From assembly GCA_016838885.1 (NCBI GenBank), contig JAEKNW010000151.1:3024-67023 (forward strand): DNA of 64,000 nucleotides. Reading direction: 5' to 3'. The translations under genes were made by a program, and so were the position numbers. Positions 1 through 64,000 of this stretch are shown here, one piece after another. How positions within the stretch are numbered: position 1 is the first letter of the stretch; each line of letters begins with the position of its first letter. This DNA is from Candidatus Cloacimonadota bacterium (GTDB taxonomy: Bacteria; Cloacimonadota; Cloacimonadia; Cloacimonadales; JAFGVF01). The notes below the pieces were generated by a model. The model was not told the origin of the DNA and made no database searches. It saw nothing but the letters and a program-made list of their open reading frames with translations.

Positions 1-1
1 G

Positions 2-916
2 GTATTAGCCCTCAGAGCTTTACAAGTTGGTCCCGGAGATGAAGTAATTACCACTCCTTTTACTTTCTTTGCTACTGCAGGTTCTATAGCCAGAGTTGGT
101 GCAGTACCAGTTTTTGTTGATGTTGATGAAGATACCTTTAATATTAATCCTGATTTAATCGAAGCAGCTATCACTGATAAAACAAAGGCTATTATCCCTG
201 TTCATCTCTTTGGTCAACCTGCAGAGATGGATAAAATCATGGAAATTGCTAAGAGACATCATCTGAAAGTAATTGAAGATAATGCCCAAGGAATTGGTTC
301 AAAATATGCCGGTAAATATTCAGGTTCTATTGGGGATATAGGGACTCTCTCTTTCTTCCCAAGTAAGAATTTAGGTTGCATGGGAGATGGTGGGATGTGT
401 ATCACCCAAGATGAGCAACTGGGCAAAGATTTAGTTCAACTAAGAAAACACGGTGAGAATCCTCAATATTTCCATAAATGGGTGGGTTATAATAGTAGAT
501 TAGATACTCTTCAAGCAGCTGTACTTAATGTGAAGATAAAATATTTAGAAGGCTGGTCTGATGGTAGAAGAAAAAATGCTAAGCTATACTATGAAAAGTT
601 AGCAGATATAAAAGAGATTAAACTACCTGTGATTCATGAAAAAGCAACAACTGTCTATAATCAGTTTACTCTTCAAGCAGAAAGAAGAGATGAGCTAATG
701 GCATTTTTGAAAGAGAATCAAATAGGTTGTGCAATCTATTATCCTAAACCACTCCACATCCAAGAGTGTTTTGAAAATTTAGGTTATAAAGAAGGTGATT
801 TACCAATAGCTGAAAAGTTAGCCAAGAAAGCTGTTTCTATTCCTATCTATACTGAACTTCCTGAAGAACATCAACTTTTTGTTATAGAAAAAATTAGAGA
901 ATTTTACAATAAATAA
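2..916 (+). CDS. DegT/DnrJ/EryC1/StrS-family PLP-dependent sugar aminotransferase, 5' end outside window
   Basis: Frame 2 is open from the window edge (VLALRALQVGPGDEVITTPFTFFATAGSIARVGAVPVFVDVD...) and runs into listed ORF 227..916, whose Met is internal. Family-typical strings are TTPFTFxAT, IIPVHLFGQ and SFFPSKNLG (PLP-lysine region). Confidence 0.85.
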   Translation, partial: VLALRALQVGPGDEVITTPFTFFATAGSIARVGAVPVFVDVDEDTFNINPDLIEAAITDKTKAIIPVHLFGQPAEMDKIMEIAKRHHLKVIEDNAQGIGSKYAGKYSGSIGDIGTLSFFPSKNLGCMGDGGMCITQDEQLGKDLVQLRKHGENPQYFHKWVGYNSRLDTLQAAVLNVKIKYLEGWSDGRRKNAKLYYEKLADIKEIKLPVIHEKATTVYNQFTLQAERRDELMAFLKENQIGCAIYYPKPLHIQECFENLGYKEGDLPIAEKLAKKAVSIPIYTELPEEHQLFVIEKIREFYNK

Positions 917-928
917 GAGGAAATTATA

Positions 929-1711
929 ATGAATATTATAGTATGTATTAAACAGGTTCCGGATACCAATGATATTAAAATAGACCCCGTAACAAATACT
1001 TTAATTAGAGAAGGTGTAGAGAGTATTTTGAATCCTTTTGATACCTATGCTTTAGAAGAAGCAATTAGATTAAAAGAGGCTCATGGTGGGAAAGTTACTG
1101 CTATCACCATGGGACCACCTCAAGCTGAAAGTGTGCTGAAAGAAGCTGTTTCTCTCGGTGTAGATGAAATAGTTTTACTCTCTGATAGAAAATTCGCAGG
1201 TGCAGATACTTGGGCTACCAGTAATACTCTTGCTGCAGCAATAAGAAAGATTGGAGACTTTGATTTAGTTCTCTTTGGTCAGCAGGCTATTGATGGAGAT
1301 ACTGCTCAAGTTGGTCCCGGTGTTGCTACTCATCTTAATTTACCACAAACTTGCTTTGTTCGTAAAATAGAAAAAGTGGAAGCAGGCAAGTTAATCTGCC
1401 AACGTTTAATGGAAGATGGTTATGATGTAGTTGAAATGACCCTTCCTGCTATTATCACTGTCGTTAAGGAGATTAATACTCCGAGACTTCCTTCCCTTAG
1501 AGGAAAGAAAAATGCCAGATCTGCTGTTCCTGAAGTATGGAATGCTGAGATGTTAGAGCTTGATGAGAAAACAATCGGACTTAACGGTTCTCCAACTCAA
1601 GTTGTTGAAATCTTCTCTCCTGATACTCATAAAGAAGGACAGAGGTTTGAAGGCAGCCCGGAAGAGAGTGCTGATTTAATAATCGATAGATTAAAGAAAC
1701 TAACAATTTAA
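929..1711 (+). CDS. etfB: electron transfer flavoprotein beta subunit (EtfB/FixA family)
   Basis: 260 aa. N-terminus MNIIVCIKQVPDT and length are typical of EtfB. GAGGA RBS upstream. No etfA follows. Confidence 0.85.
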   Translation: MNIIVCIKQVPDTNDIKIDPVTNTLIREGVESILNPFDTYALEEAIRLKEAHGGKVTAITMGPPQAESVLKEAVSLGVDEIVLLSDRKFAGADTWATSNTLAAAIRKIGDFDLVLFGQQAIDGDTAQVGPGVATHLNLPQTCFVRKIEKVEAGKLICQRLMEDGYDVVEMTLPAIITVVKEINTPRLPSLRGKKNARSAVPEVWNAEMLELDEKTIGLNGSPTQVVEIFSPDTHKEGQRFEGSPEESADLIIDRLKKLTI

Positions 1712-1722
1712 ACAATTATCCG

Positions 1723-1755
1723 AGCAACCTGTTGTTACTAGCAGGTTGCTTTTTG
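1723..1755 (+). terminator. rho-independent terminator after etfB
   Basis: gcaacctg / caggttgc stem with 9-10-nt loop, followed by TTTTT. Confidence 0.65.
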
Positions 1756-1774
1756 ATTAATCATAGGAGCCAAA

Positions 1775-2584
1775 ATGATTCAATTCCCTGACATTCAACC
1801 TTATATAGTAAAATTTAGTATTGGCAACTTCCCCCTAGAAATTAGATATTATGGTTTGCTTTACTTGATTAGTTTCGCCTTGGGCTATATTTTTGTTCGT
1901 AAGAACCTGCATCACAGAGGAATTGTATTATCCAAAGAAAAATATAGCGACCTTATTTTCTACATTATTCTTGGTGTAATCCTAGGCGGAAGAGTTGGCT
2001 ATATGCTCTTTTATGCTTTGCCTGAGTTTCTTGGTAATCCGCTAAAACTCTTCTATGTTCACGAGGGAGGAATGTCCTTTCATGGTGGATTGTTAGGGGT
2101 AATTATTGCAGGTTATATATTTGCCCGCAGGGAGAAAATAAGCTTTTTGGGTGGTGCTGATGTCGTAATGCCTTGGGCAGCCCTCGGCTTAGGCTTGGGA
2201 AGATTGGGAAACTTCATCAATGCTGAGCTATATGGCTCACCGACAGACCTCCCTTGGGGAGTTGTATTCCCGGGCGAAGTTGTAGCCCGTCATCCCTCTC
2301 AACTCTATGAAATGCTCTTTGAAGGTATCTTGATGTTTATTATCTTACAATATATGGTCAAGCATACCAAGAAAGAAGGACTCATCTTCTGGGCTTTCTT
2401 TATTTTGTATGGAATAGCTAGATTTTTAATAGAGTTCGTAAGACTTCCTGACAATATCGAATCACTATATCCAAATGGTTTACTTTATGGGTTTATACCT
2501 TTATCTCAAGGACAATTCCTCAGTGCTTTAATGATTATTGCAGGGATAATTGGAACAATTATTATTTATCGGAAAGCTAAATGA
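1775..2584 (+). CDS. lgt: prolipoprotein diacylglyceryl transferase
   Basis: 269 aa polytopic membrane protein with Lgt signatures GGMSFHGGLLG and GRLGNFINAELYG. Confidence 0.9.
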   Translation: MIQFPDIQPYIVKFSIGNFPLEIRYYGLLYLISFALGYIFVRKNLHHRGIVLSKEKYSDLIFYIILGVILGGRVGYMLFYALPEFLGNPLKLFYVHEGGMSFHGGLLGVIIAGYIFARREKISFLGGADVVMPWAALGLGLGRLGNFINAELYGSPTDLPWGVVFPGEVVARHPSQLYEMLFEGILMFIILQYMVKHTKKEGLIFWAFFILYGIARFLIEFVRLPDNIESLYPNGLLYGFIPLSQGQFLSALMIIAGIIGTIIIYRKAK

Positions 2585-3210
2585 AAAGAGCTTACATATT
2601 AATCGTGGCCATATTATTTATGGTTGGCTGTTCTTCAGTAAAGCAGTTATCCGAAAAACAAAAAGAGAAGTTGGCACGAACTAATCTAGCTTATCTGAAT
2701 AACTTTAACTCACGAGGAGTTGTTGATATCTCAGTTAAAGGTTTTTCACTTAAAAAAGAATTTTTTCTGAAAAAGAATAGTAAAAGTCTCAGATTAGATA
2801 TCCTGGATTCAGGGATTATGAGCTTGTTGCCATCTCCATTTGCCAGCCTTTATGTTGAAGATAAAATCTTAGTAACTAATTATAACAAAGGCTTTTTCCC
2901 AGATTTAGTTTCTGAACAATTCCCTGTTAATCAGTTTTTAGATTTGGAGAAACTACCTCAAGGAATTATTGACGAAATTATAAAAAATAGAAAGTTTACT
3001 ATCGCCATTATTCAATTTGAGTTTGATGAAAAGTATAGATTGCATCAAATTATTATGAATGAAAATAAAACTACCTTTGAATATCAAAATAATGACCTTT
3101 ATAGAATAAATTTTCTTTCCCCTAAAGCTGAAGTCAAGTTTGATTTCGATAGTTTTGAAACAGGGGATGTTCTTATAAAACCTGTAGAATTAAAAAATAA
3201 AATAGATTAG
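2581..3210 (+). CDS. lipoprotein of unknown function
   Basis: ATGA overlap with the lgt stop. Signal peptide with lipobox-like FMVGC. No recognisable catalytic motif. Confidence 0.5.
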   Translation: MKRAYILIVAILFMVGCSSVKQLSEKQKEKLARTNLAYLNNFNSRGVVDISVKGFSLKKEFFLKKNSKSLRLDILDSGIMSLLPSPFASLYVEDKILVTNYNKGFFPDLVSEQFPVNQFLDLEKLPQGIIDEIIKNRKFTIAIIQFEFDEKYRLHQIIMNENKTTFEYQNNDLYRINFLSPKAEVKFDFDSFETGDVLIKPVELKNKID

Positions 3211-3220
3211 GAGTATATAC

Positions 3221-4522
3221 ATGATTACCAGGTATTCACGCCCGGAAATGAGCAATATTTGGGATATGCAAAATCGCTATCAATGCTGGTTGGATGTAGA
3301 AATTGCTGCTTGTAAAGCAATGAACGAAAAAGGGATTATTCCTTCAGAAGACTTAAAGAATATTGTTGATAAAGCTGATTTCAATGTAGCCAGAGTTGAT
3401 GAAATTGAACTTACAACCAAGCACGATATTATCGCCTTCTTAACAAATGTTGCAGAATATGTTGGGCCCTCATCACGTTGGATTCATTACGGGATGACCT
3501 CCTCTGATGTCTTAGATACTGCCACAGCCCTTCAGTGTAAACAAGCTGGAATTCTTATCTTAAAAGAGTTAGAAATTTTCGCTGAATCTTTACGCCAAAA
3601 AGCTATAAAATACAAAGATACAGTGTGTATTGGCAGATCTCATGGGATTCATGCAGAACCTACTTCTTTTGGATTGAAATTCACCCTCTGGTTTGACGAA
3701 ATGAATCGTAACATTACTAGAATGAAAAGAGCTATAGATGTTGTTTCTGTTGGTCAAATCTCTGGAGCTGTAGGTAATTACGCCCATCTCTCTCCCGAGA
3801 TTGAAGAATTGGCTTGTAAACACTTAGAACTTAAGCCGGTAAATATAGCAACTCAAGTTATTCAACGCGATAGACATGCAGAATTCCTCACTACCCTAGC
3901 GATAATCGCTACTACTATCGAAAAAATTTCTGTTGAAATTAGACATTTGCAAAGAACTGAAGTGCGAGAAGCGGAAGAAAGATTCACTAAAGGTCAAAAA
4001 GGTTCCTCTGCTATGCCTCACAAAAGAAATCCTATCGTTACTGAACAGATGACAGGCTTGGCAAGACTTATTAGATCTAATGCCATGGCTGCCTTAGAAA
4101 ATAATGCTCTGTGGCATGAAAGAGATATATCTCACTCTTCCGTAGAAAGAATAATTTTACCAGACTCCACAATTTTAGTACATTACATGTTAGGTAAAAT
4201 GATCCAGCTGATTGATAATCTGGCCGTCTATGAAGAGAATATTACCAAAAATTTAGAACTAACAGGGGGATTAGTCTTCTCGCAAGTTCTCCTCTTAAAA
4301 CTAGCTTCCAGAGGAGTATCACGTGAAGATAGCTATGCCATGGTTCAACGCAATGCGATGAAAGCTTGGGAAGAAGGAGATAACTTTAAAGAATTAATCT
4401 TAAATGACCAAGAAATTATGAATGTACTAACTAAGGAAGATTTTGATGAAGTATTCTCCTATGATAGATATATCCAAAATGTAGATTTTATCTTGAGACG
4501 GAGTGGAGTAATAACTAAATAG
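3221..4522 (+). CDS. purB: adenylosuccinate lyase
   Basis: 433 aa. MITRYSRPEMSNIW N-terminus, GSSAMPHKRNP fumarate-lyase signature, and length as in the Bacillus-type PurB. Confidence 0.92.
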   Translation: MITRYSRPEMSNIWDMQNRYQCWLDVEIAACKAMNEKGIIPSEDLKNIVDKADFNVARVDEIELTTKHDIIAFLTNVAEYVGPSSRWIHYGMTSSDVLDTATALQCKQAGILILKELEIFAESLRQKAIKYKDTVCIGRSHGIHAEPTSFGLKFTLWFDEMNRNITRMKRAIDVVSVGQISGAVGNYAHLSPEIEELACKHLELKPVNIATQVIQRDRHAEFLTTLAIIATTIEKISVEIRHLQRTEVREAEERFTKGQKGSSAMPHKRNPIVTEQMTGLARLIRSNAMAALENNALWHERDISHSSVERIILPDSTILVHYMLGKMIQLIDNLAVYEENITKNLELTGGLVFSQVLLLKLASRGVSREDSYAMVQRNAMKAWEEGDNFKELILNDQEIMNVLTKEDFDEVFSYDRYIQNVDFILRRSGVITK

Positions 4523-4624
4523 AATATAGCGAGCAATAAAGCTCTTTTCTTCATAGACTTAAGTCATGAATTAAAAAAGGGCATAAGCCTATGATAAAAA
4601 AGTTTTTAATTAGGAGTTCAAAGA

Positions 4625-5251
4625 ATGTTAGATTTTGTTAAACTCAAGTTATATCAACGCTTGGGTTATAAGAGCTTAAGAAAAGGGAAGCATGAAAAAG
4701 CTTTAAAACATTTTGAGAAAGCAATGATAATTTCTCAAGAAGTTTCGATAATTTTCAATTATGTAGTAGCCCTCTCAGCACTTGGTAAATACTCTGAGGC
4801 CTATCCCTACTTGAAAAAAATACTATCTGAGTATAGGGATAATGAGATGGCAATCTCTCTTATGCTTTGGGTTTGTATGATGCTCAGAAAATGGGAAGAA
4901 GCTATCTCTCTATGTGAACAGATTAGGCTTCAATTTCCATCAAATCAAGAGTTCATTCATCTTTATGATATCCTTCAGAATAGTGAATTGAGAGAAAGAT
5001 TTATATCTGCTCATTCATTAATCAAGCAAGCTGATCAAAAGACTTTAAAAAAGGAATATTCAGAAGCTGTTGATTTACTAAAAAAAGCCTTAGAAATAAA
5101 CCCTGACGAAGCTCTTGCTTATAATAATTTAGCTTCAATTCATTTTACTCTTAAACTCAAAGATGAGGCAAAAGCATACATCAAAAAAGCAGTTGAATTG
5201 GACCCCTTAAACAAAAGATATAAACAGAATTTGAGAATTATTGATAAATAG
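4625..5251 (+). CDS. TPR-repeat protein
   Basis: 208 aa with repeated 34-aa helical motifs (e.g. YSEAVDLLKKALEINPDEALAYNNLA, AKAYIKKAVELDP). Confidence 0.6.
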   Translation: MLDFVKLKLYQRLGYKSLRKGKHEKALKHFEKAMIISQEVSIIFNYVVALSALGKYSEAYPYLKKILSEYRDNEMAISLMLWVCMMLRKWEEAISLCEQIRLQFPSNQEFIHLYDILQNSELRERFISAHSLIKQADQKTLKKEYSEAVDLLKKALEINPDEALAYNNLASIHFTLKLKDEAKAYIKKAVELDPLNKRYKQNLRIIDK

Positions 5252-5259
5252 AGGTTGAG

Positions 5260-6543
5260 ATGTTTAGTAAAGAAGAAATAATTTCGATTTTAAAAGAAGA
5301 TATTGCTCCTGCGCAAGGGTGCACAGAACCTATAGCAATAGCTTTAGCAACAGCTTATGTAACAAGTGTATTAACAGAACCTATCAATACAATTGAGGTT
5401 TATTTAAGTCAGAATATTTTAAAAAATGCACTTGGTGTTGGTATCCCCGGCACAAATGAAAGAGGGATTAAAATGGCTGTTGCCTTGGGAGCTGTAGCAG
5501 GTTTACCTGAACTCCAACTGGAAGTGCTTCAGCATGTTGACGAAGTGAACGTTAAAGATGCTCAAGTAATGATAGCAAAGAATGTAATCGAAATTAAACT
5601 AAGTACGAATGATGAACTCTTCTGGATTGAAGTAATAGCATACTCCGATAATCACAAAGCTACTGCAATTATGCAGGGGAAACATACTAATCTCTATAAA
5701 TTGACTGTTGATGATATGATTTTGCAAGAGAGCGGAAGAATTGATTCTGTTACCAAAAGTGATGATATTAGACAAATTATCCAGGTATCTGACATCTTAG
5801 ATGCTGTCTTGGCCTCCAATGAAGATGAGTTAGGTTTTTTAGAAGAGGTAATAACTAAAAACTTCGAAATTGCCAAATTTGGATTAGAAAACAACTCCGG
5901 ATATGGTATAGCTAAATCCATCCAAGAAAACATCCGAAATGGACTTTTTGGGGAAGGTATTGTTAATTATGCAACAATGCTCACAGTTGCGGGAAGTGAA
6001 GCCCGGATGAGTGGTTGCCAGCTCCCAGCCATGGCAAATTCAGGGAGTGGAAATCAAGGTATCACCCTAACTGTTCCAATGATTGCCCTGTCCGAAAGAC
6101 TAAACTCCAGTAGGTTAGAACTTCTGCAAGCTGTTGCAATTTCTCACTTAACATCAATACACGTAAAGAGTTATTTTGGTATTCTTTCTGCTTTATGTGG
6201 AATTGTAAATGCTTCTATTGGGATTAGTGCCGGAGCTGTATTTCTGCTTAAAGGCAAACTAACCAATATGGAAGCAGCAATTCAAAATGTTATTGGTGAT
6301 ATAGCCGGAATGATCTGCGATGGAGCAAAATTAGGTTGTTCTTTGAAAGTTGCTACCGGTGTTAGAACTGCTTTAAATAGTGCTATCTTAGGAATGTCTA
6401 ATATTTGTGTAAATGATTATGAGGGAATTAACGGGGCCAATATCGAAGAGTCTTTCAAAAATTTAGGGACTTTAGTTCTTGGAGGAATGAAAGAAGTTGA
6501 TAAATCGATCTTACAAGTAATGTTAAAAAAAGAAAATAAATAA
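5260..6543 (+). CDS. UPF0597 / L-cysteine desulfidase family protein (serine-dehydratase-alpha-like)
   Basis: 427 aa. N-terminal PAQGCTEPIAIALA motif as in YhaM/CdsB-type proteins. GSGNQG loop. Confidence 0.75.
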   Translation: MFSKEEIISILKEDIAPAQGCTEPIAIALATAYVTSVLTEPINTIEVYLSQNILKNALGVGIPGTNERGIKMAVALGAVAGLPELQLEVLQHVDEVNVKDAQVMIAKNVIEIKLSTNDELFWIEVIAYSDNHKATAIMQGKHTNLYKLTVDDMILQESGRIDSVTKSDDIRQIIQVSDILDAVLASNEDELGFLEEVITKNFEIAKFGLENNSGYGIAKSIQENIRNGLFGEGIVNYATMLTVAGSEARMSGCQLPAMANSGSGNQGITLTVPMIALSERLNSSRLELLQAVAISHLTSIHVKSYFGILSALCGIVNASIGISAGAVFLLKGKLTNMEAAIQNVIGDIAGMICDGAKLGCSLKVATGVRTALNSAILGMSNICVNDYEGINGANIEESFKNLGTLVLGGMKEVDKSILQVMLKKENK

Positions 6544-6566
6544 AAATATAAAAATGGAGAAGTAAA

Positions 6567-8585
6567 ATGATTGACTTTGATTACAAAAAAGCTATTAAAG
6601 TAAAGTTGTCAGATGAATTACCACCTAAAGCGGAGTTTGATCCCAGCAAACGAAGAGCTCCTGATAGAGGACTGAATCTTTCTAAATATGAAATTAAAAT
6701 TGCTTTGAAAAACGCTTTACGCTACATCCCAGAGCATCTCCACGAAGAAATTGCTCCTGAATTTCTTGAAGAACTTAAAACTATGGGGAGAATTTATGGC
6801 TATAGATACCGTCCCCAAGGTAAACTAATAGGTAAAGCAATCGATGAGTATAAAGGGATTACTCCTGCACGTGCTATGCAAGTAATGATAGATAATAACT
6901 TAGATTTCGAGATAGCCCTCTATCCTTACGAGCTAGTTACTTATGGTGAAACCGGCCAAATTTTCCAAAACTGGATGCAATACCAATTAATTAAACAATA
7001 CTTAGAGATTATGACTGAAGACCAAACTCTTGTGGTAGCTTCAGGACATCCTGTTGGACTATTCCCTTCAAAACCTGAAGCCCCACGTGTGATTAACACC
7101 AACGGTTTAGTAATAGGTAAATGGGACAATCCTGACGACTTTAAAAGACTCACTGCATTAGGAGTCGCTAATTATGGACAGATGACAGCCGGGGGTTGGA
7201 TGTATATCGGACCTCAAGGAATTGTGCACGGTACCTATATTACCCTTCTTAATGCGGGAAGAAAATATCTGGGAATCCCTGAAGATAAAGATTTGAAAGG
7301 GAAGATATTCCTTACTTCAGGACTGGGAGGTATGTCAGGTGCTCAACCAAAAGCTTGTGAAATTGCAGGTGGAATTTGTGTTGTAGCAGAAGTGGACCAT
7401 AGTCGCATCGAAACCCGTTATGAACAAGGATGGGTCTCAAAAGTTTCTGGTAATTTAGAAGAAATCAAGAATTGGATAGAAGAGTATAGAAAAATTGAAA
7501 AACCAATTTCTATAGCCTACCACGGTAATGTAGTTGACTTGTTAGAATATATAGATTCTCAAAATATTAAGATTGAACTATTATCAGATCAAACCTCCTG
7601 CCATGCCGTGTATGATGGTGGTTATACCCCAGCAGGCCTTGATTTCGAAGAGGGAAGAAGATTAATTAAAGAAGATTTGCCTAGATTTAAGAAATTGGTC
7701 GATGAATCTCTGCTTAGACACTTTGAGGTGCTAAAAAAACTCACTGCTAAAGGGGCTTATTTCTGGGATTACGGTAATAGTTTCATGGCTTCAATCTTTG
7801 ATGCAGGAGCAAAAGAAATTGCCAAAAATAAAGTCAACACTAATGAAGGTTTTATTTGGCCATCTTATGTTGAAGATATTATGGGTCCAATCTGCTTTGA
7901 TAATGGCTATGGGCCATTCAGATGGGTTTGTTTGTCCCGAAGAGATGAAGATTTAAGAAAGACTGATCAGATTGCTATGGATTGTATAGATCCAAAAAGA
8001 TGCTCTTTAGATCGAGATAATTATCATTGGATTGCCACCGCTGAGGAGAATGCTCTCGTTGTGGGTACTAGAGCAAGGATTCTCTATGCAGATGAAGAAG
8101 GTAGAGTCGAAATAGCTCTTAGATTTAATGAAGCAATTAGACAAGGCTTAATAGGACCTGTGATGCTGGGTAGAGATCATCACGATGTTTCAGGAACAGA
8201 TTCACCTTTCAGAGAGACTTCTAACATTTATGATGGCAGTAATGTGATGGCAGATATGGCAACTCACTGCTTTGGAGGAAATATTGCTAGAGGAATGTCT
8301 TTGGTTGTATTATCTAACGGAGGTGGTGTTGGTGTTGGAAGATCAATCAATGGTGGAAACGGTATTGTCCTTGATGGTTCAAAGAGAATGGACGAAATTA
8401 TTAAAAGTGCTCTATCTTGGGATGTTATGGGTGGTGTTGCCAGAAGAAACTGGGCAAGAAATACAAATGCAATTAAGACCTCATCCCAATGGAATGAAAA
8501 ACATGCCGGTGAGGGTCATATCACAATCCCATACTTAGCTGACGATAAATTCATTGACACATTAGTCGATGACAAAATAAAATAA
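6567..8585 (+). CDS. hutU: urocanate hydratase (long form)
   Basis: 672 aa. Urocanase signatures ANYGQMTAGGWMYIGPQGIVHGTY and GLGGMSGAQP. Confidence 0.9.
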   Translation: MIDFDYKKAIKVKLSDELPPKAEFDPSKRRAPDRGLNLSKYEIKIALKNALRYIPEHLHEEIAPEFLEELKTMGRIYGYRYRPQGKLIGKAIDEYKGITPARAMQVMIDNNLDFEIALYPYELVTYGETGQIFQNWMQYQLIKQYLEIMTEDQTLVVASGHPVGLFPSKPEAPRVINTNGLVIGKWDNPDDFKRLTALGVANYGQMTAGGWMYIGPQGIVHGTYITLLNAGRKYLGIPEDKDLKGKIFLTSGLGGMSGAQPKACEIAGGICVVAEVDHSRIETRYEQGWVSKVSGNLEEIKNWIEEYRKIEKPISIAYHGNVVDLLEYIDSQNIKIELLSDQTSCHAVYDGGYTPAGLDFEEGRRLIKEDLPRFKKLVDESLLRHFEVLKKLTAKGAYFWDYGNSFMASIFDAGAKEIAKNKVNTNEGFIWPSYVEDIMGPICFDNGYGPFRWVCLSRRDEDLRKTDQIAMDCIDPKRCSLDRDNYHWIATAEENALVVGTRARILYADEEGRVEIALRFNEAIRQGLIGPVMLGRDHHDVSGTDSPFRETSNIYDGSNVMADMATHCFGGNIARGMSLVVLSNGGGVGVGRSINGGNGIVLDGSKRMDEIIKSALSWDVMGGVARRNWARNTNAIKTSSQWNEKHAGEGHITIPYLADDKFIDTLVDDKIK

Positions 8586-8671
8586 CCTTTACTATAGAGA
8601 GTGTAGAAATACACTCTCTAAAAACTAAACTTGGGTAAAATATGAATTTTGGATTTAATTAGGAGTAAACA

Positions 8672-10039
8672 ATGGATACAAATATTGAAGCTTATGAAAA
8701 AAAAATGAGAGAAGCAGGCTTAAATGAAGACGTAATAACCACCTTCATTAAGTATTATAACCAATTGAAAGAAGGAATTACAGGTAAGCTTTCCCATGAT
8801 ATAATCGAAGCTCCAAATCGATTAAATTTAATAAACTACGATGGTTTAACAAAACATGATGATTCATTGTTAGACCAACTTGCAGTTATTAAACTAAATG
8901 GTGGATTAGGCACAAGTATGGGTCTGGATAAAGCAAAATCTCTCTTACCCGTTAAAGGTGAATTTAACTTTCTAGATATTCTTGCTAATCAAATAATTGC
9001 TCTAAGAGATAAATATCAATCTCGTATCCCTTTAATCTTTATGAATAGCTTTAAAACCCAGAAAGATACTATAACTTATCTTGAGAAATATGATACTCTT
9101 AAAAGTGATGATTTAGATCTTGATTTTCTCCAGAACAAATATCCCAGAATCAGACAAGATAATTTTATGCCCCTTAATTTAGCAGATGATGAGAATAATT
9201 GGAATCCGCCAGGACACGGTGATATTTATTCAGCACTTTACTCTTCAGGTTTGCTTGATCAACTTATAGAAAAAGGCTATAATTATGCCTTTATCTCTAA
9301 TTCAGATAACCTGGGAGCTGTTGTTGACCCTTTAATTCTAACCTTTATGGACAAAAATGAAGTCCCTTTTATCATGGAAGTTTGCCGAAGGACAGAAATG
9401 GACAAAAAGGGAGGTCATCTAGCCCAAACTAAAGAAGGCAAGCTGATTCTTAGAGAAGTTGCTCAATGCCCTGATGAAGAAATCTGCGAATTTCAAGATA
9501 TCAAAAAATATTCATTTTTTAATACCAATAATTTATGGGTCAATTTAAAGCATCTAAAAGAAACCCTGCTGGAAAACAATAACACACTTGAGTTACCCAT
9601 AATTATCAATCCTAAAAATGTCGAAAATATTCCAGTATATCAGATAGAAACGGCTATGGGAGCCGCTATAAGCGTCTTTGAAAATGCTAAAGCTATTATT
9701 GTCCCTCGCTCAAGATTTGCTCCTGTGAAAAAAACTAATGACCTATTACTTATTTGGTCTGATGTCTATAAAATAAATTCCGATTACCAAATTGTTCTTA
9801 CGGAAGGACTTGAAGAAGCACCTTTAATTGAATTAGATTCTGAGAACTATAAATCAGTAGAACAACTTAAAACTCACTTCAAAGAAGTCCCATCTTTAAT
9901 CCAGTGCACTAGCCTAAAAGTTCAAGGCAATATTCACTTCAGTAAAGATGTTGTAATTATCGGAAACGTAGAGATCAAAAGTACCGAAAAAGAGAGAATC
10001 TCCGATACTATTTTGAATAATGAAACTGTGATATTTTAA
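8672..10039 (+). CDS. UDPGP-family (eukaryotic-type) UTP--sugar-1-phosphate uridylyltransferase
   Basis: 455 aa. KLNGGLGTSMG nucleotide-binding loop, NSDNLGA, PPGHGD. This is the pattern of the UDP-glucose pyrophosphorylase (UGP2-like) family, not GalU. Confidence 0.8.
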   Translation: MDTNIEAYEKKMREAGLNEDVITTFIKYYNQLKEGITGKLSHDIIEAPNRLNLINYDGLTKHDDSLLDQLAVIKLNGGLGTSMGLDKAKSLLPVKGEFNFLDILANQIIALRDKYQSRIPLIFMNSFKTQKDTITYLEKYDTLKSDDLDLDFLQNKYPRIRQDNFMPLNLADDENNWNPPGHGDIYSALYSSGLLDQLIEKGYNYAFISNSDNLGAVVDPLILTFMDKNEVPFIMEVCRRTEMDKKGGHLAQTKEGKLILREVAQCPDEEICEFQDIKKYSFFNTNNLWVNLKHLKETLLENNNTLELPIIINPKNVENIPVYQIETAMGAAISVFENAKAIIVPRSRFAPVKKTNDLLLIWSDVYKINSDYQIVLTEGLEEAPLIELDSENYKSVEQLKTHFKEVPSLIQCTSLKVQGNIHFSKDVVIIGNVEIKSTEKERISDTILNNETVIF

Positions 10040-10064
10040 TCTATAAGGAAAATTGTGAGGACTT

Positions 10065-10457
10065 ATGCCATTACTAATTGTAACACCTGAAGAGATTACC
10101 GAAAGACTTAATAAATTCCCTAATATCCCTCAGATTATTAAGAATTATTCAATAAAAGAAAATAGCTTTCGGGTTGAAATGAAAATTGATAAAATCCCCA
10201 TGGATATAAAGATTAATCTAAAATTCGATTCCTATAGTGCTGGGATGATTTTTTTCTCCTATTCCTGTAATATCCCTAAAATATTCTTTAACATGCTCAA
10301 AGGGGTTATCAAAGATCGGACCAAAGAAATCATATCTATCGAAGATGATTTCATTAAAATGAATGCAGACCAACTAATCCTAAATACTAAAATTGGTTTC
10401 CAAATTAAGAATATCAACTTCGAACATGGATTCTATAAAATAGATTTTTCTCTCTAA
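10065..10457 (+). CDS. hypothetical protein
   Basis: 130-aa ORF in gene-dense + strand context with a GAGGA RBS. No motif recognised. Confidence 0.4.
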   Translation: MPLLIVTPEEITERLNKFPNIPQIIKNYSIKENSFRVEMKIDKIPMDIKINLKFDSYSAGMIFFSYSCNIPKIFFNMLKGVIKDRTKEIISIEDDFIKMNADQLILNTKIGFQIKNINFEHGFYKIDFSL

Positions 10458-10591
10458 TTATTGTATGAGAATAATAAATTGCTCTTTATAGTTTTCATAA
10501 ACAAGGGGAATGTCTAGAGCTGTCTCCTTTCTTCCCTTAGTTAATCACAAAGCTTCTCTCATATCGAGTAGGGCATAATTATAGCAAATTA

Positions 10592-10614
10592 AACCCAAAT
10601 AATGCATTCGGGTT
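10592..10614. repeat. minimal copy of the AACCC...GGGTT inverted-repeat element family
   Basis: aacccaaataatgcattcgggtt: left and right family termini fused into one short hairpin. Ends 17 nt before the ATG at 10632. Confidence 0.7.
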
Positions 10615-10631
10615 AAAATGGAGATTAAATC

Positions 10632-11321
10632 ATGCGAATTAGTGGAGTCCAGAAGTTTTCAATGATAGATTTTAATGACAAGTTATGTGCTGTAATATTC
10701 ACCCAGGGCTGTAATCTTCAGTGTCCATATTGTCATAACCCAGAGCTAGTTCCGATGTTAAGTAATAAGCCTTTGATCCCAACAGATGATATTTTAGACT
10801 TTTTGAGAAGTAGAATGGGTAAGCTTGATGCTGTGGCAATAACTGGTGGAGAACCTCTTTTGCAGAAGAATCTAATCCCTTTTTTACAAGAGATTAAGCA
10901 TATGGGTTACTTGATAAAAATAGATACAAATGGATTGCTGTATCATAAGTTAAGTCAAATTATTGAGAGTGGGTTACTTGATTATTTAGCCATGGATATT
11001 AAGGCTTCACTCTCAAGTTATGAAAAAGTTGTAAAAGTTAAGATAGATGAATCAAGTTTATTGAAAAGTATTGAGTTAATAAAGAATTCAGGGATTGAGC
11101 ATGAGTTTAGAACAACTGTTGTAGAAGGACTTATCACTGAAGCTGATATTTATGATATAGGAGATTTAGTAGGAGGGAGCAATTATTTTATCCAGAATTT
11201 CACCAAATCTCATCATTTAGATGAAGCTTATGAAAATCAAATCGGTTTTAGTAAAGAAAAATTGAAGAGAATAACTTTAAATCTACAAAGCAAAGGGATT
11301 AGAGTAAATTTAAGGAGTTAG
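10632..11321 (+). CDS. radical-SAM activating enzyme, anaerobic ribonucleotide reductase activase (NrdG)-like
   Basis: 229 aa. GCNLQCPYCHNPE CxxxCxxC cluster near the N-terminus and GGEPLLQ, as in NrdG/PflA-type activases. No nrdD nearby. Confidence 0.78.
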   Translation: MRISGVQKFSMIDFNDKLCAVIFTQGCNLQCPYCHNPELVPMLSNKPLIPTDDILDFLRSRMGKLDAVAITGGEPLLQKNLIPFLQEIKHMGYLIKIDTNGLLYHKLSQIIESGLLDYLAMDIKASLSSYEKVVKVKIDESSLLKSIELIKNSGIEHEFRTTVVEGLITEADIYDIGDLVGGSNYFIQNFTKSHHLDEAYENQIGFSKEKLKRITLNLQSKGIRVNLRS

Positions 11322-11322
11322 T

Positions 11323-11628
11323 TTGAAGCAAGTTTCACAAGTAATTATTGAGATTATCAAAGCGATTCCACCAGGTAAAATATTGACTTATGGAGAGATT
11401 GCCAGACGGGCAGGCACTCCTGCAACTGCAAGATTAGTGAGTTATCTACTTCATAGCAGCTCTGAAAAATATTGCCTCCCTTGGCATCGCGTTATTAATT
11501 CTAAAGGTCAAATTTCTTTAACTGGTATGGCTGGTGAAGAGCAAAAGCAGAAGCTTCTATCTGAGGGCATTAAAATTCATTCCGGGAAGATTGACCTAGA
11601 AAAATACACCTATCAAGGACAATTATAA
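11323..11628 (+). CDS. alkyltransferase-like (ATL) protein, MGMT DNA-binding domain without the acceptor cysteine
   Basis: 101 aa. TTG start with AAGGAG RBS. ILTYGEIA...LPWHRVINSKG: PWHRV replaces the PCHRV active site, as in YbaZ/Atl1. Confidence 0.75.
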   Translation: MKQVSQVIIEIIKAIPPGKILTYGEIARRAGTPATARLVSYLLHSSSEKYCLPWHRVINSKGQISLTGMAGEEQKQKLLSEGIKIHSGKIDLEKYTYQGQL

Positions 11629-11689
11629 TTGACAAGATTTTAGTTCTGTAATAAAAGTGATTAATAAACTAGGAAAGGAGTAAAAGGAT

Positions 11690-12268
11690 ATGAATTTTCT
11701 CTTATCATTGATTTTTTTACCTTTAAATTTGCTCTTTGGAGCATCTATTATCTGGTTAATCAGATGGCTCTTATTCAATAAGAAACAGAGATATATTTTT
11801 AAGAAAAAGAATATCTTAACTCCCGGATTGATTATAAAAGGGAAAAGTTATGCTTTAGGTAAAGTTCGGAATACAGTTAAAGAGTACTTTGATCAGGTTG
11901 ATGATTTTGAATCTCATCAGGGTTATATCTATAACTGGGAAAAGAAGGTTTACCAGAAAGTATATGATGCTACTGAGTTTATAGATAATGCCCGTTATAT
12001 TCCTACCAGTGTAGCTGATTGGTTGAGGCATGCGATCGCATTTATTGCTAAAGACTTATCATCCCGTTTTTTAAGAACCTTCATACCTTACCTTTATGAA
12101 TATTATGAAGTAAATAATAAAATCGATATGATAGCGGATAAGATTGATTTAGTTATGATTGAGAGTTATTATAACCAATACTGTCATAAATTCCTGATGT
12201 ACTTTAACTTATTCATATTCTTCTTAGCAGGAATTTTAAATCAGATTCTTTTCCTAATCTTAGTCTAA
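11690..12268 (+). CDS. membrane protein of unknown function
   Basis: 192 aa with hydrophobic N- and C-terminal segments and an AAGGAG RBS. The stop TAA overlaps the first bases of repeat 12267..12380. Confidence 0.45.
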   Translation: MNFLLSLIFLPLNLLFGASIIWLIRWLLFNKKQRYIFKKKNILTPGLIIKGKSYALGKVRNTVKEYFDQVDDFESHQGYIYNWEKKVYQKVYDATEFIDNARYIPTSVADWLRHAIAFIAKDLSSRFLRTFIPYLYEYYEVNNKIDMIADKIDLVMIESYYNQYCHKFLMYFNLFIFFLAGILNQILFLILV

Positions 12269-12380
12269 CCCAAATAATGCAGTAGATCTTTGAGAATAGC
12301 ACTATATTCTTTTGCATTCTTCACCTGTGATACGTAGCTTTAACGAAGTATTACTAAAGCCCTACTGCACCATTCGGGTT
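12267..12380. repeat. 114-nt copy of the AACCC...GGGTT inverted-repeat element family
   Basis: Starts aacccaaataatgcagtagatctttgag and ends ctactgcaccattcgggtt. The interior matches the two flanks of the 226-nt copy at 47456 with the middle deleted. Confidence 0.85.
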
Positions 12381-12398
12381 AAAAAAAAGGAGTTCAAT

Positions 12399-13148
12399 AT
12401 GGCTAGTGATGTAATTGATTATAGAATATTAGGAGATGACTTCCAAGCAGTGGAAATTGAGTTAGACCCTGGTGAAGGAGTCAGAGCAGAAGTAGGTGCA
12501 ATGCTCTTTATGGAAGATGATATCCAAATGGATACTTCAACCGGAGGTGGACTATTTAGTGGATTTAAAAGAATGGTTTCTGGTGAAAGTTTCTTCATTA
12601 CGACCTTCTTGAATCAAGGAAGATTTAAAAGAAAAGTTCTCTTCTCAGCCCCTTATCCTGGAAGAATTATGCCTATAAACTTAACTACTTTTGGAGGAGA
12701 ATTCTTTTGTCAAAAAGATGCCTATCTCTGTTCAGCCAAGGGTATTGATGTAACTATTGCTTTTACTAAGAAATTTGGGGCAGGACTCTTTGGTGGAGAA
12801 GGCTTTATTTTACAAAAATTAACCGGTGATGGTCTAGCTTTTATTCATGCTGGTGGGACAATAATTAAGCGGGATTTAGCCCCAATGGAAAGATTACGCG
12901 TCGATACCGGTTGTTTAGTCGGTTTTGAAAAAAGTGTAGATTATGATATCCAATTCGTAGGAGGCTTCAAAAATGCTCTCTTTGGTGGAGAAGGATTATT
13001 CTTAACAACTCTAACAGGCCCAGGAACTGTTTATCTTCAATCTCTTCCTTTCTCTCGAATTTCAGATAGAATCCTCAGAGCTGCCGGTTCTAATAAAGGC
13101 GAAGTAAAAAGAGGCGGACTTCTTTCTACTATTCTCTCAGGAGATTAA
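12399..13148 (+). CDS. TIGR00266 / AIM24-like family protein
   Basis: MASDVIDYRILGDDFQAVEIELDPGE..., repeated GGEG(F/L) strings. ATG at 12399 has a GGAG RBS. The listed start 12312 lies inside the repeat. Confidence 0.75.
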   Translation: MASDVIDYRILGDDFQAVEIELDPGEGVRAEVGAMLFMEDDIQMDTSTGGGLFSGFKRMVSGESFFITTFLNQGRFKRKVLFSAPYPGRIMPINLTTFGGEFFCQKDAYLCSAKGIDVTIAFTKKFGAGLFGGEGFILQKLTGDGLAFIHAGGTIIKRDLAPMERLRVDTGCLVGFEKSVDYDIQFVGGFKNALFGGEGLFLTTLTGPGTVYLQSLPFSRISDRILRAAGSNKGEVKRGGLLSTILSGD

Positions 13149-13151
13149 TAT

Positions 13152-13901
13152 ATGAAGGTAATGGACCCGAAAACTCTCAAGTATGATGACAAACTTCTGA
13201 AAGCTAATCGTGAGTTAATGATGGAAGTTTATCGAAACATTTTTTTTGCTAAAAAGAAAGTGAATGTCTTTAAAAAACTTATTAAATCATTTCAAAGTTT
13301 AGAGAAAATTACGAAGCTGAAGAATGCTCAGCATGAGGCTATTAATCAAAAAGAGGCCGATAGATATTGTAAAAATCTTGGAAAAGCCTATGATTATATC
13401 TTAGATAAAATCAAAAATAAAGAACAGTTTGAGGGTCATTCAGATATTATTACCCTTCATGGATTTGTTGATCCGGAAAGCTTTTCTAGAAACCCCAGTG
13501 GCTATAGAAAAAAGGATGTGAAATTTGGTGATTTCATGCCCCCAGACCCTGGAGTCTTGTATTCTTTAATGGATAACTTAATCTATAACACTAATAAAAT
13601 AAAACTTCCCCAGATAAAAGGAATTTATTTTCATCATGAATTTGTAAGAATTCATCCCTTTGTCGACGGAAATGGCAGAACTGCCAGAATGGTAAAAAAC
13701 TGGATTTTGATGTATGAACTTTATCCACCTGTTTTTATTGATACACCTGAAGATAAGTTAAATTATATTGATGTTTTGGAAAGAAGCTTTAAAGGCTTCT
13801 TCGATAACCCTTTTGATGCTAACTCTGCCACCGAAGAATTTGCCAATCAAGAATTGATGAGAATTAATCAGAGTATTAAGTACTTATTGAATGATATTTG
13901 A
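13152..13901 (+). CDS. Fic-family protein (AMPylase/phosphocholine-transferase fold)
   Basis: Canonical Fic motif HPFVDGNGRTAR. Starts 3 nt after the preceding stop. Confidence 0.85.
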   Translation: MKVMDPKTLKYDDKLLKANRELMMEVYRNIFFAKKKVNVFKKLIKSFQSLEKITKLKNAQHEAINQKEADRYCKNLGKAYDYILDKIKNKEQFEGHSDIITLHGFVDPESFSRNPSGYRKKDVKFGDFMPPDPGVLYSLMDNLIYNTNKIKLPQIKGIYFHHEFVRIHPFVDGNGRTARMVKNWILMYELYPPVFIDTPEDKLNYIDVLERSFKGFFDNPFDANSATEEFANQELMRINQSIKYLLNDI

Positions 13902-13913
13902 TTTTTGTTTAAG

Positions 13914-14088
13914 GTTGATTTGTTTATTTGTTGAACCGTTGATTTGTTTATTTGTTGAACCGTTGATTTGTTTAATTGTTTAATTGATAAGAAGAAGGTT
14001 GAATTGTTGAACCGTTGATTTGTTTAATTGTTTAATTGATAAGAAGAAGGTTGAATTGTTGAACCGTTGATTTGTTTAATTGTTTAAC
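13914..14088 (+). repeat. perfect tandem-repeat array (24-nt unit x2, 52-nt unit x2, plus a partial unit)
   Basis: gttgatttgtttatttgttgaacc at 13914 and 13938. gttgatttgtttaattgtttaattgataagaagaaggttgaattgttgaacc at 13962 and 14014. Partial fifth unit from 14066. Confidence 0.9.
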
Positions 14089-14104
14089 TGAGAAAGAGGG
14101 AGCT

Positions 14105-15700
14105 ATGAGAAAATTTATTTATAATGCAAAAGTATATACTATGGACACTTCTAATCTAATCTCAGAAGCTGTTCTTATTAAAAATGATAAGATTGAAAAA
14201 GTTGGAAGCAAAAAAGAGTTAGATGCCTATCTAAACCAAAACAAAATTGAAGATGTTGAAAAGATAGATTTGCAAGAAAAAGTCTTACTCCCAGGTTTTA
14301 TTGACACTCATACTCACTTCTTTGAGCTTGCTAAAACAAAAATTGCTGTTGATTTATCACCTGCTAAATCATTAGAAGATGTAAAAAAGATTTTAGTAGA
14401 ATTTAAGAAAAATATGCCGGCTAAGCTACAGTGGGTAGGCGGGAGCGGTTGGAATAAAAACATCTATCCTTACTTGGAGGGATTTAATAAGTACTTCCTA
14501 GATGAGATCTTTCCTGATATACCAGTATCCTTAGAGAGTAAAGACTTCCATTCTAAATGGTGCAACTCCCTAGCTCTTGAGAAAGCTGCTATTACAAAAG
14601 ATACTCCTGACCCTGTGGGAGGTTCTTTAGGTAGATTTGAAAATGGGGAGCCAAACGGATTTACTCACGAGAAAGCTTGGGAATTAATAGATAAAGTTAC
14701 TCCACCTTATCCCTTAGATTTAGCTCTAAAAGCAATTAAAATGACTATCGATGATTGCTATGCTATGGGACTTACCGGGGTGCATGTTATGGAAACTGAA
14801 GATAAGTTTGAATACTATACTCAAGTTATAGAGTCAGGCACTAAGTTTCGCTTTTGCTGGCACTTCCCACAAGCAATAGTTGATAAAATGATTAAGAAGA
14901 AAATCACCTCCTATTCAGGAACAGAATCTCTTAAAATCGGTGGTCAGAAGATCTTCATGGATGGTGCCCTAGGTTCTCAAACAGCACTTATGTACGAGCC
15001 TTATGCCGGTACTGATAACTATGGGACATCTATCTATACTGAAGATGAGCTTCAAGCTATGATTACCAAGGCTGCTCAACATAAAATATCTTCTTCTATT
15101 CATGCTATTGGTGATAAGTGCTGCCATCAAGTCATCTCAACTATTGAAAAGTGTAGACAATTTGACACATCTCTCAGGCATAGGATTGAACATCTGCAAT
15201 GTGTTAGACCTTCTGACTATCAAGCAATTAAGGATAACAATATCTATATTGCTTTGCAACCAATTCACCTGAGATATGACATAGATTCAATTCAAAAATA
15301 TACTCCGTCTGCAGCTAATTTCACTTATAGTTTTAAAGATTTGATAGATATGGGGATAGATTGTGGTTTTGGTTCAGATGCTCCTGTAGAGATTATTAAT
15401 CCCTTTCAAGGTATTTACGCCGCTATCCAAAGAAAAGCTATGAATGACCCTTCTAAGCCTAGCTGGCGACCAGACCAAACTATCTCAACCCTCGATGCAT
15501 TAAAAGGTTATACAAGTTGGGCAGCTCAAGCTTCTGTATCAGAGTATATCAGAGGTCAAATTAAAGCAGGTTATTTAGCAGACTTGATAGTTATTGAAGA
15601 TTTCTCTCATGCTCAACCTGAGTTCTGGCTTACTGCAAAATCGCTATTAACTATTATAGATGGAGAAGTGGTTTATCAAGATGAAGAATTTACTTACTAA
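14105..15700 (+). CDS. metal-dependent amidohydrolase (Amidohydro_3 / YtcJ-like)
   Basis: PGFIDTHTHF metal-binding motif and about 530 aa length. ATG 14105 has an AGAGGGA RBS. The listed TTG start 14072 lies in the tandem repeat. Confidence 0.8.
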   Translation: MRKFIYNAKVYTMDTSNLISEAVLIKNDKIEKVGSKKELDAYLNQNKIEDVEKIDLQEKVLLPGFIDTHTHFFELAKTKIAVDLSPAKSLEDVKKILVEFKKNMPAKLQWVGGSGWNKNIYPYLEGFNKYFLDEIFPDIPVSLESKDFHSKWCNSLALEKAAITKDTPDPVGGSLGRFENGEPNGFTHEKAWELIDKVTPPYPLDLALKAIKMTIDDCYAMGLTGVHVMETEDKFEYYTQVIESGTKFRFCWHFPQAIVDKMIKKKITSYSGTESLKIGGQKIFMDGALGSQTALMYEPYAGTDNYGTSIYTEDELQAMITKAAQHKISSSIHAIGDKCCHQVISTIEKCRQFDTSLRHRIEHLQCVRPSDYQAIKDNNIYIALQPIHLRYDIDSIQKYTPSAANFTYSFKDLIDMGIDCGFGSDAPVEIINPFQGIYAAIQRKAMNDPSKPSWRPDQTISTLDALKGYTSWAAQASVSEYIRGQIKAGYLADLIVIEDFSHAQPEFWLTAKSLLTIIDGEVVYQDEEFTY

Positions 15701-16328
15701 ACTAAAAAAATCTTTAATCGCTTATCACCCGGAAGTCATAAACTATGAAGAGTTTAAACATTCTGCTATTTTTCTTCCCCTTATCAATGTCCAAGGTCAA
15801 TGTTCTCTCCTTTTTGAAAAGAGAGCAAATAATATTCCTCAAGCCGGAGAAATCTGCTTTCCTGGTGGAAGAGTTGAAGCTAATGAAGTTCAAAACCCTT
15901 TAATTACCGCAATACGCGAGACATCAGAAGAGTTAGGGATCAGTGTAGATAAAATATCTCTAATCAGCAGATTGCCCCGCTTAATTACTCCTGACGGCAA
16001 GCTTATAGATGCCTTCATCGGAAAAATAGAAAAAGTAGATTTCTCAGAACTCTTGATTAATCATGATGAAGTTGAGAAAGTTTTTACACTTCCTCTATCT
16101 GACCTAAAAACACTCAAGTTCGAACATTATCAGATTCATTCGACCAATTACTCAGGAACTTCATCTTCAGAACCTAATATTCTTCCTGTGGAGAAATTAG
16201 GACTTCCCCTTAGATATCAAGGCTCTTGGGGTAAGAAAAGTTATAGTGTTTATTACACTGAATGGCAAAATGAGAAAATCTGGGGATTGACAGCAAGATA
16301 CCTTAAATACTTAAAAGATATGCTCTAG
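15660..16328 (+). CDS. NUDIX hydrolase, CoA-pyrophosphatase-like
   Basis: Nudix box GGRVEANEVQNPLITAIRETSEELGI preceded by GEICFPGG, resembling the CoA pyrophosphatase signature. The start is uncertain (15660 or 15681); both overlap the upstream gene. Confidence 0.72.
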   Translation: MEKWFIKMKNLLTKLKKSLIAYHPEVINYEEFKHSAIFLPLINVQGQCSLLFEKRANNIPQAGEICFPGGRVEANEVQNPLITAIRETSEELGISVDKISLISRLPRLITPDGKLIDAFIGKIEKVDFSELLINHDEVEKVFTLPLSDLKTLKFEHYQIHSTNYSGTSSSEPNILPVEKLGLPLRYQGSWGKKSYSVYYTEWQNEKIWGLTARYLKYLKDML

Positions 16329-16453
16329 ATGGAACAGCAATCTCAACATCTTTGCTATCTAAGCTTTTTCACCCAGCACTCATTACCCTTAACTCATCAC
16401 TCAAAACCATATTATCTAAAAGAGTTAATTTTTTAATAATCACAAAAAACTTA

Positions 16454-16481
16454 TTGACATCATCAAAGAACATAATATAAT
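16454..16481 (+). promoter_or_regulatory. sigma70-type promoter upstream of hppA
   Basis: TTGACA (16454-16459), 16-nt spacer, TATAAT (16476-16481). About 125 nt upstream of the ATG. Confidence 0.55.
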
Positions 16482-16607
16482 TTGTTTATAGATGAGTGAT
16501 TAATCTGATTAGTTGCCCATTTTTTTCAAGAAAATTTCCTTAAAAGCATAGCACCACAGTAAGATAAACTATGTGATTAAGAAAATAATAATATTTTAGG
16601 AGTAAAT

Positions 16608-19013
16608 ATGAATCTACCATGGTATTGGTTTATTGCCCCATTTGGTTCAATACTAGCACTTATTTTCGCTTTTATTTTTTACAGAGAGGTAAAAAAACAG
16701 GATCCCGGCAATGATAGAATGCAGGAAATAGCAGGTTATATTAGAGAGGGAGCTTATGCTTATCTAAAGCAACAATATATTGGAGTAAGTATCTTCTTTT
16801 TAATTGGTTTTCTAATTTTTAATCTTATGGCCTGGGGCTTAAATATCCTAAACACATGGGTTCCAATTGCATTTGTAACTGGAGGTTTTTTCAGTGGTTT
16901 AGCAGGATTCATTGGAATGAAAACTGCTACAATGGCCTCTTCAAGAACAGCTCAAGCTTGTAGTAAAAGTCTTAATAAAGGTCTTAAAGTAGCCTTCCGT
17001 GCAGGTTCTGTTATGGGCTTGGTGGTTGTTGGGTTGGCTTTAATCTTTATTTCAGCTTGGTTTTATTTCCTAACAAAGATAGGAATGGAGCTACACCAAA
17101 TAACTGTTGTGATGCTTTCCTTTGGGATGGGTGCTTCAACTCAAGCTCTTTTTGCTCGGCTTGGTGGAGGTATTTACACTAAAGCTGCCGATGTTGGAGC
17201 TGATTTAGTGGGAAAAGTTGAAGAAGGTATTCCTGAAGATGACCCACGTAACCCAGCTACTATTGCTGATAATGTTGGTGATAATGTGGGAGATGTTGCT
17301 GGAATGGGAGCTGACTTGTATGAATCTTATGTAGGTTCAATCTTGGCGACTTCAGCCTTAGGTATGGCAGCAGTTATTCAATTTGGGGCCGAATTTCAAG
17401 CTCTATGGGGCTTAAACTTCGTTATCGCACCCATGATTTTAGCAGGAATCGGAGCAATTCTCTCTATTCTTGGTATCTACATGGTATCTACTAAAGATAA
17501 TGCCACAAGTAAAGATTTAATGTTTGCTTTAAATAAAAGTGTTTATATCAGCTCAGCTTTGATAGCGATTGCCTCTTTCTTTATCTGTAAATATTTACTT
17601 CATCCTTCCATCTATCTAGGGGTCTTTATTGCTAGTATAACAGGACTTATTGCCGGTATCTTGATAGGCTATTCAACTGAAAGATATACATCAGATTCTT
17701 ATGCTCCGACTCAAGGAATCTCCAAGCAAGGGGAATACGGTCCTGCAACAGTAATTATCGATGGTTTAGCTGTTGGGATGAAATCTACTGCAGCGCCTGT
17801 TATCATAATTGCTACTGCTATTTTAATTGCTTTTAGTGCCAGCGGTGGTTGGGCAAGTATTGAATTGGGCCTCTATGGAATCGGTTTTGGAGCAGTTGGG
17901 ATGCTTGCTACTTTAGGTGTTACTTTAGCTATGGATGCCTTTGGTCCTATTGCTGATAATGCTGGGGGTAATGCAGAGATGTCAGCTCTTCCTGAAATAG
18001 TCAGAAGCAGAACAGATGCTCTTGATGCTGTTGGGAATACAACTGCTGCCACAGGTAAAGGTTTTGCTATAGGTTCGGCAGCCTTGACTGCTATGGCCCT
18101 GCTAGCAGCCTATATTGAAGAGATACGAATCTCTTTAATGCGCGTAGATCCACAACAACTAATTAATGGACTAAGCTTGAGAGTTGCAAGTGTCTCAGAT
18201 TTCATGACCCACTACAATGTCAATCTTATGAATCCCAAACTTTTAGCTGGAGCCTTTATTGGCTCAATGATAGCCTTCCTTTTCGCTGCTTATACCATAA
18301 AAGCTGTTGGAAATGCAGCAGGAGATATGGTAGCAGAAGTTCGCAGACAATTCAAAGAAATCCCCGGTATCTTAGAGGGAAAGACAACTCCTGATTATAA
18401 GAGATGTGTCTTAATCTCTACCAAAGGGGCTCAACGAGAAATGGTAAGACCTGCTATGTTAGCCCTGATTACTCCAATTATTGTTGGGTTAATTTTAGGT
18501 ATTCCCGGAGTTTTAGGACTTTTAGTAGGAACATTAATTTCAGGGTTAGTTTTAGCAATTCTTATGAATAACTCCGGTGGTGCGTGGGATAATGCGAAAA
18601 AGTTCATCGAAACAGGTCAATTTGGTGGTAAGAATTCAACTGCTCATAAAGCTTCCATAGTTGGAGACACTGTAGGAGACCCACTTAAAGATACAGCAGG
18701 TCCATCTTTGAATATCCTGATAAAGTTAATGAGTATAGTCTCTATTATTTTTGCAGGGCTAATCATCACCTACTCACCTTATATTGAAAGACTTTATGAT
18801 CAAGGCTCTTTTGAACTGAATCAGATGCTTATGCTTAATAATGCCAAGGAAGAAACTATGAAAGATTTGAAAGAGTGGGATCAAGAATATCAAAATAAAA
18901 AAAATCAAAAGAATAATGTGGAGTCTACATCTTCTGTAGATTCAGAAAATTCTGCTGCTGATGATTTAGTTATATCAGACCAAAAGGATATTCAGAATAT
19001 TGAAGCTGACTGA
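16608..19013 (+). CDS. hppA: membrane-bound ion-translocating pyrophosphatase (K+-dependent type) with C-terminal extension
   Basis: 801 aa multi-TM protein. [37 protein letters not shown] (Ala at the K+-dependence position). Confidence 0.92.
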
Positions 19014-19063
19014 GATGAGACTGCTCAAATTAATTAGTTGATTAACACGAATTACTCTATTTA

Positions 19064-19111
19064 AACCCGAATAGTGCAATAGAACTTTAGGTAAGAGTGC
19101 ATCATTCGGGT
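19064..19111. repeat. 48-nt copy of the AACCC...GGGTT element family
   Basis: aacccgaatagtgcaatagaactttaggtaagagtgcatcattcgggt. Ends 15 nt before the ATG at 19127. Confidence 0.8.
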
Positions 19112-19126
19112 AAAAAAAGGATTTTT

Positions 19127-20875
19127 ATGGGACCGTTCAGACATGTTATTAAATATGTTAAAAAAAGTTTTCCACGTATTTTATTAGGATTTCTTGTTCT
19201 TCTTATAGTAGATGTTATTCAGTTAATTATCCCAATCCTAACAAAAAATGCCATAGACAGAATTCAAACTCAAGATATTCTGAAATCAGGGCTTGTAATT
19301 ATTGCAGCACAGATATTGGGTCTTACTGTGGGGATTATGATTATGAGATTCTTTTGGAGAATGCTCATTATTGGTAATTCATTTATTATAGAGAAATTAA
19401 TTAGGCATCAGTTTTATGAGCATTTGATGAGGCTGTCACAAAACTTTTTTAATCGTCATAAAATTGGTGATTTAATGGCTCATGCGACGAATGATCTCAA
19501 TGCTGTACGAATGATGTTTGGCTTTGGCTTAATTGCCGGTTTTGATATCATTGTGATGACTATAGCCTCTCTCAGTTTTATGATTGGAATCAACGGAAGG
19601 TTAACCCTCTATGCAATTATTCCTATGCCAATTATTACTATTAGTATTCTTTACTTTGGCAAGAGACTGCAAAAAAGATTCGGTCAAGTTCAGGAATCTT
19701 TCTCTAGTATGTCCGGTACTATTCAAGAGAGTATCTCGGGTATTCGCGTAGTTAAAGCTTTTGTTCAAGAAGATCAGGAGCTAGAGAAAGTTAAAGAAAC
19801 TTCAAAAGATTATGTGCAAAAGAATATATCAATGGCTATACTTGATGGTGTTTTCCACCCTTTCATGGGTTTTATAATCAGTATTTCCATGTTAATAACC
19901 TTAATTCTGGGTGGTCAACTAGCTATTAATGGGACTATCTCCATTGGTGATTTTTATGCCTTTAATTCATACTTAGGAATGCTAATTTGGCCGATGATGG
20001 CCATCGGGATGGTCGTTAATCATTACCAACGCGGGACAGCTTCTCTTAAAAGATTGAATGTTATCTTTGATGCTGAACCTCAAATCTCTGATAAAGATGC
20101 TGATCATTCTATCAAGGAGATAAAGGGAAAAATTGAAATTGATGGCCTTAATTTTGTTTATCCTGACTCATCTGCCCAAATTTTTGAAAACATCAATACT
20201 TCAATTGAAAAAGGTAAAACTCTTGCTATTGTAGGTAAAACAGGTTGTGGTAAATCAACTTTGATAGATTTGATAACCAGAGTCTATAATCCCCCTAAAA
20301 ATAGTGTTCTCATTGATGGTCATGATGTTCACAAGATTCCTTTGGAGGTTCTACATCGCGATGTAGTTATGGTTCCCCAAGATATTTTCTTATTCTCTGA
20401 AACACTCGCTAATAACATAGCTTTGGGAAGACCTGATGCTAGCAGAGAAGAAATTGCAGAAGCAACTAAACTAGCACAAGTCTATGATGATATTATGGAC
20501 TTTGAACATAAGTTTGATACAATAGTAGGCGAGAGAGGAACTACCCTTTCCGGTGGTCAAAAACAAAGAGTTGCTATAGCTAGGGCACTTTTATGCAATC
20601 CTCAAGTATTAATCTTAGATGATGCTCTTTCAGCTGTTGATACTTTAACAGAAAAAAATATTCTTAATCATCTTATTGAATATCGTCAAAACAAGACTAC
20701 TATCATTATATCTCACAGAATCTCCTCTGTCAGTCATGCTGACAAAATTATCGTGATTGATGAAGGTAAGATAGTAGAGAGTGGAAATCATCTTGAGCTC
20801 CTTGCTCTAAATGGTATCTATAAAGATTTAGATGATAAACAGAAAATTGAAGAGCGCTTAGAAGGAGATTTTTAA
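19127..20875 (+). CDS. ABC exporter, fused permease/ATPase (MdlA/MsbA-like half transporter)
   Basis: Six predicted TM helices followed by an NBD: Walker A GKTGCGKST, signature LSGGQKQR, Walker B LILDDALS. The start is taken at ATG 19127 because the listed start 19097 is inside the repeat. Confidence 0.85.
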   Translation: MGPFRHVIKYVKKSFPRILLGFLVLLIVDVIQLIIPILTKNAIDRIQTQDILKSGLVIIAAQILGLTVGIMIMRFFWRMLIIGNSFIIEKLIRHQFYEHLMRLSQNFFNRHKIGDLMAHATNDLNAVRMMFGFGLIAGFDIIVMTIASLSFMIGINGRLTLYAIIPMPIITISILYFGKRLQKRFGQVQESFSSMSGTIQESISGIRVVKAFVQEDQELEKVKETSKDYVQKNISMAILDGVFHPFMGFIISISMLITLILGGQLAINGTISIGDFYAFNSYLGMLIWPMMAIGMVVNHYQRGTASLKRLNVIFDAEPQISDKDADHSIKEIKGKIEIDGLNFVYPDSSAQIFENINTSIEKGKTLAIVGKTGCGKSTLIDLITRVYNPPKNSVLIDGHDVHKIPLEVLHRDVVMVPQDIFLFSETLANNIALGRPDASREEIAEATKLAQVYDDIMDFEHKFDTIVGERGTTLSGGQKQRVAIARALLCNPQVLILDDALSAVDTLTEKNILNHLIEYRQNKTTIIISHRISSVSHADKIIVIDEGKIVESGNHLELLALNGIYKDLDDKQKIEERLEGDF

Positions 20876-23013
20876 TGAGAAATGCAGGAATGGATTTTGA
20901 TGAAATTAAGAAAAATATATTAGATAGAAGACTGATTGCCAATCTTTTAAAATATCTTAAGCCATACATCTGGATGGTTATATTATCGCTTATTGTTCTG
21001 TTTTTAATTGCCGGAATTGAATTAGTTCTTCCTTTGATTACAAAATCAGCTTTGGATGATTTTATCATCCCTAATAAGCAAATCTATATTACCCAAACTC
21101 AAGAGAATAAAGAACAATTAGAAGAGATTCTAGATGAAGACAGCTATTACATTAGTTCCTATAATGGAACAATATCTTTTATTATTGACAGTCAGGAAGT
21201 TAAAAGAGTCCAAAAACTATTCCCAGAGAAAATGTCTGGATATAAAATTGATAAAGAACTCTTTTATGTTGTCCCTTATAATACCAGAAATATCCAAATT
21301 ATCACAGATAACAAATTAGAACAAACCCTTACTGAGATATCAGATGAACATCTTGCCCTTCCCTATTCTGCTGTAAAAAACCTCTCTGCTGCAGATATCC
21401 TTAATCTTAATAAACAGATTGATTATAAGCTTCTAGGGAAAAGAAATATAGTAATTAACTTTTGGATTTTAGGACTCATCTATCTATCATTCATCAGTCT
21501 TAGGTTTGTTTTTCAGTTCTTACAGACTTATATGACTCGTTACTTCTCTCAACATGCAATGAATGACCTTAGAACAGACTTGTATCGCCATCTTCAAAAG
21601 ATGCCAACTTCATTCTTTGATAAAAATCCGGTAGGAAGATTAGTAACTAGGGTAACAAATGATATTAGATCTATCGATGAAATGCTGGCTGCTGGTGTTA
21701 TTACCATAGTTCAAGATGTTATTATGATTGTCATTATTATAGCTATTATGCTTACTCTTAACTGGGAATTAGCTCTGATTAGTTTTATAACTATTCCATT
21801 TGTGATAATTCTAATTAATATCTTTAAAAAGAAAACTCGTAAGATTTATCGAGTTGTAAGAAAGAAATTAGCTGCCCTTAATGCAACTCTTGCTGAACAC
21901 ATGTCAGGTGTGAAGATTATCAATCTTTTTAATCAAAGAGATATCAAGATGGCTCATTTTGACCAACTTAACCAAGAGTATTTTGAGACTAACTATTCCC
22001 AATTAAAGCTCTTTGCCTTCTTTAGACCTATCATTCACGTTATGTCTCAAGTCTCTGTTGCCTTAATCTTATGGTATGGTGGTGGACAAATCCTTGATGG
22101 GATAATCACCATCGGTACTTTCACAGCCTTTACCTTCTATGTTACCAGACTTTTTCAACCTATTAATGAGTTTAGTGAAAAGTTTAATATCCTACAAGGA
22201 GCTATGGCCGGTGCTGAAAGAATCTTTGACCTTATGGAAGATGAACAGGATGATTATCGAGATGAGCTGACTTTGAACAAAATCTTTGATGGTAAAATCG
22301 AGTTTCGTAATGTCTGGTTAGCTTATAACCCTGATGAATGGGTATTAAAAGATGTCTCTTTTACCATAAATCCTGGAGAAAAAGTTGCTTTAGTGGGACA
22401 TACCGGTTCAGGTAAAACTTCCATAGTTAATCTAATCTTAGGTATGTATCCTTATCAAAAGGGAGATATTCTTATCGATGGTAAACCCCTTACTTCTTAT
22501 TCATTACACGATATCAGGCAAAATATTGGAATAGTCCAACAAGATGTTTTCCTCTTCTCAGGGACTATTAAAGATAATATTCTGCTTAATAACGAAAATC
22601 TAGATGATAATAGAATGATTGAAGTTGCAAAACATGTTAATGTTGATACCTTTATCCAACAACTACCAGGTAAATATTACGAACCGGTAATGGAGAGAGG
22701 TTCTACTTTCTCTGTTGGACAAAGACAGTTGATAGCCTTTGCCCGCGTTCTGGCCTATAATCCTTCAATATTTATCCTTGACGAAGCAACCTCAAATATT
22801 GATACTGAAACTGAGATTCTAATCCAAGATGCCCTGCAGAAAATTATGGAAAACAGAACTTCAATAATTATTGCTCATAGATTATCTACTATTCAGCACT
22901 CAGATAGAATTATTGTACTTCACAAAGGTAAGATAATTGAAGAGGGTAATCATCAAGAATTACTACGCAAAGAAGGACTCTATTATGATTTATACAGACT
23001 TCAGTATAGCTAA
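20875..23013 (+). CDS. ABC exporter, fused permease/ATPase with a large loop insertion
   Basis: The start overlaps the upstream stop (TAATG). Walker A GHTGSGKTS, signature FSVGQRQL, Walker B FILDEATS. 712 aa because of about 120 extra residues after TM1. Confidence 0.85.
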   Translation: MRNAGMDFDEIKKNILDRRLIANLLKYLKPYIWMVILSLIVLFLIAGIELVLPLITKSALDDFIIPNKQIYITQTQENKEQLEEILDEDSYYISSYNGTISFIIDSQEVKRVQKLFPEKMSGYKIDKELFYVVPYNTRNIQIITDNKLEQTLTEISDEHLALPYSAVKNLSAADILNLNKQIDYKLLGKRNIVINFWILGLIYLSFISLRFVFQFLQTYMTRYFSQHAMNDLRTDLYRHLQKMPTSFFDKNPVGRLVTRVTNDIRSIDEMLAAGVITIVQDVIMIVIIIAIMLTLNWELALISFITIPFVIILINIFKKKTRKIYRVVRKKLAALNATLAEHMSGVKIINLFNQRDIKMAHFDQLNQEYFETNYSQLKLFAFFRPIIHVMSQVSVALILWYGGGQILDGIITIGTFTAFTFYVTRLFQPINEFSEKFNILQGAMAGAERIFDLMEDEQDDYRDELTLNKIFDGKIEFRNVWLAYNPDEWVLKDVSFTINPGEKVALVGHTGSGKTSIVNLILGMYPYQKGDILIDGKPLTSYSLHDIRQNIGIVQQDVFLFSGTIKDNILLNNENLDDNRMIEVAKHVNVDTFIQQLPGKYYEPVMERGSTFSVGQRQLIAFARVLAYNPSIFILDEATSNIDTETEILIQDALQKIMENRTSIIIAHRLSTIQHSDRIIVLHKGKIIEEGNHQELLRKEGLYYDLYRLQYS

Positions 23014-23162
23014 GCTAACATGCATTTCAGCATAAAGATAGAGCATTTGAGATAATCGTTAATGCAGTTTTTAAAAAAAATGTAAAAAAAAGTTTGACAT
23101 TTGTCTAAAGACTTGTAACTTGCCTTATAGATAACTAAATTTATAAATTTCTGGGAGGAAAT

Positions 23163-25886
23163 ATGAAAAAGAACTTGTTATTTGTACTTGCTTTAGTTTT
23201 ATTAGTTAGTACATCTTTTGCTAACTCTTTTAGAGTTGCGGAAATGAGTAACACACAAAATTCAAGAGATAGTCGTTTTGAACAAATCGCTTGGATTGAT
23301 GATTTTGAAGGTGAAGATAACTGGACTATAGTTGATGAAACTGACGCTCCTCAAGAATGGCACATCTATAACGAAGGCGGAACTTATGGTGACGTTTGGT
23401 GGATGGGTGGAGACAATGGTGGTTATATTGATAACCTCTATTTAGTTTTAGACACTCCCGCTATCCCTCTTTCAGCAGGTAACTCAACTTTAACTTTCGA
23501 TTTAAACTATAATGTTGAAGAACCAGGTGGAACTGGCGAATACAACGGTTGGGATGGTATCAATATTCGTGTTTCTACTGACCAAGAAAACTGGACTGTT
23601 GTAAGTGGAACTCCTGCTTACGATGCAACATCAATGTATTCATTTGGTGAAATTCATGGTGAAGGTCCAAATGTTCCTGGATGGGGCGGCTCTTCTGATG
23701 GTTGGGTTAACGCATCTTTTGACTTATCAGCTTATGAAGGGCAAACAGTATATGTAAGATTTGCTTTTGCTTCTGACCCAGCTTTTAACACTGGTGATGA
23801 TGAAGATATGTTCGGTGTTAAAATTGATAACATCGCTCTTGCTTCATTCTCTAATAATGGTACTGCAGGCGACATGGTTGCTTCAAGTTTAGTTCCTCTA
23901 GGTGGAAACAACTGGTCTTTAGCTGAAGTTACTAATGCTTTCTCAGGAACTCATGTTTATCAATTACAGAATGAGGCAGGCTCTTACGATCCTAATCTTT
24001 TAAATGCAATTATTTCTCCAGTAATTACTCTTCCTACAGAAGGTGAAATATTAGCCACTTTCGAATTAATGGGTGACTTTACTGATCCTGATGCAGGTGG
24101 AGCTGTTTCTGCTCTTGACTACTGGGGATATGAAATTCAACTTGATGGTTCAAATGCATGGTTAGCTATGTCAAATCCATACGCAGATCCTAATGGAAAC
24201 AATTATATCTATTCAGACGCTCCTGATGTTTGGATGCCTGTACATGAAGCTTACACTTTAGATGCAAGACTTGATGACTATGCTGGTGAAGATGTAAGAT
24301 TTAAAATTTACTTCCGTTCTGACGATGATACTCCTCAAGGTTCAGGTATCATGGTTGATGACTTTAGAATAACTACTGAAGTTTTCCTTGCAGAGCCACA
24401 CAATCTTCAAGCAGAAGTACAAGGTGAAGAAGTTCAACTAACTTGGCAACAACCTCTTCAAATGACTGAAACAGAATTCGCATGGACTAATAGTGCATGG
24501 GTTAGCTATGTTAATGATGGACAGCCTTATGCAATTAAAGTTGAAAATAATGATAACTACGACAAACCTCTTTCAAAAATTGGTTTTAATTTATACAATC
24601 AAACTGGTGTAACCGGTTCAGCAACTGTCTATGCTTGGGCTAATGCCGGTGGTTTACCTGGTGCTGAACTAGCTTCTGTTGCCGGTATTACTGGAATGAT
24701 TTCTCAAACTTGGATGAATGTTGATGTAATGTCAGAAAACATCATAGTTCCTGCAAATGGTTCTATCTTTGTTGGTGTTGGCGATTATGATATCACCAAC
24801 CAAGGTTTACTTGCTGATGATACTTCTACTACCGTAGGTTCTTATGCTAATATCCAAGGAACTTGGACTATCGTTACTGAAGCATATACCGGACTTATGA
24901 ATGTCGGTATCAAAGCTACTATCATGGAAGACGATCCAACTCTTCCTTCAGCTGACAGCTACAAAGTTTATCATTCTGAAGATGGTAACAACTACACTTA
25001 CTTAGCAGAAACTGTTGACACAGAATATCTTCATACTTCACCAGTTCTTGGTGCTCTTAACTATTATAAAGTTACGGCACTCTTTGGTATTAACGAATCT
25101 CAAGGTATCACTACTACAGCATTCTTATTACCTGGTGGACTTACTGAAGTTATGAATGATGATGGAAGTGCTGAATCTGCAGCAACTGCAGGTGTAAGTC
25201 ATCTCATGGGTACTAAATTTGTTCACACCCACGAAGCTACTCTTCAATATATCAAATTCTATATTCATACCATGAATGGTGCAAATATGCTCTATAGAAT
25301 CTATACTGTAGAAAATGGTATGCCAGCTGAAAATCTTGCTACTGCAGTTATTCAAAACACTGAATTAGTTCAAGGTTGGAATACAATCGAATTACAAAAC
25401 GAATATACATTTGACAATGGACAGTTCTTCATTGCATTCGTTAATGTTAATAATGCTCCTCTTATCGGTTTAGATGCTGATACTCAAGGAAATTATTACC
25501 TATCTACTGACCAAGGTGCAAACTGGAATAATCAAGCTACAGGTAACCTTATGGTGAGAGCTTTAGTTGTTGATGGTTCTGTGGATAACTATGACGAAGA
25601 AATTGCTCCTGTAGTTTCTAATGTTGGTAACTATCCTAACCCATTCAACCCTCTAACTACCATCAGATTCAACATGTCAAAAGCTGGAAATGCTAATGTT
25701 TCTGTTTATAACCTTAAAGGCCAGTTAGTTAAAACTATCCTTAATGGTAATGTTGAAGCCGGTAATAAAGAAATCGTTTGGAATGGTACTGACACACAAA
25801 ACAACAATGTTGCTAGTGGCGTTTACTTCTTCAGAGTAAAAACTGACAACCAAACTATTAATAGAAAAATGGTTCTTCAAAAATAA
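23163..25886 (+). CDS. secreted T9SS-cargo protein (C-terminal sorting domain)
   Basis: Signal peptide MKKNLLFVLALVLLVSTSFA. C-terminal NYPNPFNP...VYNLKGQLV...GVYFFRV fits the T9SS type-A CTD pattern. GGAGG RBS. Confidence 0.75.
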   Translation: MKKNLLFVLALVLLVSTSFANSFRVAEMSNTQNSRDSRFEQIAWIDDFEGEDNWTIVDETDAPQEWHIYNEGGTYGDVWWMGGDNGGYIDNLYLVLDTPAIPLSAGNSTLTFDLNYNVEEPGGTGEYNGWDGINIRVSTDQENWTVVSGTPAYDATSMYSFGEIHGEGPNVPGWGGSSDGWVNASFDLSAYEGQTVYVRFAFASDPAFNTGDDEDMFGVKIDNIALASFSNNGTAGDMVASSLVPLGGNNWSLAEVTNAFSGTHVYQLQNEAGSYDPNLLNAIISPVITLPTEGEILATFELMGDFTDPDAGGAVSALDYWGYEIQLDGSNAWLAMSNPYADPNGNNYIYSDAPDVWMPVHEAYTLDARLDDYAGEDVRFKIYFRSDDDTPQGSGIMVDDFRITTEVFLAEPHNLQAEVQGEEVQLTWQQPLQMTETEFAWTNSAWVSYVNDGQPYAIKVENNDNYDKPLSKIGFNLYNQTGVTGSATVYAWANAGGLPGAELASVAGITGMISQTWMNVDVMSENIIVPANGSIFVGVGDYDITNQGLLADDTSTTVGSYANIQGTWTIVTEAYTGLMNVGIKATIMEDDPTLPSADSYKVYHSEDGNNYTYLAETVDTEYLHTSPVLGALNYYKVTALFGINESQGITTTAFLLPGGLTEVMNDDGSAESAATAGVSHLMGTKFVHTHEATLQYIKFYIHTMNGANMLYRIYTVENGMPAENLATAVIQNTELVQGWNTIELQNEYTFDNGQFFIAFVNVNNAPLIGLDADTQGNYYLSTDQGANWNNQATGNLMVRALVVDGSVDNYDEEIAPVVSNVGNYPNPFNPLTTIRFNMSKAGNANVSVYNLKGQLVKTILNGNVEAGNKEIVWNGTDTQNNNVASGVYFFRVKTDNQTINRKMVLQK

Positions 25887-25908
25887 GAAGATACTATAAA
25901 TAAATATC

Positions 25909-25937
25909 AGAGGCTGAGAAATCAGCCTCTTTTTTTG
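25909..25937 (+). terminator. rho-independent terminator
   Basis: agaggctga GAAA tcagcctct hairpin followed by TTTTTTT. Confidence 0.8.
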
Positions 25938-25948
25938 TTTATTTGTTT

Positions 25949-25985
25949 AACCCGAATGGTGCAGTAGAACTTTGATGAAGAGTGC
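25949..25985. repeat. solo left terminus of the AACCC...GGGTT element family
   Basis: aacccgaatggtgcagtagaactttgatgaagagtgc. No matching right terminus was found downstream. Confidence 0.7.
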
Positions 25986-26117
25986 TGGGATTGCGGGCTT
26001 CAAGCCCGTATTAGAAACCGGTAACTCGTTGCCGGTTCTTATCATCTTGCTGTTAGCAAGATAGATCATTTCTCCTCTTTAGGAGAAATGAATACGGGCT
26101 GGAAGCCCGCAATCCCA
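25986..26117. other. GC-rich 132-nt inverted-repeat element enclosing three hairpins (candidate structured RNA or MITE)
   Basis: The 27-nt arms tgggattgcgggcttcaagcccgtatt (25986-26012) and aatacgggctggaagcccgcaatccca (26091-26117) are complementary with 1 mismatch. Hairpins lie at 26016-26037, 26044-26062 and 26068-26089. Confidence 0.6.
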
Positions 26118-26406
26118 AAGAATATGCCCGCAATCCCAGTTAAGAATGCCAGCAGGGATGTTAGCGCTCCCAGAGAAGAAGTCGTGCTCCAAGTCAGGAA
26201 AAGCTCATTTTGCATGAGTCTGTCTATTATCAATCACATTACCACTGTGGTTTTACCACTTGTCTATTGTATCACTGTTAGCTTTTTTTCTAATAGTGAC
26301 CTAATAGATGCCCAATAGACCCCCAATAAAGACCCAGTAAATGGCAGAGAGTTCTACAAAGTTCATAATGGCAGAAAGTTATACAAAGATGTTTTGCTCA
26401 TGATAA

Positions 26407-26429
26407 TTTCCACCAGACTTGAACTTGAG
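26407..26429 (-). repeat. 23-nt motif CTCAAGTTCAAGTCTGGTGGAAA (inverted copy)
   Basis: The + strand reads tttccaccagacttgaacttgag, the exact reverse complement of 31484-31506 and 55003-55025. Confidence 0.85.
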
Positions 26430-26604
26430 TCTAAAAAAACACCATAGGCTTCCAGATTACTGCTGGAGGTGATGGGATGAATTTCGGACTTTTTTACAAA
26501 ATATCAAGAGCAACTAGAGGCTAAGTATTCTTTTATCTAGTCCACTTAGAGCTTAAACAAATCCAAAAGTTCAATATGTATAAATAGCATCTCAGAAAAA
26601 AACA

Positions 26605-26644
26605 TTGACAAGAATTCATATCAATATTTTATAGACCAGTGGTC
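26605..26644 (+). promoter_or_regulatory. candidate promoter plus palindromic operator upstream of the TetR gene
   Basis: TTGACA at 26605-26610 with an AT-rich -10 region about 17 nt downstream. Perfect palindrome GACCAgTGGTC at 26634-26644, between the -10 region and the RBS. Confidence 0.4.
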
Positions 26645-26666
26645 GAATATAAGAATAGGAGTCGAG

Positions 26667-27296
26667 ATGGAAAGAACTGAAAAAGAATATGTTATGAGAG
26701 AACAAAAGATTATTAAATCAGCCCGGAAACTTTTCATCAGGTTTGGATTTGATAATGTCTCCTTAAATCAAATTGCTAAGGATGCTGAATTTGGGAAATC
26801 AACTCTTTACTACTATTTTAAGAGTAAAGATGAACTGTTTTATCATGTAATAAGATCATTTGATATTGTAAGGTTACGCTCATGTCAAAATGAGTTTAAC
26901 AAGGGGGAATATCCGCAACAGAAAATTTCCAACTACCTAGTTGAATATTATAGGTTTGCCAAAAAAGACTATGTATTCTACATGATGTCATATGATTACG
27001 AATTCCTACTATATAGGAAAATTATCCCTAATCTAGCAACAGAATTAATAGAAAAATATGAGAAGTATTTCGTTGATGATGCATGTCAGTTAAAAAACCA
27101 ATTATTATTAGGAGAAGAAACTGGGCATTTCAAAACAATGGAAGACAAAGATTTTCTTCTGGGATACATTATGTCAACAACTCGTGGATTTATCTTCTTT
27201 ATCTTTCAACATCTTTTTGTTACCAAAACAATTTCAGAGAAAAAAGCAGATGAATATTATAATTTACACTTGAAAACAATATTAAACAATCTCTAG
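26667..27296 (+). CDS. TetR/AcrR-family transcriptional regulator
   Basis: N-terminal HTH SLNQIAKDAEFGKSTLYYYFKSKDELF. 209 aa. Confidence 0.85.
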   Translation: MERTEKEYVMREQKIIKSARKLFIRFGFDNVSLNQIAKDAEFGKSTLYYYFKSKDELFYHVIRSFDIVRLRSCQNEFNKGEYPQQKISNYLVEYYRFAKKDYVFYMMSYDYEFLLYRKIIPNLATELIEKYEKYFVDDACQLKNQLLLGEETGHFKTMEDKDFLLGYIMSTTRGFIFFIFQHLFVTKTISEKKADEYYNLHLKTILNNL

Positions 27297-27305
27297 GAGA
27301 GCCAA

Positions 27306-28853
27306 ATGAAAATTTTACTAATACTTATAATCATTACATTCAACATGTTAGTAACTACTGCTTGCGATAAAACTAGACATAATGGAACTATTAAAAGATT
27401 AGACAATTCTTTAATAACAATAAACAAAGTCGATAGCTTAGTTAATTTTTATATGCGTGAAGCTAATGTCACAGGATTATCATTATCTATTATTACCAAT
27501 AATGAGCTTGCATATATTAAATCTTATGGATATAAAAATAAGATTAACCACACTGAGTTAACTGAAAATTCAATCATGAGTGGTGCATCTTTCAGTAAGT
27601 TAGTATTTGCTTATATTGTATCTTCTCTTGCCGAGAATAATCTTATTGATTTAGATAAACCTTTATATAAGTATTTAGATAAACCAATTTATGATTTCGA
27701 GGAGTTTGCAGATCTTAAGAATGATAGTAGGTGGAAAGAGATTACTGCAAGACATTGTTTATCTCATTCTACCGGATTTCCTAATTCAAGATATTTCAAT
27801 CGTGACCATAAGCTTGAAATATTTTTTAAGCCGGGTTCAAATACAGCATATTCTGGAGAGGGATTTTCTTTTTTACAGCTTGTTATTGAGGAGATTACGG
27901 GTGTTTCATTAGAAGAATTAGCTCAGAAAATAGTGTTTGAGCCACTTAAAATGACGAACAGCAGTTATCTTTCCCTAAAGAATCTTAATGAAGGTTATGC
28001 TTCTGGCCATAACATCCTTGAAGATACTTATGGCTTACAGTTTAACAGCAATGCTGGAGCTGGAGGATCATTGCAAACAACTATCATAGATTTTTCTAAG
28101 TTTATTTTACACCTAATGGATAAAAATAATGAAAGATTAGTAAAAAGAATTATATCACCTTCTATTAGAATTAAGAAAAAAAATCAGTTTCCTTCTTTGT
28201 CTTTTGAAGAGACAGATAGATATAACTCAGTTAATCTTTCTTATGGTTTAGGTTGTGTTGTAATGGATACGAAAATTGGTAGAGCATTTTTGAAAGAAGG
28301 ACATGGTATGGGATTTCAAAACTATACAATATCTTTTCCAGAAGTTGGAAGCTCTATAATTTTAATGTCCAATAGTGATAATGCTGAACTAATTTTTAAA
28401 TATCTCCTTGAAGATATCATCAAGGATAATTTCACTCTTTGGGAATGGGAAGGTTATATTCCATACGATAAGTTAAGCAAAGAATCTATTGGAAGATATT
28501 TATATGATATCATTGTTATGGATTCTATAGATAATGCAATTAATACTTATAGGAAAATTAAAGAAAGTAAATTGAAAGATAGATTTATATTTGATGAAGC
28601 GGAATTAAATAACCTCGGTTATCAACTTGTTAAAGAGGGAAAAATGGAAGATGCGATTAAGTTATTTATAATTAATGTTGAAGAGTATCCCAAATCAGCA
28701 AATGTTTATGATAGTCTTGCCGAAGCATATTCTTTGATTGGTAAAATCGACTTAGCTATCAAATACTATGAAAAATCAATCGAATTGAATGGGAACAGTA
28801 AGTCTAGTAATACTCTTGAAAAGTTAAAAGTACTAATTAGGAGTACAAAATGA
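27306..28853 (+). CDS. beta-lactamase-family serine hydrolase lipoprotein with C-terminal TPR-like region
   Basis: Signal peptide/lipobox LVTTAC. SxxK (SFSK), YSGEG and HGMG motifs in class-C/esterase order. C-terminal helical repeats (AIKLFIINVEEYPKSANVYDSLAEAY). Confidence 0.78.
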   Translation: MKILLILIIITFNMLVTTACDKTRHNGTIKRLDNSLITINKVDSLVNFYMREANVTGLSLSIITNNELAYIKSYGYKNKINHTELTENSIMSGASFSKLVFAYIVSSLAENNLIDLDKPLYKYLDKPIYDFEEFADLKNDSRWKEITARHCLSHSTGFPNSRYFNRDHKLEIFFKPGSNTAYSGEGFSFLQLVIEEITGVSLEELAQKIVFEPLKMTNSSYLSLKNLNEGYASGHNILEDTYGLQFNSNAGAGGSLQTTIIDFSKFILHLMDKNNERLVKRIISPSIRIKKKNQFPSLSFEETDRYNSVNLSYGLGCVVMDTKIGRAFLKEGHGMGFQNYTISFPEVGSSIILMSNSDNAELIFKYLLEDIIKDNFTLWEWEGYIPYDKLSKESIGRYLYDIIVMDSIDNAINTYRKIKESKLKDRFIFDEAELNNLGYQLVKEGKMEDAIKLFIINVEEYPKSANVYDSLAEAYSLIGKIDLAIKYYEKSIELNGNSKSSNTLEKLKVLIRSTK

Positions 28854-29311
28854 AGAAATTGAAACTTATAATCGTATGTTGGAGTTTTATATTACTAATG
28901 ATTAGTTGTAAAAACACCAAACCTACTGAAAATTACATAACTGAGTTTTCATCACTAAATGGAGCTAGTTATATTCTAAATATTGATAGATTGTGTGAGA
29001 ATCCTGAAGTACAATCCCCAATAGATAATCTTCATGAAAGTAATTATTATGAGACATCTGGGAATATCTCTTATGAAGTTACTTTCTCAGATAATGGGAA
29101 TAATTTAATAATCGAGCAAGGTTATATACAGGCAGAGAAGACAGTTGATGAAGAAGGATGCAAGTACTTTGAATTAGAAGAAGGTACTTTTGCTGGGGGT
29201 CGATTTATCGTGTGGATAAATGAAAATAGATTTAATGTTGAGCTAACTATTTATGGGTCTGGAATACCAATCATAAGAAGTGAAAGGGGTGTCTTAAATC
29301 TGAATCAATAG
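28850..29311 (+). CDS. lipoprotein of unknown function
   Basis: ATGA overlap with the upstream stop. Signal peptide with LMISC lipobox. Confidence 0.5.
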   Translation: MKKLKLIIVCWSFILLMISCKNTKPTENYITEFSSLNGASYILNIDRLCENPEVQSPIDNLHESNYYETSGNISYEVTFSDNGNNLIIEQGYIQAEKTVDEEGCKYFELEEGTFAGGRFIVWINENRFNVELTIYGSGIPIIRSERGVLNLNQ

Positions 29312-29380
29312 TTTATGACAGTTAACATGAAAATGCACAAGATTAAGTGTAAAATAAAATAAAAAGGAACTGAAAAGATT

Positions 29381-30916
29381 ATGAAAATTTCAATTATAAC
29401 ATTAATACTATTGGCGTTCTTAGATCTGTTGGCAGCTAAAGATATTAATGATGAGAAATGCCTTATCATTGATTTAGAGACCGCTGAAAAAACGAATAAT
29501 TTAAGAATGATTGAAAATATTTTCTCAGATAATGCTTCATTACTATACCCTGATAGTACTCCCAAATGTAGTAAAGAAGCTATCATTTCCTTCTATGAAT
29601 ACCTATGGAAAAATACTTCGATTAGGACTATTAGATATGAAAACATAAAAATTGAAAAGATTGGAACTCAACAAATTGAAACAGGAACTTTAATGTTCTT
29701 GAATAGTAATAGAGAAACAGTTGAATTACCGTTTAAAGCCGTTATTGTAAATAATAATAATAAGCTAAAAATCCATATTTTAGCACTAGGGAAAGATATG
29801 GATCTTAAACATACAACACTCAAATTGCCTACCCCTACTGGTGAATACAATGTTGCTCAGTCAAGTCATTATTACCCAAAATCTGAATCTACAAGTAATC
29901 GCACAGTTTCTTTTCAACTTTGGTATCCAACAAATCCAAACGAAACTAAAACCGCAGTTTATCATAGCAAGGAAGTTGCTAGAGCAGCTGCAGAATTTAT
30001 GGGATTACCCCTTTTCTTTAATAGCTATGAACCTTTAGTAAGAACTAATTCTTATGTAAATGCTCCAGCTGTCCCAGATACTTCGTTTCCGATTCTTTTA
30101 TATAATCATGGATACGGTGGATTCACTTCTGTCTATCAGTCTGTGTTTGAAGACCTTGCAAGTCATGGCTATGTTGTTGTCAGTATTGCTCATGAGAACG
30201 AGTCTTCACTGTTCATCACTGAAACTGGTGAAGTAGTTAGAAATAATCCCGAAAATGATTTCTATAGAAAAAGAGAACCTGAGTTGAGTGGTCCAGCAGT
30301 TAATAAGCTTCAAGATATTATCTTAAACTCAGATAATATCAAGAAAATTGAGAAAGCTTACCTTGATTTAATATCACTTAGTCCATTACATAATGAAAGC
30401 ACGCGTCTGTGGACCAAAGACAACAAAGTAGTTATTGAAAAATTAAAAGAAATAGCTAAAGATAGTCCTAATCTTAGAGGAGCTTTTGATTTCGAGAACA
30501 TGGGTATTTTTGGTCATTCAGTTGGTGGTGCAGTAGCTGGTCAAATGGCTTTTGATTGTCCTGAAATCGATGCTGGAATTAACCTTGATGGTTTTCAATT
30601 TGGAGATTTAGTCTATAATAAATTAGAAATACCCTTTATGTTTGTTTCGAGTAATCAACGAGAAAATTCTTATTTACGAGCCACCTCATTAATGCAAAAT
30701 TCTCAAAATGATTGCTATCAAGCTATTATCAAAGGATTTTCCCATAGCAGTTTCACGGATTTAAGATTGTTTGAACCCGGTGGTGAAGAAGCAATTTCTC
30801 TTCAGAGGGAGTTGATTTTGATTTTTTTCAATAAACATCTGAAGAATCTCAATATCGATATGAATGAAGTAGTGGATAAATATCCTATTATTGAAATTAT
30901 AAAAAATAATAATTAG
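29381..30916 (+). CDS. alpha/beta hydrolase, PAF-acetylhydrolase-like, with extra N-terminal domain
   Basis: Signal peptide. LLYNHGYGGFTSVYQ...LASHGYVVVSIAHE and nucleophile elbow GHSVGG as in plasma PAF-AH-type lipases. About 130 N-terminal residues lie outside the hydrolase core. Confidence 0.7.
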   Translation: MKISIITLILLAFLDLLAAKDINDEKCLIIDLETAEKTNNLRMIENIFSDNASLLYPDSTPKCSKEAIISFYEYLWKNTSIRTIRYENIKIEKIGTQQIETGTLMFLNSNRETVELPFKAVIVNNNNKLKIHILALGKDMDLKHTTLKLPTPTGEYNVAQSSHYYPKSESTSNRTVSFQLWYPTNPNETKTAVYHSKEVARAAAEFMGLPLFFNSYEPLVRTNSYVNAPAVPDTSFPILLYNHGYGGFTSVYQSVFEDLASHGYVVVSIAHENESSLFITETGEVVRNNPENDFYRKREPELSGPAVNKLQDIILNSDNIKKIEKAYLDLISLSPLHNESTRLWTKDNKVVIEKLKEIAKDSPNLRGAFDFENMGIFGHSVGGAVAGQMAFDCPEIDAGINLDGFQFGDLVYNKLEIPFMFVSSNQRENSYLRATSLMQNSQNDCYQAIIKGFSHSSFTDLRLFEPGGEEAISLQRELILIFFNKHLKNLNIDMNEVVDKYPIIEIIKNNN

Positions 30917-30922
30917 GAGATA

Positions 30923-31159
30923 ATGATGAGAATAAGTGTATGCGGAATTGCCTGTGAAAAGTGTCCAAGAATGCAAAAGGGAATCTGTCCAAATGGCGTA
31001 GAAGGTTGCACTCCTAAACTAACAGGACCTTGTAAAATCAAGCATTGTGCTGTTGAAAAGAAAGTTCGCTATTGTTTTGATTGTAAGGAATTTCCTTGCG
31101 AACTTTCGAAAATAGGTCCGATTAATTATGGCTACTGTAAATATATTGCAGGTATCTAA
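30923..31159 (+). CDS. small cysteine-rich protein (DUF3795-like)
   Basis: 78 aa with 11 Cys. CGIACEKCP ... CFDCKEFPC pattern. GGAG RBS. Confidence 0.65.
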   Translation: MMRISVCGIACEKCPRMQKGICPNGVEGCTPKLTGPCKIKHCAVEKKVRYCFDCKEFPCELSKIGPINYGYCKYIAGI

Positions 31160-31350
31160 CAATATCATGAAATTAATATTTATACTAATGTTGATAGGAT
31201 TAGTATTCCTCGCTTATGGAATGGAATCAATAATTGGGGGTTTATGATTCTGGTAGATCAGTTTCTTCAGGCATATATCTATTTTCTTTATAAACAATAG
31301 GAAAAATAAGAACTTTAAGAAAAATGATGTTACTAGAATAGAGGAGACAA

Positions 31351-31483
31351 TATTGATCATATCGTATATCTTGACGCTAAAGCAAAAGAACTTGAGAATC
31401 TCCAAAATGGAAGCAAGACAATGATTATTCGCGGAGCAATGGGAAGAAAATTACCATACAGACTGGTCAATAATTTCTTATGG
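31351..31483 (+). pseudogene. 5' fragment of a disrupted gene
   Basis: Downstream of a GAGGAGA RBS the frame reads (I)DHIVYLDAKAKELENLQNGSKTMIIRGAMGRKLPYRLVNNF. It has no ATG and then runs into the 23-nt repeat motif and repeat debris. Confidence 0.3.
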
Positions 31484-31506
31484 CTCAAGTTCAAGTCTGG
31501 TGGAAA
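31484..31506 (+). repeat. 23-nt motif CTCAAGTTCAAGTCTGGTGGAAA
   Basis: Exact copy. Inverted relative to 26407-26429. Confidence 0.85.
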
Positions 31507-31598
31507 ATATTTAGCATTATTTTGCACTAGATATTGTATTACACTAATTTACGGATTAGAATGTACTCTTGATAGTAGTTTTTAGTTGAATAAGACAT

Positions 31599-31790
31599 AA
31601 TCCTGAAGGGATAGGTCTTATATCCCTAAAGGGGATAAATAGTTTAGCCCAGGGTAAGATGCTGAAAGTATCGCAACCCTGGGTTATGATGCATATAAAA
31701 AGTGTAACCCTGTAAGGGTTTAATAAAAACATGTATATCAAAGACTTATTATATTACATTGTTGGCATTATATTAAACCCTTACAGGGTT
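31599..31790. repeat. REP-like hairpin cluster related to the RAYT-flanking modules
   Basis: Contains aaatagtttagcccagggtaagatgctgaaagtatcgcaaccctgggtta (compare 55091-55140) plus short GAA/GTA-loop hairpins (atccct..agggat, aaccctgtaagggtt, aacccttacagggtt). Confidence 0.8.
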
Positions 31791-31839
31791 CTGGTTGTAG
31801 TTTCTGTTATTGGCCTTCAAAAGAGCCACTATTTTAGTT

Positions 31840-32167
31840 GGCTCTCTCTCAAGTAGGGTGGGTCTTAGAAAAAAAAAATAGAAGTATCTTTGAAGTATGC
31901 CATGTTCACAACAGATACAGGATTATAAAAACACACCATTCTACCAGCTGCAGAGGCAGCGACATCTTTGTAGTTCAGAAAGCTAAAAACTATCCATAAG
32001 CTCCAGAGGAGCGGCACATCTAAGGCTTTTTGTGTCGCTCCTCTGGAGCTTAGGTTATTGTTTGGCATCTGTTATCTACAAAGATTTCGCTCCTCCGGAG
32101 CTATGAGGATTTTGAAGCTTCTTGATTCACAATTAGATTTAGTTCCCACCCTACTTGAGAGAGAGCC
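31840..32167. mobile_element. palindromic MITE-like element with perfect 23-nt terminal inverted repeats
   Basis: ggctctctctcaagtagggtggg (31840-31862) and cccaccctacttgagagagagcc (32145-32167). Nested internal inverted repeats include a perfect 17-bp pair, taagctccagaggagcg / cgctcctctggagctta. Confidence 0.75.
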
Positions 32168-32210
32168 TTTTAGTTTAAAAGCGTAAAGCATCTTTACGCC
32201 ATTTCTCTTT

Positions 32211-32244
32211 AAAACAGAAAAGAGGTGCTATATTCAGCACCTCT
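32211..32244 (-). terminator. rho-independent terminator after frr
   Basis: The minus strand reads agaggtgct-loop-agcacctct followed by TTTCTGTTTT. Confidence 0.75.
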
Positions 32245-32270
32245 TTCAATATATCTTAGAATGTTAAGAA

Positions 32271-32828
32271 TTAAACACTCAAAACATCTTTCTCTTTATT
32301 TACGATAGTTTGATCAATTTCTTTTATCCACTTATCGGTTTTTTCTTGAATATCTTTGATAAGTTTAGCTTCATCATCTTCAGATATTGCAGAATCTTTC
32401 TTCATTTTTTTTGCTTGATCATTAGCTTCTCTTCTGACGTTACGGACAGCTATCTTAGCATCCTCACCTAATTTTTTAACTTGTTTAACTATATCTTTTC
32501 TTTTATCTTCTGTTAATGCTTGAAAAGGTAATCTTATCACACTACCATCATTATCAGGTGTAACACCGATATTTGCTGCTAGGATTGCCTTTTCAACTTC
32601 AGCTAAGATAGTTTTATCCCAGGGTTGAATCACGATAGTACGTGCTTCAGGGACTGTGATATTGCCCAACTGTTTAATTGGTGTAGGAGTTCCGTAGTAG
32701 TTAATTTTAATATCATCTAGAACAGCAGGTGAAGCCTTACCTGTTCTAAGTTTACTAAAATTTCTACCAAGAGCATCAAGTGCTAATTCCATATTTTCAT
32801 CAACATTCTTTAATAATTCTTGCATCAT
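32271..32828 (-). CDS. frr: ribosome recycling factor
   Basis: 185 aa, typical RRF sequence (RTGKASPAVLDDIKINYYG...IRLPFQALTEDKRKD). Confidence 0.93.
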   Translation of the reverse strand: MMQELLKNVDENMELALDALGRNFSKLRTGKASPAVLDDIKINYYGTPTPIKQLGNITVPEARTIVIQPWDKTILAEVEKAILAANIGVTPDNDGSVIRLPFQALTEDKRKDIVKQVKKLGEDAKIAVRNVRREANDQAKKMKKDSAISEDDEAKLIKDIQEKTDKWIKEIDQTIVNKEKDVLSV

Positions 32829-32836
32829 TGACCTCT

Positions 32837-33580
32837 CTAATTTGAGTTACTTAAATCATTTCCAACAAAAGTTCCCACTTTTACATCAGCGATTGCTCTT
32901 GCAAGATTTCCGGGGATTGATAAATCAAAGACTTTGACTGGGATATTATTTTCCTTAGCCAAAGCAAATGCTGTCATATCCATAACATTGAGTTGCCTCT
33001 GAATTGCCTCTTCAAAGGTAATTTCAGGGATAAACTCAGCATCACTGTGTTTTGCCGGATCTTTAGTATATACTCCACCTACTTTGGTTCCTTTCAAAAC
33101 TAAATCAGCTTCTAACTCAGCAGCTCTTAGAACTACTGCAGTATCAGTGGTAAAGAAAGGGTTGCCTGTTCCTCCACAAAGAAAAACAATTTTGCCTTCT
33201 TTCATGGACTGAATAGCGCGAGTTGGAGTATAGAATTTTGCTATCTTTTCTGCTTTGACTGCACTTAGAACTTCTGTTGAGTAGTTCTTTATCTTCAAGA
33301 CTTCAGCTAGGTATAGAGCATTTTGAATAGTTGCCATCATTCCAATATTATCTAATGTCACTCTACTCATTTTGGCATTGGACCAAGTGCCACCGCGGAA
33401 GATATTTCCACCACCAAGCACAATACCAACACTATAACCTAATCGTTTAACTTCGATAATGTCATTAGTAATACGATCAATAAGCTCTTCATCAAAACCA
33501 AATCCCTTCTCTCCTGCGAGAAATTCGCCACTCAGTTTGATGATTACTCTATTGATTTTTTCGGGATGATACGGACTCAT
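32837..33580 (-). CDS. pyrH: UMP kinase
   Basis: RVIIKLSGE...GGGNIFRG motifs, and conserved tsf-pyrH-frr order. Confidence 0.92.
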   Translation of the reverse strand: MSPYHPEKINRVIIKLSGEFLAGEKGFGFDEELIDRITNDIIEVKRLGYSVGIVLGGGNIFRGGTWSNAKMSRVTLDNIGMMATIQNALYLAEVLKIKNYSTEVLSAVKAEKIAKFYTPTRAIQSMKEGKIVFLCGGTGNPFFTTDTAVVLRAAELEADLVLKGTKVGGVYTKDPAKHSDAEFIPEITFEEAIQRQLNVMDMTAFALAKENNIPVKVFDLSIPGNLARAIADVKVGTFVGNDLSNSN

Positions 33581-33597
33581 TTTGCTAAATCCTTTGC

Positions 33598-34188
33598 TTA
33601 GATACTAAATCTTGCAAATCTTGCAACTTGAATATTTTCTCCAAGTCTGAAGATAGCCTCTTTTATTACTGTATCGATATCTTTTGTTGAGTCTTTGATA
33701 AATTCTTGGTAGTATAGAGTATTAGTCTTACCGAATTTTTCTATCACACCAGCAACTATCTTTTCAATAATCTTTTCAGGTTTTCCTTCTTGGATAGCTT
33801 TATTTTTAGCAATTTCTTTTTCGCTTTCAATTAATTGTGGGTCAATATCTTCTGGTCTAAGAGCAATAGGATCTGTTGCAGCGATTTGCATAGCTAGATC
33901 TTTGCAAAGATCTTTGAAATCATCAGTGTTTGCAACGAAATCTGTTTCGCAGTTAACTTCTATAAGCACACCAATTTTTCCATTTCCATGGATATAAGAA
34001 TAGATTAATCCTTCTTTAGTTGCTCTATCATTTTTAGCTTCTGCTTTAGCCATACCTCTTTCACGAAGATACTTTACTGCTTGATCTACATCACCATCTG
34101 TCTCTTTTAGAGCCTTTTTGCAATCCATCATAGCTACGCCTGTTTTTTCGCGTAATTCTTTCACCATTGCTGCAGTAATTGTTGCCAT
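33598..34188 (-). CDS. tsf: translation elongation factor Ts (short form)
   Basis: ITAAMVKELREKTGVAMMDCKKAL N-terminus. 196 aa. Confidence 0.92.
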   Translation of the reverse strand: MATITAAMVKELREKTGVAMMDCKKALKETDGDVDQAVKYLRERGMAKAEAKNDRATKEGLIYSYIHGNGKIGVLIEVNCETDFVANTDDFKDLCKDLAMQIAATDPIALRPEDIDPQLIESEKEIAKNKAIQEGKPEKIIEKIVAGVIEKFGKTNTLYYQEFIKDSTKDIDTVIKEAIFRLGENIQVARFARFSI

Positions 34189-34244
34189 TATTAACTCCTT
34201 TATTAAAATCTAGATTTTCACCTATCTTTTTTATGATTTAATTT

Positions 34245-34274
34245 AAAAAAAAGTTCCCGAATAAATCGGGAACT
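34245..34274 (-). terminator. hairpin plus U-run between rpsB and tsf (terminator/attenuator)
   Basis: The minus strand reads agttcccga-tttat-tcgggaact followed by TTTTTTTT. Confidence 0.65.
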
Positions 34275-34286
34275 AACAATTTATTC

Positions 34287-35129
34287 TTATTCTTTATTTT
34301 CGGTTTCAGCTTGCTTTTCTGCTTCAGCTTCTTCCACAACTTCTGCTTCTACTTTTGTAGCTTCAGGAGCTGGGCTTTCTGTTGTAGCTTCTGACTCAAC
34401 TACTTCTTTTTCTTCTTTGAGTTGAGATTCAACATTTCCTTCTTGAAGGATATTTCTACCTTCGATAACAGCATTAGCCATAACATCAGCGATTAAGCTG
34501 ATAGCTCTGATAGCATCATCATTTGAAGGAATAACGAAATCAATCTTGTCAGGATCACAGTTTGTATCAACCATACCAATTAATGGTATATTTAGTTTCT
34601 TGGCTTCGTGGATAGCAATAGCTTCTTGTTTAGTATCAACTACAAATATTGCTCCAGGGATTTTTTGCATTTCCCTAATACCACCCAAACCTGATTCGAT
34701 TTTGTCGTGCATTCTTTTCATCTTTAAAGCTTCTAATTTCGTGTAATTAGCTATACTTCCATCTTCAGTAATTTGCTCATACTGCTTCATCTTCTCGATT
34801 GATTGGCGAATGGTTTTCATATTTGTGAGCATTCCACCATACCAGCGATTATTTACATAAAAAACACCGGCTTTTTCAGCAGCTTCTTTTACAGCATCAA
34901 CAGCTTGTTTTTTTGTTCCTACGAATAATATCTCTTCACCACGACTGGCTACATCTTTAAGAAATTGATATGCTTCGTTGATGGCATCAACAGTCTGTTT
35001 TAAATCTAATATATGGATACCATTTCTTTTGATAAAGATATATTTCTTCATCTTTGGGTTCCATTTATGAGTCTGGTGACCGAAGTGAACACCAGCTTCA
35101 AGTAGTTGTTTCATTGTTACAACTGACAT
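34287..35129 (-). CDS. rpsB: 30S ribosomal protein S2 (acidic C-terminal tail)
   Basis: MKQLLEAGVHFGHQTHKWNPKM signature. Confidence 0.95.
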   Translation of the reverse strand: MSVVTMKQLLEAGVHFGHQTHKWNPKMKKYIFIKRNGIHILDLKQTVDAINEAYQFLKDVASRGEEILFVGTKKQAVDAVKEAAEKAGVFYVNNRWYGGMLTNMKTIRQSIEKMKQYEQITEDGSIANYTKLEALKMKRMHDKIESGLGGIREMQKIPGAIFVVDTKQEAIAIHEAKKLNIPLIGMVDTNCDPDKIDFVIPSNDDAIRAISLIADVMANAVIEGRNILQEGNVESQLKEEKEVVESEATTESPAPEATKVEAEVVEEAEAEKQAETENKE

Positions 35130-35256
35130 TAAATTACTCCTCTTGTTACGGTTAATTTTCTGCTTAAAATTTACGCAATTCAGTCTAATATTATTCTAAT
35201 AAAAGACACCGCCTTGCAACTTTCAAGCAGCTTTTTTGCTAATCTGTAATAATAGA

Positions 35257-35643
35257 TTAACGTTTTGAGAACTGGAATTTCTTTCTTGCTTTTGGGCGAC
35301 CTGGTTTCTTTCTCTCGACCATTCTTGGGTCACGGGTAAGAAAACCATTCTTTTTAAGGTCAGCTTTTAAAGATTCGTCATAAGTTACTAAGGCTCGAGA
35401 AACACCATGTCTAATAGCACCAGCTTGACCTGATAATCCACCACCAATAACATTAACCTTAAGGTCAAGTTTATCTGATAAACCTGAAACATCGAAAGGT
35501 TGTTCTACAACCATTTCAAGAACTTCTCTTTGAAGGTAATCTTTCATAAGTATACCATTGATAATTCTTTTCCCGGTTCCAGGGGTGATTCTAACACGTG
35601 CTACTGCATTCTTTCTTCTGCCTGTTGCGTCGAAATACTGCAT
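35257..35643 (-). CDS. rpsI: 30S ribosomal protein S9
   Basis: [19 protein letters not shown] ... KKFQFSKR C-terminus. Confidence 0.95.
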
Positions 35644-35657
35644 TAATTTCTCCTAAA

Positions 35658-36080
35658 CTATAAAGTCTTTGGTTGTTGAGCTGTATGAGGATGTTCAGTT
35701 CCAGCATACACCTTAAGTTTCTTAAACATTTGTCTGCCAAGGGAGTTTTTAGGTAACATACCTTTAACAGCACTTCTAATAATTTCTTCCGGTTTAGCAT
35801 CTAACATTTTTTTAAAGCTTACTTCTCTTAAACCACTTGGATAACCACTGTAGTTCTGATACACTTTTGAATCTGCTTTTGTACCGGTAACTCCGACTTT
35901 CTCTGCATTAATAACAACCACAAAATCACCACAATCTAAGTTTGTAGCAAAATAAGGCTTGTTTTTTCCGCGGAGAATGGAAGCTATTTTTGTCGCAATA
36001 CGACCTAAAGTTTGACCTTCAGCATCGACAACATACCAATCCCTTTGAATCTGATCAGGGGTGGGAGTTAAAGTCTTCAT
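35658..36080 (-). CDS. rplM: 50S ribosomal protein L13
   Basis: [28 protein letters not shown] signature, and rplM-rpsI order. Confidence 0.95.
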
Positions 36081-36184
36081 CCTTTCTCCTTTTCTTTTAC
36101 TTATCTCTAAGTTAATTCACTTTTTTATAAGGAGTTAAATATAAAACTCCTTTAGCGTAACAAAATATTTATTATCCCCGATAT

Positions 36185-36221
36185 ATGTCAAGACATTTAT
36201 TAATTTAGGGAAATGTTTATC
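36185..36221. repeat. 37-nt direct repeat, left copy (carries TTGACA on the minus strand upstream of rplM)
   Basis: atgtcaagacatttattaatttagggaaatgtttatc. Identical except for 1 nt to 40205-40241. Confidence 0.9.
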
Positions 36222-36223
36222 AC

Positions 36224-36498
36224 TAATGGTGCAGTAGAGCTTTAGTAATACTTCGCTAATACATTCTACATAGCTTTCTACTTCTCTAAAGCTACGTAGA
36301 ATGTATTAGCGAAGTAGAAAGCTAAGTATCACAGGTGAAGAGTGTAGATTCTTTTAGCAAAAATAAATTACAGAATCTTCTTGAATATATATTATATACC
36401 AGTTAAGGATGCCCCCCATATCTCCCTCAAAGATGGAGATTTGGCACTTTTTCTGCTTTAGCGACTTCTTTCTAAATCTATAATACACCATTTCGTTG
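36224..36498. repeat. rearranged 275-nt copy of the AACCC...GGGTT element family (truncated left end, degenerate right end)
   Basis: Starts aatggtgcagtagagctttag (the family terminus lacking AACCCG). The interior is colinear with parts of the 47456 copy. It contains perfect 21-nt (36249-36269 / 36296-36316) and 14-nt (36271-36284 / 36311-36324) inverted repeats. Confidence 0.7.
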
Positions 36499-36514
36499 CA
36501 TAATATAAGGTAAC

Positions 36515-39256
36515 TTATTCAAGATTAACTCTGATTTGATATAAGCTTTTAAGATCATTAACAATAGATTTATAAACTGATTTATCAATATTGAAAGCTT
36601 TCATAATTTCCATTTCAAATTGTAATCTGTCGGGTGATTCTATTTCTTCTAATAATGGTTTTCTATCTCTTACTAAGATTTTATTAAAGTGACTCAATAT
36701 TGTATCTTGCTGTTTAGTTGTAAGACAACTTGGGTTGAGCATTCTAAAATTATTTTTTATTTTCGTAGAGCTTAAGTCCAATGCTCCAAGTCCTCTACCA
36801 AATCCTAAACTCTCTATAAAAAACATACTAATAACTGAATTAAATAGAGCCAAAATCACGAGTTTACTCTTATGAGACAATTTAGTTTTTGATTTAAATC
36901 CGATTACTCGTTGATCAATAATTGATTTTTGTTCTAAATATGCCACAAATAAACTATCGGCAAAATTGATATTCATAACAAAGTCCGCAACATTATCTGA
37001 GTCCATTTGGTACCAGTCATGTTGTTTTGTTTTTAATACTTCAGGCAAAGGTTTATTTTTGCTATTTGTCATTTTAGAGAATCTATTTATCCATGACAGG
37101 GTTTTGGTGTGTCCCTTTTTTCTTAATTCTTTTATTGAAAGATCACAACAAAATGCAAATGAATTTGGATTGCATATTAAACCTTTCGTTGTTCTAAGAT
37201 TTTTCACTAAAGGAAGCAAGTAATCTTTTTCAATATTTGGTTCATTGGTTGGATAAAATAAATCATTCCAGCCTCTTCTTTCTCCACGATAAATATCAAA
37301 TAGTTCATGAGCGTAAATCAAGTTCTTTTGGATTTCATTGAACCATTCGATATTGACAAAGAAACTTGACCAAGAAAAACCATTATTTTCAAGAAATTCC
37401 AAGTTATCCTTGCTTCTTCTAATTATTCTTATTTCATTTGACGATTTGTTTAAGAGTATTTTTTCTGATAAGTCTTTCAGGCTTAAATATGTTTCAATAG
37501 GTTTCAGCAAAGTGCAAAAACTGATAAATCCAGAATTAGTGTTGTTGTTTTTCTTTGTAGCAATGAGTATACAGGTTACGATATCCGCATTACCAAACCA
37601 TCTTTTACTCCCAGAGATGATTAGTTTATCTATATCATAAAATAACTGAAATAATTCGATAAATTGTGAACCATAATCAGTGCCTAACCAAGCATTTGAC
37701 AAAATTAATCCTATACGACCGGAATCTTGTAAAAGTTTATGGATAGAAAATATAATATAGATATAGAAATCCGACCTTCTGTTAAATCTATAAGGTCTGT
37801 GTATATGATTCTTTATATAAATTTCTATCTCGCTAATATTGCTATTCTCATAATCAATATCCCCATTATTAATAAAAGGGAGATTGGAAATAATTGCACC
37901 TATTTTGGGTACTTCTTTTTTTACTATTTCACCATCAAAGGGGTTTCTAAATTCAATTATTAGCCCTGCATAAAGATCAAAGACATCAGAACAATGTATA
38001 TTCATAATCTGTCCATATTGATCTAAATTTGTTAATGATAATGTACTTAATTGTATAGGAAAGAAATATTTATCAGAAGCCCAGATATTATTTATAATTT
38101 CTTGGTTGTTGATATTGTATTCTTGTTTGATTTCCATAACTTTTTTTACAATTGTTCCTGTACCACAACATGGATCCATTACAGATGATTCTTTGTCATT
38201 AAGAGTTAATCTAACAATGAGCTCTGCTATAATTTCCGGTGTTGTAAATTGACCAGCTATCCTTCTTTTACTATATTGCAAAGACTCTTCAAAGAAGGAT
38301 TGAATAATTTGAATATCAATACCTTGAATATTTATTGAGCTAAAAAAGGAGTTTAATTGTTTAATCTCAAACCATGATTCATCATCGATCAATGATTGTC
38401 CAATATGAGGTCTGAAAATATTCCAAAAATTGCAATTTAATGAAATGTAAGAAAAATAATCAATCGCTTGGGATTTTTCTGTTGTTTCTTTAATTTTTTC
38501 GATAATTAATGCTACATTAAAATATCTTTTTATTATGTTAGCAAAGATTATCTTAATAATCCAATCTGTAAGAACAATTTTACTCAAAATATTGAGTTTT
38601 TCATCATCCTCACCAAAAGAGAAACCATACTCATAAGAAGTATCGCTCCACCAATGATTTATCTCTGCTTCCAGAATACTATTTTTTCTAATTTCTTTAG
38701 AAATAGAAAGTTTAGTTTCTAGAGAATTAGAAAGGACTACATCAAATATTTTTTCTATTGAAAAAAGTGAAACTAATTGCTTATTATGATTTGCATTTGA
38801 GAAAAACATGTTTAAATATTCCAGTATTTCATGCAACAACTTCTTCCAAAGATGTACATGACACTCTACATCATATCTGTCATGAATACTGTCTATTCTC
38901 CAGGATTTTCTTTCTACAAAAATATTGCCCTCTTTGTTATATAATTTACACGATTTAACATTCCATAGAATAAAACTATTTCTATTCAAAATGTTGGCTT
39001 TTAGCGTGGCATTATTAATAAATTCCAAATCATCGATAGAGGTATCTGGCATTTTTAACTCCCACCCATGCAAAATAGAACTTTTATTATTATCTTTGAA
39101 GAGCAATAAATCAGGGAATAATGTTCTTTTCTCAAAACTCAAAGAATTTTCTCCACCTGCCATTGCAATAACCCAAGATTTATTGGATAGATACTGATTA
39201 ATTTCGGTTATAACATCAATTGCCCAACTTCTTTCGTTTATTTTAATTTTATTCAC
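36515..39256 (-). CDS. Type IIG/IIL-like restriction-modification protein: N-terminal PD-(D/E)xK-like region, gamma-class N6-adenine MTase core, C-terminal TRD
   Basis: 913 aa with a GTG start. N-terminal FPD(49)LLLF...GWE(66)LK(68). MTase motifs in gamma order: GQFTTPEIIAELIV (X), VMDPCCGTGT (I), ISNLPF (IV). C-terminal IYRGERRGWNDLFY resembles TaqI/Eco57I-type specificity domains. Confidence 0.75.
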   Translation of the reverse strand: MNKIKINERSWAIDVITEINQYLSNKSWVIAMAGGENSLSFEKRTLFPDLLLFKDNNKSSILHGWELKMPDTSIDDLEFINNATLKANILNRNSFILWNVKSCKLYNKEGNIFVERKSWRIDSIHDRYDVECHVHLWKKLLHEILEYLNMFFSNANHNKQLVSLFSIEKIFDVVLSNSLETKLSISKEIRKNSILEAEINHWWSDTSYEYGFSFGEDDEKLNILSKIVLTDWIIKIIFANIIKRYFNVALIIEKIKETTEKSQAIDYFSYISLNCNFWNIFRPHIGQSLIDDESWFEIKQLNSFFSSINIQGIDIQIIQSFFEESLQYSKRRIAGQFTTPEIIAELIVRLTLNDKESSVMDPCCGTGTIVKKVMEIKQEYNINNQEIINNIWASDKYFFPIQLSTLSLTNLDQYGQIMNIHCSDVFDLYAGLIIEFRNPFDGEIVKKEVPKIGAIISNLPFINNGDIDYENSNISEIEIYIKNHIHRPYRFNRRSDFYIYIIFSIHKLLQDSGRIGLILSNAWLGTDYGSQFIELFQLFYDIDKLIISGSKRWFGNADIVTCILIATKKNNNTNSGFISFCTLLKPIETYLSLKDLSEKILLNKSSNEIRIIRRSKDNLEFLENNGFSWSSFFVNIEWFNEIQKNLIYAHELFDIYRGERRGWNDLFYPTNEPNIEKDYLLPLVKNLRTTKGLICNPNSFAFCCDLSIKELRKKGHTKTLSWINRFSKMTNSKNKPLPEVLKTKQHDWYQMDSDNVADFVMNINFADSLFVAYLEQKSIIDQRVIGFKSKTKLSHKSKLVILALFNSVISMFFIESLGFGRGLGALDLSSTKIKNNFRMLNPSCLTTKQQDTILSHFNKILVRDRKPLLEEIESPDRLQFEMEIMKAFNIDKSVYKSIVNDLKSLYQIRVNLE

Positions 39257-39273
39257 ATTCTATAATACTCACA

Positions 39274-40158
39274 CTATCTAATAACGTGATATTCTGAAAT
39301 GGGGTCTTTAAAAAAATCAATATTCATTTGTTCATAGTTATTGTTTTTCAATGTTTCCTCAATTCTATTAGTACAAATCTCAATATAATCAATTTTATTC
39401 TTTTTGTGCAATAAAGCATATTCATTTTTTTCAATTCCAATGAAATTCCTACCTTCTATCATAGCCGAAATTAAAAAACTACCACTACCACAAGCATTAT
39501 CTAATATATAATCTCCGGGGTTAGAAAACGTTCTGATCAAATATCTTCCTAATTCAATAGGCTTTTGTGTTGGATGGAATACTTTCCCCTCTGATTCAGC
39601 AGTTTTAAAGTAAACAAAATCATCATGTTGTTCGTCATCAGCAAAAGTAATTATATCAGTAGGATAACGATCCCCATTGCTTTTAACATGACGTGGTTTG
39701 AAATCTCCATAGCTTCCTGTATATTGATCTTTTCTAAAACCCTTGTCATATGCTAACCCTTGTTCCATTTGAGGATTATAGGTTGTTTGATTTTTATAAA
39801 AAACACAAATATCTTCATGTTTCCTTAATGGTTGTTTCTTTGCATTCAGAAAATTGGTAGCCTTAGATTTTATCCAAACGATTTTATATTTAAATTCTTT
39901 TGGATTACTAAGGATTAACTTAGCCGTGAACAAACCTTGTGATGTTAAAACAATAGCTCCGTTATCTTTGACTATTCGTCTATACTGGTGCCAAAGCTTA
40001 TCTAAATCAATAACTGAATCCCATTTATTTTGCGTTGTTCCATAAGGTAAGTCACATAGGACCATATCAATACTATTATCTGGGAAATTTTGCAATACCT
40101 CTAAACAATCACCTTGAATAACTTTGTTTTTAAATTTTTCTATTTTAGAAATATTCAT
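39274..40158 (-). CDS. beta-class N6-adenine/N4-cytosine DNA methyltransferase
   Basis: Motif IV DLPYG precedes motif I ILDNACGSGSFLISA (beta-class order). FHPTQKPIEL. The start is taken at MNISKIEKF (ATG 40158) because the listed ATG 40206 lies in the duplicated TTGACA element. Confidence 0.8.
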   Translation of the reverse strand: MNISKIEKFKNKVIQGDCLEVLQNFPDNSIDMVLCDLPYGTTQNKWDSVIDLDKLWHQYRRIVKDNGAIVLTSQGLFTAKLILSNPKEFKYKIVWIKSKATNFLNAKKQPLRKHEDICVFYKNQTTYNPQMEQGLAYDKGFRKDQYTGSYGDFKPRHVKSNGDRYPTDIITFADDEQHDDFVYFKTAESEGKVFHPTQKPIELGRYLIRTFSNPGDYILDNACGSGSFLISAMIEGRNFIGIEKNEYALLHKKNKIDYIEICTNRIEETLKNNNYEQMNIDFFKDPISEYHVIR

Positions 40159-40204
40159 TTTTATACCTAATATTTTTTTATTATTTTTTATACCCTGCAA
40201 AATC

Positions 40205-40241
40205 ATGTCAAGACATTTATTAATTTGGGGAAATGTTTATC
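40205..40241. repeat. 37-nt direct repeat, right copy
   Basis: atgtcaagacatttattaatttggggaaatgtttatc. 4020 bp from the left copy. Confidence 0.9.
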
Positions 40242-40249
40242 CCTTGGAT

Positions 40250-40282
40250 AAAACAGAAAGGGAGATTTTAATCTCCCTTTTT
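40250..40282 (-). terminator. rho-independent terminator after rpoD
   Basis: 10-bp stem aaagggagat/atctcccttt. The minus strand follows with TTCTGTTTT, and there is also a T-run on the plus side. Confidence 0.8.
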
Positions 40283-40306
40283 AACATCTAATCTATGTAG
40301 AACAAA

Positions 40307-42049
40307 TTAAGTTTTTAGGTTAAAGTTATTGATAAATTCTTGCAGAATGGAAGCTCTGGTAGGGTGTCTTAATTTTTTTAGAGCTTTATCCTCGATTTGT
40401 CTAATTCGTTCTCTGGTAACATTAAAGATATTTCCCACTTCTTCTAAGGTTCTATGGAAGCCATCATCGATTCCAAATCTAAGTCTGATAACTCTTTCCT
40501 CACGTGGAGTAAGGGTTTGCAGAACTTCGTCGACTTGTCTTTTAAGCAGAGATCTTTCAGCTAATCTTTCAGGTGATATAGTTGATTTATCTTCAATGAA
40601 GTCTCCTAAGATACTATCTTCAGAATCGTTTCCGATTGGTTTATCTAGCGAAACAGGTTCTTTTGAGATATTGAGAATAGATTTAACTTTATCAATAGGC
40701 ATTTCGAGTGCTTGAGCGATTTCTTCCGGGAAGGGGTCTCTACCCAGTTTTTGCATAAGCCGTCTGGAGGTACGATTGATTTTATTAATAGATTCAATCA
40801 TGTGGACAGGGACTCTGATGGTTCTAGCTTGGTCTGCTATAGCCCGGGTTATAGCTTGTCTAATCCACCATGTTGCGTAAGTACTGAATTTATATCCTTT
40901 TTTATAGTCGTATTTATCCACAGCTTTCATCAAGCCTGTATTACCTTCTTGAATGAGGTCTAAGAAGTCTAAGCCACGATTATTATATCTTTTAGCGATA
41001 GAGATAACTAATCTTACGTTAGCTTCAATCATATCGCTTTGGGCTCTCTCTTTAGTTCTTTCACCTCTTTCGATTTCTCGGAGAAGGAAGACTAATTCAC
41101 TGGCAGTCATGCGAGTTTCTAATTCAACACGGCGAATCTTTCTTTTAGCATTTTTGATTTTTCTGAGTGTTTCAACAAAGATATTAGGATCAACGTTGGT
41201 CTCAGTTCGAACTTCTTCAAATTCTTCATCAGATTTTTTTGCTTTTCTGCCATAAGAGCAGATTTCTTCGATAGAGAATTTCTTAATTCGAGTAATATCA
41301 TCAATAATTTTATTAGATTCAAGGATTCTATCGACAAGGCTTCGAACACGATAAACCAATCTTTTTATAAGTTTATCATTGAAGACGAAAGTGGAGAAAA
41401 GTTCTACGATTCTTTCGCGATTAGAATCTATTTCTTCTTGTCGGGCAGCTAATCCGGTATCATCAAAGTCCGTGTTATTAAGGATTTCACCAATAACATC
41501 GAAGCATTTCTCGATTTCATTAAGTCTAGATTTGAAAATTTCGATTATTTCATCAGGTTTTTTATTATCAAGTTCAGTTCCAAAATCTATTTTGAAGATT
41601 TGGTCTAATCTAATTCTTTTTTCTTTAAAGCGGTGTAAGAAGTTCTGCATTTCTCTAAAAGTAGAACCGGAGAGATAGACATTGCTGGTTATCATTTTGT
41701 GGTAAACTTCGATCTTTTTAGCAACTCTGATTTCGCCTTCACGGTCAAGTAAAGGGACTCTTCCCATCTCTTTTAGATACATTCTTACAGGGTCATCGTA
41801 GTATTTACGAGTTTTGAGAGTTTTTGATTTCTTCTCTTTTTTAACTTTAACTTGAGCTTTACTAACTTTATTCTCAGTTTCATCAATAACCTCAATATTC
41901 TCTTGTAGAAGATCGAAGAGAATATCATCAATTTTGTCTAGGAAAATAGGATTAGCAGGAAGAAGCTCGTTAATTTGCCTAAAGGTAATAAACCCAGCCT
42001 CTTTACCAATTTCAACTAATTTTTTTATACAATCATTATAAGTTAGCAT
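40307..42049 (-). CDS. rpoD: RNA polymerase primary sigma factor
   Basis: Regions 1.1-4 recognisable: [60 protein letters not shown] at 42049 (a TTG one codon upstream is an alternative). Confidence 0.93.
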
Positions 42050-42058
42050 CAAATCTCC

Positions 42059-43780
42059 TCAAGTTAATAAATTGCTTACTATAGCAGTATCTAAGCGTAA
42101 GATTTCGTTTTTAATATTCTGTTTTTTTTCTAAAAGCTCTGTTGTAAAGCCTTCGATTTGGATCTCTTTATTTACAACATTTAAATCATTTTTCAGTTTC
42201 CGGAGTTTCATATCCTTGATAATGTGCAGGATGTCTCTTTGAGGTTGACCTAAAAGAACTAACTCAACTGCAATATTCTTTAAACTCTCTTCTTTGAAAA
42301 AATCTATGATTTGGGAATGAGTAAACAAATTAAGAAATCCCTCATTTTCTGTCAAAGTATTAAACATTTTTTTATAATTAACATCAAAAAAGTAATCTGA
42401 ATTAAGGATTTCGCAAATATTTTTTAGCTCTTCAGGGTTATTAAACATAAATTGGAAGAGTTCTTTCTCTTCGCTATGTTGCGAAAGGGTAAATCCTGTG
42501 GAAGTTTTAGGTCTTTGGACTACCTGTTGTCTTTGATTTACGGTAGCTTTCAAAGAGTTCTCATTAATTCCAAATTCCTCACTGATATTTTTTATAATCA
42601 TCTCTCTATCAATCAAATCTGATACCTTTCCAACACTTTCTAAAAGAAGTTTTATTTTATCTTTATTCTCAGCAGCCAGAATTTTAGTCTCTTTGACAAA
42701 TCTTAAAAATGGGACAGGTTGATCAATCAGCTTTTGTAAAAATTCTTTTCCTTCTTTGAGAAGAATAGAATCAGGGTCTTCTCCTTGAGGTAAGGGGATA
42801 ACTTTGGCAGTTAAGCCTAATTCAATACATTTTAAGCCACTACTAATGGTAGCTTTTCTGCCTGCTTCATCACCGTCGAAGAGGAAGTAAACGTTTTTGC
42901 TATACCTGCTGAGCAGAGAAAGTTGTTTTTCTGTAAGGGCTGTTCCTAAGGCGGCAACACAATTGGTAAAACCGGATGAGTATAATCTAAGAAAATCTAA
43001 ATAGCCCTCACAAACTATGCCATAATTTGTTTTAGCAATCTCATATTTAGTGAGGAAGAGTCCGTAAAGTTCATTACCTTTGGTGTAAAGTTCGGTTGTT
43101 GGAGAATTTATATATTTCCCACCAATATCACTATCCTCTAGTTGTCTTCCTCCAAAAGCTACAATTTGCCCGGTATAAGAATGGATAGGAAACATTAATC
43201 TGTTTCGGAAAGCATCATATTTTCCTTTATTGCTGTCCTTAAAGAGTCCACTATCAGTAATAATCTCTTCTGGTATATCTTCCCGCTTGACTTGGTTAAG
43301 AAGTCCTGTAAAACTATCAAGAGCATAGCCTATTTCAACTTTATTAGCTAACTCTGGTGATATACCCCTATTGTTTAGGTATTTATAGACTCCATCTCCA
43401 TATTCTTTAAGATTATTTACAAAATATTCATTAGCTAAGCGATAGATATTTATTAATTTAGTCTTTTTGGATTCAGCTCTTTTATCTCCAGATGTTTCTT
43501 TAACTGTGATTCCTACTCTTTGGGCTAGCTTTTTAACAGCTTCCATGAAGGTGATTTTCTCATATTCTTGGACAAAAGTGAAGACATTTCCACCTTTACC
43601 ACACACAAAGCATTTGAAGATTTGTTTCTGTTCTGAGACCATCATAGAAGGGTTTCTGTCATCGTGAAAAGGACATAATCCTTTGTAGTTTGTACCACTA
43701 CGTTTCAGTGGCACATAAGCTGAAATTACATCAACTATGTTATTACTTTCTCTGATTTGCTCTATTAAAGAGTTATCCAT
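42059..43780 (-). CDS. dnaG: DNA primase
   Basis: Zinc ribbon CPFHDDRNPSM...CFVCGKGG, TOPRIM EGYLD, and dnaG-rpoD order. Confidence 0.92.
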   Translation of the reverse strand: MDNSLIEQIRESNNIVDVISAYVPLKRSGTNYKGLCPFHDDRNPSMMVSEQKQIFKCFVCGKGGNVFTFVQEYEKITFMEAVKKLAQRVGITVKETSGDKRAESKKTKLINIYRLANEYFVNNLKEYGDGVYKYLNNRGISPELANKVEIGYALDSFTGLLNQVKREDIPEEIITDSGLFKDSNKGKYDAFRNRLMFPIHSYTGQIVAFGGRQLEDSDIGGKYINSPTTELYTKGNELYGLFLTKYEIAKTNYGIVCEGYLDFLRLYSSGFTNCVAALGTALTEKQLSLLSRYSKNVYFLFDGDEAGRKATISSGLKCIELGLTAKVIPLPQGEDPDSILLKEGKEFLQKLIDQPVPFLRFVKETKILAAENKDKIKLLLESVGKVSDLIDREMIIKNISEEFGINENSLKATVNQRQQVVQRPKTSTGFTLSQHSEEKELFQFMFNNPEELKNICEILNSDYFFDVNYKKMFNTLTENEGFLNLFTHSQIIDFFKEESLKNIAVELVLLGQPQRDILHIIKDMKLRKLKNDLNVVNKEIQIEGFTTELLEKKQNIKNEILRLDTAIVSNLLT

Positions 43781-43826
43781 TTTCTCGATCCTTTACTTTA
43801 TATCTATTATTCAAAAATATCTATTT

Positions 43827-46181
43827 TTAGTGTAATTCAACAATGGTAACCCCACTCCCACCTGCATTCTCAGGAGGAGTATGAAAAGATTTAACTATCC
43901 TAATTCTTTGTAAGTGCTGTCTAACCTTAATTCTTAAAGCTCCAGTCCCCTTACCATGCACAATCCGTAACTTCTTTAGTCCTGCTAAATTAGCATTATC
44001 AAGAAATTCGTCAATCAGAATCTTAGCTTCATCAAAAGTTAGCCCTAATACCTTTAATTCAAAAGAAGCTTTAGGTGCATGATCAGTAGAGACAAGAGAA
44101 ACCGCTTCTTGCTTCTTCTCAGCTTTTTGTCGGTGCTCAGGCAGAGTGATAATATTATCAAGGGAAGTTTTAAAGGTAATCCCATCCATATCAACAATTA
44201 CAGTAGATTTACTAATTTCCATAATATTAGCTTCAGTTTCAAAGCTTTCAACCCACACCCTCATTCCTACTTCCGGTTGATTAATCTTGCCACCCTTACG
44301 TGCGGACAGCTTTTGACTCTCAGCATTTATCTCTTGATGCTTTAGAGAGAGTTTTTTAAGAATCTTTTGACTCTTTGTCTTCCTCTCTTCTTTATCTAAC
44401 TTTTTGATGTCATCCATATCTTGATGAAGCTCTTTTTGCATATCTATTAAATATTGCTGAGCCTGTTTGAGCTGTTTTTTCTTAATCTCTTTGGCTTCCG
44501 CTTCTAATTGCAAAATCTTCTTCTTATACTCTTCTTCTTTACCCTTAAGAAGTGCTACCTGGAGCTCATGTTTATAGGTAACTTGACCTAATTTTTTCTT
44601 CTCGACTTCTAAACGTTTTATCAGGTTTGTCAGTTCAACGTTTTGGGTACCAGCCAGCTCCTTTGAACGCTTGATAATCTCTTCATTCAAACCTAAGCCT
44701 TCAGCTACATCTATGGCAAAACTATCCCCGGGTAAACCGAAAACAAATCTATAGGTAGGTTTATGCTCACGGGAATCAAATTGCATGGAAGCATTACGAC
44801 AATTCTCATTCTTTTCAGCAAAGACTTTTAAAGCTGTGAAATGGGTAGTTATTATCCCCTTGGCTGACAGTTTTTCAACCTCTTCTAGGACTGCTTGAGC
44901 TAGGGCTGACCCCTGTTCCGGGTCAGTTGATGAGCCAATCTCATCAATTAAAATCAATGTCTTTGCATTAGCATTATCTATCATCTTCTTAATCTGACCA
45001 ATATGAGATGAGAAGGTACTAAGTGAAGTCTCCAAAGATTGTTCATCACCAATATCTGCAAAAATATGTTCAAAGATGCCTATTTTACTCTCTTTATCAG
45101 CCGGAATAGGCAAGCCTGACAGCGCCATCATTGTTAATAATCCAGTTCCTTTCAAAGTAACTGTCTTACCACCTGTGTTGGGTCCTGATAAAATTAAAAT
45201 ATTGTAATTCTCACCTATCTCTAACTGAAAGGGAATAACCTTTTCTATACTTCGCAAGGTATGAATCAAAAGCGGATGTCTTGCCTCTTTTAAGGAGATT
45301 ATCGCTTCTGATACTATCCGGACTCTATTTGCTTTCAAATAATTTGAAAATGCAGCAGATGCGTAAAAGAAGTCAAATTGACCTATCAACTCGGTATTTT
45401 TAATCAAGCTGTCTTGCAAAGGAAGAATCATCTCTGTAAATTTCTTAAAAATCTTATATATTTCCTCTTTCTCAGCTTGTTTAAGAAAAGAGATTTTATT
45501 ATTCATTTCTACTATTTCAGGAGGTTCTACAAAGACAGAAGCTCCACTTGAAGAACGCTCTTGGACTACTCCCCCAACAAATTTAACCTTTCCCTCTTTA
45601 ATAGGAACAACAAATCTGTCTCCCCTAGTAGTAATTATCTTCTCTTGCAAATACTTTTCGAATTGAGGATCTTGAAGCTTACTGTTCAAGGTTCTCTGAA
45701 TACTTGATCTGGTATCCTTTTTACTCTTTCTAATTCTATTTAGCTCCGCAGATGCAGTATCTAAAACCTCACCTTCAGGTGAGAAAATCCGGTCATATCT
45801 CTCTGTTATTTCAGGATATGCCTCAAGTTCAGCAAAATAACCTTTAACTTTTTTATAGCCTTCAAAACTTGCTAACTTTCTTTTCAAATCATTACCAATT
45901 CTAATGTTGGTGATAACTAATTGAAACTCTTCAATTCCCATGATAAAACCTTTAAATTCAGAGAAGAAATAGTCCAGATTAGATAAGTCTTCTATTCTAA
46001 CTGTCAGACCTTCTTTTATCATCGATTGATAAGTATCTATCATCTCAACCTGCTCATTTATCTGGGCTATATCTGCTAATGGATGAAGTTCATCTACCTT
46101 ATCCTTACCCAAATAACTCTGGCAATGAGTCTTAATTAAATCTTTTAATTTATTAAATTCTAATTTATTGAATGAATACAT
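43827..46181 (-). CDS. mutS2: endonuclease MutS2
   Basis: Walker A GPNTGGKT, long coiled-coil region, C-terminal Smr domain LRIVHGKGTGALR. Confidence 0.9.
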   Translation of the reverse strand: MYSFNKLEFNKLKDLIKTHCQSYLGKDKVDELHPLADIAQINEQVEMIDTYQSMIKEGLTVRIEDLSNLDYFFSEFKGFIMGIEEFQLVITNIRIGNDLKRKLASFEGYKKVKGYFAELEAYPEITERYDRIFSPEGEVLDTASAELNRIRKSKKDTRSSIQRTLNSKLQDPQFEKYLQEKIITTRGDRFVVPIKEGKVKFVGGVVQERSSSGASVFVEPPEIVEMNNKISFLKQAEKEEIYKIFKKFTEMILPLQDSLIKNTELIGQFDFFYASAAFSNYLKANRVRIVSEAIISLKEARHPLLIHTLRSIEKVIPFQLEIGENYNILILSGPNTGGKTVTLKGTGLLTMMALSGLPIPADKESKIGIFEHIFADIGDEQSLETSLSTFSSHIGQIKKMIDNANAKTLILIDEIGSSTDPEQGSALAQAVLEEVEKLSAKGIITTHFTALKVFAEKNENCRNASMQFDSREHKPTYRFVFGLPGDSFAIDVAEGLGLNEEIIKRSKELAGTQNVELTNLIKRLEVEKKKLGQVTYKHELQVALLKGKEEEYKKKILQLEAEAKEIKKKQLKQAQQYLIDMQKELHQDMDDIKKLDKEERKTKSQKILKKLSLKHQEINAESQKLSARKGGKINQPEVGMRVWVESFETEANIMEISKSTVIVDMDGITFKTSLDNIITLPEHRQKAEKKQEAVSLVSTDHAPKASFELKVLGLTFDEAKILIDEFLDNANLAGLKKLRIVHGKGTGALRIKVRQHLQRIRIVKSFHTPPENAGGSGVTIVELH

Positions 46182-46184
46182 TAT

Positions 46185-46706
46185 TTAATTTATTTCCCGA
46201 TTTCTATCTAAATACTCTTGTAAATATTGATTAATATCTTTTCCTAAGACCGGCTTTAAATAATGACTGTTGATATGAGAAGATATCTTACAAACTCTAG
46301 ATTTATCTATCTCCGTCATCACTGTTTCAATATTCGCAACACTCATAAAGATTACAAACAGGGTTATCACAAATTGCATTGCTAACAAACCAAATACAGC
46401 ACCTAATATCCTGTTGAAAATGCTCAAATTTAGGCTTGTAATTATCGTCTCTATTAACTTTGTTATCACTAAAGTTATGAAGCTAATAACTAAGATTTGA
46501 CTTATAACAGATAAGACAGTAGACCATCCATAACTTAGCCCCCATGATGCAACCATCCAATCACTGATGCGAATAGTATAATTACTCAAAGAAATATATA
46601 GCAATATTCCTGTTACGAAACTCATTAAACCCCTAATAAAACCCTTATACAATCCCCATATTACCAATAATATGGTGCAAATAGTTAAAATAATATCTAA
46701 CATCAT
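46185..46706 (-). CDS. cvpA: CvpA-family membrane protein
   Basis: 173 aa, four hydrophobic helices, N-terminal DIILTICTILLVIWGLYKGFIRG pattern, conserved position next to mutS2. Confidence 0.7.
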   Translation of the reverse strand: MMLDIILTICTILLVIWGLYKGFIRGLMSFVTGILLYISLSNYTIRISDWMVASWGLSYGWSTVLSVISQILVISFITLVITKLIETIITSLNLSIFNRILGAVFGLLAMQFVITLFVIFMSVANIETVMTEIDKSRVCKISSHINSHYLKPVLGKDINQYLQEYLDRNREIN

Positions 46707-46837
46707 TATCGTACTCCTAATGATTTTTTGACTTATGCGGATGTTGATTTTTATGATTCAGTTGAATCTTATTATTGCTTAAGTAAAGTTACTGTATTAG
46801 TGTATAGGTTCTACTTCCCAGAGTCTTGAGCCTAAAT

Positions 46838-46867
46838 TAAAAAAGAGTGCTAACGAATCAGCACTCT
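46838..46867 (-). terminator. rho-independent terminator downstream of rpsU
   Basis: The minus strand reads aagagtgct-loop-agcactctt followed by TTTTTT. About 120 nt after the rpsU stop. Confidence 0.65.
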
Positions 46868-46987
46868 TCAATCTCTTAAAACTAGGTATCTATCAGATCT
46901 CTATCTTTTGTAGATATTATGAACTGACAGCTTATTGACCATCAGATTTCCATGATATATAGCTACCTAATTATATCAGTCATAAAA

Positions 46988-47194
46988 TTATTTGTTAAAG
47001 CGATTCAACTTCCTCATTGCTTTAACCATTTTACGCTTTGCAACATTCTCTTCTCTTCTCTTTTGGACAGAAGGTTTTTCAAAGTACTGATTCTTCTTGA
47101 TATCTGATAAGATAGCTGCTTTTTCACATCTCTTCTTAAATCTCTTTAAAAGGATATCAAAAGGTTCATTGTCTCTTCCGACTACTTTAGGCAC
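46988..47194 (-). CDS. rpsU: 30S ribosomal protein S21
   Basis: 68 aa basic protein with a GTG start and GGGGGTGA RBS. FEKPSVQKRREE...AKRK pattern. Confidence 0.9.
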   Translation of the reverse strand: MPKVVGRDNEPFDILLKRFKKRCEKAAILSDIKKNQYFEKPSVQKRREENVAKRKMVKAMRKLNRFNK

Positions 47195-47397
47195 TTTACA
47201 TCACCCCCTTCTTTTATAGATTTTTTATTAGAATACTAATATTATTTGCGTTAAATATCAGTCAAGAATTATTTTATGTTTTTGATACTATTACTCTTAA
47301 TTAGGCATGGTAAGTTTAGGATTTTTTAAAATTCTTCCTTTACTATAATAATGGTACTCATAGGTAGCTTTCAATATTAAATTTTTTTAAATTTTAA

Positions 47398-47426
47398 TTG
47401 ACTTAATTCCAGCTAAATATTATACT
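47398..47426 (+). promoter_or_regulatory. sigma70-type promoter upstream of the dapA leader
   Basis: TTGACT (47398-47403), 17-nt spacer, TATACT (47421-47426). Confidence 0.5.
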
Positions 47427-47455
47427 TGTAAAAATATATAAAGTTACTCGCATTA

Positions 47456-47681
47456 AACCCAAATAATGCAGTAGAATTTAGGGATAAAGCGAATAGCACT
47501 ATCTTCTTTTGCAAAAGTAAGCTACATCATTTTCAGGAATATATATATTATATGCCTTTTATGGATGCACCCTCTGTGTCCCCCTCAAAGAAGGGGATTT
47601 TGCTAAAAGAACCTAGCACTCTTCACCTGTGATACGTAGCTTTAGCGAAGTATTATCAAAGTTCTAATGCCCATTCGGGTT
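47456..47681. repeat. 226-nt full-length copy of the AACCC...GGGTT element family
   Basis: Starts aacccaaataatgcagtagaatttaggg and ends ctaatgcccattcgggtt. Lies between promoter 47398 and the dapA RBS. Confidence 0.85.
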
Positions 47682-47702
47682 AAACGAGAAAAGGAGAAAG
47701 AA

Positions 47703-48584
47703 ATGTTAAAAGGATCTTATGTTGCTTTAGTAACACCCTTTAAGAATAATGATATTGATTATAATGCCTTAGAGACTTTAATAGAATTTCAGATAAAAAA
47801 TGGTACTGATGGAATATTGTTAATGGGGACAACCGGCGAATCTCCTAACATCGCATCAGATGAGAGAGAGAGATTGCTTCAATTCTGCATTCAGAAGATT
47901 GATAAGAGAGTGAAGATCATGGTGGGAACAGGCACAAATAACTTTCATCAGACTCTTTCTTCAACTAAGAAAGCAGTGAAGTTAGGTGTTGATTATGCTT
48001 TAGTCATTACCCCTTATTACATAAAACCGACTCAAAAGAGTCTTTATGAATATTTCAAGTTAATAGCCGGTGAGGTTGAGATTCCTATTGTTATTTATAA
48101 TGTTCCGGGTAGAACCGGGGTAAATATGAATTCTGAGACAACTGTTAAATTAGCTAAAGAGTGCAAGAATATAGTTGGCATCAAAGAGGCAACTGGTGAT
48201 ATTTTACAGGCTTCTCGCATTGTAATGGGGACTGATAAGAATTTCTCTGTGATGTCCGGTGAAGACGCCCTTAATTTACCTCTATATGCAGTGGGATGCA
48301 AAGGAACTATTTCGGTAACTGCTAATATCATTCCTGATAAAGTTCACCGCCTTTGGGCTCTATGTATGGATAACAAGTGGAATGAGGCTAGAAAATTGCA
48401 TGAAGAGATGCTAGAACTTAATAATATGATGTTTATTGAGACCAATCCTATCCCGGTAAAAGAGACTTTGGCTATGATGGGTATGATAGATTTAGAGATA
48501 AGAATGCCACTTACTTTATTGGAGGAGAAGAATAGAGAATTGTTAAGAGAATCTTTAATTAGAAACAAATTAATAAAGAAATAG
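47703..48584 (+). CDS. dapA: 4-hydroxy-tetrahydrodipicolinate synthase
   Basis: GSYVALVTPF, GTTGES, YNVPGRTG, GIKEATGD (active-site Lys). ATG 47703 has an AAGGAG RBS. The listed start 47667 lies in the repeat. Confidence 0.9.
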   Translation: MLKGSYVALVTPFKNNDIDYNALETLIEFQIKNGTDGILLMGTTGESPNIASDERERLLQFCIQKIDKRVKIMVGTGTNNFHQTLSSTKKAVKLGVDYALVITPYYIKPTQKSLYEYFKLIAGEVEIPIVIYNVPGRTGVNMNSETTVKLAKECKNIVGIKEATGDILQASRIVMGTDKNFSVMSGEDALNLPLYAVGCKGTISVTANIIPDKVHRLWALCMDNKWNEARKLHEEMLELNNMMFIETNPIPVKETLAMMGMIDLEIRMPLTLLEEKNRELLRESLIRNKLIKK

Positions 48585-48597
48585 ATAAGGAGTTATT

Positions 48598-51522
48598 ATG
48601 AAGTTAGAATTAGGAAAAGTTTACCAACACTTTGAACTAAAATGGATAAAAGAGATTAAAGAGATAAGTAACACACTCTACTTTTTTAAGCATAAAAAGA
48701 ATGGAGCAGAGCTAATATATTTCCAAAATGATGATATAAATAAAGTATTTACAATTGCTTTTAAGACTTTGCCTGAGGATTCTTGTGGAACACCTCATAT
48801 TTTAGAGCATTCAGTCTTGAACGGTTCTCGCAAATACCCTTGTAAAGAACCTTTTATGGAGTTAGTTAAAGGTTCACTGAAGACTTTTATTAATGCAATG
48901 ACAGCTTCAGACAAGACTATGTACCCGGTAGCCAGCACAAATGATAAAGATTTTATGAATCTGATGGATGTTTATCTTGATGCTGTCTTATATCCAAAAA
49001 TCTATGATACAGAAGAAATTTTCTTACAAGAAGGGTGGCACCATGAAATCTTCAATAAAGAAGATGATGTAATTTATAATGGTGTGGTTTATAATGAGAT
49101 GAAAGGAGCATTTTCTTCTCCTGAATCAATTATTTATCGTAAAATTCAAGGTGTGCTAAATCCTGATAATTGTTATAGTTATGAGTCTGGTGGAGACCCT
49201 GATGTAATACCTGAACTAAGCTATGAGAAGTTTTTGAATTTCCACAAAAGATATTATCATCCAAGTAATAGTTATATCTCACTTTATGGTGATTTAGATT
49301 TAGAGGCTGCCTTAAAGAAGATCGATGGTGAATATCTTACTAACTTTGATTTATTAGATATCGACACAGATATTCCTCTGCAAAAACCATTTGCCAAAGC
49401 ACTTGAAGATCTTGATTATTATCCTATTGGAGAATCTGATTCTGAAGAAAATAAGACTTACATCTGCCATGGATATAGTGTTGGAAGCATTGAAGATGCA
49501 ACAACTAATATGGCCATAGGTTTCCTAGGTGATATTCTTATTGAAATGGAAGGAGCACCCCTTAAAGAAGCTATGCTTGAAGCAGGTTTAGGTCAAGATG
49601 TTTTCTCTATTCATGACAGCTCAATTCTTCAACCTGTTCTTTCATTCGTTATAAAAAATACAAATGCTTCAGAAAAAGATAAAGTTGCTCAAGTTATTAC
49701 TAACACCCTTACTAAGTTAGTCGAAAATGGAATTGATAAAAAGCTGATTGAGGCTGTCATTAACTCCCATGAATTCCAGTTACGTGAAGCTGACACCAGA
49801 GGCTTTCCTAAAGGACTTTTCTATCAAATGAGAGCTTTCAATGGCTGGATGCATTGCCATGACCCAAAATTATATCTAGAGTTTGAAGAGAGAATTAATT
49901 ATATTAGAAAAGCTTCCCAAGAGGGTTATTTCGAGAACCTAATCAAGAAGTATCTTTTAGAGAATACTCATCAAGCAGTAATTACTCTTTTACCTAAAAA
50001 AGGACTTACTGAAGAGAAAAACAATAATCTAAGTAAAAGCTTAGCTGAATATAAAAAAGCCCTTAAGGAAGAAGAACTTAACCAACTTATTCAAAAAAAT
50101 GAAGTTTTAAGAAAGCGCCAACAAACCCCTGATAGTGATGAAGAGTTAGCCAAAATACCTCATATTGAACTCTCTGATATTAGTCCGACTCCTCAGCCTG
50201 TTGATTTTACAGTTACCAAAGAAGATAAGATTACCTACTTAGAAGTAGATTCTCCAACAAATAAAATTGCTTTGGTCAAACTAGATTTTGATGCTAAAGT
50301 GTTAGAAAAAGAAGATTGGAATTGGTTAGGTTTACTTGATTCTCTGCTTACTAAAGTTGACACTAAGAACTACAAGTACAATGAACTATCAAATGAAATT
50401 CATATTAATTTAGGTGAGTTTTCCACAAATTGTGATTTCATACCTGGTCAAAAAGATAGAAATGAACCTAAGGTGTTATTTAGAGTCTTCGTAAAAGCCC
50501 TTCTAGCCAAGATTGAAGTAATCCCTATGTTCTTAGAAGAGATTCTTTTAGATTCTAAGTTTGATAATAAAAATAGAATTCAACAGGTAATAAGAGAGAC
50601 TAAATCTCGCCTTGAAATGATGATGGTTCAAGCCGGACACATACTTGCTATAAATCAAGGTAAAGCTCAATTACGTTATGAGTATGACTTTATTAATGAA
50701 GCTTCCGGGTATAAATACTACAAGTTTATCTGTGATTTGGAAAAGAACTTTGAAGATAAATATGCAGTTATTACCTCAAGACTTAAGGAAGTAAGCAAGA
50801 AAATCTTTACTCAAGGTTTTACCTTGGCTATAGAAGGAGCAAGCGAGGATAACAAAGCTGTTAAAGAAGTCATCACTAAATTTATCAACAAGTTACCTCA
50901 AGCCCCGAAAGACTTACCTCTTATAAGCTTCCAAACTTCTAAACATAATCTTGCTTTGACAGCTCCTATCAATGTTCAATACACTGGCTTAGTCTGTGAT
51001 TACGAGAAAGTAGGTATAAAGTATAAGGGAAGTGCTATGGTGATTAATAATATCTTAAGCTCTGAATACCTCTATAACAACATTAGAGTTCAGGGAGGGG
51101 CTTACGGAGCTATCTTCTCTTATGGAGATGGCGGGCACTTCTCACTTGTCTCTTATCGTGATCCAAATCTTGCAAAAACTTATAAAGTCTATGAAGGAAT
51201 CCCTCAATTCTTAGAGCAATATCAAGCATCACCGGCTGAAATGTCTAAACAGATTATCGGCTCTATTGCCAACATTGATATACCTCTAACCCCTCGTGGA
51301 CGAATTGAAACCTCCACCCACTTCCATTATTCTAATGTTACTCCTGACTACAGATTAAGAGTGAGAACTGAACTTCTAAATACTAGAGCTGAAGACGTTA
51401 AAGCTGAAGCAGAAAACTTCAGAAGAGCACTCGAAACAGGTCTTAGAGTTACAGTAGGAAGTAATGCAAAAATCCAAGAAGATAAAGAGCTTTTCGATAC
51501 TATCGAAAATATCTTTGAATAA
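48598..51522 (+). CDS. M16C-family zinc metallopeptidase (PreP/presequence-protease-like)
   Basis: 974 aa. Inverted zinc motif HILEH in TPHILEHSVLNGSRKYP. Confidence 0.85.
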   Translation: MKLELGKVYQHFELKWIKEIKEISNTLYFFKHKKNGAELIYFQNDDINKVFTIAFKTLPEDSCGTPHILEHSVLNGSRKYPCKEPFMELVKGSLKTFINAMTASDKTMYPVASTNDKDFMNLMDVYLDAVLYPKIYDTEEIFLQEGWHHEIFNKEDDVIYNGVVYNEMKGAFSSPESIIYRKIQGVLNPDNCYSYESGGDPDVIPELSYEKFLNFHKRYYHPSNSYISLYGDLDLEAALKKIDGEYLTNFDLLDIDTDIPLQKPFAKALEDLDYYPIGESDSEENKTYICHGYSVGSIEDATTNMAIGFLGDILIEMEGAPLKEAMLEAGLGQDVFSIHDSSILQPVLSFVIKNTNASEKDKVAQVITNTLTKLVENGIDKKLIEAVINSHEFQLREADTRGFPKGLFYQMRAFNGWMHCHDPKLYLEFEERINYIRKASQEGYFENLIKKYLLENTHQAVITLLPKKGLTEEKNNNLSKSLAEYKKALKEEELNQLIQKNEVLRKRQQTPDSDEELAKIPHIELSDISPTPQPVDFTVTKEDKITYLEVDSPTNKIALVKLDFDAKVLEKEDWNWLGLLDSLLTKVDTKNYKYNELSNEIHINLGEFSTNCDFIPGQKDRNEPKVLFRVFVKALLAKIEVIPMFLEEILLDSKFDNKNRIQQVIRETKSRLEMMMVQAGHILAINQGKAQLRYEYDFINEASGYKYYKFICDLEKNFEDKYAVITSRLKEVSKKIFTQGFTLAIEGASEDNKAVKEVITKFINKLPQAPKDLPLISFQTSKHNLALTAPINVQYTGLVCDYEKVGIKYKGSAMVINNILSSEYLYNNIRVQGGAYGAIFSYGDGGHFSLVSYRDPNLAKTYKVYEGIPQFLEQYQASPAEMSKQIIGSIANIDIPLTPRGRIETSTHFHYSNVTPDYRLRVRTELLNTRAEDVKAEAENFRRALETGLRVTVGSNAKIQEDKELFDTIENIFE

Positions 51523-51535
51523 ATTCGCATGAAGT

Positions 51536-51580
51536 AGATTCTCCCTTTTTCAAGAGAGATTGGGAGAATCTGCCTGTTTT
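51536..51580 (+). terminator. candidate terminator after the M16 peptidase gene
   Basis: 10-bp stem agattctccc/gggagaatct with a 16-nt loop, then gcctgtttt. Confidence 0.5.
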
Positions 51581-51618
51581 ACTACACAATTTATCTCTTT
51601 AGATTAAAAGGAGCAGAG

Positions 51619-52905
51619 ATGAAAAGAATTGCTTTATTATTTATTTTAGTTTTTACCACTTTAATGCTGTTTTCAGCTCATAATCTTACTATTAATGGAG
51701 CTGAATCAACCACTGTTTCTCTAGGAGATGACTTGGAAATCTATTTTGAATATGAGTCTGTGGGTAATAGTGCCACAATCTCTTTAATGATAGATATCCC
51801 TCTCATTGATACTTCAGATTTTGACTTCTTCCAAGGCCAGTTAATCGATGGCGGTCCCTTAGATACAACTCCTGTTGATGGAGTCTTCCAAGGTTCAATC
51901 ACAGCCTTTTGGCAACCACCTACCGGAATCCCTCTCTTAATCACCGTAACTGATGAAGATATTTCTGCTCAAGCTACTGTTACTTTTATTGAACTAAATA
52001 GTACTTTCTCTATCTCCGGTAATATCTCCCAAGAAAGTAACTATGGCTTCAACCTCCCTGTCTTTCCTGCCTTAGTCAATATTCTCTATAATCTCGATAT
52101 GGGCGATATGGATGAGATTGATTTCGAAGGAGGAATAGAAGAATGGTTAGCTTTCTTTGAAGAGAGATTCATTATCTCTGAAGTTAATAATCTCATGGGA
52201 AACTACACTGCCACTATCCCAGATAGTATTGCCAATGTATCTTGCTTAGTTATGCCTATGTCTCTCCTAGATTTTGAAGAGACTCATACTCCTCCTGATC
52301 CTTTCTTTGGCGAAATTAACGGAGCTGTATCTAACATTGATTTTCTCTACACTCTACCAGACGGCTATTTTAACGGAACAGTTATGAATGAAGAAGGACA
52401 AGCTCTCCCTTGGGTTGCAATTGAACTCTATACCCAAGAGGAAGACTTTGCTTATGGCTATACAGATGAGACAGGAGCTTTCTCTATCCCCCTTAATAAT
52501 GGGAACTATACTTACATGATTATGGCATGGGATTATGAACCTTATTATGGTGATATTACCATGAATAATCAAGATATATACCTTGATATATACCTTGTTG
52601 CTGTTGCTAATCATGATCAGGAGATTAACCCTGTACCTACCATCTCCGTTAGCAATTACCCTAACCCTTTCCATGAATCTGTTAAGATTGAAGTTAGTTC
52701 TTCTCTTAATAGCCCAATCTCAGTTAAAATCTATAACCTCAAAGGACAATTAGTTAAGACTTTCACTGAGAATTTTGGTTCAAATGCTAACTTTGTCTGG
52801 CAGGGGAAAGACTCAAATAATAACCAAGTCGCTAATGGTATCTACTACCTTAGAGTAAAACAAGGAAATAATATTATTAGTAAAAAAGTGGTCTTAATGA
52901 AGTAG
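51619..52905 (+). CDS. secreted T9SS-cargo protein
   Basis: Signal peptide MKRIALLFILVFTTLMLFSA. The C-terminal NYPNPFHE...IYNLKGQLV...GIYYLRV sorting domain is similar to that of 23163..25886. Confidence 0.72.
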   Translation: MKRIALLFILVFTTLMLFSAHNLTINGAESTTVSLGDDLEIYFEYESVGNSATISLMIDIPLIDTSDFDFFQGQLIDGGPLDTTPVDGVFQGSITAFWQPPTGIPLLITVTDEDISAQATVTFIELNSTFSISGNISQESNYGFNLPVFPALVNILYNLDMGDMDEIDFEGGIEEWLAFFEERFIISEVNNLMGNYTATIPDSIANVSCLVMPMSLLDFEETHTPPDPFFGEINGAVSNIDFLYTLPDGYFNGTVMNEEGQALPWVAIELYTQEEDFAYGYTDETGAFSIPLNNGNYTYMIMAWDYEPYYGDITMNNQDIYLDIYLVAVANHDQEINPVPTISVSNYPNPFHESVKIEVSSSLNSPISVKIYNLKGQLVKTFTENFGSNANFVWQGKDSNNNQVANGIYYLRVKQGNNIISKKVVLMK

Positions 52906-52954
52906 TACAGGGAAGACTTGCATTTTGCAGGCATCTCTGTAAATAATAAAATAA

Positions 52955-52980
52955 GAGCCTCGCTTTAGCGGGGCTCTTTT
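52955..52980. terminator. bidirectional terminator between convergent genes
   Basis: 9-bp stem gagcctcgc/gcggggctc (one G-U pair) with a TTTA loop. T-run on the + strand and a U-rich tract on the - strand. Confidence 0.7.
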
Positions 52981-53887
52981 ACAAAGTAATAATCACGTCA
53001 TCATCATCAGATTCTTCTGCATCTCTTTGGGGTTTTTCTTTTCTTCTTTTAAAAAGTCTACGAATCCAGCCCCAGAAGAAGATAAGAGGGAATACCAGAC
53101 CCAGCATTGTCCCTCCGGTATAAATAGCATTAAGGATAATCTGGTGTTTGAAATCCTCTTCAAAATCATAATAAAATCTCTCTTTTGAGAAGCCAAAGCT
53201 TTTATTGAAGGCAATGTTAAAATTGGGATGAGTAGTGAACATAAGACTAAAGGCAGAGCTATTTTTCTCATGTAAAAAATCAACAGCCATAGCAGATTTA
53301 GCATAGAAAGAAGTAAGCTTGCTACTATCTTGAGGATATTTAACTTCCATTGTAGCAATGGAGGGTAGCTTGTTAGTTATGTAATCTAAGCCTAAGGCAT
53401 AGACCATATTAGTACTAAATTGACGAGAAAAGTGGATTGCCATCCCTTCATGAAACCAGAGAGGAGCATCCTTGAAGTGATAATCTATAAAGGCATGGAT
53501 GTATTCATGATGTAAAATTTGATAGAAAGTTGAAGAATTGCCAATTTCTAGAAAGCTTTTTATATAGATAATATTACCGCGTCTGCTATAAAAAGCATTA
53601 CTATGTTCAGTAATTCCTCCAAAGGTTGCAACTAAGTTTTGGAAATCCTCTTTATCATGGCTAAGATAGATTTTCTGTTTGAATTTGGGATAAACTCCAA
53701 TCTCCATTTGAAATCTATCAATTAATTTAGGCAGGTGTTCCATTATCTCTTCTGCCAAAAACCTATCTTGAGGATTGGCCTCAACTTCAATTAAATCATC
53801 TGTAAAAATAATCTTATCAGACCACAATGAAGTCAAAAATGTTAATAGCAGAAATATAAGAAGCAGGTTTTTAGAGTTTTTTAGCAT
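52979..53887 (-). CDS. membrane-anchored MA-clan (HExxH) peptidase-like protein
   Basis: N-terminal signal/anchor. HHEYIHAF...PLWFHEGMAIHF (HExxH plus a downstream E). C-terminal TM helix and acidic tail. Confidence 0.6.
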   Translation of the reverse strand: MLKNSKNLLLIFLLLTFLTSLWSDKIIFTDDLIEVEANPQDRFLAEEIMEHLPKLIDRFQMEIGVYPKFKQKIYLSHDKEDFQNLVATFGGITEHSNAFYSRRGNIIYIKSFLEIGNSSTFYQILHHEYIHAFIDYHFKDAPLWFHEGMAIHFSRQFSTNMVYALGLDYITNKLPSIATMEVKYPQDSSKLTSFYAKSAMAVDFLHEKNSSAFSLMFTTHPNFNIAFNKSFGFSKERFYYDFEEDFKHQIILNAIYTGGTMLGLVFPLIFFWGWIRRLFKRRKEKPQRDAEESDDDDVIITL

Positions 53888-54788
53888 TTACCTTTTTCCC
53901 TAAAGAGGCAAGATAAATGACAAATTCATTCTCTCCATCGAAACCTAAATATTCATTGATAAATTCATCGATAAAAGCACCAATTCCACAAACTCCACAA
54001 TTGATTGATTCTCCCGCAAGATAGAGATTTTGGCAGACATGTCCCGCATCTAAGTAGAGATAACGCCAAGATCTGGCTGAATATCGCCATACTGTTCTAT
54101 TAGGTATAGCAGACCAAATAAAATTAACAGCTGCTCCCTTGACCATGTTTTGCCTGTTACATGCTAGCCACAAATTCTCAAGAGTCTCAGGTTCAGAATC
54201 TAACAAAACAAGATTGTGTTTACCTGCATTATAGAAGTAGAATCCAGGCTTAACCCCTTCTACCCTATTGATATAGAGATATGTCTCAAAAGGATGACGA
54301 GCCCCGGCAGAAGGAACTGTTCTAAAAGTTACACTATTCTTTTCTGTCTCCTTAAGCTCTTTAACCCCTTGAGTAAGCCATAGAAGATAAGATAGTTCAT
54401 CTTTACTAATAGGGATTTCTGAATACTCACGAATTGATTTTCTGTCTTCTAAAATAGCCCTAAAATCGTTATGCTCAACCCTGATAGTTTGGGGATTGGG
54501 AAGTTTTATTACTTCTCCTTGCCTTGCTTTAAAAACTTCCGGCTTAGGAATACCCTTCATCTGATCTGAAACACTAGCATAAAGATAAGATGTTAACTCC
54601 ATGAACTTCTTCCCGATACCTTCAACCTCTTCATTTTTCTTGATTGTCTCTGCCACCTCTGAATCATACTCTTGGACTATACGAGCATAATCTTCATCTG
54701 AAACCTCAATCTCATCCTGGATAACTTTATCTTCATACCCTCGTGATTTCATCCTTAGATAAAAGAAACGTTCTCTAACTTTATCCAT
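53871..54788 (-). CDS. SagB/ThcOx-type nitroreductase-family dehydrogenase with N-terminal extension
   Basis: RKSIREYSEIPISKDELSYLLW, RTVPSAGARHPFETYLYI, YLDAGHVCQNLYL, typical of the SagB-type dehydrogenase domain. Overlaps the downstream gene by 17 nt. Confidence 0.75.
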   Translation of the reverse strand: MDKVRERFFYLRMKSRGYEDKVIQDEIEVSDEDYARIVQEYDSEVAETIKKNEEVEGIGKKFMELTSYLYASVSDQMKGIPKPEVFKARQGEVIKLPNPQTIRVEHNDFRAILEDRKSIREYSEIPISKDELSYLLWLTQGVKELKETEKNSVTFRTVPSAGARHPFETYLYINRVEGVKPGFYFYNAGKHNLVLLDSEPETLENLWLACNRQNMVKGAAVNFIWSAIPNRTVWRYSARSWRYLYLDAGHVCQNLYLAGESINCGVCGIGAFIDEFINEYLGFDGENEFVIYLASLGKKVNAKKL

Positions 54789-55090
54789 AACTCTACCTCT
54801 CTTAAATTTCTTTTTTTACTAGTATAATACATAAAGGGTTTTATGTCAAATTAATTAATTACCCTGAATATTTGTTTAATTGTTTATTTGTTGAATTGTT
54901 GAAGAAGAAGAGCTTTCACACAAATTGACCCGAATTATTACAAATTACAAGAATGTAGAGCAAAAGATCTTTTGCCCTACTTCACAGGAGCGAAACCTTT
55001 GGCTCAAGTTCAAGTCTGGTGGAAATAATATAGGAAAATGAGAATATTTCACTTATATAGTGATTCATCATATATCCCTGAAAGGGATTA

Positions 55091-55140
55091 AATAGTTTAG
55101 CCCAGGGTAAAATTCCTGAAAGGAATTGCAACCCTGGGTA
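55091..55140 (+). repeat. 50-nt REP module (nested hairpin)
   Basis: aatagtttagcccagggtaaaattcctgaaaggaattgcaaccctgggta. cccagggt/accctggg outer stem and aattcc/ggaatt inner stem. Confidence 0.9.
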
Positions 55141-55259
55141 CTTGATGTATAAACAACACCCTACCCTGAAAGGGTTAAATAATATCTTATACACCAAAGA
55201 CATATTAAATACATTATTTATTCTTTTATTAAAACCTTACCCTGAAAAGGTTTAATAAA

Positions 55260-55715
55260 TTAATCCCAAAAATACCGTTCATCAATTTCCATTTTATTTT
55301 TGGTCATGAACAACCTAAGTTCATCTTGGAAAGAAACCTTTTTATGATGCTCACTTTGATTGTTAATATAATCAATTGTTATTTGTTTTTGTGCTTGACC
55401 TATGGAAAATCCCCCATAACCTGCTTGCCAGTAGAAGTTTGAATATTCGTCTCCTTTAGTCTTTATCCATTTAGATGTAGACCTCTTTATATCTCCTACT
55501 ATGTTCTTAAAACAAATATTCTTTGATAAATTGAGAAGAATATGGATATGATCTTCATACCCACCTATACAAACTGGATATGAATCATTTTCGTAGATTA
55601 TTTTTGCTATATAAGAAAATAATTGTTCTCTGATATCAGAATGTTTTAAAAAGGGAACTCTGTTTTTGGTAGAAAATACAACATGCATATAAATTTGAGC
55701 AACTGACTGTGCCAT
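55260..55715 (-). CDS. IS200-like Y1 (HUH) transposase / REP-associated tyrosine transposase (RAYT)-type protein
   Basis: YMHVVFSTKNRVPFL N-terminus, HUH motif DHIHILL, C-terminal YWQAGYGGFSIG. ATG 55715 is preceded by GGTGGTGA. No tnpB partner. Confidence 0.8.
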   Translation of the reverse strand: MAQSVAQIYMHVVFSTKNRVPFLKHSDIREQLFSYIAKIIYENDSYPVCIGGYEDHIHILLNLSKNICFKNIVGDIKRSTSKWIKTKGDEYSNFYWQAGYGGFSIGQAQKQITIDYINNQSEHHKKVSFQDELRLFMTKNKMEIDERYFWD

Positions 55716-55823
55716 AAATATCACCACCTGTTATTTAATGATGTAATAATTAAAAATATGAACAGTTTGTCAATTAAAAAATATTATGTATCCCTTTCAG
55801 GGATAATTTAGATTTTATCTAAA

Positions 55824-55873
55824 TACCCAGGGTTGCAATTCCTTTCAGGAATTTTACCCTGGGCTAAACTATT
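55824..55873 (-). repeat. 50-nt REP module, inverted copy
   Basis: Exact reverse complement of 55091-55140. Confidence 0.9.
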
Positions 55874-56278
55874 TATCCCCCTTGGGGATTTGAAGAGTTA
55901 CATACCCTCAATAATTTTTTGATATCTTTTCAATGGTAAGGTCTTCATATATTTCTTTTTGGCTCTAGTTCGAGTCTGGTGGAAATAATACAGGAAAATG
56001 AGAATATTTCACTAATATAGTGATTCATCATATATCCCTGAAAGGGATTTTTTAAATGCATCATTCTGGATAAATAAATAAACAATTCAACAAAATTTTC
56101 GTGTAAAAGCTCTTCTTTCTTTTCGGTGTATTCAGTGTTTCCAGTGGCTAAGTTTTCTTCTTCTTTTTTGTGTTCTTTGTGCCTTTGTGGTAAAAAATTC
56201 TCCCCGTCTCCCCGTCTCCCCGTCTTTTCGCGAATAGCGAAAACTGTGGTGAAAAATCTCCCTCTTTTCGCGAGTAGC

Positions 56279-56317
56279 AAAAAAAAGCCAACCTATCTTC
56301 ATAAGCTGGCTTTTTTA
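56279..56317 (-). terminator. terminator ending the purS...orf377 operon (bidirectional shape)
   Basis: The minus strand reads agccagc-loop-gttggct (7 bp, one G-U) followed by TTTTTTTT. There is also a T-run on the + side. Confidence 0.65.
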
Positions 56318-56343
56318 ATTTATAATTAATTAAATTTTCTTAA

Positions 56344-57477
56344 TTACTCTTCAATAACTTCGACATTAGCACGAGGAATAAGGACTTCTTCGCCAGTGTT
56401 AAGTTTAGCTTTAAGAACTCTCACTAGGGTTTCAGATTCGACTTTAGTGAGTAGTTCAGGTAATTCTGTGATACGTCCAATTTCACCGAAGTTAGGTTGT
56501 CTAATCACACGGATAAGAGAACCAATTTCCAAGGAAGCCATTTCAGCTTCTTTGGCTACTAATTCTTCGCCTTCAACCAAAGGAAGAGGGATAATCACTT
56601 CAGGTCTCATGACACCTGCCCTAATTTGGGTAAAACCGTGAACAGAAGCTTTATGACCTTCGAATTTTTTAAGAAGTTCAAAAGTATTTTTAGCCATGGT
56701 AATCGGTCCAAAACCTTCAGTAACAACTAAAGTAACTCCGATCTTTTCATGTCCGGTAATAGCCACACCGATATCATAACCTAAGAGTTTTTTAAGGTCT
56801 TGGTCATCAACTCCACCCGAGATGATAGCACTTACTCCGATTTCGGCAGCTTTTTTTATTGCTTCTAAAGGACAGAGAGCACCTGCAACAATAACTTTCC
56901 CTTTGCAATCAGGAGTAATACTGGCAGGATCTAAATGGTCATTAGGAGTTTTAGCCAGCATTTTGATCTCACCTGTAGTTTCTCCAGCGAGACCGAAAAT
57001 ACCTTGGATATAAGCTGATCTATTTTCTATGACAACACCTTCATTAGGGATGACTTCAGTAACGATACCATCAACGAAGGCTTTAATTTGTACAGGAATA
57101 CGTGGTTCTCTAAGAACTGCATTACCTGTAGCAGAGGAGATACTTTCAACTTCTCCGTCTATAGGTGATTTTACAGTAGCTTTGAAGAGACCTGTACCAA
57201 ACAAGCCTTTAGTTTCGGCAATCACTTGATCTTTATGAATTTTATCACCGACTTTTACTGTTAGATAATTACCCAACATCTGGGGGGTACATCCTAATTT
57301 ATTAGCAATTTTATAAGGTAAAACTTTACCGGGTAAAGAGGTATGAGCAACAATATCATCTGCTTTAACTCTATCACCTTTTTTAACTCTAACTTCCCCT
57401 TTTAAAGGAAGAATTCTATCTTTTTTTAGAACAATATTCTCAGTTACTGTTAATCCAGCTGAATATGCTTGTGCCAT
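56344..57477 (-). CDS. conserved hypothetical protein with N-terminal barrel-sandwich (lipoyl/RnfC-like) motif
   Basis: 377 aa. GEVRVKKGDRVKADDIVAHT hybrid-barrel-like string. Starts 9 nt after the GlmL-like gene stop. Confidence 0.6.
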   Translation of the reverse strand: MAQAYSAGLTVTENIVLKKDRILPLKGEVRVKKGDRVKADDIVAHTSLPGKVLPYKIANKLGCTPQMLGNYLTVKVGDKIHKDQVIAETKGLFGTGLFKATVKSPIDGEVESISSATGNAVLREPRIPVQIKAFVDGIVTEVIPNEGVVIENRSAYIQGIFGLAGETTGEIKMLAKTPNDHLDPASITPDCKGKVIVAGALCPLEAIKKAAEIGVSAIISGGVDDQDLKKLLGYDIGVAITGHEKIGVTLVVTEGFGPITMAKNTFELLKKFEGHKASVHGFTQIRAGVMRPEVIIPLPLVEGEELVAKEAEMASLEIGSLIRVIRQPNFGEIGRITELPELLTKVESETLVRVLKAKLNTGEEVLIPRANVEVIEE

Positions 57478-57486
57478 TATTTCCTC

Positions 57487-59352
57487 CTATTTAAGTTTTT
57501 CTTGTGGGTAAGCTTGAAGTTCTCTCATCCATTTGATTAAGCGAGGAACGCGTTGAGCAGTTTCTACAGGTAATACAAATGGTTTTCTGCCACGAGTATC
57601 AAGAACAATACCAACTTCACCACCGGTTAATTCGGTTACAATTTCCTGATTCTTGCCGGCACCAATATCTAGGCCTCTGCCCGGTTTCAATTCAGCTTTA
57701 GCTACAGAACCTGTTGGGCATGGTAATAATCTTAACTCACCAAAGGGTATTTTCTCTTCGAATATTGTACCATCTGGAAGCTCAATTTTTGCTTCAAGAG
57801 CAATTTTATCTTCTTTAATCTTTCCTACAGGAGCAACACAGGTTCCGATATAAATCATACAGTCCTTGTTGAAAACTTCAGTAGCAATCTCTTCATTGAT
57901 TGAAGCTAACACACCTAAGTGAGGCATCATAAAGATAGAGTCAACAGCCAACTTAGTAATACCTTCAGGTAAGAAAGCATCTATTAACATCATCATAGTT
58001 TGATGTCTGCGAGGAGCATGAGATAAAACACCACCTGAACCAACTAAGAGGTCAAGAGTTAACATATTAACGATAGTATCACCAGACTCTGATTGAGAGA
58101 AAGCTTCAGCAATATCAGAGTTCTTTTGGGTACCTTTAAGGTTAACAGCAAATTCTTTATGCTGAATAAAAGCTAATCTAAGAGCTTCTTTAGCAATAGC
58201 TTGTTCTAAAACAAGTTCTTGGAAGAGAGCAGGGATAGTGGTAGGTCTAATCATTTTATTCTTTATCATATTTCTGAGTTCTTTGACATCAATATCGAAA
58301 GGAACCCAGCGTAAAATATTCTCTAAGCCGGCACTTGCTAAAACATTAGAAATACTATAACTCATACCTAAGTTAGCGGACACGGTTCTGTTGAAGATAT
58401 AATCATCTGTAAAGACTGAGAATACGTCAGTAGTAGCACCACCAATATCAACTCCTAGAACTTCAATATTTTCTTGTTTAGCAATAGTCTGCATGATATT
58501 ACCCACAGCAGCCGGGGTTGGCATAATTGGAACAGGTTGAAGATCTGGTCCAACTGTCCATGCCATTAATTTATTATATCCCGGAGCTTGTTGCATCACG
58601 TGTTCCATGAATATTTCATGAATTTCATCACGAGCCGGGCCTAAGTTTTCTCTTTCCAGAGTAGGTCTAAGATTTTCAGTAATCATCAAATCTACTTTAT
58701 TGCCTAAAGTATTCTTGATATCTTCACGGGCTTGAATAGTTCCTGCGTAAATAACAGGTAGTTTATAGCTTGAACCAAGTCTTGGTTTTGGATCAGCAGC
58801 CCCAACTAACTCAGCCATTTCGATAACGTGTTTATTACTAGTAGCGTTATCAGTATGACCTGCCATTAAAATCATATCAGGTCTTAAATGACGAATTCTC
58901 TCAATCTTTTCATGGTCCATTCTTTGGTCATTACTGGCTATCAAGTCCATCACAATAGCACCTGCACCAAGAGCAGCTCTTTCAGCAGACTCACCAGTCA
59001 TTTTAGCAACAACCCCGGTAACCATCATCTGTAATCCACCACCTGCAGAGGATGTAGATACATAGGCATCAGCCCCAATATCACCATTTCTTGGAATAAT
59101 AAGTTTTGAATCTTTGATTAAAGAGATGTTAGGATTATTATATTTTAATCTAGCTAACTCTTCTAACTCTTGCACAGCATTTAATACTCCACGGGTAACA
59201 TCATTTAATGGTGCTTCAACTGTAGTAGGAGCTTCACCACGCACTGTTTGTCGATATTCACCATCTACATACTCAATCATAATTGCTTTTGTAGTAGTAG
59301 AACCGCAATCAGTTGCAATGATACGAGTCAATTTTTTCTTCTCGTACTGCAT
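57487..59352 (-). CDS. GlmL/MutL-like ASKHA-superfamily ATPase (glutamate-mutase-L / mutase-reactivase-like)
   Basis: 621 aa. N-terminal phosphate-1 motif RIIATDCGSTTTKAI and second-lobe VLGVDIGGATTDVFSV, as in the GlmL family. Confidence 0.7.
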   Translation of the reverse strand: MQYEKKKLTRIIATDCGSTTTKAIMIEYVDGEYRQTVRGEAPTTVEAPLNDVTRGVLNAVQELEELARLKYNNPNISLIKDSKLIIPRNGDIGADAYVSTSSAGGGLQMMVTGVVAKMTGESAERAALGAGAIVMDLIASNDQRMDHEKIERIRHLRPDMILMAGHTDNATSNKHVIEMAELVGAADPKPRLGSSYKLPVIYAGTIQAREDIKNTLGNKVDLMITENLRPTLERENLGPARDEIHEIFMEHVMQQAPGYNKLMAWTVGPDLQPVPIMPTPAAVGNIMQTIAKQENIEVLGVDIGGATTDVFSVFTDDYIFNRTVSANLGMSYSISNVLASAGLENILRWVPFDIDVKELRNMIKNKMIRPTTIPALFQELVLEQAIAKEALRLAFIQHKEFAVNLKGTQKNSDIAEAFSQSESGDTIVNMLTLDLLVGSGGVLSHAPRRHQTMMMLIDAFLPEGITKLAVDSIFMMPHLGVLASINEEIATEVFNKDCMIYIGTCVAPVGKIKEDKIALEAKIELPDGTIFEEKIPFGELRLLPCPTGSVAKAELKPGRGLDIGAGKNQEIVTELTGGEVGIVLDTRGRKPFVLPVETAQRVPRLIKWMRELQAYPQEKLK

Positions 59353-59373
59353 TATTTCCTCCGTTTATAATAA

Positions 59374-59739
59374 TTATTTGTTTTTTCTCCAGAATAGAAA
59401 GATTTTCTTTAACTTTTCATTTCTCTTTCTGCGTTTAACTCTTCTTTTCTCATATCTATCTTTATTCATTTCAGCATCCAGATCATCAATTCGCATAGAG
59501 AGCATTTTCAAGTATTTATCTTCTTCAATAAGAGCTGCGAACTCTTGGTATGCTTTAGCATCAAAAATTAATTCGGCCACAGGTAACACAAAGTATAGCA
59601 ATTGACTGCCGATATGGTTTAATGGCATAAACATTTCTGTAGCTATCAAGGCCGGTGCAGCCATATTCCTTTCAACGATAAATCTAGCAATCTTATCAAT
59701 CAATTGCACAGCTCTCTCTTCAGAAACATATGTAATCAT
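59374..59739 (-). CDS. hypothetical protein with basic C-terminal tail
   Basis: 121 aa. Tight spacing within the operon (7 nt after comF, 21 nt before the GlmL-like gene). C-terminus RRVKRRKRNEKLKK. Confidence 0.5.
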   Translation of the reverse strand: MITYVSEERAVQLIDKIARFIVERNMAAPALIATEMFMPLNHIGSQLLYFVLPVAELIFDAKAYQEFAALIEEDKYLKMLSMRIDDLDAEMNKDRYEKRRVKRRKRNEKLKKIFLFWRKNK

Positions 59740-59746
59740 AATTTAT

Positions 59747-60418
59747 TTACGCTTTCCCCATAGTTAATACGATGATTCTTTTCGGTTCACTTTTTCTTAA
59801 TTCTTTACAACATTCTTCCACAGTTGAACCTGTAGTAAATACATCATCTAACAAAATTACAGATTTATGTTTTAAGTCAATATTTTTCTTAAGTTTAAAT
59901 GCCTGACTGATGTTTTTTGCTCTCTTATCTCTTTCCAGAGTAGCTTGAGATGGTCTATTACTAACTCTTTCAATAATATCATCTCGGAATTCACAGTTAA
60001 GCAGAGAAGCAAATTTCTTGGCAATTATAGCTGCTTGATTATAGCCCCTTTCTCTTTTTCGGACTGAATGTAAAGGTACAGCAACTACTAAATTTACGTC
60101 AAGAACTAATTTTATTTTTTTTACTTGCTCATACATTAGTTGGGCAATAAACTCACCTAGAGAACTTAAATTATAGAATTTTAAGTTATGGATTAAGGAA
60201 ACAAGGACATCTTCATATTTGGCTATAGAGATTAAATAATCATAAGATATCCCATCTACTTTCGAGATTGGAGGCTGAAAATATTCTATGTTTTCTAAAC
60301 ACTCCGGGCAAAGATAATCATCTTGTTTTAAGATTCTTCTTCCACAATGGACACATACAGGAGGAAAGATGAGATTAAGTAAAGAATTTTTCAATCGAAG
60401 AAAAAATCTCTTGTCCAT
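59747..60418 (-). CDS. comF: ComF-family phosphoribosyltransferase-domain protein
   Basis: N-terminal zinc ribbon CVHCGRR...CPEC and C-terminal PRTase loop ILLDDVFTTGST. Confidence 0.8.
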   Translation of the reverse strand: MDKRFFLRLKNSLLNLIFPPVCVHCGRRILKQDDYLCPECLENIEYFQPPISKVDGISYDYLISIAKYEDVLVSLIHNLKFYNLSSLGEFIAQLMYEQVKKIKLVLDVNLVVAVPLHSVRKRERGYNQAAIIAKKFASLLNCEFRDDIIERVSNRPSQATLERDKRAKNISQAFKLKKNIDLKHKSVILLDDVFTTGSTVEECCKELRKSEPKRIIVLTMGKA

Positions 60419-61061
60419 CTTGAGAAATCACTTTATCTTCTGCAGCTCTTTCTGGGTGAGGCATCATACCTAAAACATTCTTATCTTCATTAAGAATACC
60501 AGCGATATTATCGATTGCTCCATTTGGATTACTCTCTTTGGTGATCTCTCCCAATTCATTACAATATCTGAAAGCTATCAAATCTTTATCTTGTAGAGAC
60601 TTTAAGCCATCATTACTAATGAAGTAGTTCCCCTCTTTATGAGCGATTGGGATATCGAGAGCTTTACCTGGAGTTAAACCTTTGGTATACACAGAATCCC
60701 TATTCACTGAGGTAATAAATTGATGCTGGCAGATGAATTTTAAGCTTTCATTCATCATCAAAGCCCCGGGAAGGAGTCCGATTTCAGTAAGAATTTGAAA
60801 GCCGTTACAGATACCCATCACCAAGCCACCCTGCTTAGCAAATTTTATAACTTCAGCTATTATAGGCGAGAATTTAGCAATTGCTCCACACCTTAAATAA
60901 TCACCGTAAGAGAAACCTCCGGGTATGATAATTAAGTCGGGGTTGATTAGATTATTGTCTTTATGCCAGACAAAATCAACTTGATGCCCTCTAATTTTTC
61001 CAATGTGAAAAGCGTCATGATCACAGTTAGAACCAGGGAAAGAAATGACATTTATTTTCAT
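60375..61061 (-). CDS. purQ: phosphoribosylformylglycinamidine synthase, glutaminase subunit
   Basis: MKINVISFPGSNCDHD, GICNGFQ (catalytic Cys), MPHPER. Confidence 0.92.
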   Translation of the reverse strand: MKINVISFPGSNCDHDAFHIGKIRGHQVDFVWHKDNNLINPDLIIIPGGFSYGDYLRCGAIAKFSPIIAEVIKFAKQGGLVMGICNGFQILTEIGLLPGALMMNESLKFICQHQFITSVNRDSVYTKGLTPGKALDIPIAHKEGNYFISNDGLKSLQDKDLIAFRYCNELGEITKESNPNGAIDNIAGILNEDKNVLGMMPHPERAAEDKVISQDGQEIFSSIEKFFT

Positions 61062-61063
61062 TA

Positions 61064-61321
61064 CTATTCTCCGGTAATATGTTCAAGATTCCAAGAATAA
61101 GTTTCAGTATTAGGGTTAGCTAATAACTTTTCACATATTTCGTGAATCTCATCTTCAGCTCTTTCCAGGTCATCACTTTTCAGTTTAATTTCGATAAACT
61201 TACTTACCCGAACTTCTTCAATATTATCATAACCGATAGAATGGAGTGAGTTCATCACTTGCTTACCTTGTGGGTCAAGCACACTTGGCTTAAGGGTAAC
61301 GAATACTTTGGCTTTAATCAT
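61064..61321 (-). CDS. purS: phosphoribosylformylglycinamidine synthase subunit PurS
   Basis: 85 aa. VFVTLKPSVLDPQGKQV pattern. Immediately upstream of purQ. Confidence 0.88.
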   Translation of the reverse strand: MIKAKVFVTLKPSVLDPQGKQVMNSLHSIGYDNIEEVRVSKFIEIKLKSDDLERAEDEIHEICEKLLANPNTETYSWNLEHITGE

Positions 61322-61395
61322 ATCATCCTCTTCTTTATTTATATTTTTCTATAATTCATAAATTTTAGACTGCTAATCCCTGTCAAGATTGTTAA

Positions 61396-63063
61396 TTATC
61401 TTACACTTCTGAGAGCTTGAGCAATGTTTAGTGAATAATCACCAATATGTTCAAAATGTCTTAACAAATCTATATAAAGGAGCTCTGCTTGAATATCTGA
61501 ATTACCTTGAGTAATTCTTTCTCGAGCATTATGTTTATATTTCTTTCTAATATTATTAATCTGATTTTCCAGTTCATAAGCTTGTGCCAGATCTTCACGC
61601 TTCATATGTTCTAGCATTTTAACATTATAAAGGGACATAAATTCTTTCACAGCTTTGGCAATATCATTTATCTCTTGAGTTGCTTCAGGATGCATCTCTA
61701 ACTTTCTATCATATTTTTTCTTAGTGATTAACATGATTCTTAGTACTGAGTCCCCGATTCCTTCTAACTCATGCACAATTCTAATCATAGCATTGATATT
61801 CTTAGCATATTTATCAGTTAGAGCTTCTTCAGAGCAGGTAGTCAAAAAATTAGTGATTTCTCTTTGCATTTCGTCTGTTAATCTCTCTTGAGTACTAATT
61901 TTATCTACCTCATCTCCTAATTTCTTATGTGGATTAAAAAATAAGTGTAAAGAGGTTTCAAACATATCTTCACAAATTCTAACCAGCTTGAAAATCTCCT
62001 GGCGAACTTGTTCAAGATTAAAAGTTGTCGGATCTACTCGACCAGACTGTAAATAAACCAATTTATACTCTTTATTTAGGTCATTTTTATTAGGTTTTAC
62101 TATCTTCTCAACCACTAAAGCAAAATACTTTATTAACCAAATGCAGATAAATGTATTCATAACATTGAACACCGTATGGAAGAGACTTAGTTTCAAGGGA
62201 AGATTTGAGAGAATATCTTGCCAAGGAGAAAGCCAGTTAATAAATTGAATGAAATAAACAAAAATAAAAGTCATCCATACCACCCCAAAGATGTTGAAGA
62301 GAAGATGAGCACGAGCTGCTCGACGGGCATTAACGGTAGTTCCTATTGAGGCCAAATAGGCTGTAACGGTAGTTCCAATGTTTTCACCTAAAACAATCAT
62401 AGAGGCAGTCGGAAAATCTATCCACCCCTTGTAGGCCATAGTTACAGTGATTGCCATGGCTGCACTTGATGATTGCACAGCAATTGTTAAGCCTGCCCCT
62501 AAGGCCACAAATATTACATAAGATAAGAAGCCTCTTCCTGTGAAGTCTTTAACAAATTGAAAAATATCCGGATGGTTGTTTATATCAGGAACAGAATCTT
62601 TAAGAAAAGAGAGTCCTAAGAAAAGCAAACCAAAGCCGATTAAAACTTCAGCCCATTCACGTTTCATCCTATGCTTGGAGAAAAATAAGGGTAGTCCGAT
62701 ACCTATCAAAGGAAGGGCTATAGCTTGGATTTTAAATTTAAAACCAACAAAAGAGACAATCCAAGTTGTAACAGTGGTACCTATGTTGGCACCCATAATT
62801 ACCCCGATAGATTGAATTAGATTTAACAAGCCGGCATTGACAAAACTTACCACCATAACAGTAGTTGCAGATGAAGATTGAATGAGAGCTGTTATCATAA
62901 AACCGGTAAAAACTGCCATAAATCTATTCTTAGTCATGTAATTCAGAATAGACTTCATTTTATCACCTGCTACTTTGTGAATACCATCACTCATCACTTT
63001 CATTCCATAAAGAAAGACACCAAGAGAACCTAATAAATTAAAAACCAACATGATAGAGTCCAT
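61396..63063 (-). CDS. Na+/phosphate cotransporter-family protein with C-terminal PhoU-like domain
   Basis: 555 aa. Duplicated QSSSAT/QSSSAA and GANIGTT/GENIGTT motifs of the NptA family. C-terminal helical HxxxGD (HELEGIGD, EHIGDY) PhoU-like repeats. Confidence 0.85.
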   Translation of the reverse strand: MDSIMLVFNLLGSLGVFLYGMKVMSDGIHKVAGDKMKSILNYMTKNRFMAVFTGFMITALIQSSSATTVMVVSFVNAGLLNLIQSIGVIMGANIGTTVTTWIVSFVGFKFKIQAIALPLIGIGLPLFFSKHRMKREWAEVLIGFGLLFLGLSFLKDSVPDINNHPDIFQFVKDFTGRGFLSYVIFVALGAGLTIAVQSSSAAMAITVTMAYKGWIDFPTASMIVLGENIGTTVTAYLASIGTTVNARRAARAHLLFNIFGVVWMTFIFVYFIQFINWLSPWQDILSNLPLKLSLFHTVFNVMNTFICIWLIKYFALVVEKIVKPNKNDLNKEYKLVYLQSGRVDPTTFNLEQVRQEIFKLVRICEDMFETSLHLFFNPHKKLGDEVDKISTQERLTDEMQREITNFLTTCSEEALTDKYAKNINAMIRIVHELEGIGDSVLRIMLITKKKYDRKLEMHPEATQEINDIAKAVKEFMSLYNVKMLEHMKREDLAQAYELENQINNIRKKYKHNARERITQGNSDIQAELLYIDLLRHFEHIGDYSLNIAQALRSVR

Positions 63064-63092
63064 TAGAACAGAATCCTTTGTTATATTATTTT

Positions 63093-63257
63093 AACCCGAA
63101 TGATACAGTAGAACTTTAGGGAAGAGTACAGATTCTTCCAGCAAAGTAAGTTACAGAATTTGATTGCATATAATATATATATTCAAGAAAATTATGTAGC
63201 TTACTTTTGCAGAAGAATATATTGCTATTCACAAAGGTCTACTGCATTATTTGGGTT
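63093..63257. repeat. 165-nt copy of the AACCC...GGGTT element family
   Basis: Starts aacccgaatgatacagtagaactttaggg and ends ctactgcattatttgggtt. The left end lies 29 nt upstream of the minus-strand ATG at 63063. Confidence 0.85.
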
Positions 63258-63286
63258 TTAAAAAAACAGCCCGATAAAAGGCTGTT
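63258..63286 (-). terminator. rho-independent terminator after hisS
   Basis: The minus strand reads aacagcc-loop-ggctgtt followed by TTTTTT. Confidence 0.7.
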
Positions 63287-63291
63287 AAAGG

Positions 63292-63999
63292 TTATGATTT
63301 AATGTAAGAAGAGAGGTCTGAGATTGCAAGATCAATCTGCTTTCTCTCTTGTAAATACTTAAGTGTTACGACTCCTCTTTCGAGTTCATCATCTCCTAAA
63401 ATAAGGGCATAAGGAGACTTTATTTTGTCTGCAGCCTTCATCTGAGCTTTCAAAGATGTTTTTTCAGGGTCGTACTCAACTGAGATATTTTCTTGCCTTA
63501 ATAAGCTAATAATCGAGGCTACTTGAGCCTGAGCTTTCTCACCAATAGCTACAATATATACTTGAGGAATAAGCTCTTCTCCAGAGAAGAGATTTTCCTC
63601 TTCCATCGAGAGCAGAAGTCTTTCAAAACCACCTGCAAAGCCAATCCCGGGTAGAGATTTACCCCCTATTTGCTCTACTAAACCATTATATCTGCCCCCT
63701 GCACCAATGGCATTCTGGGCACCTAATTTGTGATTAAGAAACTCAAAGGCAGTATGAGTATAGTAGTCTAATCCTCTTACAATCTTAGGATTAACAGAAT
63801 ATGGGACCTTAAATTGATTTAAATATGTTTTAACCTGTTCAAAGTGTGCAGTACACTCTTCATCTAAATAATCTAGCATTACAGGAGCAGCTTGGCCTAT
63901 TTCACGACATCTTTTAACTTTACAGTCAAGCAATCTTCGCGGTTTTTTAGTTAATCTTGTTTGGCAATCAAAGCATAATTCATCTTTATGGGGAGTGAA
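63292..63999 (-). CDS. hisS: histidine--tRNA ligase, C-terminal part (5' end outside window)
   Basis: The frame stays open to the window edge (FTPHKDELCFDCQTRLTKKPRRLLDCKVKRC...). GGRYNGLV and GFAGGFERL class-II motif 3, plus an anticodon-binding C-terminus. Confidence 0.9.
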   Translation of the reverse strand, partial: FTPHKDELCFDCQTRLTKKPRRLLDCKVKRCREIGQAAPVMLDYLDEECTAHFEQVKTYLNQFKVPYSVNPKIVRGLDYYTHTAFEFLNHKLGAQNAIGAGGRYNGLVEQIGGKSLPGIGFAGGFERLLLSMEEENLFSGEELIPQVYIVAIGEKAQAQVASIISLLRQENISVEYDPEKTSLKAQMKAADKIKSPYALILGDDELERGVVTLKYLQERKQIDLAISDLSSYIKS

Positions 64000-64000
64000 A

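Follow-up and report, generated by a model that had tools for sequence, protein, structure and literature searches.

Seven repeats are dispersed through the 64-kb window (the whole 64,000-nt stretch of Cloacimonadota DNA analysed here), and we read them, with a probability of about 0.88, as the copies and decay products of one MITE family whose ends are recognised by an IS1380-family DDE transposase encoded elsewhere. The MITE interpretation of the preliminary description is strongly supported by target duplications, by autonomous IS1380-family partners and by precise empty sites. The repeat had also been taken for an undescribed family; we found no paper describing it in the literature, and Rfam returned no match at gathering scores.

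The 27-nt terminus AACCCRAATRRTGCAGTAGAACTTTAG has seven matches in the window at ≤3 mismatches, and the same search of 100 dinucleotide-preserving shuffles found no match at all. When 68 family members were used in a word-7 BLAST of the window, exactly the copies listed in Table 1 were returned, with no further copy in the window by this or by sensitive search. The 23-nt copy falls below the BLAST length and was identified by eye, and all seven copies were inspected directly in the sequence. Every copy listed previously is present at its coordinates, and the list is complete.

Table 1. Copies of the repeat family and associated features in the 64-kb window
Feature	Position	Strand	Description
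Micro-copy	10589..10617	+	Core CCCAAATAATGCATTCGGG, 10594-10612, 19 nt
Micro-copy flanks	10589-10593 and 10613-10617		TTAAA and TTAAA
AIM24 copy	12264..12383	+	110-nt core, 12269-12378; internally deleted form of the 226-nt type
ABC-exporter copy	19061..19115	.	45-nt core, 19066-19110; short deletion derivative; flanks TTAAA / TAAAA
Solo end	25946..25986	-	TTTAA + 36 nt of G-type terminus, CCC from 25951
Decayed, rearranged copy	36216..36500	-	~285 nt; both termini mutated: CACTAATGGTGCAG… and …CACCATTTCGTT
Candidate sigma-70-like promoter	47398..47426	+	TTGACT-17-TATACT; 10/12 consensus match only
dapA copy	47453..47684	+	222-nt core, 47458-47679
Na/Pi copy	63090..63260	-	161-nt core, 63095-63255; near-perfect long-hairpin '165-nt' type; flanks TTTAA / TTTTA

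The seven window copies are 19–285 nt long, non-coding, dispersed and multi-copy, within the size expected of MITEs (<~500 bp). Modal lengths of the family in a wider genome scan are 165–167, 180 and 195 nt, and its termini, ~20-bp terminal inverted repeats (CCCAAATAATGCAGTAGA…), were found in inverted orientation in 67 pairs. A multiple alignment agrees with the nested indel series proposed before: the 114-nt copy is the 226-nt copy minus its middle, and the 165-nt copy lacks two internal modules.

Between the right TTAAA of the micro-copy and the ATG (10632) of a radical-SAM activase-like gene (Pfam) there are 14 nt. Upstream of the orthologous gene, L087 and L088 carry a different micro-copy of ~25 nt with TTAAA on both sides, and L085 and L090 carry none. 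The AIM24 copy has an imperfect duplication (TCTAA / TTAAA) and sits in an operon junction, where its left flank provides the TAA stop of ORF 11690–12268 and the AIM24-family gene (Pfam) starts downstream at 12399. The ABC-exporter copy lies between the H+-PPase gene (16608–19013) and the exporter gene (ATG 19127). Directly beyond the terminator of gene 23163–25886, the solo end (at 25949) belongs to the family only in its terminal 38 nt, which are 100% identical to the end of the L002 copy; in place of the remainder of the element there is unrelated sequence with its own inverted repeat. The decayed copy contains an extra internal 29-nt palindrome duplication (36249–36316) and borders a low-GC restriction-modification block on one side. 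The dapA copy has a perfect TTAAA duplication (47453–47457 and 47680–47684). It stands 18 nt ahead of the dapA ATG (47703) and ~30 nt downstream of the promoter-like site in Table 1, so that this MITE would lie inside the dapA 5' UTR. The Na/Pi copy is placed between the terminator of a hisS-like gene (63286–63265) and the Na/Pi cotransporter gene (ATG 63063, minus strand).

The inverted-repeat ends were correctly recognised before, but their boundaries require adjustment: the true ends are CCC…GGG, and the outer AA/TT is part of a flanking 5-bp TTNAA target-site duplication. With the boundary at CCC/GGG, identical 5-mers are found on both sides of 47 of 72 independent insertions (TTAAA 24, TTTAA 19, TTGAA 2, TTCAA 1 and the outlier ATTAT 1), and shifted boundaries or other values of k give just 0–9 identical flanks. 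The duplication is imperfect in 25 of the 72, among them three of the five copies in the window in which both ends are present. The target logo has no wider context preference beyond TTNAA. Since the target is nearly palindromic, the ends appear as AACCC…GGGTT, "followed by an A-run". The A-run and Shine-Dalgarno (SD) sequence noted beside the element are indeed there, but they consist of host sequence and the duplicated TTAAA and pre-exist in empty sites.

Elements of 1.6–1.7 kb whose termini and duplications are those of the MITEs encode an IS1380-family transposase. One of them, at L073, is 1599 bp long and has a 484-aa ORF that scores 191.2 bits against the NCBIfam IS1380 model (cut-off 180) and also matches Pfam DDE_Tnp_1_4. 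A second transposase, P0008 (469 aa), is encoded by four identical 1694-bp copies (L081–L084) in the related Cloacimonadales chromosome OY829950.1, each with a perfect TTAAA or TTTAA duplication; the same chromosome also holds many MITEs. P0008 aligns to model positions 1–416 of 419 and reaches 175.8 bits, just below the cut-off. IS1380-family elements, as described by ISfinder, are 1.5–2 kb long, with one ORF, ends starting in CC and a 4–5-bp duplication. The partner elements fit this description, with a single ORF of 469–484 aa, CCC ends and 5-bp duplications. The predicted transposase fold (pLDDT 82) is closest to Tn5 transposase (E = 2.5e-7, TM 0.44) and also matches piggyBat transposase (E = 3.9e-4, TM 0.34); phmmer of the transposase against the PDB gave no match. 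No transposase gene of this family lies within the 64-kb window, and the elements of a 78%-identical relative suggest that the MITEs of this genome are mobilised in trans.

The system resembles ISEcp1, ISPme1 and IS1380 itself in the size of the partner, with its one DDE gene matching the IS1380 model, and in its CC-starting ends, its 5-bp duplication at an AT-rich target and its frequent location directly upstream of genes (PMC7527135, PMC9330008). Known members duplicate 5 bp at AT-rich sites (PMC7527135), lie on the upstream side of genes with their promoters directed outward, and can activate the genes downstream (PMC9330008). There are also differences: the derivatives in the window are all non-autonomous, insertion is into a defined TTNAA and not merely into AT-rich sequence, the transposases make up a divergent clade (P0008 falls under the cut-off), and no outward promoter was detected in the copies.

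PiggyBac elements likewise have CCC…GGG termini and a TTAA target, and piggyBac-derived MITEs exist, e.g. MER85. Their TTAA specificity is documented (PMC7351741), and IS1380 transposases are the prokaryotic outgroup of piggyBac (PMC10813416). Our family shares with piggyBac and its MITEs the termini, a palindromic TTAA-like duplicated target and short non-autonomous derivatives, and its predicted transposase fold has a hit to piggyBat transposase that is weaker than that to Tn5. It differs in its bacterial host. By target, membership of the piggyBac superfamily itself is rejected, as the duplication is 5 bp of TTNAA and not 4 bp of TTAA; the two are similar, not the same.

A genome scan with the 20-nt terminus found at least 80 loci, and the matches listed include MAGs assigned to about eight phyla, with interiors unrelated between MAGs that share the terminus. 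Comparison with relatives also uncovered the presence/absence polymorphism expected of mobile DNA, with empty orthologous sites at three positions. The dapA site is empty in L049 of the Cloacimonadales MAG OY829950.1 ('ctcgcaTTAAAcgagaaaaggag'), where the TTGACT-17-TATACT motif is also kept upstream, and relatives have …TTAAAcgagaaaaggag… upstream of dapA. At the AIM24 operon junction, five loci of relatives (L085–L090) have only 12 nt and no element (…TTAAAAGGAG…), and the PPase–ABC junction is element-free in L087. Judged from these orthologous sequences, the insertions are lineage-specific and their position is not conserved.

We propose that an IS1380-family transposase inserts the MITEs into TTNAA, mostly TTAAA or TTTAA, with duplication of the 5 bp. 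A full copy is one long imperfect hairpin, and the 114-, 45- and 19-nt forms could arise from it as internal deletions, by slippage across its arms. A copy may persist only where it is harmless: beyond a terminator, at an operon junction, or ahead of the SD in the short interval that follows a promoter or a preceding stop codon, where TAA stops and A-rich spacers would create TTNAA sites. Most survivors in the window are of the last type. The copies on the ribosome-binding site (RBS) side are probably co-transcribed, each folding on its own as a hairpin with the RBS left free, and their effects on expression would be near neutral.

The preliminary description had pointed to five genes near element ends, and the distance from …GGGT(T) to the start codon is indeed 14–29 nt, with the gene identities borne out by Pfam. 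In the window, five of seven copies lie ≤30 nt from a start codon, against a fraction of 0.198 for TTNAA sites in intergenic sequence (p = 0.004; the test is post hoc, made on the prompting observation itself), and the same end faces the gene in all five. One alternative reading is that the element actively targets the site just upstream of the RBS, or has been selected or co-opted there; its hairpin would then serve the downstream gene as a leader, perhaps by stabilising the mRNA, offering an RNase III site or tuning translation. The stable hairpins with a free SD and the known activation of downstream genes by IS1380-family elements (PMC9330008) would agree with such a role. The enrichment seen in the window does not extend to other copies, however: among related Cloacimonadota, 6 of 37 lie ≤30 nt from a start (0.111 expected, p = 0.22), leaving a weak excess at ≤20 nt (6/37 versus 8.0%, p = 0.07), and in a Cyclobacteriaceae MAG only 1 of 19 is near a start codon. 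In the relatives either end may face the gene in RBS-proximal copies, co-directional contexts split 8:8, and orientation relative to host transcription is random. With a target logo of TTNAA only, orthologous sites empty in relatives and thus nothing conserved, and no convincing outward promoter in a search of the copies, targeting or co-option at the RBS is unsupported as a general property, and we regard it as unlikely. The placement in the window looks like a by-product of the TTNAA target and insertion tolerance, with no built-in regulatory role, and the idea of an element parked at the RBS is weakly supported. Nevertheless, TTNAA availability alone does not fully account for the excess (5/7) and uniform orientation (5/5) in the window.

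A conserved cis-regulatory RNA, such as a riboswitch-like leader that is not mobile DNA, would account for the 5'-leader positions, the stable fold and the covariation described below. It is contradicted by the empty sites and the target duplications; moreover, the downstream genes are unrelated, some copies lie beyond terminators or between convergent genes, and Rfam has no match, so that we give this reading almost no weight. Just as improbable is an origin as palindromes of the REP/REPIN type, dispersed by a RAYT (IS200-like Y1) transposase. GTAG does occur in the termini, the elements are extragenic hairpins like the palindromic doublets of REPs, and a Y1 transposase gene does lie in the window (55260–55727, Pfam Y1_Tnp 79.6 bits). 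Yet that gene is flanked by its own unrelated palindromes of the CCCTGAAAGGG type, and no AACCCRAAT terminus occurs within 54–56 kb. REPs are tied to Y1 enzymes and have neither 5-bp duplications nor ~20-bp ends in common with DDE-encoding IS copies, whereas the present repeats have both, together with an IS1380 partner. Integron attC sites, which stand in cassette arrays, each cassette closed by an imperfect palindrome whose cores are RYYYAAC…GTTRRRY, were rejected as well: our copies are scattered in either orientation among housekeeping genes and form no cassette array.

As MITEs, the elements invite comparison with Correia/NEMIS of Neisseria, ERIC of enterobacteria and RUP and BOX of pneumococcus, which are intergenic multi-copy elements of 100–250 nt with terminal inverted repeats, often co-transcribed, with long hairpins and size variants due to internal deletion. 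RNase III processing, promoter creation and stability effects have been shown for Correia and ERIC. The likeness covers size, inverted repeats, copy number, hairpins and deletion variants, while there is no relation in sequence or in partner transposase family.

The fold of the hairpin abutting the RBS is as had been described, with the whole element folding on its own and the SD unpaired. Four of the five RBS-side hairpins reach -18 to -54 kcal/mol, and the 23-nt micro-copy -4.6. Pairing extends over 96% of cells in the 165-nt family, and two-sided changes occur at 13 of 64 pairs, compared with 7.2 ± 1.4 in shuffles, none of which (0/500) reaches the observed number. The consensus hairpins of five subfamilies with unrelated interiors carry more G·U pairs on one strand than on the other (6:0, 9:3, 10:0, 5:1 and 5:1). 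The pooled asymmetry is 35:5 (Fisher combined p = 0.001, assuming independence of the subfamilies and with LE/RE polarity matched in only 3–4 of them), and the favoured strand folds 10–37 kcal/mol better in most copies. Private mutations in a young Cyclobacteriaceae burst are near-symmetric (13 versus 9 positions), a pattern that suggests selection acting on source copies and not on individual insertions.

These observations, together with the compensatory changes that keep the stems, raise a possibility that would add to the IS1380-family MITE reading and not replace it: that the hairpin is used as single-stranded RNA or DNA with a constant polarity, running 5'-RE-like end … LE-like end-3', which is antisense to the transposase of the parent IS, and that this folding matters for propagation. 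We consider it improbable. Tn5 and piggyBac, the transposase relatives, act on double-stranded DNA; random orientation relative to host transcription assures no transcript of the right polarity; strand-biased mutation of long-lived master copies could contribute to the asymmetry; and the limits on subfamily independence and LE/RE matching apply here too. The broader proposal, that MITEs with IS1380 termini have been selected across several phyla to fold single-stranded in one polarity, antisense to the transposase, is a shade more doubtful again. If true, it would mean that a DDE system of the piggyBac/Tn5 kind has an RNA or single-stranded-DNA stage governing which copies propagate or, alternatively, that a structured antisense RNA encoded by the element governs copy propagation.

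The seven repeat copies that the preliminary description placed in the window are real, and we found that they belong to a MITE family whose autonomous partners form a divergent clade of the IS1380 family. A degenerate 27-nt terminus matches the window seven times at ≤3 mismatches, compared with zero matches in 100 dinucleotide-preserving shuffles, and all seven sites were read directly in the sequence. With 68 family members as queries, a word-7 BLAST search of the window recovered the listed copies and no further ones, the 23-nt copy, which is below BLAST length, being read by eye instead. Alignment of the window copies bore out the earlier statement that the 114-nt copy equals the 226-nt copy without its centre. 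Two internal modules are missing from the 165-nt copy, the copy at 36216–36500 has an additional palindromic duplication and mutated ends, and the family sequence at 25949 comprises 38 nt only. Searched as a whole at gathering scores, the window matched no Rfam family, and ARAGORN found neither tRNA nor tmRNA in it.

A scan for AACCCRAATRRTRCARTAGA, with one genome per species, returned at least 80 loci. Among the matches listed, most are in Cloacimonadota MAGs and one Cyclobacteriaceae MAG, and the others are in MAGs labelled Sulfurovum, Campylobacteraceae, Roseivirga, Flavobacteriales, Balneolia, Armatimonadota, Zhuqueibacterota and Patescibacteria, which places the terminus, among these matches, in MAGs assigned to about eight phyla. 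The element interiors are unrelated between these host groups. Some MAG contigs may be wrongly binned, since, for example, one and the same 276-nt element is present on an Armatimonadota-labelled and on a Cloacimonadota contig. A metagenome scan with the exact G-type terminus, one version of the MITE end, gave two loci only.

The loci yielded 67 inverted terminus pairs at ≤4 mismatches, with modal lengths of 165–167, 180 and 195 nt. The copies fall into two flank classes, …TTT-AACCC…GGGTT-TAA… and …TTA-AACCC…GGGTT-AAA…, from which it follows that the element proper is CCC…GGG and that the flanks are a 5-bp duplication. Identical 5-mers adjoin the CCC/GGG boundary in 47 of 72 independent insertions, whereas other offsets or lengths give 0–9; they are TTAAA (24), TTTAA (19), TTGAA (2), TTCAA (1) and one outlier, ATTAT. 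Outside the 5 bp, the 72 insertions show background A+T richness only, and an A-run as part of the target was rejected because there is no preference beyond the 5 bp. Both the 'AACCC/GGGTT' look of the ends and the 'A-run' after the element arise because the TTNAA duplication flanks CCC…GGG. MITE copies in relatives often lie back to back or nested, terminus directly against terminus, which suggests that TTNAA sites made at element ends serve again as targets.

The presence/absence comparison that had been proposed as a check, made here with relatives, found orthologous sites empty. The dapA region of the window is 78% identical to the Candidatus Cloacimonadales MAG chromosome OY829950.1, and the window AIM24 protein is 81–89% identical to proteins of that chromosome and related assemblies, which points to an uncultivated relative of Cloacimonadota as the source. 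Upstream of dapA, the relative has the empty site ctcgcaTTAAAcgagaaaaggagaatagaaATG where the window reads ctcgcaTTAAA[222-nt element]TTAAAcgagaaaaggagaaagaaATG. The junction between a 192-aa ORF and AIM24 measures 12 nt in five loci from relatives (e.g. gcTTAAAAGGAGtttaaaATG) and holds a 110-nt core in the window, and the PPase–ABC junction of L087, a locus from another genome, is without the element. Upstream of the NrdG-like gene, a different 25-nt micro-copy lies between two TTAAA in L087 and L088 and none is present in L085 and L090; it may descend from an old shared insertion or stem from a repeated hit. The empty sites imply that the Shine-Dalgarno sequence (SD) and the A-rich spacer belong to the host and that the insertions are lineage-specific. 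Directly 3' of the Fic gene, the window and L090 carry tandem repeats, and the orthologous place in OY829950.1 holds a 166-nt MITE instead.

An autonomous partner was found in a Balneolia MAG, where a 1599-bp element with the same termini contains one 484-aa ORF that matches Pfam DDE_Tnp_1_4 and the NCBIfam IS1380 model (191 bits; cut-off 180) and has 604 homologues at E ≤ 1e-20. One of these homologues, P0008 (469 aa), is encoded on OY829950.1, a chromosome with many MITEs; its element is present in four identical 1694-bp copies with ends CCCAAATAATGCA…, all with perfect duplications (TTAAA, TTTAA, TTTAA, TTAAA). P0008 scores 175.8 bits over the full length of the IS1380 model, just below the cut-off. 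A fold search was needed to find relatives of the transposase, as phmmer against the PDB gave chance matches only, and the AlphaFold model of P0008 (pLDDT 82) is nearest to Tn5 transposase (E = 2.5e-7) and next to piggyBat transposase (E = 3.9e-4). In the window, a tblastn search for a cognate transposase gene had no match below E = 2.9. On three Cloacimonadota MAG contigs (L028, L060 and L075) termini lie ~50 nt or less from the contig ends, and the L028 interior matches the Balneolia IS; the full-length IS thus probably breaks MAG assemblies. Members of the IS1380 family make 5-bp duplications at AT-rich sites (PMC7527135), have outward promoters and capture adjacent DNA (PMC9330008), and their transposases have been used as the prokaryotic outgroup of piggyBac (PMC10813416).

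Five copies lie just upstream of genes whose earlier naming holds: a radical-SAM activase-like gene, AIM24, an ABC exporter, DHDPS/dapA and a Na/Pi cotransporter. The full copies each fold alone into a single long hairpin. In the mRNA sense, four of these five reach −18 to −54 kcal/mol and the 23-nt micro-copy −4.6 kcal/mol, and in the folded leaders the A-run, SD and start codon are unpaired. The predicted fold thus agrees with the proposal of a hairpin abutting the ribosome-binding site (RBS). At dapA, the relative retains a TTGACT-17-TATACT match that in the window precedes the insertion by ~30 nt, so that this copy would lie inside the 5' UTR. No convincing outward promoter was found in the copies, with one 9/12 match in the 226-nt copy and zero in the 114- and 165-nt copies. 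For the 165-nt type, 16 copies taken from several genomes pair in 96% of cells, compared with 40–52% in slid controls, and both-side changes occur in 13 of 64 pairs versus 7.2 ± 1.4 after shuffling (observed value reached in 0/500 shuffles), in sequences that are related and in palindromic DNA, which can homogenise without selection.

The preliminary description further proposed that the element targets the RBS position or was co-opted as a leader. With the elements removed from the sequences, we called ORFs (≥100 codons) and set the insertion points against the full set of intergenic TTNAA sites. All five paired copies of the window lie ≤30 nt from a start (null 19.8%, p = 0.0003), as do five of all seven (null 19.8%, p = 0.004), in a post hoc test of a pattern noticed first. 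In related Cloacimonadota the corresponding count is 6/37 (null 11.1%, p = 0.22), with 6/37 also at ≤20 nt (null 8.0%, p = 0.07), and in Cyclobacteriaceae it is 1/19 (null 12.2%, not significant). The end that points to a nearby start codon varies in relatives, many copies elsewhere adjoin terminators or sit between convergent genes, and co-directional contexts are split evenly, the better-folding strand being sense in 8 and antisense in 8. The RBS-proximal pattern of the window is real but local, and neither targeting nor co-option finds support. A modest survivorship effect is plausible: the interval from a promoter or stop codon to the SD would tolerate insertions, and TAA stops together with A-rich spacers would supply TTNAA sites there. 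The target duplications, together with the DDE partner and the empty sites, rule out readings of the repeats as REP/RAYT, attC or leader-RNA/riboswitch elements.

In most copies one strand folds 10–37 kcal/mol better than its complement, and the two arms differ by transitions so placed that G·U forms on one strand where the other has A·C. Counted on consensus sequences of five subfamilies with unrelated interiors, G·U pairs on the strong versus the weak strand number 6 versus 0 (Cloacimonadales 165-nt), 9 versus 3 (Cyclobacteriaceae 180-nt), 10 versus 0 (Sulfurovum 166-nt), 5 versus 1 (second Cloacimonadota type, 167-nt) and 5 versus 1 (Roseivirga), or 35 versus 5 when pooled (Fisher combined p = 0.001). 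Where the two ends of the parent IS, LE and RE, can be distinguished, the favoured strand runs from the RE-like to the LE-like end, antisense to the transposase orientation. In the window, the mRNA sense is the weaker strand in four of the five RBS-proximal copies. Private mutations in a young Cyclobacteriaceae burst are nearly symmetric (13 versus 9 positions), which indicates that the bias resides in the source copies. It could stem from selection for an RNA or ssDNA fold aiding propagation, and strand-biased mutation of long-lived master copies is also possible.

The window holds further repeats. The unit at 54998–56049 resembles a RAYT-type unit that has a repeat family of its own, with no relation to the MITE; its arms contain many REP-like palindromes, among them ATCCCTGAAAGGGAT and CCCAGGG…CCCTGGG. 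The window shares a second dispersed repeat with related Cloacimonadales genomes (L053, L018, L031, L049 and L072). A 4-kb block inserted between rpoD and rplM, with a G+C content of 29.5% against ~35% for the window, has the appearance of an acquired restriction-modification island, the MITE lying at one of its edges; a link between the two is conceivable, since capture of adjacent DNA is known for IS1380-family elements (PMC9330008). At ~31–32 kb, where the gene strand turns from plus to minus, the sign of the GC skew changes, with a cumulative peak at 28–32 kb, and this may mark a replication terminus or origin-type boundary or be a mere gene-strand effect.

Coordinates of the MITE copies and other repeats (window positions unless a locus from another genome is named; spans of the five paired MITE copies include the flanking 5-mers)
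Feature	Position (nt)	Strand	Remarks
MITE, 23-nt micro-copy	10589–10617
MITE, 114 nt	12264–12383
Tandem repeats 3' of Fic	13914–14101; L090 9617–9782		52-nt units of GTTGATTTGTTTATTT-like 8-nt subunits
MITE, 48 nt	19061–19115
Stretch around solo end	25887–26666		No ORF ≥80 aa, no Rfam match
MITE, solo end	25946–25986
Inverted repeat adjoining solo end	25986–26012 / 26091–26117		96%; several G+C-rich hairpins between arms
TGGCTCAAGTTCAAGTCTGGTGGAAA… repeat	31481–31514; 26403–26439 (inverted); 55000–55033; 55960–55993
CCCTGAAAGGG-type palindromes	31622–31660; 31699–31726; 55155–55182; 55231–55258
4-kb block	36185–40244		Includes decayed MITE and both methylase-type genes
40-bp direct repeat bracketing block	36185–36224 / 40205–40244		95% identical
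MITE, decayed	36216–36500
Type IIG-like N6_Mtase/Eco57I gene	36515–39256	minus
N6_N4 DNA methylase gene	39274–40206	minus
MITE, 226 nt	47453–47684
92-nt direct repeats bracketing Y1 unit	54998–55089 / 55958–56049		96% identical
63-nt inverted arms flanking Y1 gene	55081–55143 / 55821–55883		94% complementary
IS200-like Y1 transposase gene	55260–55727	minus	Pfam Y1_Tnp, 79.6 bits
MITE, 165 nt	63090–63260
Back-to-back or nested MITE copies	L002 2795–2830; L032 4039–4093; L077 1964–2005; L090 9595–9636

Other bacterial MITEs that work alike are Correia and ERIC. No relevant paper emerged from literature searches on MITEs derived from IS1380 or found in Cloacimonadota, which, with the Rfam result, agrees with the earlier remark that the repeat was not recognised as a described family. 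We consider the interest of this otherwise ordinary MITE family moderate. It comes mainly from a target defined as TTNAA, an occurrence in several phyla and the G·U bias of one strand, which would be of interest should it reflect a single-stranded stage. The results provide an annotation for a repeat that abounds in Cloacimonadota and also turns up in MAGs placed in about eight phyla, and its CCC…GGG ends and TTNAA duplication provide simple masking rules for genome and ncRNA scans. The MITE ends and target parallel those of the eukaryotic piggyBac, whose termini are likewise CCC…GGG and whose target is TTAA, and an IS1380-family clade tied to a near-palindromic target of defined sequence helps in thinking about how piggyBac-like target specificity evolved. 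The family would also account for MAG assembly breaks and for insertion polymorphisms between strains at operon junctions and within 5' UTRs.

Follow-up and report, generated by a model that had tools for sequence, protein, structure and literature searches.

REPINs, in which two inverted REPs enclose a spacer, are moved by a RAYT that acts in trans and is in most cases a single-copy gene (PMC3337134, PMC3116915, PMC2817692), and both REPINs and RAYTs have been described in Pseudomonas and Enterobacteria (Bertels & Rainey 2011, PMC3116915, PMC3337134; Nunvar et al. 2010, PMC2817692). REPs, BIMEs and REPtrons have been summarised previously (PMC6006769), and a small 'class 3' of Y1 proteins of Planctomycetes and Acidobacteria, accompanied by atypical flanking hairpins in up to ~600 copies (Solibacter usitatus), was reported in the same work (Quentin et al. 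2018, PMC6006769). Moreover, another study applies the names 'TIRtrons/TIRYTs' where Y1 genes have non-GTAG repeats at their flanks (Di Nocera et al. 2013, PMC3733652). Work on REPs and on REPIN-RAYT systems has so far been almost entirely confined to Proteobacteria. The present study revealed a GC-rich element of comparable design in a 64-kb contig segment of a Candidatus Cloacimonadota genome (hereafter the window, i.e., the whole stretch of 64,000 nt that was analysed), and this element is most probably (probability of about 0.8) a REPIN/BIME-type REP doublet of a family served by a clade of RAYT (HUH-Y1) enzymes. It represents a new REP family in Cloacimonadota, within an established class of short mobile DNAs that encode no protein, and is not a new kind of system.

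The element lies in an intergenic region of 780 nt, 100 nt past a gene whose 907-aa product ends in a T9SS sorting tail and 550 nt before a TetR gene. The first-pass annotation had described it as a structure of about 132 nt, with 27-nt inverted arms closing three perfect hairpins. The repeat search of the window recovered these arms at 25986-26012 and 26091-26117 (27 nt, 96% complementary with one mismatch, gap of 78 nt), together with a perfect 14-nt inverted match between 25985-25998 and 26126-26139. All three inner hairpins were present, the third being slightly longer than had been described, and all five hairpins of the window copy, including those formed within the arms, are perfect (Table 1). 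The reported repetition of a 13-nt piece of the right arm was likewise confirmed, with the 13-mer GCCCGCAATCCCA occurring at 26105-26117 and 26126-26138 (offset 21 nt) and three times in the 64 kb compared with 0.26 expected. The third copy in the window belongs to a half-REP array with a 21-nt period, which is a trait of the family, and the window unit at 26126 bears the canonical outer flank CCCAGTTAAG, identical at 18/18 positions to copies in a related MAG. Because half-REP units and a decayed REP continue past the right arm, REP-derived DNA spans ~25985-26202, which corrects the extent given in the earlier annotation.

The ORFs of 76 and 55 aa that overlap the element had no Pfam match, and both read through repeat units, in agreement with the earlier view that no protein-coding explanation fits and that the 76-aa ORF looks spurious. 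The strong terminator noted upstream and the adjoining AACCC-family terminus were also recovered, the latter being matched at six further positions of the window. This adjoining repeat family (TTAACCCGAATGGTGCAG...) has paired copies elsewhere in the window and is distinct from the REP element. The window is also rich in other MITE-like repeats.

Table 1. Positions of the REP-derived and adjoining features in the window (nt of the 64,000-nt stretch), with the doublet of a syntenic relative (L154) in the last line.
Feature	Position	Strand	Description
Intrinsic terminator	25909-25930	+	Belongs to the upstream 907-aa T9SS-cargo gene (23163-25886); also precedes the L154 REP doublet
Left end of the unrelated MITE-like 'AACCC' family	25941-25984	+	TIR TTAACCCGAATGGTGCAGTAGAACTTTG...; abuts the REP doublet; no matching right end
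Left REP	25985-26012	+	Unpaired head CTGGGATT at 25985-25992; hairpin GCGGGCT-TCA-AGCCCGT at 25993-26009; then ATT
Spacer hairpin H1	26016-26037	.	9 bp; sequence unrelated to H1 in the copies of other genomes
Spacer hairpin H2	26044-26062	.	8 bp; CTTGC...GCAAG core common to the MAG copies
Spacer hairpin H3	26066-26091	.	11 bp; homologous to the REP-accompanying MAG hairpin ATTCCCCTTC..GAAGGGAAATG, with compensatory changes
Right REP	26091-26118	-	Inverted copy of the left REP; hairpin 26095-26109; head 26110-26118 (TTGGGATT, minus strand)
Half-REP array	26105-26202	-	3' stem half + head + linker; period ~21 nt; starts at 26105, 26126, 26160 and 26181
Decayed second-subtype REP	26141-26173	-	GCCAGCAGGGATGTTAGCGCTCCCAG; matches the REPs flanking the L146 RAYT gene; score 18-20, reached by 0/500 shuffles
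L154 doublet			ACTGGGAAC-TCGGGCATCCCTGCCCGA, two inner hairpins, GCGGGCAGGGATGCCCGC-ATTCCCAGT, then the head once more

A first scan for TGGGATTGCGGGC-N5-GCCCG, run on one genome per species, gave matches that included five contigs of a single Cloacimonadales MAG. In this MAG, the motif ACTGGGATTGCGG-hairpin-CCGTATT was found in three forms, namely solo, beside GTAG-headed palindromes, and as full arm-H1-H2-H3-arm elements. A metagenome scan for CTGGGATTGCGG-N9-10-CCGTATT yielded 54 loci, including 47 from the metagenome matching the MAG (Ga0265294); the other seven, from outside Ga0265294, were rejected as chance matches without a hairpin. The 47 fetched loci (391,789 nt) contained 97 heads, with the hairpin following 76/97, and the 64 kb of the window contained one locus. 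Fifteen distinct full copies (14 from the MAG and that of the window), 125-132 nt in length, share the arm-H1-H2-H3-arm layout with a mean column identity of 81% and invariant head and stem bases, and the covariance model of these 15 copies had exactly one match in the window (84.8 bits, E = 1e-18), no other window score coming near. The full copies are all intergenic (15/15) and mostly lie beside the 3' end of a gene (13/14), in the same orientation as the neighbouring gene in eight cases and in the opposite one in seven. Doublets with inverted arms around a spacer were also detected in L151, L154, and L146, and the left-REP unit was further found solo, in doublets, and beside RAYT genes (L110, L112, and L015 among others).

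In addition to full copies, the family includes solo units, half units, and tandem H2-H3-arm modules with an 82-nt period, and the spacings between heads on the same strand are dominated by 21 (9x), 42 (4x), and 63 (2x) nt. The head consensus is C[CT]GGGA-NN and not the canonical GT[AG]G tag, with a Bacteroidales head variant in L078 (GTAGGCTGGGATT...). The arm pattern had no match in viral contigs, and searching the literature for the arm sequences as strings retrieved no paper.

Each arm is itself a palindrome, so that both local hairpins and a long arm-arm helix can form. The predicted folding energies were -88.1 kcal/mol for RNA of the plus strand (z = -10.8), -88.4 kcal/mol for RNA of the minus strand (z = -9.7), and -55.7 kcal/mol for DNA (z = -12.7), all with a four-way shape; z scores were taken against dinucleotide shuffles, the energies lying 10-13 standard deviations beyond them, and an equal folding energy was reached by 0/200 shuffles. 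The cloverleaf-like, four-way fold proposed in the first-pass annotation is hence the thermodynamic optimum (z ~ -11), but it is not favoured by the comparative data. The local stems, which the annotation had named as an alternative fold of each arm, were paired in 150/150 cells across the 15 copies, with C-G<->U-A swaps, whereas the long-range pairs at the same positions were C·A in 5/15 copies and G·U in 6/15, and the long-range pair 13-122 was broken in 5/15. Similarly, the L154 arms (left TCGGGC/GCCCGA, right GCGGGC/GCCCGC) are compensated locally (T..A vs G..C) and mismatched in the long-range pairing, and the arms of L146:18336-18441 represent different REP subtypes that are not complementary to each other. 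Since the arm differences are compensated within the arms and not between them, the structures under selection would be the five local hairpins, and the comparative evidence favours these, together with single-stranded heads, over a four-way junction. Local hairpins with single-stranded heads are also as expected for substrates of Y1 enzymes on single-stranded DNA. The covariation that the annotation had proposed to look for was recovered in part: H1 and H3 showed compensatory changes among the copies, H2 was not recovered in that consensus, and the junction-closing helix had no compensation. Furthermore, the spacer hairpins of other genomes are unrelated in sequence and two or three in number, and the conserved feature of the spacer is hairpins as such, not one particular RNA.

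Searching all ORFs of the fetched loci with E. coli RayT as the query identified a protein of 188 aa (L110:410-976) that contains the motif MPNHVHVLI and a downstream catalytic Tyr and matches PF01797 (Y1_Tnp) at 2e-12. Its best NCBIfam model was NF047646 REP_Tyr_transpos with 66.6 bits, a score below the curated cut-off of 80, compared with 30.1 bits for transpos_IS200; a PDB sequence search with this protein gave no significant match. The gene is situated inside a cluster of REPs of just this family, with three tandem H2-H3-arm modules upstream, a full doublet downstream, and 21-nt half-REP arrays on both sides, and a frameshifted RAYT copy was found in the same kind of REP cluster in L112. 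On an Acidobacteriota contig (L050) recovered by the first scan, a 47%-identical RAYT homologue is bracketed by GCGGGC-CTCCC-GCCCGC-AATCCCA and GCGGGC-CGGAG-GCCCGC-GCTCCCAGG. The clade comprises at least 608 homologues from Cloacimonadota, Acidobacteriota, Verrucomicrobiota, Chloroflexota, and Planctomycetota, and neither the HUH histidines nor the Tyr aligned to the catalytic Tyr of RayT vary within the clade or between it and E. coli RayT. Many of the homologues are named RayT in IMG.

A reciprocal test gave a consistent picture, as the loci that RAYT homology retrieved in Cloacimonadota, Chloroflexota, and Planctomycetota bear C[CT]GGGA-NN-GC-hairpin units directly at the gene flanks (L146, L147, and L149/L150), and RAYT homologues in four further phyla are flanked by the C[CT]GGGA-NN-hairpin motif. 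The REPs at the RAYT flanks of L110 and L112 are of the type identical to that of the element, the same head-plus-hairpin motif occurs in L050, L146, L147, and L149, and L151 has the variant head GTCGGAC at its RAYT flank. That the RAYT-linked motif spans phyla accounts for the identical loops (GTCCC, TGGAA) and the inverted pairs of ~60-90 nt among many of the 'chance' matches that the first scan gave in distant phyla. At the level of sequence, the arms of the window element are identical to REPs flanking RAYT genes, and the element can be assigned to a multi-copy dispersed family.

The 64-kb window was found by phmmer and tblastn to contain no RAYT gene or remnant. A member of this RAYT clade, MBI9032645.1, probably belongs to the same MAG as the TetR protein of the window (MBI9031550.1), judging only from the proximity of their accessions (~1,100 apart). 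MBI9032645.1 is encoded on a 2.6-kb contig. Its close relative P0021, with which it clusters at 90% identity, has a different, GTCGGAC-type REP (AGTCGGAC-GGTGGAGA...) at its flanks, which was sought in the window and is absent from it. In the genome of P0021 (L151), a doublet of the CTGGGAGT type is present as well, in which the right arm is duplicated and the three spacer hairpins are different ones.

Taken together, each REP comprises an 8-nt single-stranded head (CTGGGATT) placed 5' of a 6-7-bp GC hairpin, and the element consists of two such REPs, inverted with their heads outward, around a 78-nt spacer of three independent hairpins, followed by a short 21-nt half-REP array. We propose that, when the DNA becomes single-stranded in replication or repair, each REP would fold locally, and a RAYT encoded elsewhere in the genome would recognise the hairpin and head, cleave the strand, and rejoin it. 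Doublets could in this way be copied or moved to new intergenic sites without target duplication, occupied sites could be overwritten, and partial units could be reiterated. We infer the mobilisation of the doublets by RAYT, and binding, cleavage, and rejoining of single-stranded REPs by RAYT, whose catalytic residues are conserved, are predicted. RAYT catalysis, the cleavage sites, the strand preference, the origin of the half-REP array, a host effect of the element (as terminator, insulator, or recombination hot spot), and a part played by it in capturing the TetR island are likewise putative.

The history of the locus was followed across three genomes. The H+-pyrophosphatase (PPase) of the window is 86-89% identical to proteins of Cloacimonadales MAGs, and a 2.88-Mb MAG (L154, ~80% nucleotide identity) shares with the window the gene order PPase-ABC-ABC-T9SS protein; in L154, frr-pyrH-tsf-rpsB follow 273 nt after the T9SS gene. 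There, a doublet of the same family stands directly after a terminator identical in sequence to that of the window and is the sole model match in its 22-kb locus. In the third genome, i.e., the related MAG (L116), a doublet with the opposite spacer orientation lies 315 nt past a 72%-identical orthologue of the T9SS gene. A doublet is therefore present at the T9SS-gene site in 3/3 genomes, with differences in the arm loops and in the number (two or three), sequence, and orientation of the inner hairpins. The terminator is identical between the window and L154, and the doublets occupying the site are far more divergent than the terminator. Moreover, at least in the MAG, the occupant of the site is typical of the family found in that genome. 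This history is in keeping with a doublet that was replaced or re-inserted at a site which was preferred or already occupied, or that underwent gene conversion from paralogues, and less so with simple vertical descent; a local host function at the shared site could also have a place. The contig of a 97%-identical relative (L152) ends 246 nt after the PPase gene, before the locus.

These observations can be drawn together into a more far-reaching, tentative and on balance doubtful reading, in which a positionally maintained and structure-selected doublet, being more than selfish DNA, would be repeatedly overwritten in place by RAYT, the half-REP arrays would be footprints of an undescribed RAYT reaction that copies by cleaving and rejoining, the sites would serve as entry points for gene cassettes (here a 6.3-kb region with a TetR operon), and the RAYT clade and the C[CT]GGGA-headed REP would have been co-inherited over at least five phyla. 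In-place overwriting at a maintained site would explain why a doublet follows the same terminator in three genomes despite differing loops, spacer hairpins, and orientation.

The shared site could alternatively reflect a structural element domesticated by the host, in which the hairpins, whether in DNA or in RNA from read-through, would bind a protein, terminate transcription (as a back-up or in both directions), stabilise the 3' end of the mRNA, or insulate the operon downstream, with mobility being irrelevant or extinct. This appears unlikely, even though the doublet is the sole model match both in the 64 kb of the window and in the 22 kb of L154, each time directly after the same conserved terminator, and L116 has its doublet past the orthologous gene. 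The five perfect hairpins of the window copy point the same way, as a near-perfect copy at a shared site could reflect selection, and so do the terminator-like hairpins with T-rich tails flagged on the minus strand (26111-26093 and 26091-26066). In addition, PMC3733652 reports REPs as located mainly downstream of genes and acting as RNA elements. On the other hand, the syntenic copies vary in arm loops and inner hairpins beside an identical terminator, which looks like turnover, and the family has no orientation bias; because the window copy sits behind an intrinsic terminator, little read-through transcript would be expected. A domesticated role is compatible with a REPIN origin and does not exclude it.

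Among the three candidates offered by the first-pass annotation, a novel MITE came nearest, as the element belongs to a dispersed repeat family with multiple copies; it is not of the TIR type, its arms being REP units. As a classical MITE, the element would carry its 27-nt arms as TIRs for the DDE transposase of a related autonomous IS acting on double-stranded DNA, and the terminal inverted repeats, small size, multiple copies in the relative, and surroundings rich in MITE-like repeats would suit this explanation. However, no direct target-site duplication was found at the flanks of any of the 15 copies, and the flanks are instead inverted, with a symmetry that reaches outward (...TTAC/TGGGATT...AATCCCA/GTAA...). 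The ~400 kb of fetched loci contained no arm-bounded DDE gene, and the sole transposase gene embedded among the units is the Y1/HUH RAYT. Furthermore, solo, half, and tandem units are not the behaviour of TIRs, and the arm differences are compensated within the arms. A DDE-mobilised MITE is consequently very unlikely.

A structured RNA built on a four-way junction, either a stand-alone small RNA or a cis-regulatory one and thus another of the candidates, would be in keeping with the very stable predicted fold (z ~ -11) and with the compensatory changes in H1 and H3. The scan against Rfam 15 gave no match at gathering thresholds in the whole 64 kb, and a permissive local E-value scan returned sub-threshold noise only; ARAGORN likewise detected no tRNA and no tmRNA in the window. 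Both strands fold equally well, no convincing promoter for the element was found, and the junction-closing helix is the very part without compensation support. The annotation had itself taken multiple scattered copies as a sign against an RNA, and the related MAG harbours a multi-copy dispersed family whose members occur in either orientation to the neighbouring genes. The element was also absent from TetR orthologue loci (50-77% identity), in which the upstream synteny is not conserved, and this shows that it is not part of the conserved TetR operator region. A structured RNA is thus an extremely improbable explanation.

A segment of 6.3 kb (25935-32214) is present in the window but not in L154 and comprises the repeat region, a TetR-beta-lactamase-like-PAF-AH-DUF3795 operon, and more palindromes. 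The TetR operon is found in other contexts as well (L087 and L088). The left edge of the extra segment is the REP region, and PMC8450116 describes REPs as targets or hot spots for some IS, e.g., ISPpu9; both points would agree with the remaining candidate, a recombination or attachment site behind the integration of this island. Nevertheless, there is scarcely any likelihood of this, as no integrase or recombinase gene is present within the island, no att context was seen, and the right junction shows neither a recognisable REP copy nor a direct repeat. As L154 lacks the island yet carries a complete doublet, the doublet either predates the insertion or is independent of it.

Retron ncRNA, attC, CRISPR repeat, and tRNA-like element were rejected, as no RT, integrase, or cas gene is nearby, there is no spacer periodicity, and no tRNA is present, and an IS200/IS605 end or PATE was discarded since the arms are inverted copies of one unit and the protein scores 66.6 with REP_Tyr_transpos against 30.1 with transpos_IS200.

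Accordingly, the reading of the element as a REP doublet is retained, and the finding consists of a clearly bounded REP family from an uncultured phylum, the Cloacimonadota, together with the RAYT that probably serves it. The family is linked to the same head-plus-hairpin motif around the RAYT homologues of several phyla, among them Acidobacteriota, Planctomycetota, and Chloroflexota. It explains GC-rich palindromes that break MAG assemblies and yield spurious small ORFs, and it warns against annotating such palindromes as structured RNA. Moreover, the hairpin-only spacer, the 21-nt half-REP arrays, and the turnover of doublets at one site offer leads on how RAYTs copy REPs, the mechanism of which is unresolved even in E. 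coli.

Compared with known systems, TIR-type MITEs (Correia/NEMIS, ERIC, RUP, and Nezha) are likewise non-coding repeats of 100-150 nt with inverted ends and long stem-loops, but they have DDE-type TIRs and target duplications, neither of which was seen here. The PATEs of IS200/IS605 resemble the present element in their sub-terminal hairpins, which a Y1 HUH enzyme recognises in single-stranded DNA, as is proposed here, and in the lack of target duplication, whereas they end in two distinct hairpins of one strand and not in inverted copies of one REP. The BIMEs of E. coli are likewise mosaics of alternating REPs and short motifs, which can be clustered, tandemly reiterated, or incomplete and for the most part follow genes; they differ in their REP sequence, and the linker modules here are hairpins. 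BIMEs are bound by IHF, gyrase, or Pol I.

The class 3 TnpA-Y1 proteins (PMC6006769) and TIRYTs (PMC3733652) resemble the present clade in that their Y1 genes have non-GTAG flanking structures and in the NHVH HUH motif, a Y-x4-Q-like motif (YIRNEQ here), and a conserved N-terminal extension. In contrast, the 5' foot reported for class 3 is 'CnGA', and the supplementary data examined have no CTGGGA entries. The catalytic Tyr here corresponds to the downstream YI..N motif in the alignment with E. coli RayT, and the best NCBIfam model is the class-2-type REP_Tyr_transpos, the present clade being a possible member of class 3. Neither PMC6006769 nor PMC3733652 mentions Cloacimonadota.

The closest correspondence is with REPIN-RAYT systems. 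Several differences set the present family apart from these, namely the head, which is CTGGGA(TT) and not GT[AG]G, the long spacer (78 nt) with two to three autonomous hairpins that vary in sequence between genomes, the 21-nt half-REP arrays accompanying the units, and the host phylum Cloacimonadota. The RAYT clade is also only ~20% identical to E. coli RayT and is common to Acidobacteriota, Planctomycetota, Chloroflexota, and Verrucomicrobiota. In common with REPINs, the present elements consist of inverted REP hairpins around a spacer, measure ~100-130 nt, and are intergenic, non-coding, free of target duplication, and, in the related MAG, multi-copy, and the same REPs flank a Y1/HUH RAYT gene in the manner of a REPtron, as seen in L110 and L112 rather than in the window itself.

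Relative to the syntenic 2.88-Mb Cloacimonadota MAG (L154:19399-19569), the window carries a 6.3-kb insertion (25935-32214), the left edge of which is the REP region and which contains an operon encoding TetR, beta-lactamase-like, PAF-acetylhydrolase-like, and DUF3795 proteins. The same operon was present in other contexts in two further loci (L087 and L088). The promoter/operator region of the tetR gene (26620-26666; TTGACAgaatt...atagaccNNtggtcgaatat) was retained in L085, L086, and L087, with orthologues 50-77% identical, and this conserved stretch probably includes the TetR operator.

Partial REPs, each consisting of a stem half and a head, were reiterated in tandem in the window, in L154, and in L110, a Cloacimonadota locus with a RAYT (REP-associated tyrosine transposase) gene among REPs, with a period of ~20 nt in L154 and of 21 nt in the other two. 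In L151, from a genome whose RAYT gene has a REP with a variant head at its flanks, the entire right arm of a separate doublet was duplicated (6945-7010). To our knowledge, half-REP arrays of this kind have not been described.

Coordinates of the repeat features
Feature	Locus	Positions
Partial-REP tandem arrays	L110	241-310, 1021-1100, 1321-1450
Partial-REP tandem array	window	26105-26202
Partial-REP tandem array	L154	19497-19535
MITE-like copies (TTAACCCGAATGGTGCAGTAGAACTTTG...)	window	12269-12395, 19064-19118, 47455-47685, 63093-63270
MITE-like partial copies (TTAACCCGAATGGTGCAGTAGAACTTTG...)	window	25941-25984 (left end only), 36214-36243
Long palindromes/nested inverted repeats	window	31997-32052, 31845-32165, 31705-31791, 36251-36314

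In an Acidobacteriota contig (CAZLHW010000350; L050:30-3179), a 1049-aa ORF with an N-terminal D12-class DNA methyltransferase contained a REP-RAYT-REP unit in frame, and two other RAYT homologues, P0111 and P0117, are named 'putative DNA methylase' in IMG, yet have only the Y1 domain. In Planctomycetaceae (L149:3098-5660 and L150), the gene of the RAYT homologue P0123 was located between cas4 and cas1, with CCGGGAAC-GCGGACGTCCCGTCCGC hairpins on its flanks. Another Cloacimonadota locus carried five tandem copies of a ~60-nt unit (ttcccagttaaaagagaacaccccctgtgtccccctcacggagggggatttaagatgc) downstream of its RAYT gene (L146:10640-10900); the GTGTCCCCCTC..GGGGATTT hairpin module of this unit is also present at ~47590-47620 within an AACCC-type element of the window.

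The AACCC-type family is MITE-like and distinct from the REP element, with terminal inverted repeats and copies of 55-230 bp; in a relative with 97% identity (L152), the contig stops at the position of the window's 19064 copy. The window also harbored further palindromic DNA, namely long perfect palindromes as well as inverted repeats nested within one another; their stems measured 22-29 bp, and they bore no relation to the REP head. Among them, the module at 36251 (cgtagaatgtattagcgaag) also adjoins the doublet in L116, a third genome. Furthermore, GTAG-headed palindromes (GTAGGGGCGTATTGCAATACGCCCCTAC and variants; L001, L015, L016, L020, L024, and L030) often directly adjoined the CTGGGATT-type REP, suggesting that a second, canonical REP family is present in the same genomes.

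Follow-up and report, generated by a model that had tools for sequence, protein, structure and literature searches.

A probable insertion of a Type IIG restriction-modification unit with long target duplication upstream of rplM in an uncultured Cloacimonadales bacterium

Gene content and composition of the rpoD-rplM locus

The host is an uncultured Cloacimonadales bacterium known from metagenome contigs, and the DNA that we analyzed is a 64-kb stretch of its genome (hereafter "the window"). Between rpoD and rplM, two direct repeats enclose a DNA methyltransferase (MTase) gene, a gene for a 913-aa Type IIG protein and a MITE-like element. The features of the locus are as follows, all on the minus strand:

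35658-36080 (-), rplM, followed by rpsI, rpsB and tsf
36081..36184 (-), downstream part of the rplM core promoter and leader, single copy, with a conserved hairpin at 36129-36152
36185..36224 (-), left repeat copy, native to the site, the upstream half of the predicted rplM promoter: spacer, AT-rich stretch and -35 TTGACA at 36191-36186
36225..36497 (-), MITE-like element of ~270 nt between the stop codon of the restriction-modification gene and the left repeat, with an internal 68-nt palindrome at 36249-36316
36515..39256 (-), predicted Type IIG restriction enzyme-methyltransferase of 913 aa, with a PD...ExK nuclease at the N-terminus followed by a gamma-class N6-adenine MTase and, at the C-terminus, a recognition region
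39274..40158 (-), beta-class DNA methyltransferase, 294 aa from the ATG at 40158
40159..40204 (-), island-specific spacer, candidate -10 and MTase 5' UTR
40205..40244 (-), right, rpoD-proximal repeat copy; minus strand AGGGATAAACATTTCCCCAAATTAATAAATGTCTTGACAT, TTGACA at 40211-40206
40257..40280 (-), hairpin downstream of rpoD that resembles an intrinsic terminator; the right repeat follows 12 nt later
40307-42049 (-), rpoD
42059-43780 (-), dnaG

Pfam and PADLOC searches upheld the gene identities proposed in the initial annotation (rpoD-dnaG, a beta-class MTase, a 913-aa fusion and rplM-rpsI). Its view of the block as a restriction-modification (RM)-like island was strengthened by an end-to-end match of the fusion to a PADLOC Type IIG family (REase_MTase_IIG PDLC03606, E = 2e-237, residues 2-910 of 913) and by matches of the MTase to a PADLOC Type II MTase family (MTase_II PDLC03251, 2e-65) and to Pfam N6_N4_Mtase (1e-25). 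Within the 913-aa protein, Pfam detected N6_Mtase and Eco57I, the latter weakly (26.4 bits versus a cut-off of 25.3), and residues P48-D49, E66-L-K68, D361xCCGTG and N458-L-P-F461 were invariant among 18 homologues. We predict from these matches that the protein is a Type IIG enzyme with nuclease, gamma-class N6-adenine MTase and recognition parts in a single chain. The best match in a PDB sequence search was only a segment of Type I HsdM (E = 5e-4), with no close solved structure among the results, and NCBIfam gave no match above its cut-offs. For the MTase, the mechanical ORF and gene callers run to 40206 (310 aa), beginning inside TTGACATG; the N-termini of its homologues line up with MNISK... 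of the protein that starts at ATG 40158. Besides the two RM genes, the island contains no long ORF. A search of the literature on restriction-modification in Cloacimonadota found no report, and an Rfam search returned sub-threshold hairpin look-alikes and nothing more.

The composition of the unit is foreign. Its GC content is 28.9% versus 34.9% in the remaining window, none of the 47 genes is as poor in GC as the 913-aa gene (z = -2.1), and Asn, Ile and Lys together make up 29% and 27% of the two RM gene products versus 22.9 +/- 3.1%, which puts numbers on the richness in AT and in these residues that had been described before quantification. The shift in GC3 of the two genes is modest (z = -1.0 and -1.4).

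Direct repeats and the native rplM promoter

The initial annotation had described 37-bp direct repeats bracketing the block at a spacing of 4020 bp. These were recovered with 36/37 matches in the 37-mer core and extend to 38/40 matching positions (40205-40244 versus 36185-36224). On the minus strand both copies terminate in TTGACAT, and the TTGACA noted near each gene start lies, by measurement, 105 nt ahead of the rplM ATG in the left copy and 47 nt ahead of the MTase ATG (40158) in the right copy. CTTGACA occurs three times in the window with both strands counted. With up to three mismatches allowed, the 37-mer has exactly two matches within the 64-kb window, so the dispersal among many loci that could have spoken against an insertion is not what the window contains.

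The AT-rich sequence and its source in metagenome assembly could be taken to point to a coincidental match or to an error of assembly, an explanation to which we give practically no weight: about 7e-12 direct pairs matching at 38/40 positions are expected by chance in 8.5 kb, and 100 shuffles gave zero matches to the 37-mer. Furthermore, the island structure is found in three independent full-length assemblies, and contigs from two Logan samples that carry the island end within the repeat, as expected of a genuine duplication.

Upstream of rplM in sister genomes (L005-L009), TCTTGACAT is conserved and AATTAATAAA partly conserved, and the leader is conserved too, despite differing upstream neighbours. 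Four of the eight pairs of the leader hairpin (36129-36152) are maintained through two-sided changes in the alignment of relatives. This conservation supports the earlier proposal that the duplicated segment is the -35/upstream part of the rplM promoter, and it identifies the left copy as the native -35 box and AT-rich upstream element of the predicted rplM promoter. On the other side of the island, the terminator-like hairpin at 40257..40280 is predicted to separate the island from rpoD transcription.

The rpoD-rplM adjacency is shared by one of five sister genomes. This contradicts the adjacency as an ancestral arrangement and, with it, the earlier description of a very sensitive locus between conserved core operons; the point directly upstream of the rplM promoter is a rearrangement hotspot. 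This stretch tolerates insertion and rearrangement as long as the promoter is retained or present in duplicate. Besides the island-bearing assemblies of the same species, no relatives with RM genes at the rpoD-rplM site were found, and the possibility that relatives natively carry these genes there, raised at the outset as an objection, failed.

Occupied and empty sites in the population

Two assemblies of the same species (L001 and L002) contain the same island at 99.65-99.7% identity across its length, with repeats identical at 40/40 positions, and two further assemblies (L094 and L095) likewise carry it. The minus-strand C at 40227 in the right copy is private to the window, and all four of these assemblies have T. 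An empty site with a single 37-mer, as anticipated in the initial annotation, is present in the same population: contig L003 (sample SRR30684748) consists of the rpoD terminator, one 37-mer and the rplM leader, and it shares a 30-nt overlap with L085, the contig of SRR30684748 that carries rpoD. No contig with the island is recorded for this sample. Exact-protein look-ups retrieved L085 alone with RpoD from its ATG start, and no record with RpoD from the TTG start or with RpsI. A scan of metagenome contigs with the 37-mer core gave no match; the collection evidently lacks the organism, though a JGI contig (L002) carries the sequence.

We interpret the locus as the product of the insertion of a ~3.98-kb mobile RM unit into the 200-nt rpoD-rplM spacer with long target duplication, with a probability of roughly three in four. 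The island is younger than its flanks, with divergences of 0.35, 0.30 and 0.05% in the island versus 0.83, 0.73 and 0.58% in the flank (p = 0.005, 0.008 and 1e-5).

The direction of the polymorphism could be the reverse, with the island and its two repeats older in the population and the empty allele a secondary precise deletion by recombination between the repeats. Consistent with this, the flank of L003 is the nearest to the island-bearing window (99.72% identity) with private changes nearly absent, one site backs a derived group of the window and L003, and the single copy in L003 (AGG...T) joins the base of the right copy of the window (AGG) with that of the left copy (T), which is equally expected from a crossover between the two. 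However, an ancestral AGG...T target fits the allele pattern too, and the four-sequence tree is unrooted and permits L003 as the outgroup. Strains also differ 2.4 to >10 times less in the island than in the neighbouring ribosomal-protein flank, and this lower divergence points to recent arrival and spread. On balance we regard a deletion as possible but doubtful. Such a deletion would alter the direction of the polymorphism, not the first origin of the repeats.

The repeats could also represent crossover homology. A circular unit already carrying the 37-40-bp promoter segment, for example after excision from the same site in another strain, might have integrated by one homologous crossover of the Campbell type. 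The identical repeats (40/40) in L001 and L002 would suit such an event, and an island less diverged than its flanks is expected of horizontal spread in a population. In addition, the region upstream of a homologous unit (L086) is like the 37-mer at 18 of 23 positions, and family units on repeat-bounded contigs (L120, L111) would suit circular or tandem forms. Homology of 37-40 bp is, however, around the lower limit for RecA-type recombination, no circular form of the island was seen, homologous units at other loci are without the 37-mer, and the first insertion would be left unexplained. We consider this origin unlikely, while Campbell-type integration could be a route by which the island spreads between strains.

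The two joints of the inserted unit

The nearest homologue reaches 59% identity, and no donor sequence turned up. Units at this level of identity lie at three unrelated loci (L086, L087 and L091) without flanking repeats; long flanking repeats were looked for around those of L086 and L087 and were absent. In the wider RM family, long flanking repeats occur in 5 of ~71 units, and the longest match of the null is 19 nt. Nucleotide homology of the 40159..40204 segment to the L086 and L087 units begins at ~40185. All three units hold TCTTGACA at 47-49 nt ahead of the MTase ATG, compared to 47 nt in the window, and since these paralogous units carry the box at a like distance, the right joint probably lies in a -35 box common to the unit and the rplM promoter, with microhomology between the two. 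A joint at such a box has not been reported before. The earlier suggestion that the insertion had put the MTase behind the duplicated promoter part is too simple, because the homologous units have a TCTTGACA of their own at an equal distance. The best match for an MTase promoter is TTGACA-17-AAAAAT, with a weak candidate -10; this AAAAAT (17 nt) is out of register with the TATAAT-like boxes that the other units have at 18-19 nt.

On the rplM side, the single repeat element that the block had been said to hold is the ~270-nt MITE-like element. It is short, non-coding and non-autonomous, has terminal inverted repeats and is multicopy within the window, in which at least five further copies of the family occur; the terminal repeat CCCGAATGGTGCAGTAGAACTTTAG and its complement are found at 47455-47682, 63089-63262 and 12267-12392, and incomplete copies lie at 19058 and 25943. 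The family was found in contigs of this species only. Several copies have TTAA(A)-like flanks, and the island copy is without its outer end and without a duplication: the outer of its terminal inverted repeats breaks off at ...CACCATT|AGTGATAAAC, the family norm being CACCATTCGGG+TTAA. The left joint cuts the MITE terminal repeat, which has not been reported before. A joint at this position implies that the inserted segment would have come from another locus of a genome with this MITE family. In L001 and L002, a MITE is also inserted in the loop of the rpoD terminator hairpin. Microhomology of the MITE end (CGGGTTAAAC) with the target (AGGGATAAAC) was considered for the left joint and rejected as a simple explanation, because the joint CACCATT|AGTGAT would need two more changes.

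Direct repeats of a length usual for att sites, the MITE that closes the island on one side and, in L001 and L002, further MITE copies 27 nt past its other end are features that a recombinase-moved integrative element with attL and attR, or a MITE- or IS-bounded composite transposon, would share. We find either very improbable: neither the island nor the adjoining DNA has a gene for an integrase, a transposase or a tRNA, the rpoD side of the window is without a MITE, the island MITE is truncated at the joint, and the repeat corresponds to native promoter sequence that is single at the empty site.

A possible route of insertion

Under the insertion with long target duplication that we favour, the inserted unit would comprise the beta-class MTase gene, the Type IIG gene and a MITE that had earlier landed behind them, and the event would have duplicated 37-40 bp of target, namely the spacer, the AT-rich upstream stretch and the rplM -35 box. 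The rpoD-side joint would fall within TCTTGACA, as a box of both the MTase promoter of the unit and the rplM promoter (homology of at least 8 bp), and the rplM-side joint inside the MITE terminal repeat. Joints staggered by 37-40 bp would give rise to the duplication, possibly through staggered-break repair or replication or through template switching. The MTase would then be read from a hybrid promoter made of the host upstream/-35 part and its own -10, with the rplM promoter staying complete, and we infer from their sequence that both copies have promoter activity. The repeats may now allow the island to be lost precisely or amplified in tandem.

A more specific scenario, which we put forward as speculative and rather improbable, is that promoter homology guided the insertion. 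Here the -35/upstream part of the unit would have paired with its counterpart in a strong ribosomal-protein promoter and a second, staggered joint would have formed 37-40 bp upstream, resulting in twin promoters, an MTase on a ribosomal-protein-type promoter and an island beside an essential operon. If this is true, and if other RM insertions with long target duplication join in a shared promoter box, it would be the first mechanistic handle on a mode of mobility described in 2000.

Comparison with known systems

[quoted passage not shown] 2000, as cited in a later survey (PMC2853133), in which Furuta, Abe and Kobayashi 2010 give cases in about ten genera, among them a Type IIG+M pair of Thermus. 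The H. pylori precedent invoked for this locus is real, but the stress laid on a very different lineage was overtaken by these genera: the surveyed cases span many lineages, so this kind of insertion is already known and a new lineage adds little. Current understanding of RM mobility is unchanged by this case.

The 2010 survey required R and M homologues, an insert of <20 kb, a duplication of >30 bp, a single copy at a related empty locus, no mobility gene and a repeat not found elsewhere in the genome (PMC2853133). At this locus we found R and M genes, a spacing of 4020 bp, a 37-mer matching at 36/37 positions (40/40 in L001 and L002), an empty locus (L003/L085) and no mobility gene, and the two repeat copies are alone in the 64-kb window. 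The island resembles the known insertions in its R and M functions, small insert (4.0 kb), lack of a mobility gene, repeats of >30 bp, single-copy empty site and deviating GC content. It differs in belonging to an uncultured Cloacimonadota bacterium represented by metagenome contigs, in its target, which is probably the upstream/-35 half of a ribosomal-protein promoter, and in its joints, of which one probably coincides with a -35 box native to the unit and the second falls within a MITE. The 2010 survey (PMC2853133) does not use the word "promoter".

A parallel is listed in Table 2 of PMC2853133 for Thermus thermophilus HB27, where comparison with HB8 shows TTC1877 (Type IIG/S RM) and TTC1880 (Type II M) inserted with a duplication of 47/47 bp. 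Going by that table entry, the two cases share a fused Type IIG enzyme with a separate MTase and the style of insertion, while the repeat is 47 bp there and 37-40 bp here. Type IIG systems of the Eco57I type that include an additional MTase likewise combine, in a single chain, a PD-(D/E)xK nuclease, a gamma-class N6-adenine MTase and a recognition domain, as predicted here, and have a companion MTase; unlike these, the Pfam Eco57I match here is weak and the companion is a beta-class N6_N4 MTase. Islands and prophages flanked by att sites also have repeats of tens of bp and may excise precisely, in contrast to which the present island has no recombinase and no tRNA target, and its repeat appears to be ordinary host promoter DNA.

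What is new here is the right joint, placed by the homologous units in a probably shared -35 box, the left joint in a MITE terminal repeat and an island younger than its flanks. The locus is a well-documented example from nature of RM mobility that needs no mobility gene, with the occupied and the empty allele found together in a single wild population from an uncultured phylum, and both joints bear on the mode of insertion, for example on microhomology-primed repair or replication as opposed to a transposase.

Direct repeats around a restriction-modification unit between rpoD and rplM

The space between rpoD and rplM is occupied by a beta-class DNA methyltransferase (MTase) gene, a Type IIG gene of 913 aa and a MITE-like element (together, the island), which lie between two direct repeat copies of 40 nt each, matching at 38 of 40 positions, with starts 4020 bp apart.

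Features of the rpoD-rplM region, in minus-strand order (window coordinates)
upstream of dnaG, minus: mutS2
42059-43780, minus: dnaG
40307-42049, minus: rpoD
40280-40257, minus: terminator-like hairpin, between rpoD and the right repeat copy
40205-40244, minus: right (rpoD-proximal) repeat copy, between the hairpin and the MTase gene
39274-40158, minus: beta-class N6_N4 DNA methyltransferase gene
36515-39256, minus: gene of the 913-aa N6_Mtase/Eco57I protein
290-nt spacer between the 913-aa gene and the left repeat copy
36185-36224, minus: left (rplM-proximal) repeat copy, ahead of rplM
35658-36080, minus: rplM, then rpsI, rpsB, tsf, pyrH and frr

The initial annotation had described 37-bp direct repeats around the island, and in that version the copies indeed match at 36/37 positions and are the sole two matches in the window; direct pairs matching at 38/40 have an expected number of ~7e-12 by chance in 8.5 kb. 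No third copy was found within the 64-kb window at ≤3 mismatches, and a chance match was rejected (0 in 100 shuffles). On the minus strand both copies end in TCTTGACAT, and the distance from TTGACA to the ATG is 105 nt for rplM (left copy) and 47 nt for the MTase gene when started at 40158 (right copy). This MTase start is favoured by homologue N-termini; the gene caller's 310-aa ORF starts at an ATG (40204-40206) within TTGACATG, overlapping the -35 box.

Residues 2-910 of the 913-aa protein match the PADLOC Type IIG restriction enzyme-methyltransferase family PDLC03606 (E = 2e-237) and the partner matches the Type II MTase family PDLC03251 (E = 2e-65), in agreement with the RM-like nature first proposed for the island; searches of PDB, NCBIfam and Rfam gave nothing useful on it. 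In an alignment of the 913-aa protein with 18 homologues (45-59% identity), the nuclease signature P48-D49...E66-L-K68, MTase motif I (D361-x-C-C-G-T-G) and MTase motif IV (N458-L-P-F461) are all invariant, so that, as far as sequence can tell, both RM proteins look intact. The Type IIG start codon (39256) is GTG in the window and ATG in two other assemblies carrying the island (L001 and L002). Type IIG enzymes of the Eco57I type with an asymmetric site require another MTase to methylate the opposite strand, and the pair in the island would match this two-MTase pattern.

GC content is 27-30% along the island versus 33-38% in its flanks, and 28.9% for the unit versus 34.9% for the remaining window. 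The 913-aa gene ranks lowest in GC of 47 genes (z = -2.1), with the MTase gene at z = -1.6, and Asn, Ile and Lys together make up 29% and 27% of the two island proteins versus 22.9 +/- 3.1%. The enrichment in AT and in these residues noted at the outset thus stands for both genes; GC3 lies within about 1-1.4 sd, and the compositional shift is real, yet moderate.

Empty and occupied alleles

Other copies of the island were located by exact-protein look-ups in L001 (an NCBI metagenome assembly), L002 (JGI sample 3300001336) and two Logan samples (L094 and L095). The L001 and L002 islands are 99.65-99.7% identical to that of the window, and their two repeat copies are 40/40 identical. An empty site with a single 37-mer, which the initial annotation had proposed to look for, was found in Logan sample SRR30684748, where contig L003 reads ...TTAAAATCTCCCTTTCTGTTTTATCCAAGG-GATAAACATTTCCCTAAATTAATAAATGTCTTGACAT-ATATCGGGG..., that is, rpoD terminator, single 37-mer and rplM leader; the rpoD contig of this sample (L085) terminates with ...CCAAGG and shares 30 nt with L003. 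SRR30684748 has no island contig on record, and in the Logan samples that carry the island the contig breaks fall within the repeat: L004, L094 and L095 begin with the common 30-mer ATTTCCCTAAATTAATAAATGTCTTGACAT and then split into rplM or island. Together these observations are evidence against an assembly short-cut in L003. An assembly artefact as the source of the island structure was likewise rejected, since the same structure occurs in L001 and L002 and Logan contigs break at the repeat. Across the 4-kb flank L003 is the closest to the window (99.72% identity, with 99.17% for L001 and 99.27% for L002), and the presence of the island is polymorphic within a single species-level population. 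The initial observation is confirmed, and its reading as an RM insertion with duplication is supported.

Divergence between strains is lower in the island than in the adjacent ribosomal-protein flank in all three pairs (window versus L001, 0.35% and 0.83%, Fisher p 0.005; window versus L002, 0.30% and 0.73%, p 0.008; L001 versus L002, 0.05% and 0.58%, p 1e-5), a pattern that fits a recent arrival of the island followed by spread through recombination. The empty L003 allele could also result from a secondary, precise loss of the island. Its single copy carries AGG as in the window's right copy and T as in the left copy, a mix expected from a crossover between the window's two copies and equally expected of the ancestral target; the right copy of the window has a private C, and the four-sequence tree is compatible with both directions, gain or loss in L003. 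Homologous, Campbell-type integration or spread of the island is also possible; neither such integration nor loss in L003 changes the structural description. Another strain-variable spacer lies downstream of frr, since L001 and L002 part from the window at a large imperfect palindromic repeat there (31820-32240; arms of 161 nt, 77% identity).

Origin of the repeat and of the two joints

RplM-based loci place the host as Candidatus Cloacimonadales bacterium, with RplM identities of 88-96% in five sister genomes (L005-L009). The locus is not a conserved junction of two core operons: mutS2-dnaG-rpoD lies directly upstream of rplM in only one of the five (L008), where the rpoD-rplM gap of ~700 bp contains other repeats and no RM genes. 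This spacer (L008:9300-10000) is occupied by ~700 nt from another repeat family (TAATTAGCAATTAGCAATTAG..., GCAATCCCAG...), and fragments of that family also occur just upstream of the same MAG's RM unit, which lies at a different locus (L087:6900-7080). Upstream of rplM are a dapA-like gene and a 974-aa gene in L005, the same two plus IS3-like ORFs (8358-9570) at the rplM-promoter boundary in L006, pilus/secretion genes in L007 and other genes in L009. Directly ahead of the rplM promoter (about 9300-10000 in each) every sister genome has a different sequence, and conservation begins ~12 nt upstream of the -35 box. Because upstream neighbours vary among the sisters, this point is a rearrangement and insertion hotspot.

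The promoter sequence TCTTGACATATAT...ATAAATATTTTGTTACGCTAAAGG... and the leader hairpin are kept in all five sister genomes, and L005 also shares some of the AT-rich DNA ahead of the -35 box. This conservation identifies the left repeat copy as the rplM promoter's native upstream half and bears out the proposal that the repeat duplicates its -35/upstream part. The hairpin (AAGGAGTT...AACTCCTT; 36129-36152, minus, within the leader 36081-36184) has one Shine-Dalgarno-like and one anti-SD-like arm, and in a comparison of six Cloacimonadales genomes compensatory changes preserve 4 of its 8 pairs. Rfam gave no match to the hairpin, which may act as an autoregulatory leader for L13/S9.

The unit's closest homologues, with 59% protein and ~69% nucleotide identity, occupy three unrelated loci in other Cloacimonadales, namely L086 (from the same genome as L007), L087 (from the L008 MAG) and L091. 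They share the gene order of MTase then fusion and a low GC, and no long flanking repeats were found around them. In all three TCTTGACA lies 47-49 nt before the MTase ATG, with 47 nt in the window, so that the repeat end at the TCTTGACA/T boundary coincides with the unit's own -35 box; CTTGACA occurs only 3 times in the entire window on both strands, and the stretch upstream of the L086 unit matches the 37-mer at 18/23 positions. The right joint would therefore, on this coincidence, have formed within at least 8 bp common to the unit's promoter and the rplM promoter. Of the earlier view that the -35 box was duplicated and the MTase gene set behind it, the duplication stands and simple borrowing does not, as the unit's own -35 box coincides. 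After insertion the MTase gene would have a hybrid promoter, with a weak candidate -10 box (AAAAAT at 17 nt), and rplM a complete one.

The left joint adjoins a MITE-like element (36225-36497), which takes up the spacer separating the RM stop codon from the repeat. Members of its family are ~130-270 nt long, lie in intergenic spacers and carry terminal inverted repeats CCCGAATGGTGCAGTAGAACTTTAG...CTAAAGCTCTACTGCACCATTCGGG and TTAA(A)-like flanks; further window copies are at 12267-12392, 47455-47682 and 63089-63262, with partial ones at 19058-19110 and 25943-25990. Copies of the family were detected solely in contigs of the host species, and none in the 20-kb sister-genome loci. The copy in the island has diverged, holds an extra 68-nt palindrome and stops at its outer end at CACCATT against the repeat, without CGGG+TTAA. 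Most simply, the inserted DNA would have extended from the -35 box of the unit into a MITE that already lay behind the RM gene. A segment already ending in a MITE would point to an origin at another locus of a genome carrying the family. No such donor locus was found, the nearest unit homologues having only 59% protein identity. L001 (1-465) and L002 (1-34) carry one or two MITE copies within the TTAAAA loop of the terminator hairpin behind rpoD (~40271 in the window), 27 nt from the right repeat, a second insertion polymorphism within the same 200-nt spacer. Site-specific integration was rejected because neither the island nor its immediate neighbours include a recombinase gene.

Comparison with known systems

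We scanned 80 further loci of the RM family, using 300 mismatched flank pairs as the null, in which the longest match was 19 nt.

Direct repeats flanking more distant RM-family units
L111: 216 nt, ~33-248 / 5360-5576
L120: 62 nt, 1-62 / 4614-4675
L145: 35 nt, 2210 / 7118
L142: 25 nt, 285 / 5022

These four units, probably from Bacteroidota, are 46-48% identical to that of the island. L120 and L111 are entire contigs bounded by repeats, and several units at repeat-flanked loci have a further small ORF, of 108-145 aa, ahead of the MTase gene.

'Insertion with long target duplication' was defined by Furuta, Abe and Kobayashi 2010 (PMC2853133) by an insert of <20 kb containing R and M, a duplication >30 bp, no other mobile element, and an empty site where one copy aligns with the repeats. 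That study suggested double-strand breakage as the common step and noted that the repeats permit amplification; it makes no mention of promoters. The island agrees with each of these criteria; as to uniqueness of the repeat in the genome, the 64 kb covered hold only the two copies. An insertion of the Helicobacter pylori type in a very different lineage had been suggested; the mode holds, and the lineage novelty does not, as PMC2853133 lists cases in Helicobacter, Haemophilus, Thermus, Campylobacter, Microcystis, Neisseria, Acidovorax, Burkholderia, Clavibacter and others. What is new here is the finding of both alleles, empty and occupied, at population level in an uncultured phylum, and the position of one joint in a shared -35 box and of the other in a MITE. 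The island is a further case of this already described mode of RM insertion, and resembles the Thermus thermophilus HB27 case (PMC2853133), in which a Type IIG RM and M pair likewise lies between long direct repeats (47/47 bp).

Follow-up and report, generated by a model that had tools for sequence, protein, structure and literature searches.

REP sequences with their RAYT proteins, which arose in some way from IS200-like elements, are the standard example of how a transposase acting on single strands became domesticated along with repeats in the genome. In the RAYT/REPtron systems of E. coli and Pseudomonas, a lone Y1 gene is flanked by inverted palindromes and gene-less doublets are dispersed. 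REPs number hundreds per genome and carry a short conserved motif (GTAG) 5´ of a GC-rich stem with a conserved foot and a variable top, and the RAYT protein belongs to class 2, with a Y-x3-NP motif. IS608 and ISDra2 combine the HUH/Y1 fold and Y-x3-Q spacing with subterminal hairpins, present as same-strand copies at the two ends, and with outer joining sites; they insert and excise beside a specific sequence without a target duplication (TSD). PATEs and other MITEs derived from IS200/IS605 are non-autonomous and have hairpin ends only, while DDE-type MITEs with an 8-bp TSD have terminal inverted repeats (TIRs) and a duplication of fixed length.

The nearest relative of the true IS200 transposases is subclass 1.2, close to IS200 TnpA yet distinct from it, which was described by Quentin, Siguier, Chandler and Fichant (2018; BMC Genomics 19:475; PMC6006769) with the signature DH[IV]H / WQ / YIKNQKEHH, a mean copy number of 1.7 and no IS properties. 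The subclass was given without REP, IS-type terminal structures or partner DNA (PMC6006769). The locus analysed here differs from that description, in a trait that describes the subclass but does not define it, in that inverted bipartite hairpins flank the gene and gene-less doublets of them are dispersed. New here are therefore partner repeats for a transposase subfamily reported without any. The features of the window, meaning the whole 64-kb stretch of DNA that was analysed, are collected in Table 1; the window contains one intact copy of the Y1 gene and one partial gene-less copy only.

Table 1. Features of the Y1 locus and of related repeats in the window
Feature	Positions	Strand	Remarks
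Solo MITE terminal repeat core	26410-26431	minus	1 mismatch
Second MITE/hairpin copy, gene-less	31482-31800	plus	diverged, truncated; TIR 31482-31503 followed by a long arm and small hairpins, then nested hairpin 31648-31683 and two inner hairpins; right nested hairpin missing
Lineage-specific 1.4-kb segment	54856-56261		stands where related genomes have bioY-ecfA-cbiQ and its neighbours
MITE left arm 1 (direct repeat copy 1)	54998-55089	plus	TIR core GGCTCAAGTTCAAGTCTGGTGG 55001-55022, ~50 nt, small hairpin
Small hairpin ATCCCTGAAAGGGAT, final part of MITE left arm 1	55074-55088		putative target; candidate Y1 unit joined at its 3´ foot
Candidate transposable Y1 unit, 801 bp	55089-55889		boundaries by analogy with the L075 pair and alignment to MITE arms
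Nested hairpin module CCCAGGGTAAAATTCCTGAAAGGAATTGCAACCCTGGG	55101-55138	plus	
Inner hairpin after stop codon, ACCCTGAAAGGGT type, two copies	55155-55182, 55231-55258		local duplication, 76-nt spacing
Y1 (HUH) single-strand DNA transposase gene	55260-55715	minus	151 aa, intact
Promoter-like TTGACA-16-AATTAT, upstream of Y1 gene	55746-55773	minus	consensus match only
Inner hairpin TATCCCTTTCAGGGATA, between nested hairpin and promoter-like site	55789-55805		
Nested hairpin module, inverted identical copy	55826-55863	minus	
Small hairpin ATCCCCCTTGGGGAT, right end of Y1 unit	55875-55889		
Spacer, 68 nt	55890-55957		no repeat match elsewhere
MITE left arm 2 (direct repeat copy 2)	55958-56049	plus	TIR core 55961-55982; small hairpin 56034-56048, nothing inserted behind

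The Y1 protein has 151 residues counted from the ATG (155 for the mechanical ORF from GTG), and an RBS-like AGGTGGTGA, read from the sequence, immediately precedes this ATG. The protein matches Pfam Y1_Tnp with E = 2.7e-22 and no TnpB-like ORF was found adjacent to the gene, which bears out the first-pass annotation of an HUH/Y1 gene with no TnpB partner. An exact-protein look-up with this protein and both neighbours returned no identical record. The HuH motif (EDHIHIL), the W motif (FYWQAGYG) and the Tyr motif (YINNQSEHH, a class-1 Y-x3-Q) fit, respectively, the DH[IV]H, WQ and Y-x3-Q-x2-HH of subclass 1.2, with WQ and YINNQ in place of the W[TS] and Y[IV]ENQ of subclass 1.1. Residues H56, H58, W96, Q97, Y116, Q120, E122, H123 and H124 are invariant across 25 homologues. 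In the same homologues residues 125–151 are conserved, with F129, E132, Y148 and W150 invariant, and the stretch 129–139 is modelled as an extra helix; the length (against ~148 aa) and the conserved C-terminal domain agree with subclass 1.2, as does the low copy number. By motifs, length and conserved C-terminus, judged against the published description, the protein is a TnpA_Y1 of subclass 1.2, hence class 1, and not a RAYT.

Profile searches matched the protein to IS608, ISDra2 and IS200 TnpA but not to E. coli RayT. The NCBIfam IS200 model NF033573 reached 57.3 bits against a cutoff of 55, a marginal score, and the REP_Tyr_transpos model NF047646 reached 26.4 bits against a cutoff of 80. 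A PDB search with the single sequence found no match; with the family profile, IS608 (1.5e-11) and ISDra2 (4e-9) were matched and 4ER8 was not. Similarly, hhalign aligned the family profile to TnpB-linked IS200/IS605 TnpA with a probability of 99.1%, compared with 0.3% and no alignment for E. coli RayT. The predicted structure (pLDDT 90) is closest to the TnpA of IS608 and ISDra2, with Foldseek E-values of about 1e-8 against IS200/IS605 TnpA and 4ER8 at rank 30. The label RAYT-type, given to the protein in the first-pass annotation, is thus contradicted by its Y-x3-Q motif, its model score and the hhalign result.

The candidate Y1 unit is arranged as TAAATAGTTTAG, nested hairpin, inner hairpins, gene, hairpins, nested hairpin (reverse complement), CTAAACTATTT and small hairpin ATCCCCCTTGGGGAT. 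Its arms form an inverted repeat of 63 nt (55081-55143 and 55821-55883, 94% complementary), of which 52 nt are exact (55089-55140 and 55824-55875) and contain the exact 50-nt inverted module recognized earlier; the right-hand small hairpin stops at 55889, a correction to the earlier description. In single-stranded form both arms fold in the same way, as one small and one nested hairpin, with energies of -17.7 and -17.5 kcal/mol (z = -5.4 and -5.0). Neither the inverted nor the direct repeats at the locus are expected by chance, with 0 matches in shuffles. The nested stem is preceded by TTAG in the window and by TCAG, ATAG or AAAG elsewhere, so that AG alone is constant; a short motif 5´ of a GC-rich stem, with conserved foot and variable top, recalls the REPs, but the GTAG (GT[AG]G) head typical of REP 5´ ends is absent from the module, where the motif is xxAG.

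With IS608 and ISDra2 the Y1 unit shares the HUH/Y1 fold, the Y-x3-Q spacing and subterminal hairpins with putative joining sites outside them. Unlike these elements, it has no TnpB and bears bipartite ends (small plus nested hairpin) in the form of a 63-nt inverted repeat, as its homologues do; the different LE and RE with same-strand hairpins expected of a subclass 1.1 IS were not found, and what seems to be the target is a hairpin too, similar to the right end of the unit. The inverted ends imply that the recognized hairpin would lie on opposite strands at the two ends, and they fit the REPIN picture better than canonical peel-and-paste. A search by eye across phyla for IS608-style guide pairing, in which a putative cleavage tetranucleotide would be complementary to bases on the 5´ side of the nested hairpin, revealed no convincing pattern.

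The module is present beyond the locus, as a diverged gene-less copy in the window (at about 31600-31800) and as copies in related genomes. A genome scan for it returned at least 118 stretches from at least 10 phyla, only about nine of which (stretches of up to 8 kb) carry a Y1 gene. Convergent doublets ~175 nt apart are common among these stretches, and inverted doublets lacking the gene lie scattered through the genomes of related Cloacimonadales and in at least 10 phyla; the census of modules and copies, with tens of modules per genome against hundreds for REPs, refers to related genomes rather than to the window's own. Several doublets adjoin in L096, although TRF detected no array there. 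The REP/RAYT layout proposed in the first-pass annotation therefore holds for the inverted modules and the gene-less copies elsewhere, which are REPtron/REPIN-like, and fails for the protein. Nor is a mainly proteobacterial distribution, as had been stated, supported for the arrangement: the pair of hairpin and protein occurs in Cloacimonadota, Planctomycetota, Chlamydiota, Verrucomicrobiota, Bacteroidota, Acidobacteriota and others, which also widens the host range described for subclass 1.2 to Cloacimonadota, the PVC phyla, Acidobacteriota and others.

Among the scanned modules, 96 different inner stems were found, and at least four end-to-end pairs are kept in 45% of them compared with 0.6% in shuffles. 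In a metagenome sample led by the protein, an 'AG + GC-rich hairpin' (7 bp or longer) stands upstream in 44 of the 72 loci, its mirrored form downstream in 46 and both in 35 (shuffles 1.4%), so that about two thirds of the metagenomic homologues bear the mirrored flanks. Across both genome stretches and metagenome homologues, AG and the GC foot are retained and the stems show covariation. The same bipartite hairpin at most homologues, together with the covarying stems, indicates co-evolution of the protein with its putative DNA signal.

The 92-nt direct repeats (54998-55089 and 55958-56049) were reported correctly, with four mismatches, at 55006, 55012, 55031 and 55054. However, they belong to a MITE family of their own, as its left arm, and are not a bracket left by the movement of a block, as had been thought. 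In related genomes, this family is seen as inverted TIR pairs separated by 450–680 bp, and 8-bp duplications accompany them at no fewer than 12 sites; the units are roughly 470 bp long (range 230–680 bp), bounded by GGCTCAAGTTCAAGTCTGGTGG repeats and AT-rich target duplications, and they carry the hairpin doublet inside as a passenger. Much of the copy number in Cloacimonadales is due to this DDE-type MITE, not to Y1 activity. It shares TIRs and a duplication of fixed length with other such MITEs and differs from them in carrying a hairpin that would serve as a Y1 landing site; likewise, the gene-less doublets resemble PATEs in being non-autonomous with hairpin ends only, and differ in being palindromic and, in Cloacimonadales, nested in a TIR/TSD-type MITE.

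No autonomous partner transposase with the TIRs of the MITE was detected in the sampled genome blocks. Its TIR start (GGCTC) and 8-bp TSD recall the ISL3 family; a literature search on the ISL3 TIR/TSD consensus gave nothing usable. The 22-nt core of the repeat has four sites in the window (26410-, 31482+, 55001+ and 55961+) and is also frequent in related genomes. Both left arms at the locus are without a partner right TIR, and their own TSDs are hence unreadable. In the 68-nt spacer, a weak likeness to the beginning of the MITE right arm is confined to the first 25–30 nt (TTGAAGAGTTACATACCCTCA against TTAAGACTTATCCCTTCA). BLAST of 54856-54997, 55886-55957 and 56050-56261 against all DNA examined detected no repeats, and these stretches are not MITE parts. 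A reading of the GTTCAAGTC core as a tRNA 3´ fragment or att site was dropped, since it is the MITE terminal repeat; tRNA, tmRNA and Rfam scans over the window found nothing.

Comparison with relatives of different species showed that the Y1 unit is absent at the orthologous locus in L122, L124 and L125, where the bioY-ecfA-cbiQ operon stands instead. Gene-bearing copies in L001, L002, L003 and L063 occupy differing contexts, and L002 has a frameshifted copy. One gene copy per sampled genome is found except in L003, where a tandem array holds three intact identical copies and one deleted copy, with its junction at the nested-hairpin foot, not the small-hairpin foot, and 8-nt microhomology there.

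The joining site is read from one short/long MITE pair (L075), the only example found when further 'empty' small hairpins directly before a right arm were sought. The short (229 bp) and long (468 bp) forms have arms 100% identical and differ by exactly a 239-bp doublet, joined after AGGGAT with no TSD. This difference would fit an IS200/IS605-type insertion or excision, TSD-free beside a specific sequence as in IS608/ISDra2. The junction also has AGGGAT as a direct repeat of 6 nt, at the base of the 239-nt palindrome, from which replication slippage could yield the same product. The pair concerns the gene-less doublet, and no empty/filled pair was found for the gene-bearing unit. In the window, the same small-hairpin foot marks the end of the Y1 unit and the right-hand limit of the two 92-mers.

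Given the protein family, the hairpin structures, their dispersal, the identity of the MITE and the polymorphism of the locus, all of which are shown, it is probable that an 801-bp IS200-like element, joining at hairpin feet, landed in a DDE-type MITE that spread its doublets. The ends of such an element would be a mirrored bipartite signal, in which 11 nt, the last two of them AG, separate the small hairpin from a nested hairpin with a GC foot. The enzyme would bind these hairpins on single-stranded DNA; its cutting and rejoining, as with IS608 and ISDra2, would leave no target duplication and take place at the foot of the small hairpin on its 3´ side (...GGGAT|). With joining at this foot, the element would insert beside a small hairpin that was already there. 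Doublets that have lost the gene through internal deletion may correspond to REPINs or PATEs, as derivatives unable to move on their own. Within the Cloacimonadales lineage studied, the hairpin inside the MITE would have been the landing site of both element and doublets, and the MITE would then have disseminated the doublet as a passenger. Arm 1 would thus bear the gene-carrying element at its hairpin, arm 2 would be an orphan with an empty hairpin, and the whole nest of repeats would have taken the place of the operon found in the relatives.

Alternatively, the Y1 gene could be a domesticated, REPtron-like host gene, single-copy and non-transposing, that spreads or maintains doublets in trans, the flanking modules being simply the nearest REPINs. 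We regard this as rather unlikely. The small number of genes compared with modules, the low copy number and lack of IS properties of subclass 1.2 (PMC6006769) and the rarity of the family on plasmids and absence from phages all point this way, as do its very high protein conservation (~50% identity across phyla, 66% mean column identity) and a Haloferula gene (L078) that stands between two complete doublets and not inside one. However, the gene-bearing unit is found at a different locus in every genome examined (all of different species), it is missing from the window's locus in three relatives, and the array of identical copies in L003 and the decaying pseudogene in L002 are IS-like behaviour; it looks mobile, unlike RAYT. 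That the doublets are inert passengers of the MITE, with odd junctions caused by palindrome-stimulated slippage and the Y1 protein inactive on them or acting elsewhere, would agree with the 8-bp TSDs around TIR-bounded units bearing doublets and with the microhomology at the L075 and L003 junctions. Against this, doublets are multicopy also in phyla without the Cloacimonadales TIR motif, and most homologues sampled by protein alone have the covarying bipartite hairpin beside the gene, which makes inert passengers quite improbable.

The first-pass annotation had suggested that the gene and its modules were mobilized or duplicated as a block. Such a block would measure 960 bp and could have arisen, for instance, by Y1 read-through from the small-hairpin foot at 55088 to the next identical one at 56048, with the 92-nt direct repeats as its footprint. 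The two arms are 96% identical and closer to each other than to the arms of other copies, their right edge coincides with the putative Y1 joining site, and tandem structures bounded by identical hairpin feet exist in L003 and L001. But the left edge of both 92-mers is the MITE TIR tip, a transposon end of another system; moreover, no second block copy was found, no 960-bp period extends beyond 1.1 units and unique sequence follows copy 2, so block movement is very improbable. Hardly credible is the reading as a true RAYT of class 2 with REPs of the classical kind: a lone Y1 gene between inverted modules and the RayT name given by JGI pipelines would suit it, yet the protein has no Y-x3-NP and no detectable alignment to RayT, the modules have no GTAG head, and membership of the RAYT family is refuted by the NF047646 score, the PDB profile search and hhalign.

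The reading of an IS200-like element in a DDE-type MITE may be extended, tentatively and as something possible rather than probable, to subclass 1.2 being the enzyme of a third, very widespread REPIN-like system, with a signal conserved alongside the protein in at least 10 phyla and a two-chemistry composite in Cloacimonadales. The DNA signal in such a system would be the small hairpin, the spacer ending in AG and the hairpin footed CCCAGGG/CCCTGGG. If true, it would lie mechanistically between IS200 (mobile gene, hairpin-foot joining without duplication) and RAYT/REPIN (doublets mobilized in trans), and in Cloacimonadales the passenger of a DDE-type MITE would form a composite moved by two unrelated transposition chemistries. 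Subclass 1.2 gains a candidate substrate and a testable mechanism, and its hairpin system is a plausible evolutionary intermediate from IS200 to RAYT/REPIN. An HUH-type element nested in a DDE-type MITE also implies that hitch-hiking can inflate 'REP-like' copy numbers, which matters for any census-based inference of RAYT activity. As for existing records, annotation labels for the homologues are inconsistent, JGI naming them 'REP element-mobilizing transposase RayT' and NCBI IS200/IS605, a warning for genome annotation of these proteins.

The Y1 region appears to hold an IS200-like Y1 element of subclass 1.2. Its hairpin ends are bipartite and inverted, it has gene-less derivatives that resemble REPINs, and here it is nested in what is probably a fragment of a DDE-type MITE. 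The first-pass annotation had read the same DNA as a RAYT with REP modules bracketed by 92-nt direct repeats; the observation holds up and should be kept, while the label has to change for both the protein and the 92-mer. The region is housed in a 1.55-kb intergenic gap. The source of the window is a Cloacimonadales bacterium, and the product of the gene adjoining the region has counterparts in Cloacimonadales that are 89-95% identical. The ORF, counted from an ATG common to all homologues, matches Pfam Y1_Tnp (E=2.7e-22) and is preceded by a promoter-like TTGACA-16-AATTAT and a ribosome-binding-like AGGTGGTGA.

Features of the Y1 region and related elements, in window coordinates
Feature	Position	Strand	Remark
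SagB-type nitroreductase gene	53871-54788	-	One border of the gap
92-nt direct repeat, arm 1	54998-55089
Inverted repeat, exact 52 nt	55089-55140 / 55824-55875
Y1 ORF, 151 aa	55260-55715	-	Sole intact ORF in the gap
92-nt direct repeat, arm 2	55958-56049
377-aa biotin-lipoyl/RnfC_N-like gene	56344-57477	-	Other border of the gap
Gene-less truncated second copy of the MITE/hairpin element	31482-31800		Sequence search of the window
Solo MITE TIR	26410		Sequence search of the window

The protein carries the motifs by which TnpA_Y1 subclass 1.2 is recognised (DH[IV]H, WQ and YIKNQKEHH, in proteins of about 148 aa), a sister group to the true IS200 transposases that lies outside the RAYT groups of Bertels et al. 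(Quentin et al. 2018, PMC6006769). Its HUH motif (DHIH), WQ and tyrosine motif (YINNQSEHH) occupy positions that do not vary among 25 aligned homologues, which span several phyla and are still about 50% identical; the closest homologues (62-85% identity) belong to Cloacimonadales. In NCBIfam it narrowly passes the IS200 cutoff (57.3 vs 55 bits) and falls well short of the one for RAYT (26.4 vs 80 bits). Among PDB structures, the family profile matched IS608 (1.5e-11), ISDra2 (4e-9) and Sulfolobus IS200-type transposases, and E. coli TnpA_REP was not matched. Comparison by hhalign paired the family with an Aeromonas TnpA adjoining TnpB (99.1%, E=4e-19) and gave no alignment to E. coli RayT from MG1655 (probability 0.3%), and the AlphaFold model (pLDDT 90) has IS608 and ISDra2 TnpA as its nearest structures (E ~1e-8), with TnpA_REP (4ER8) at rank 30. 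The protein is thus a class 1 Y1/HUH single-strand-DNA transposase, and the RAYT identity was rejected. Database labels for the family are inconsistent, JGI using "REP element-mobilizing transposase RayT" and NCBI "IS200/IS605 family transposase".

Two arms of a 63-nt inverted repeat (94% complementary) enclose the gene. When single-stranded, either arm forms a small hairpin (ATCCC-loop-GGGAT) and, beyond a spacer of 11 nt that ends in TTTAG, a nested hairpin, CCCAGGG-TAAAA-TTCC-TGAAA-GGAA-TTGCAA-CCCTGGG; the two folds have energies of -17.7 and -17.5 kcal/mol (z ~ -5). Additional small ACCCTGAAAGGGT-type hairpins sit between the gene and each nested hairpin, the one 3' of the stop codon as a duplication. 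Since the ORF, the folding inverted repeat and the 92-nt direct repeat (4 mismatches) are all present, the sequence observation of the first-pass annotation is confirmed.

A genome-wide census of the module had also been proposed there. The nested-hairpin pattern AGCCCWGGGTAA-N12-20-GCAACCYTGGG, scanned in one genome per species, matched at least 118 stretches, those listed coming from Cloacimonadales, Planctomycetota, Chlamydiales, Parachlamydiales, Verrucomicrobiota, Lentisphaeria, Kiritimatiellae, Bacteroidota, Balneolales, Acidobacteriota, Nitrospinia and others. Modules are multicopy, with many matches in several genomes (one Cloacimonadales assembly of 3.3 Mb has at least 33 in its sampled blocks). 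The Y1 gene is present in only about 9 of the 118 listed stretches, each an 8-kb block or a shorter piece at a contig end. Convergent doublets are the most frequent arrangement: two modules about 175 nt apart, with ends as in the gene-bearing unit, without the gene. The part of the nested hairpin left free by the pattern comprises 96 different sequences, most giving a perfect inner stem, and inner stems with at least four pairs from the ends make up 45% (0.6% when shuffled). Conversely, 80 metagenome loci were picked solely by protein similarity, and about two-thirds have inverted copies of the bipartite signal on either side of the gene. An AG followed by a GC-rich perfect hairpin of at least 7 bp lies within 300 nt upstream in 44 of the 72 evaluable loci and, mirrored, downstream in 46, with both sides in 35 (shuffles, 1.4%); the flanking stems covary (CCCAGGG, CCTGGGG, CACAGGG, CGTAGGG, CCAGGGG, CATGGGG and others). 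The hairpin module therefore seems, from these sequence comparisons, to be a family-wide, multicopy partner of the Y1 protein, in contradiction to the 2018 classification (PMC6006769), where subclass 1.2 is entered as "REP: no".

Two hairpin variants, A (CCCAGGG..CCCTGGG) and B (CCTGGGG..CCCCAGG), coexist, with compensatory stem changes. MITEs of OY782499 and OY759729 hold one of each (related stretches L028 2542-3009, L075 5857-6324, L107 5780-6250), and variant-B ends flank the OY782499 Y1 gene (stretch L001, 9840-10580), whose product shares 73% identity with the protein of the window. Genome CAXXJV holds the most gene-less modules (at least 33) among the sampled blocks, despite its Y1 pseudogene. 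In Haloferula sp. BvORR071 (stretch L078, 6776-7840), a 42% identical Y1 gene lies between two complete doublets rather than inside one, a layout closer to the classical REPtron.

The 92-nt repeats had been taken to bracket the unit; instead, they align as left arms of a DDE-type MITE. The first 22 nt, GGCTCAAGTTCAAGTCTGGTGG, have four copies in the window and 61 in sampled Cloacimonadales DNA, mostly as inverted pairs 450-680 bp apart, at least 12 of them lying between AT-rich direct duplications of 8 bp (such as GATTCTTT, TATTTTTA, ATAATTTT, AAAAGATC, TAAAGTAT, ATAGTTAA and TAACTAAA). Such pairs look like the signature of a MITE mobilised by a DDE-type transposase. By alignment, its order is TIR (terminal inverted repeat), left arm of about 50 nt, small hairpin, Y1 doublet, small hairpin, right arm of about 130 nt and TIR, and the 92-mer exactly equals TIR, left arm and small hairpin. 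Arm 1 runs directly into the gene-bearing unit; arm 2 is an orphan, with no partner TIR, nothing after the hairpin and unique sequence beyond. Sampled loci from other phyla lack the TIR motif, which suggests that the MITE is a lineage-specific vehicle. A short repeat, GGCTCTCTCTCAAGTAGGGTGGG, cuts off the gene-less hairpin element at 31800; its inverted copies (31838-31860 and ~32140-32165) surround a palindromic block (31990-32100), and it recurs in the related stretch L003 (13455-13480), where a gene-less MITE copy (12512-13018) has an insertion in the small-hairpin loop.

The joining site was approached through a single comparison, in which the OY782499 MITE occurs in forms of 229 and 468 bp with 100% identical arms (88 + 147 nt), each with its own 8-bp TSDs (target-site duplications). 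The long form differs from the short one only in a 239-bp block (TAATAATTTAG, nested hairpin ... nested hairpin in reverse complement, CTAAACTATTA, ATCCCCTTTAGGGAT) that stands directly 3' of the small hairpin ATCCCTGAAAGGGAT; no target is duplicated at the junction, whose position is ambiguous by 6 nt (AGGGAT). This difference would be the expected product of IS200/IS605-type insertion or excision beside a specific sequence, the left small hairpin serving as target and the right one as element end. The window unit fits the same rule (T55089 ... GGGGAT55889), and both 92-mers have their right edge at that small-hairpin foot. The long palindrome has 6-nt repeats at its base, however, and slippage between these would yield the same short and long products. 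Counting against a small-hairpin joining rule, a tandem array of 646-bp units in L003 (9422-11864; one internally deleted and three identical intact Y1 genes, with a 75-nt inverted repeat at its bounds) is joined at the 3' foot of the nested hairpin (ACCCTGGG|). In L001 (10551-10932), a 172-bp unit with right-end hairpins is repeated 2.2 times immediately downstream of the Y1 gene, one nested hairpin having a ~40-nt insertion in its loop.

The unit may still move, or have moved recently. In three relatives (L122, L124 and L125, 6135-8520), bioY-ecfA-cbiQ, in one case with other genes, lies between the 377-aa and nitroreductase genes, which are about 86% identical in DNA to those of the window. 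Y1 and MITE sequences were not found at this orthologous locus in the three, and the repeat nest with the Y1 unit (54856-56261) stands in place of their biotin ECF transporter operon segment. Gene-bearing units in four related stretches (L001, L002, L003 and L063) occupy four other contexts, and that of L003 is amplified. A domesticated Y1 gene with mobile doublets remains a serious alternative, because the compared genomes belong to different species. The L002 gene (10001-10451, equal to L118; genome CAXXJV) is a pseudogene with a frameshift near codon 128, and the family is almost absent on plasmids and absent from phages.

Neither the protein family nor this general type of system is new. 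No later paper on subclass 1.2 was found under the classification's own terms, nor were the hairpins found described in the literature searched on RAYT/REPIN/IS200 and Cloacimonadota. New relative to this searchable literature are the cognate hairpins of subclass 1.2, their breadth across phyla, the putative hairpin-foot junction and the nesting of two transposons.

Other repeats accompany the region. Units of the TTGTTTAATTG type form a 52-nt tandem array that has a related stretch left of the Y1 region; to the right lie a TCTCCCCG microsatellite (x3.4) and a pair of TTTTCGCGAATAGCGAAAA hairpins (together 13914-14101, 54850-54901 and 56199-56283). An unrelated AACCCGAATGGTGCAGTAGAACTTTGATGAAGAGT-like intergenic family has 5-6 copies in the window (12251, 19048, 25933, 36203, 47456, 63077), and related sequence also adjoins the elements in L002 and L003.
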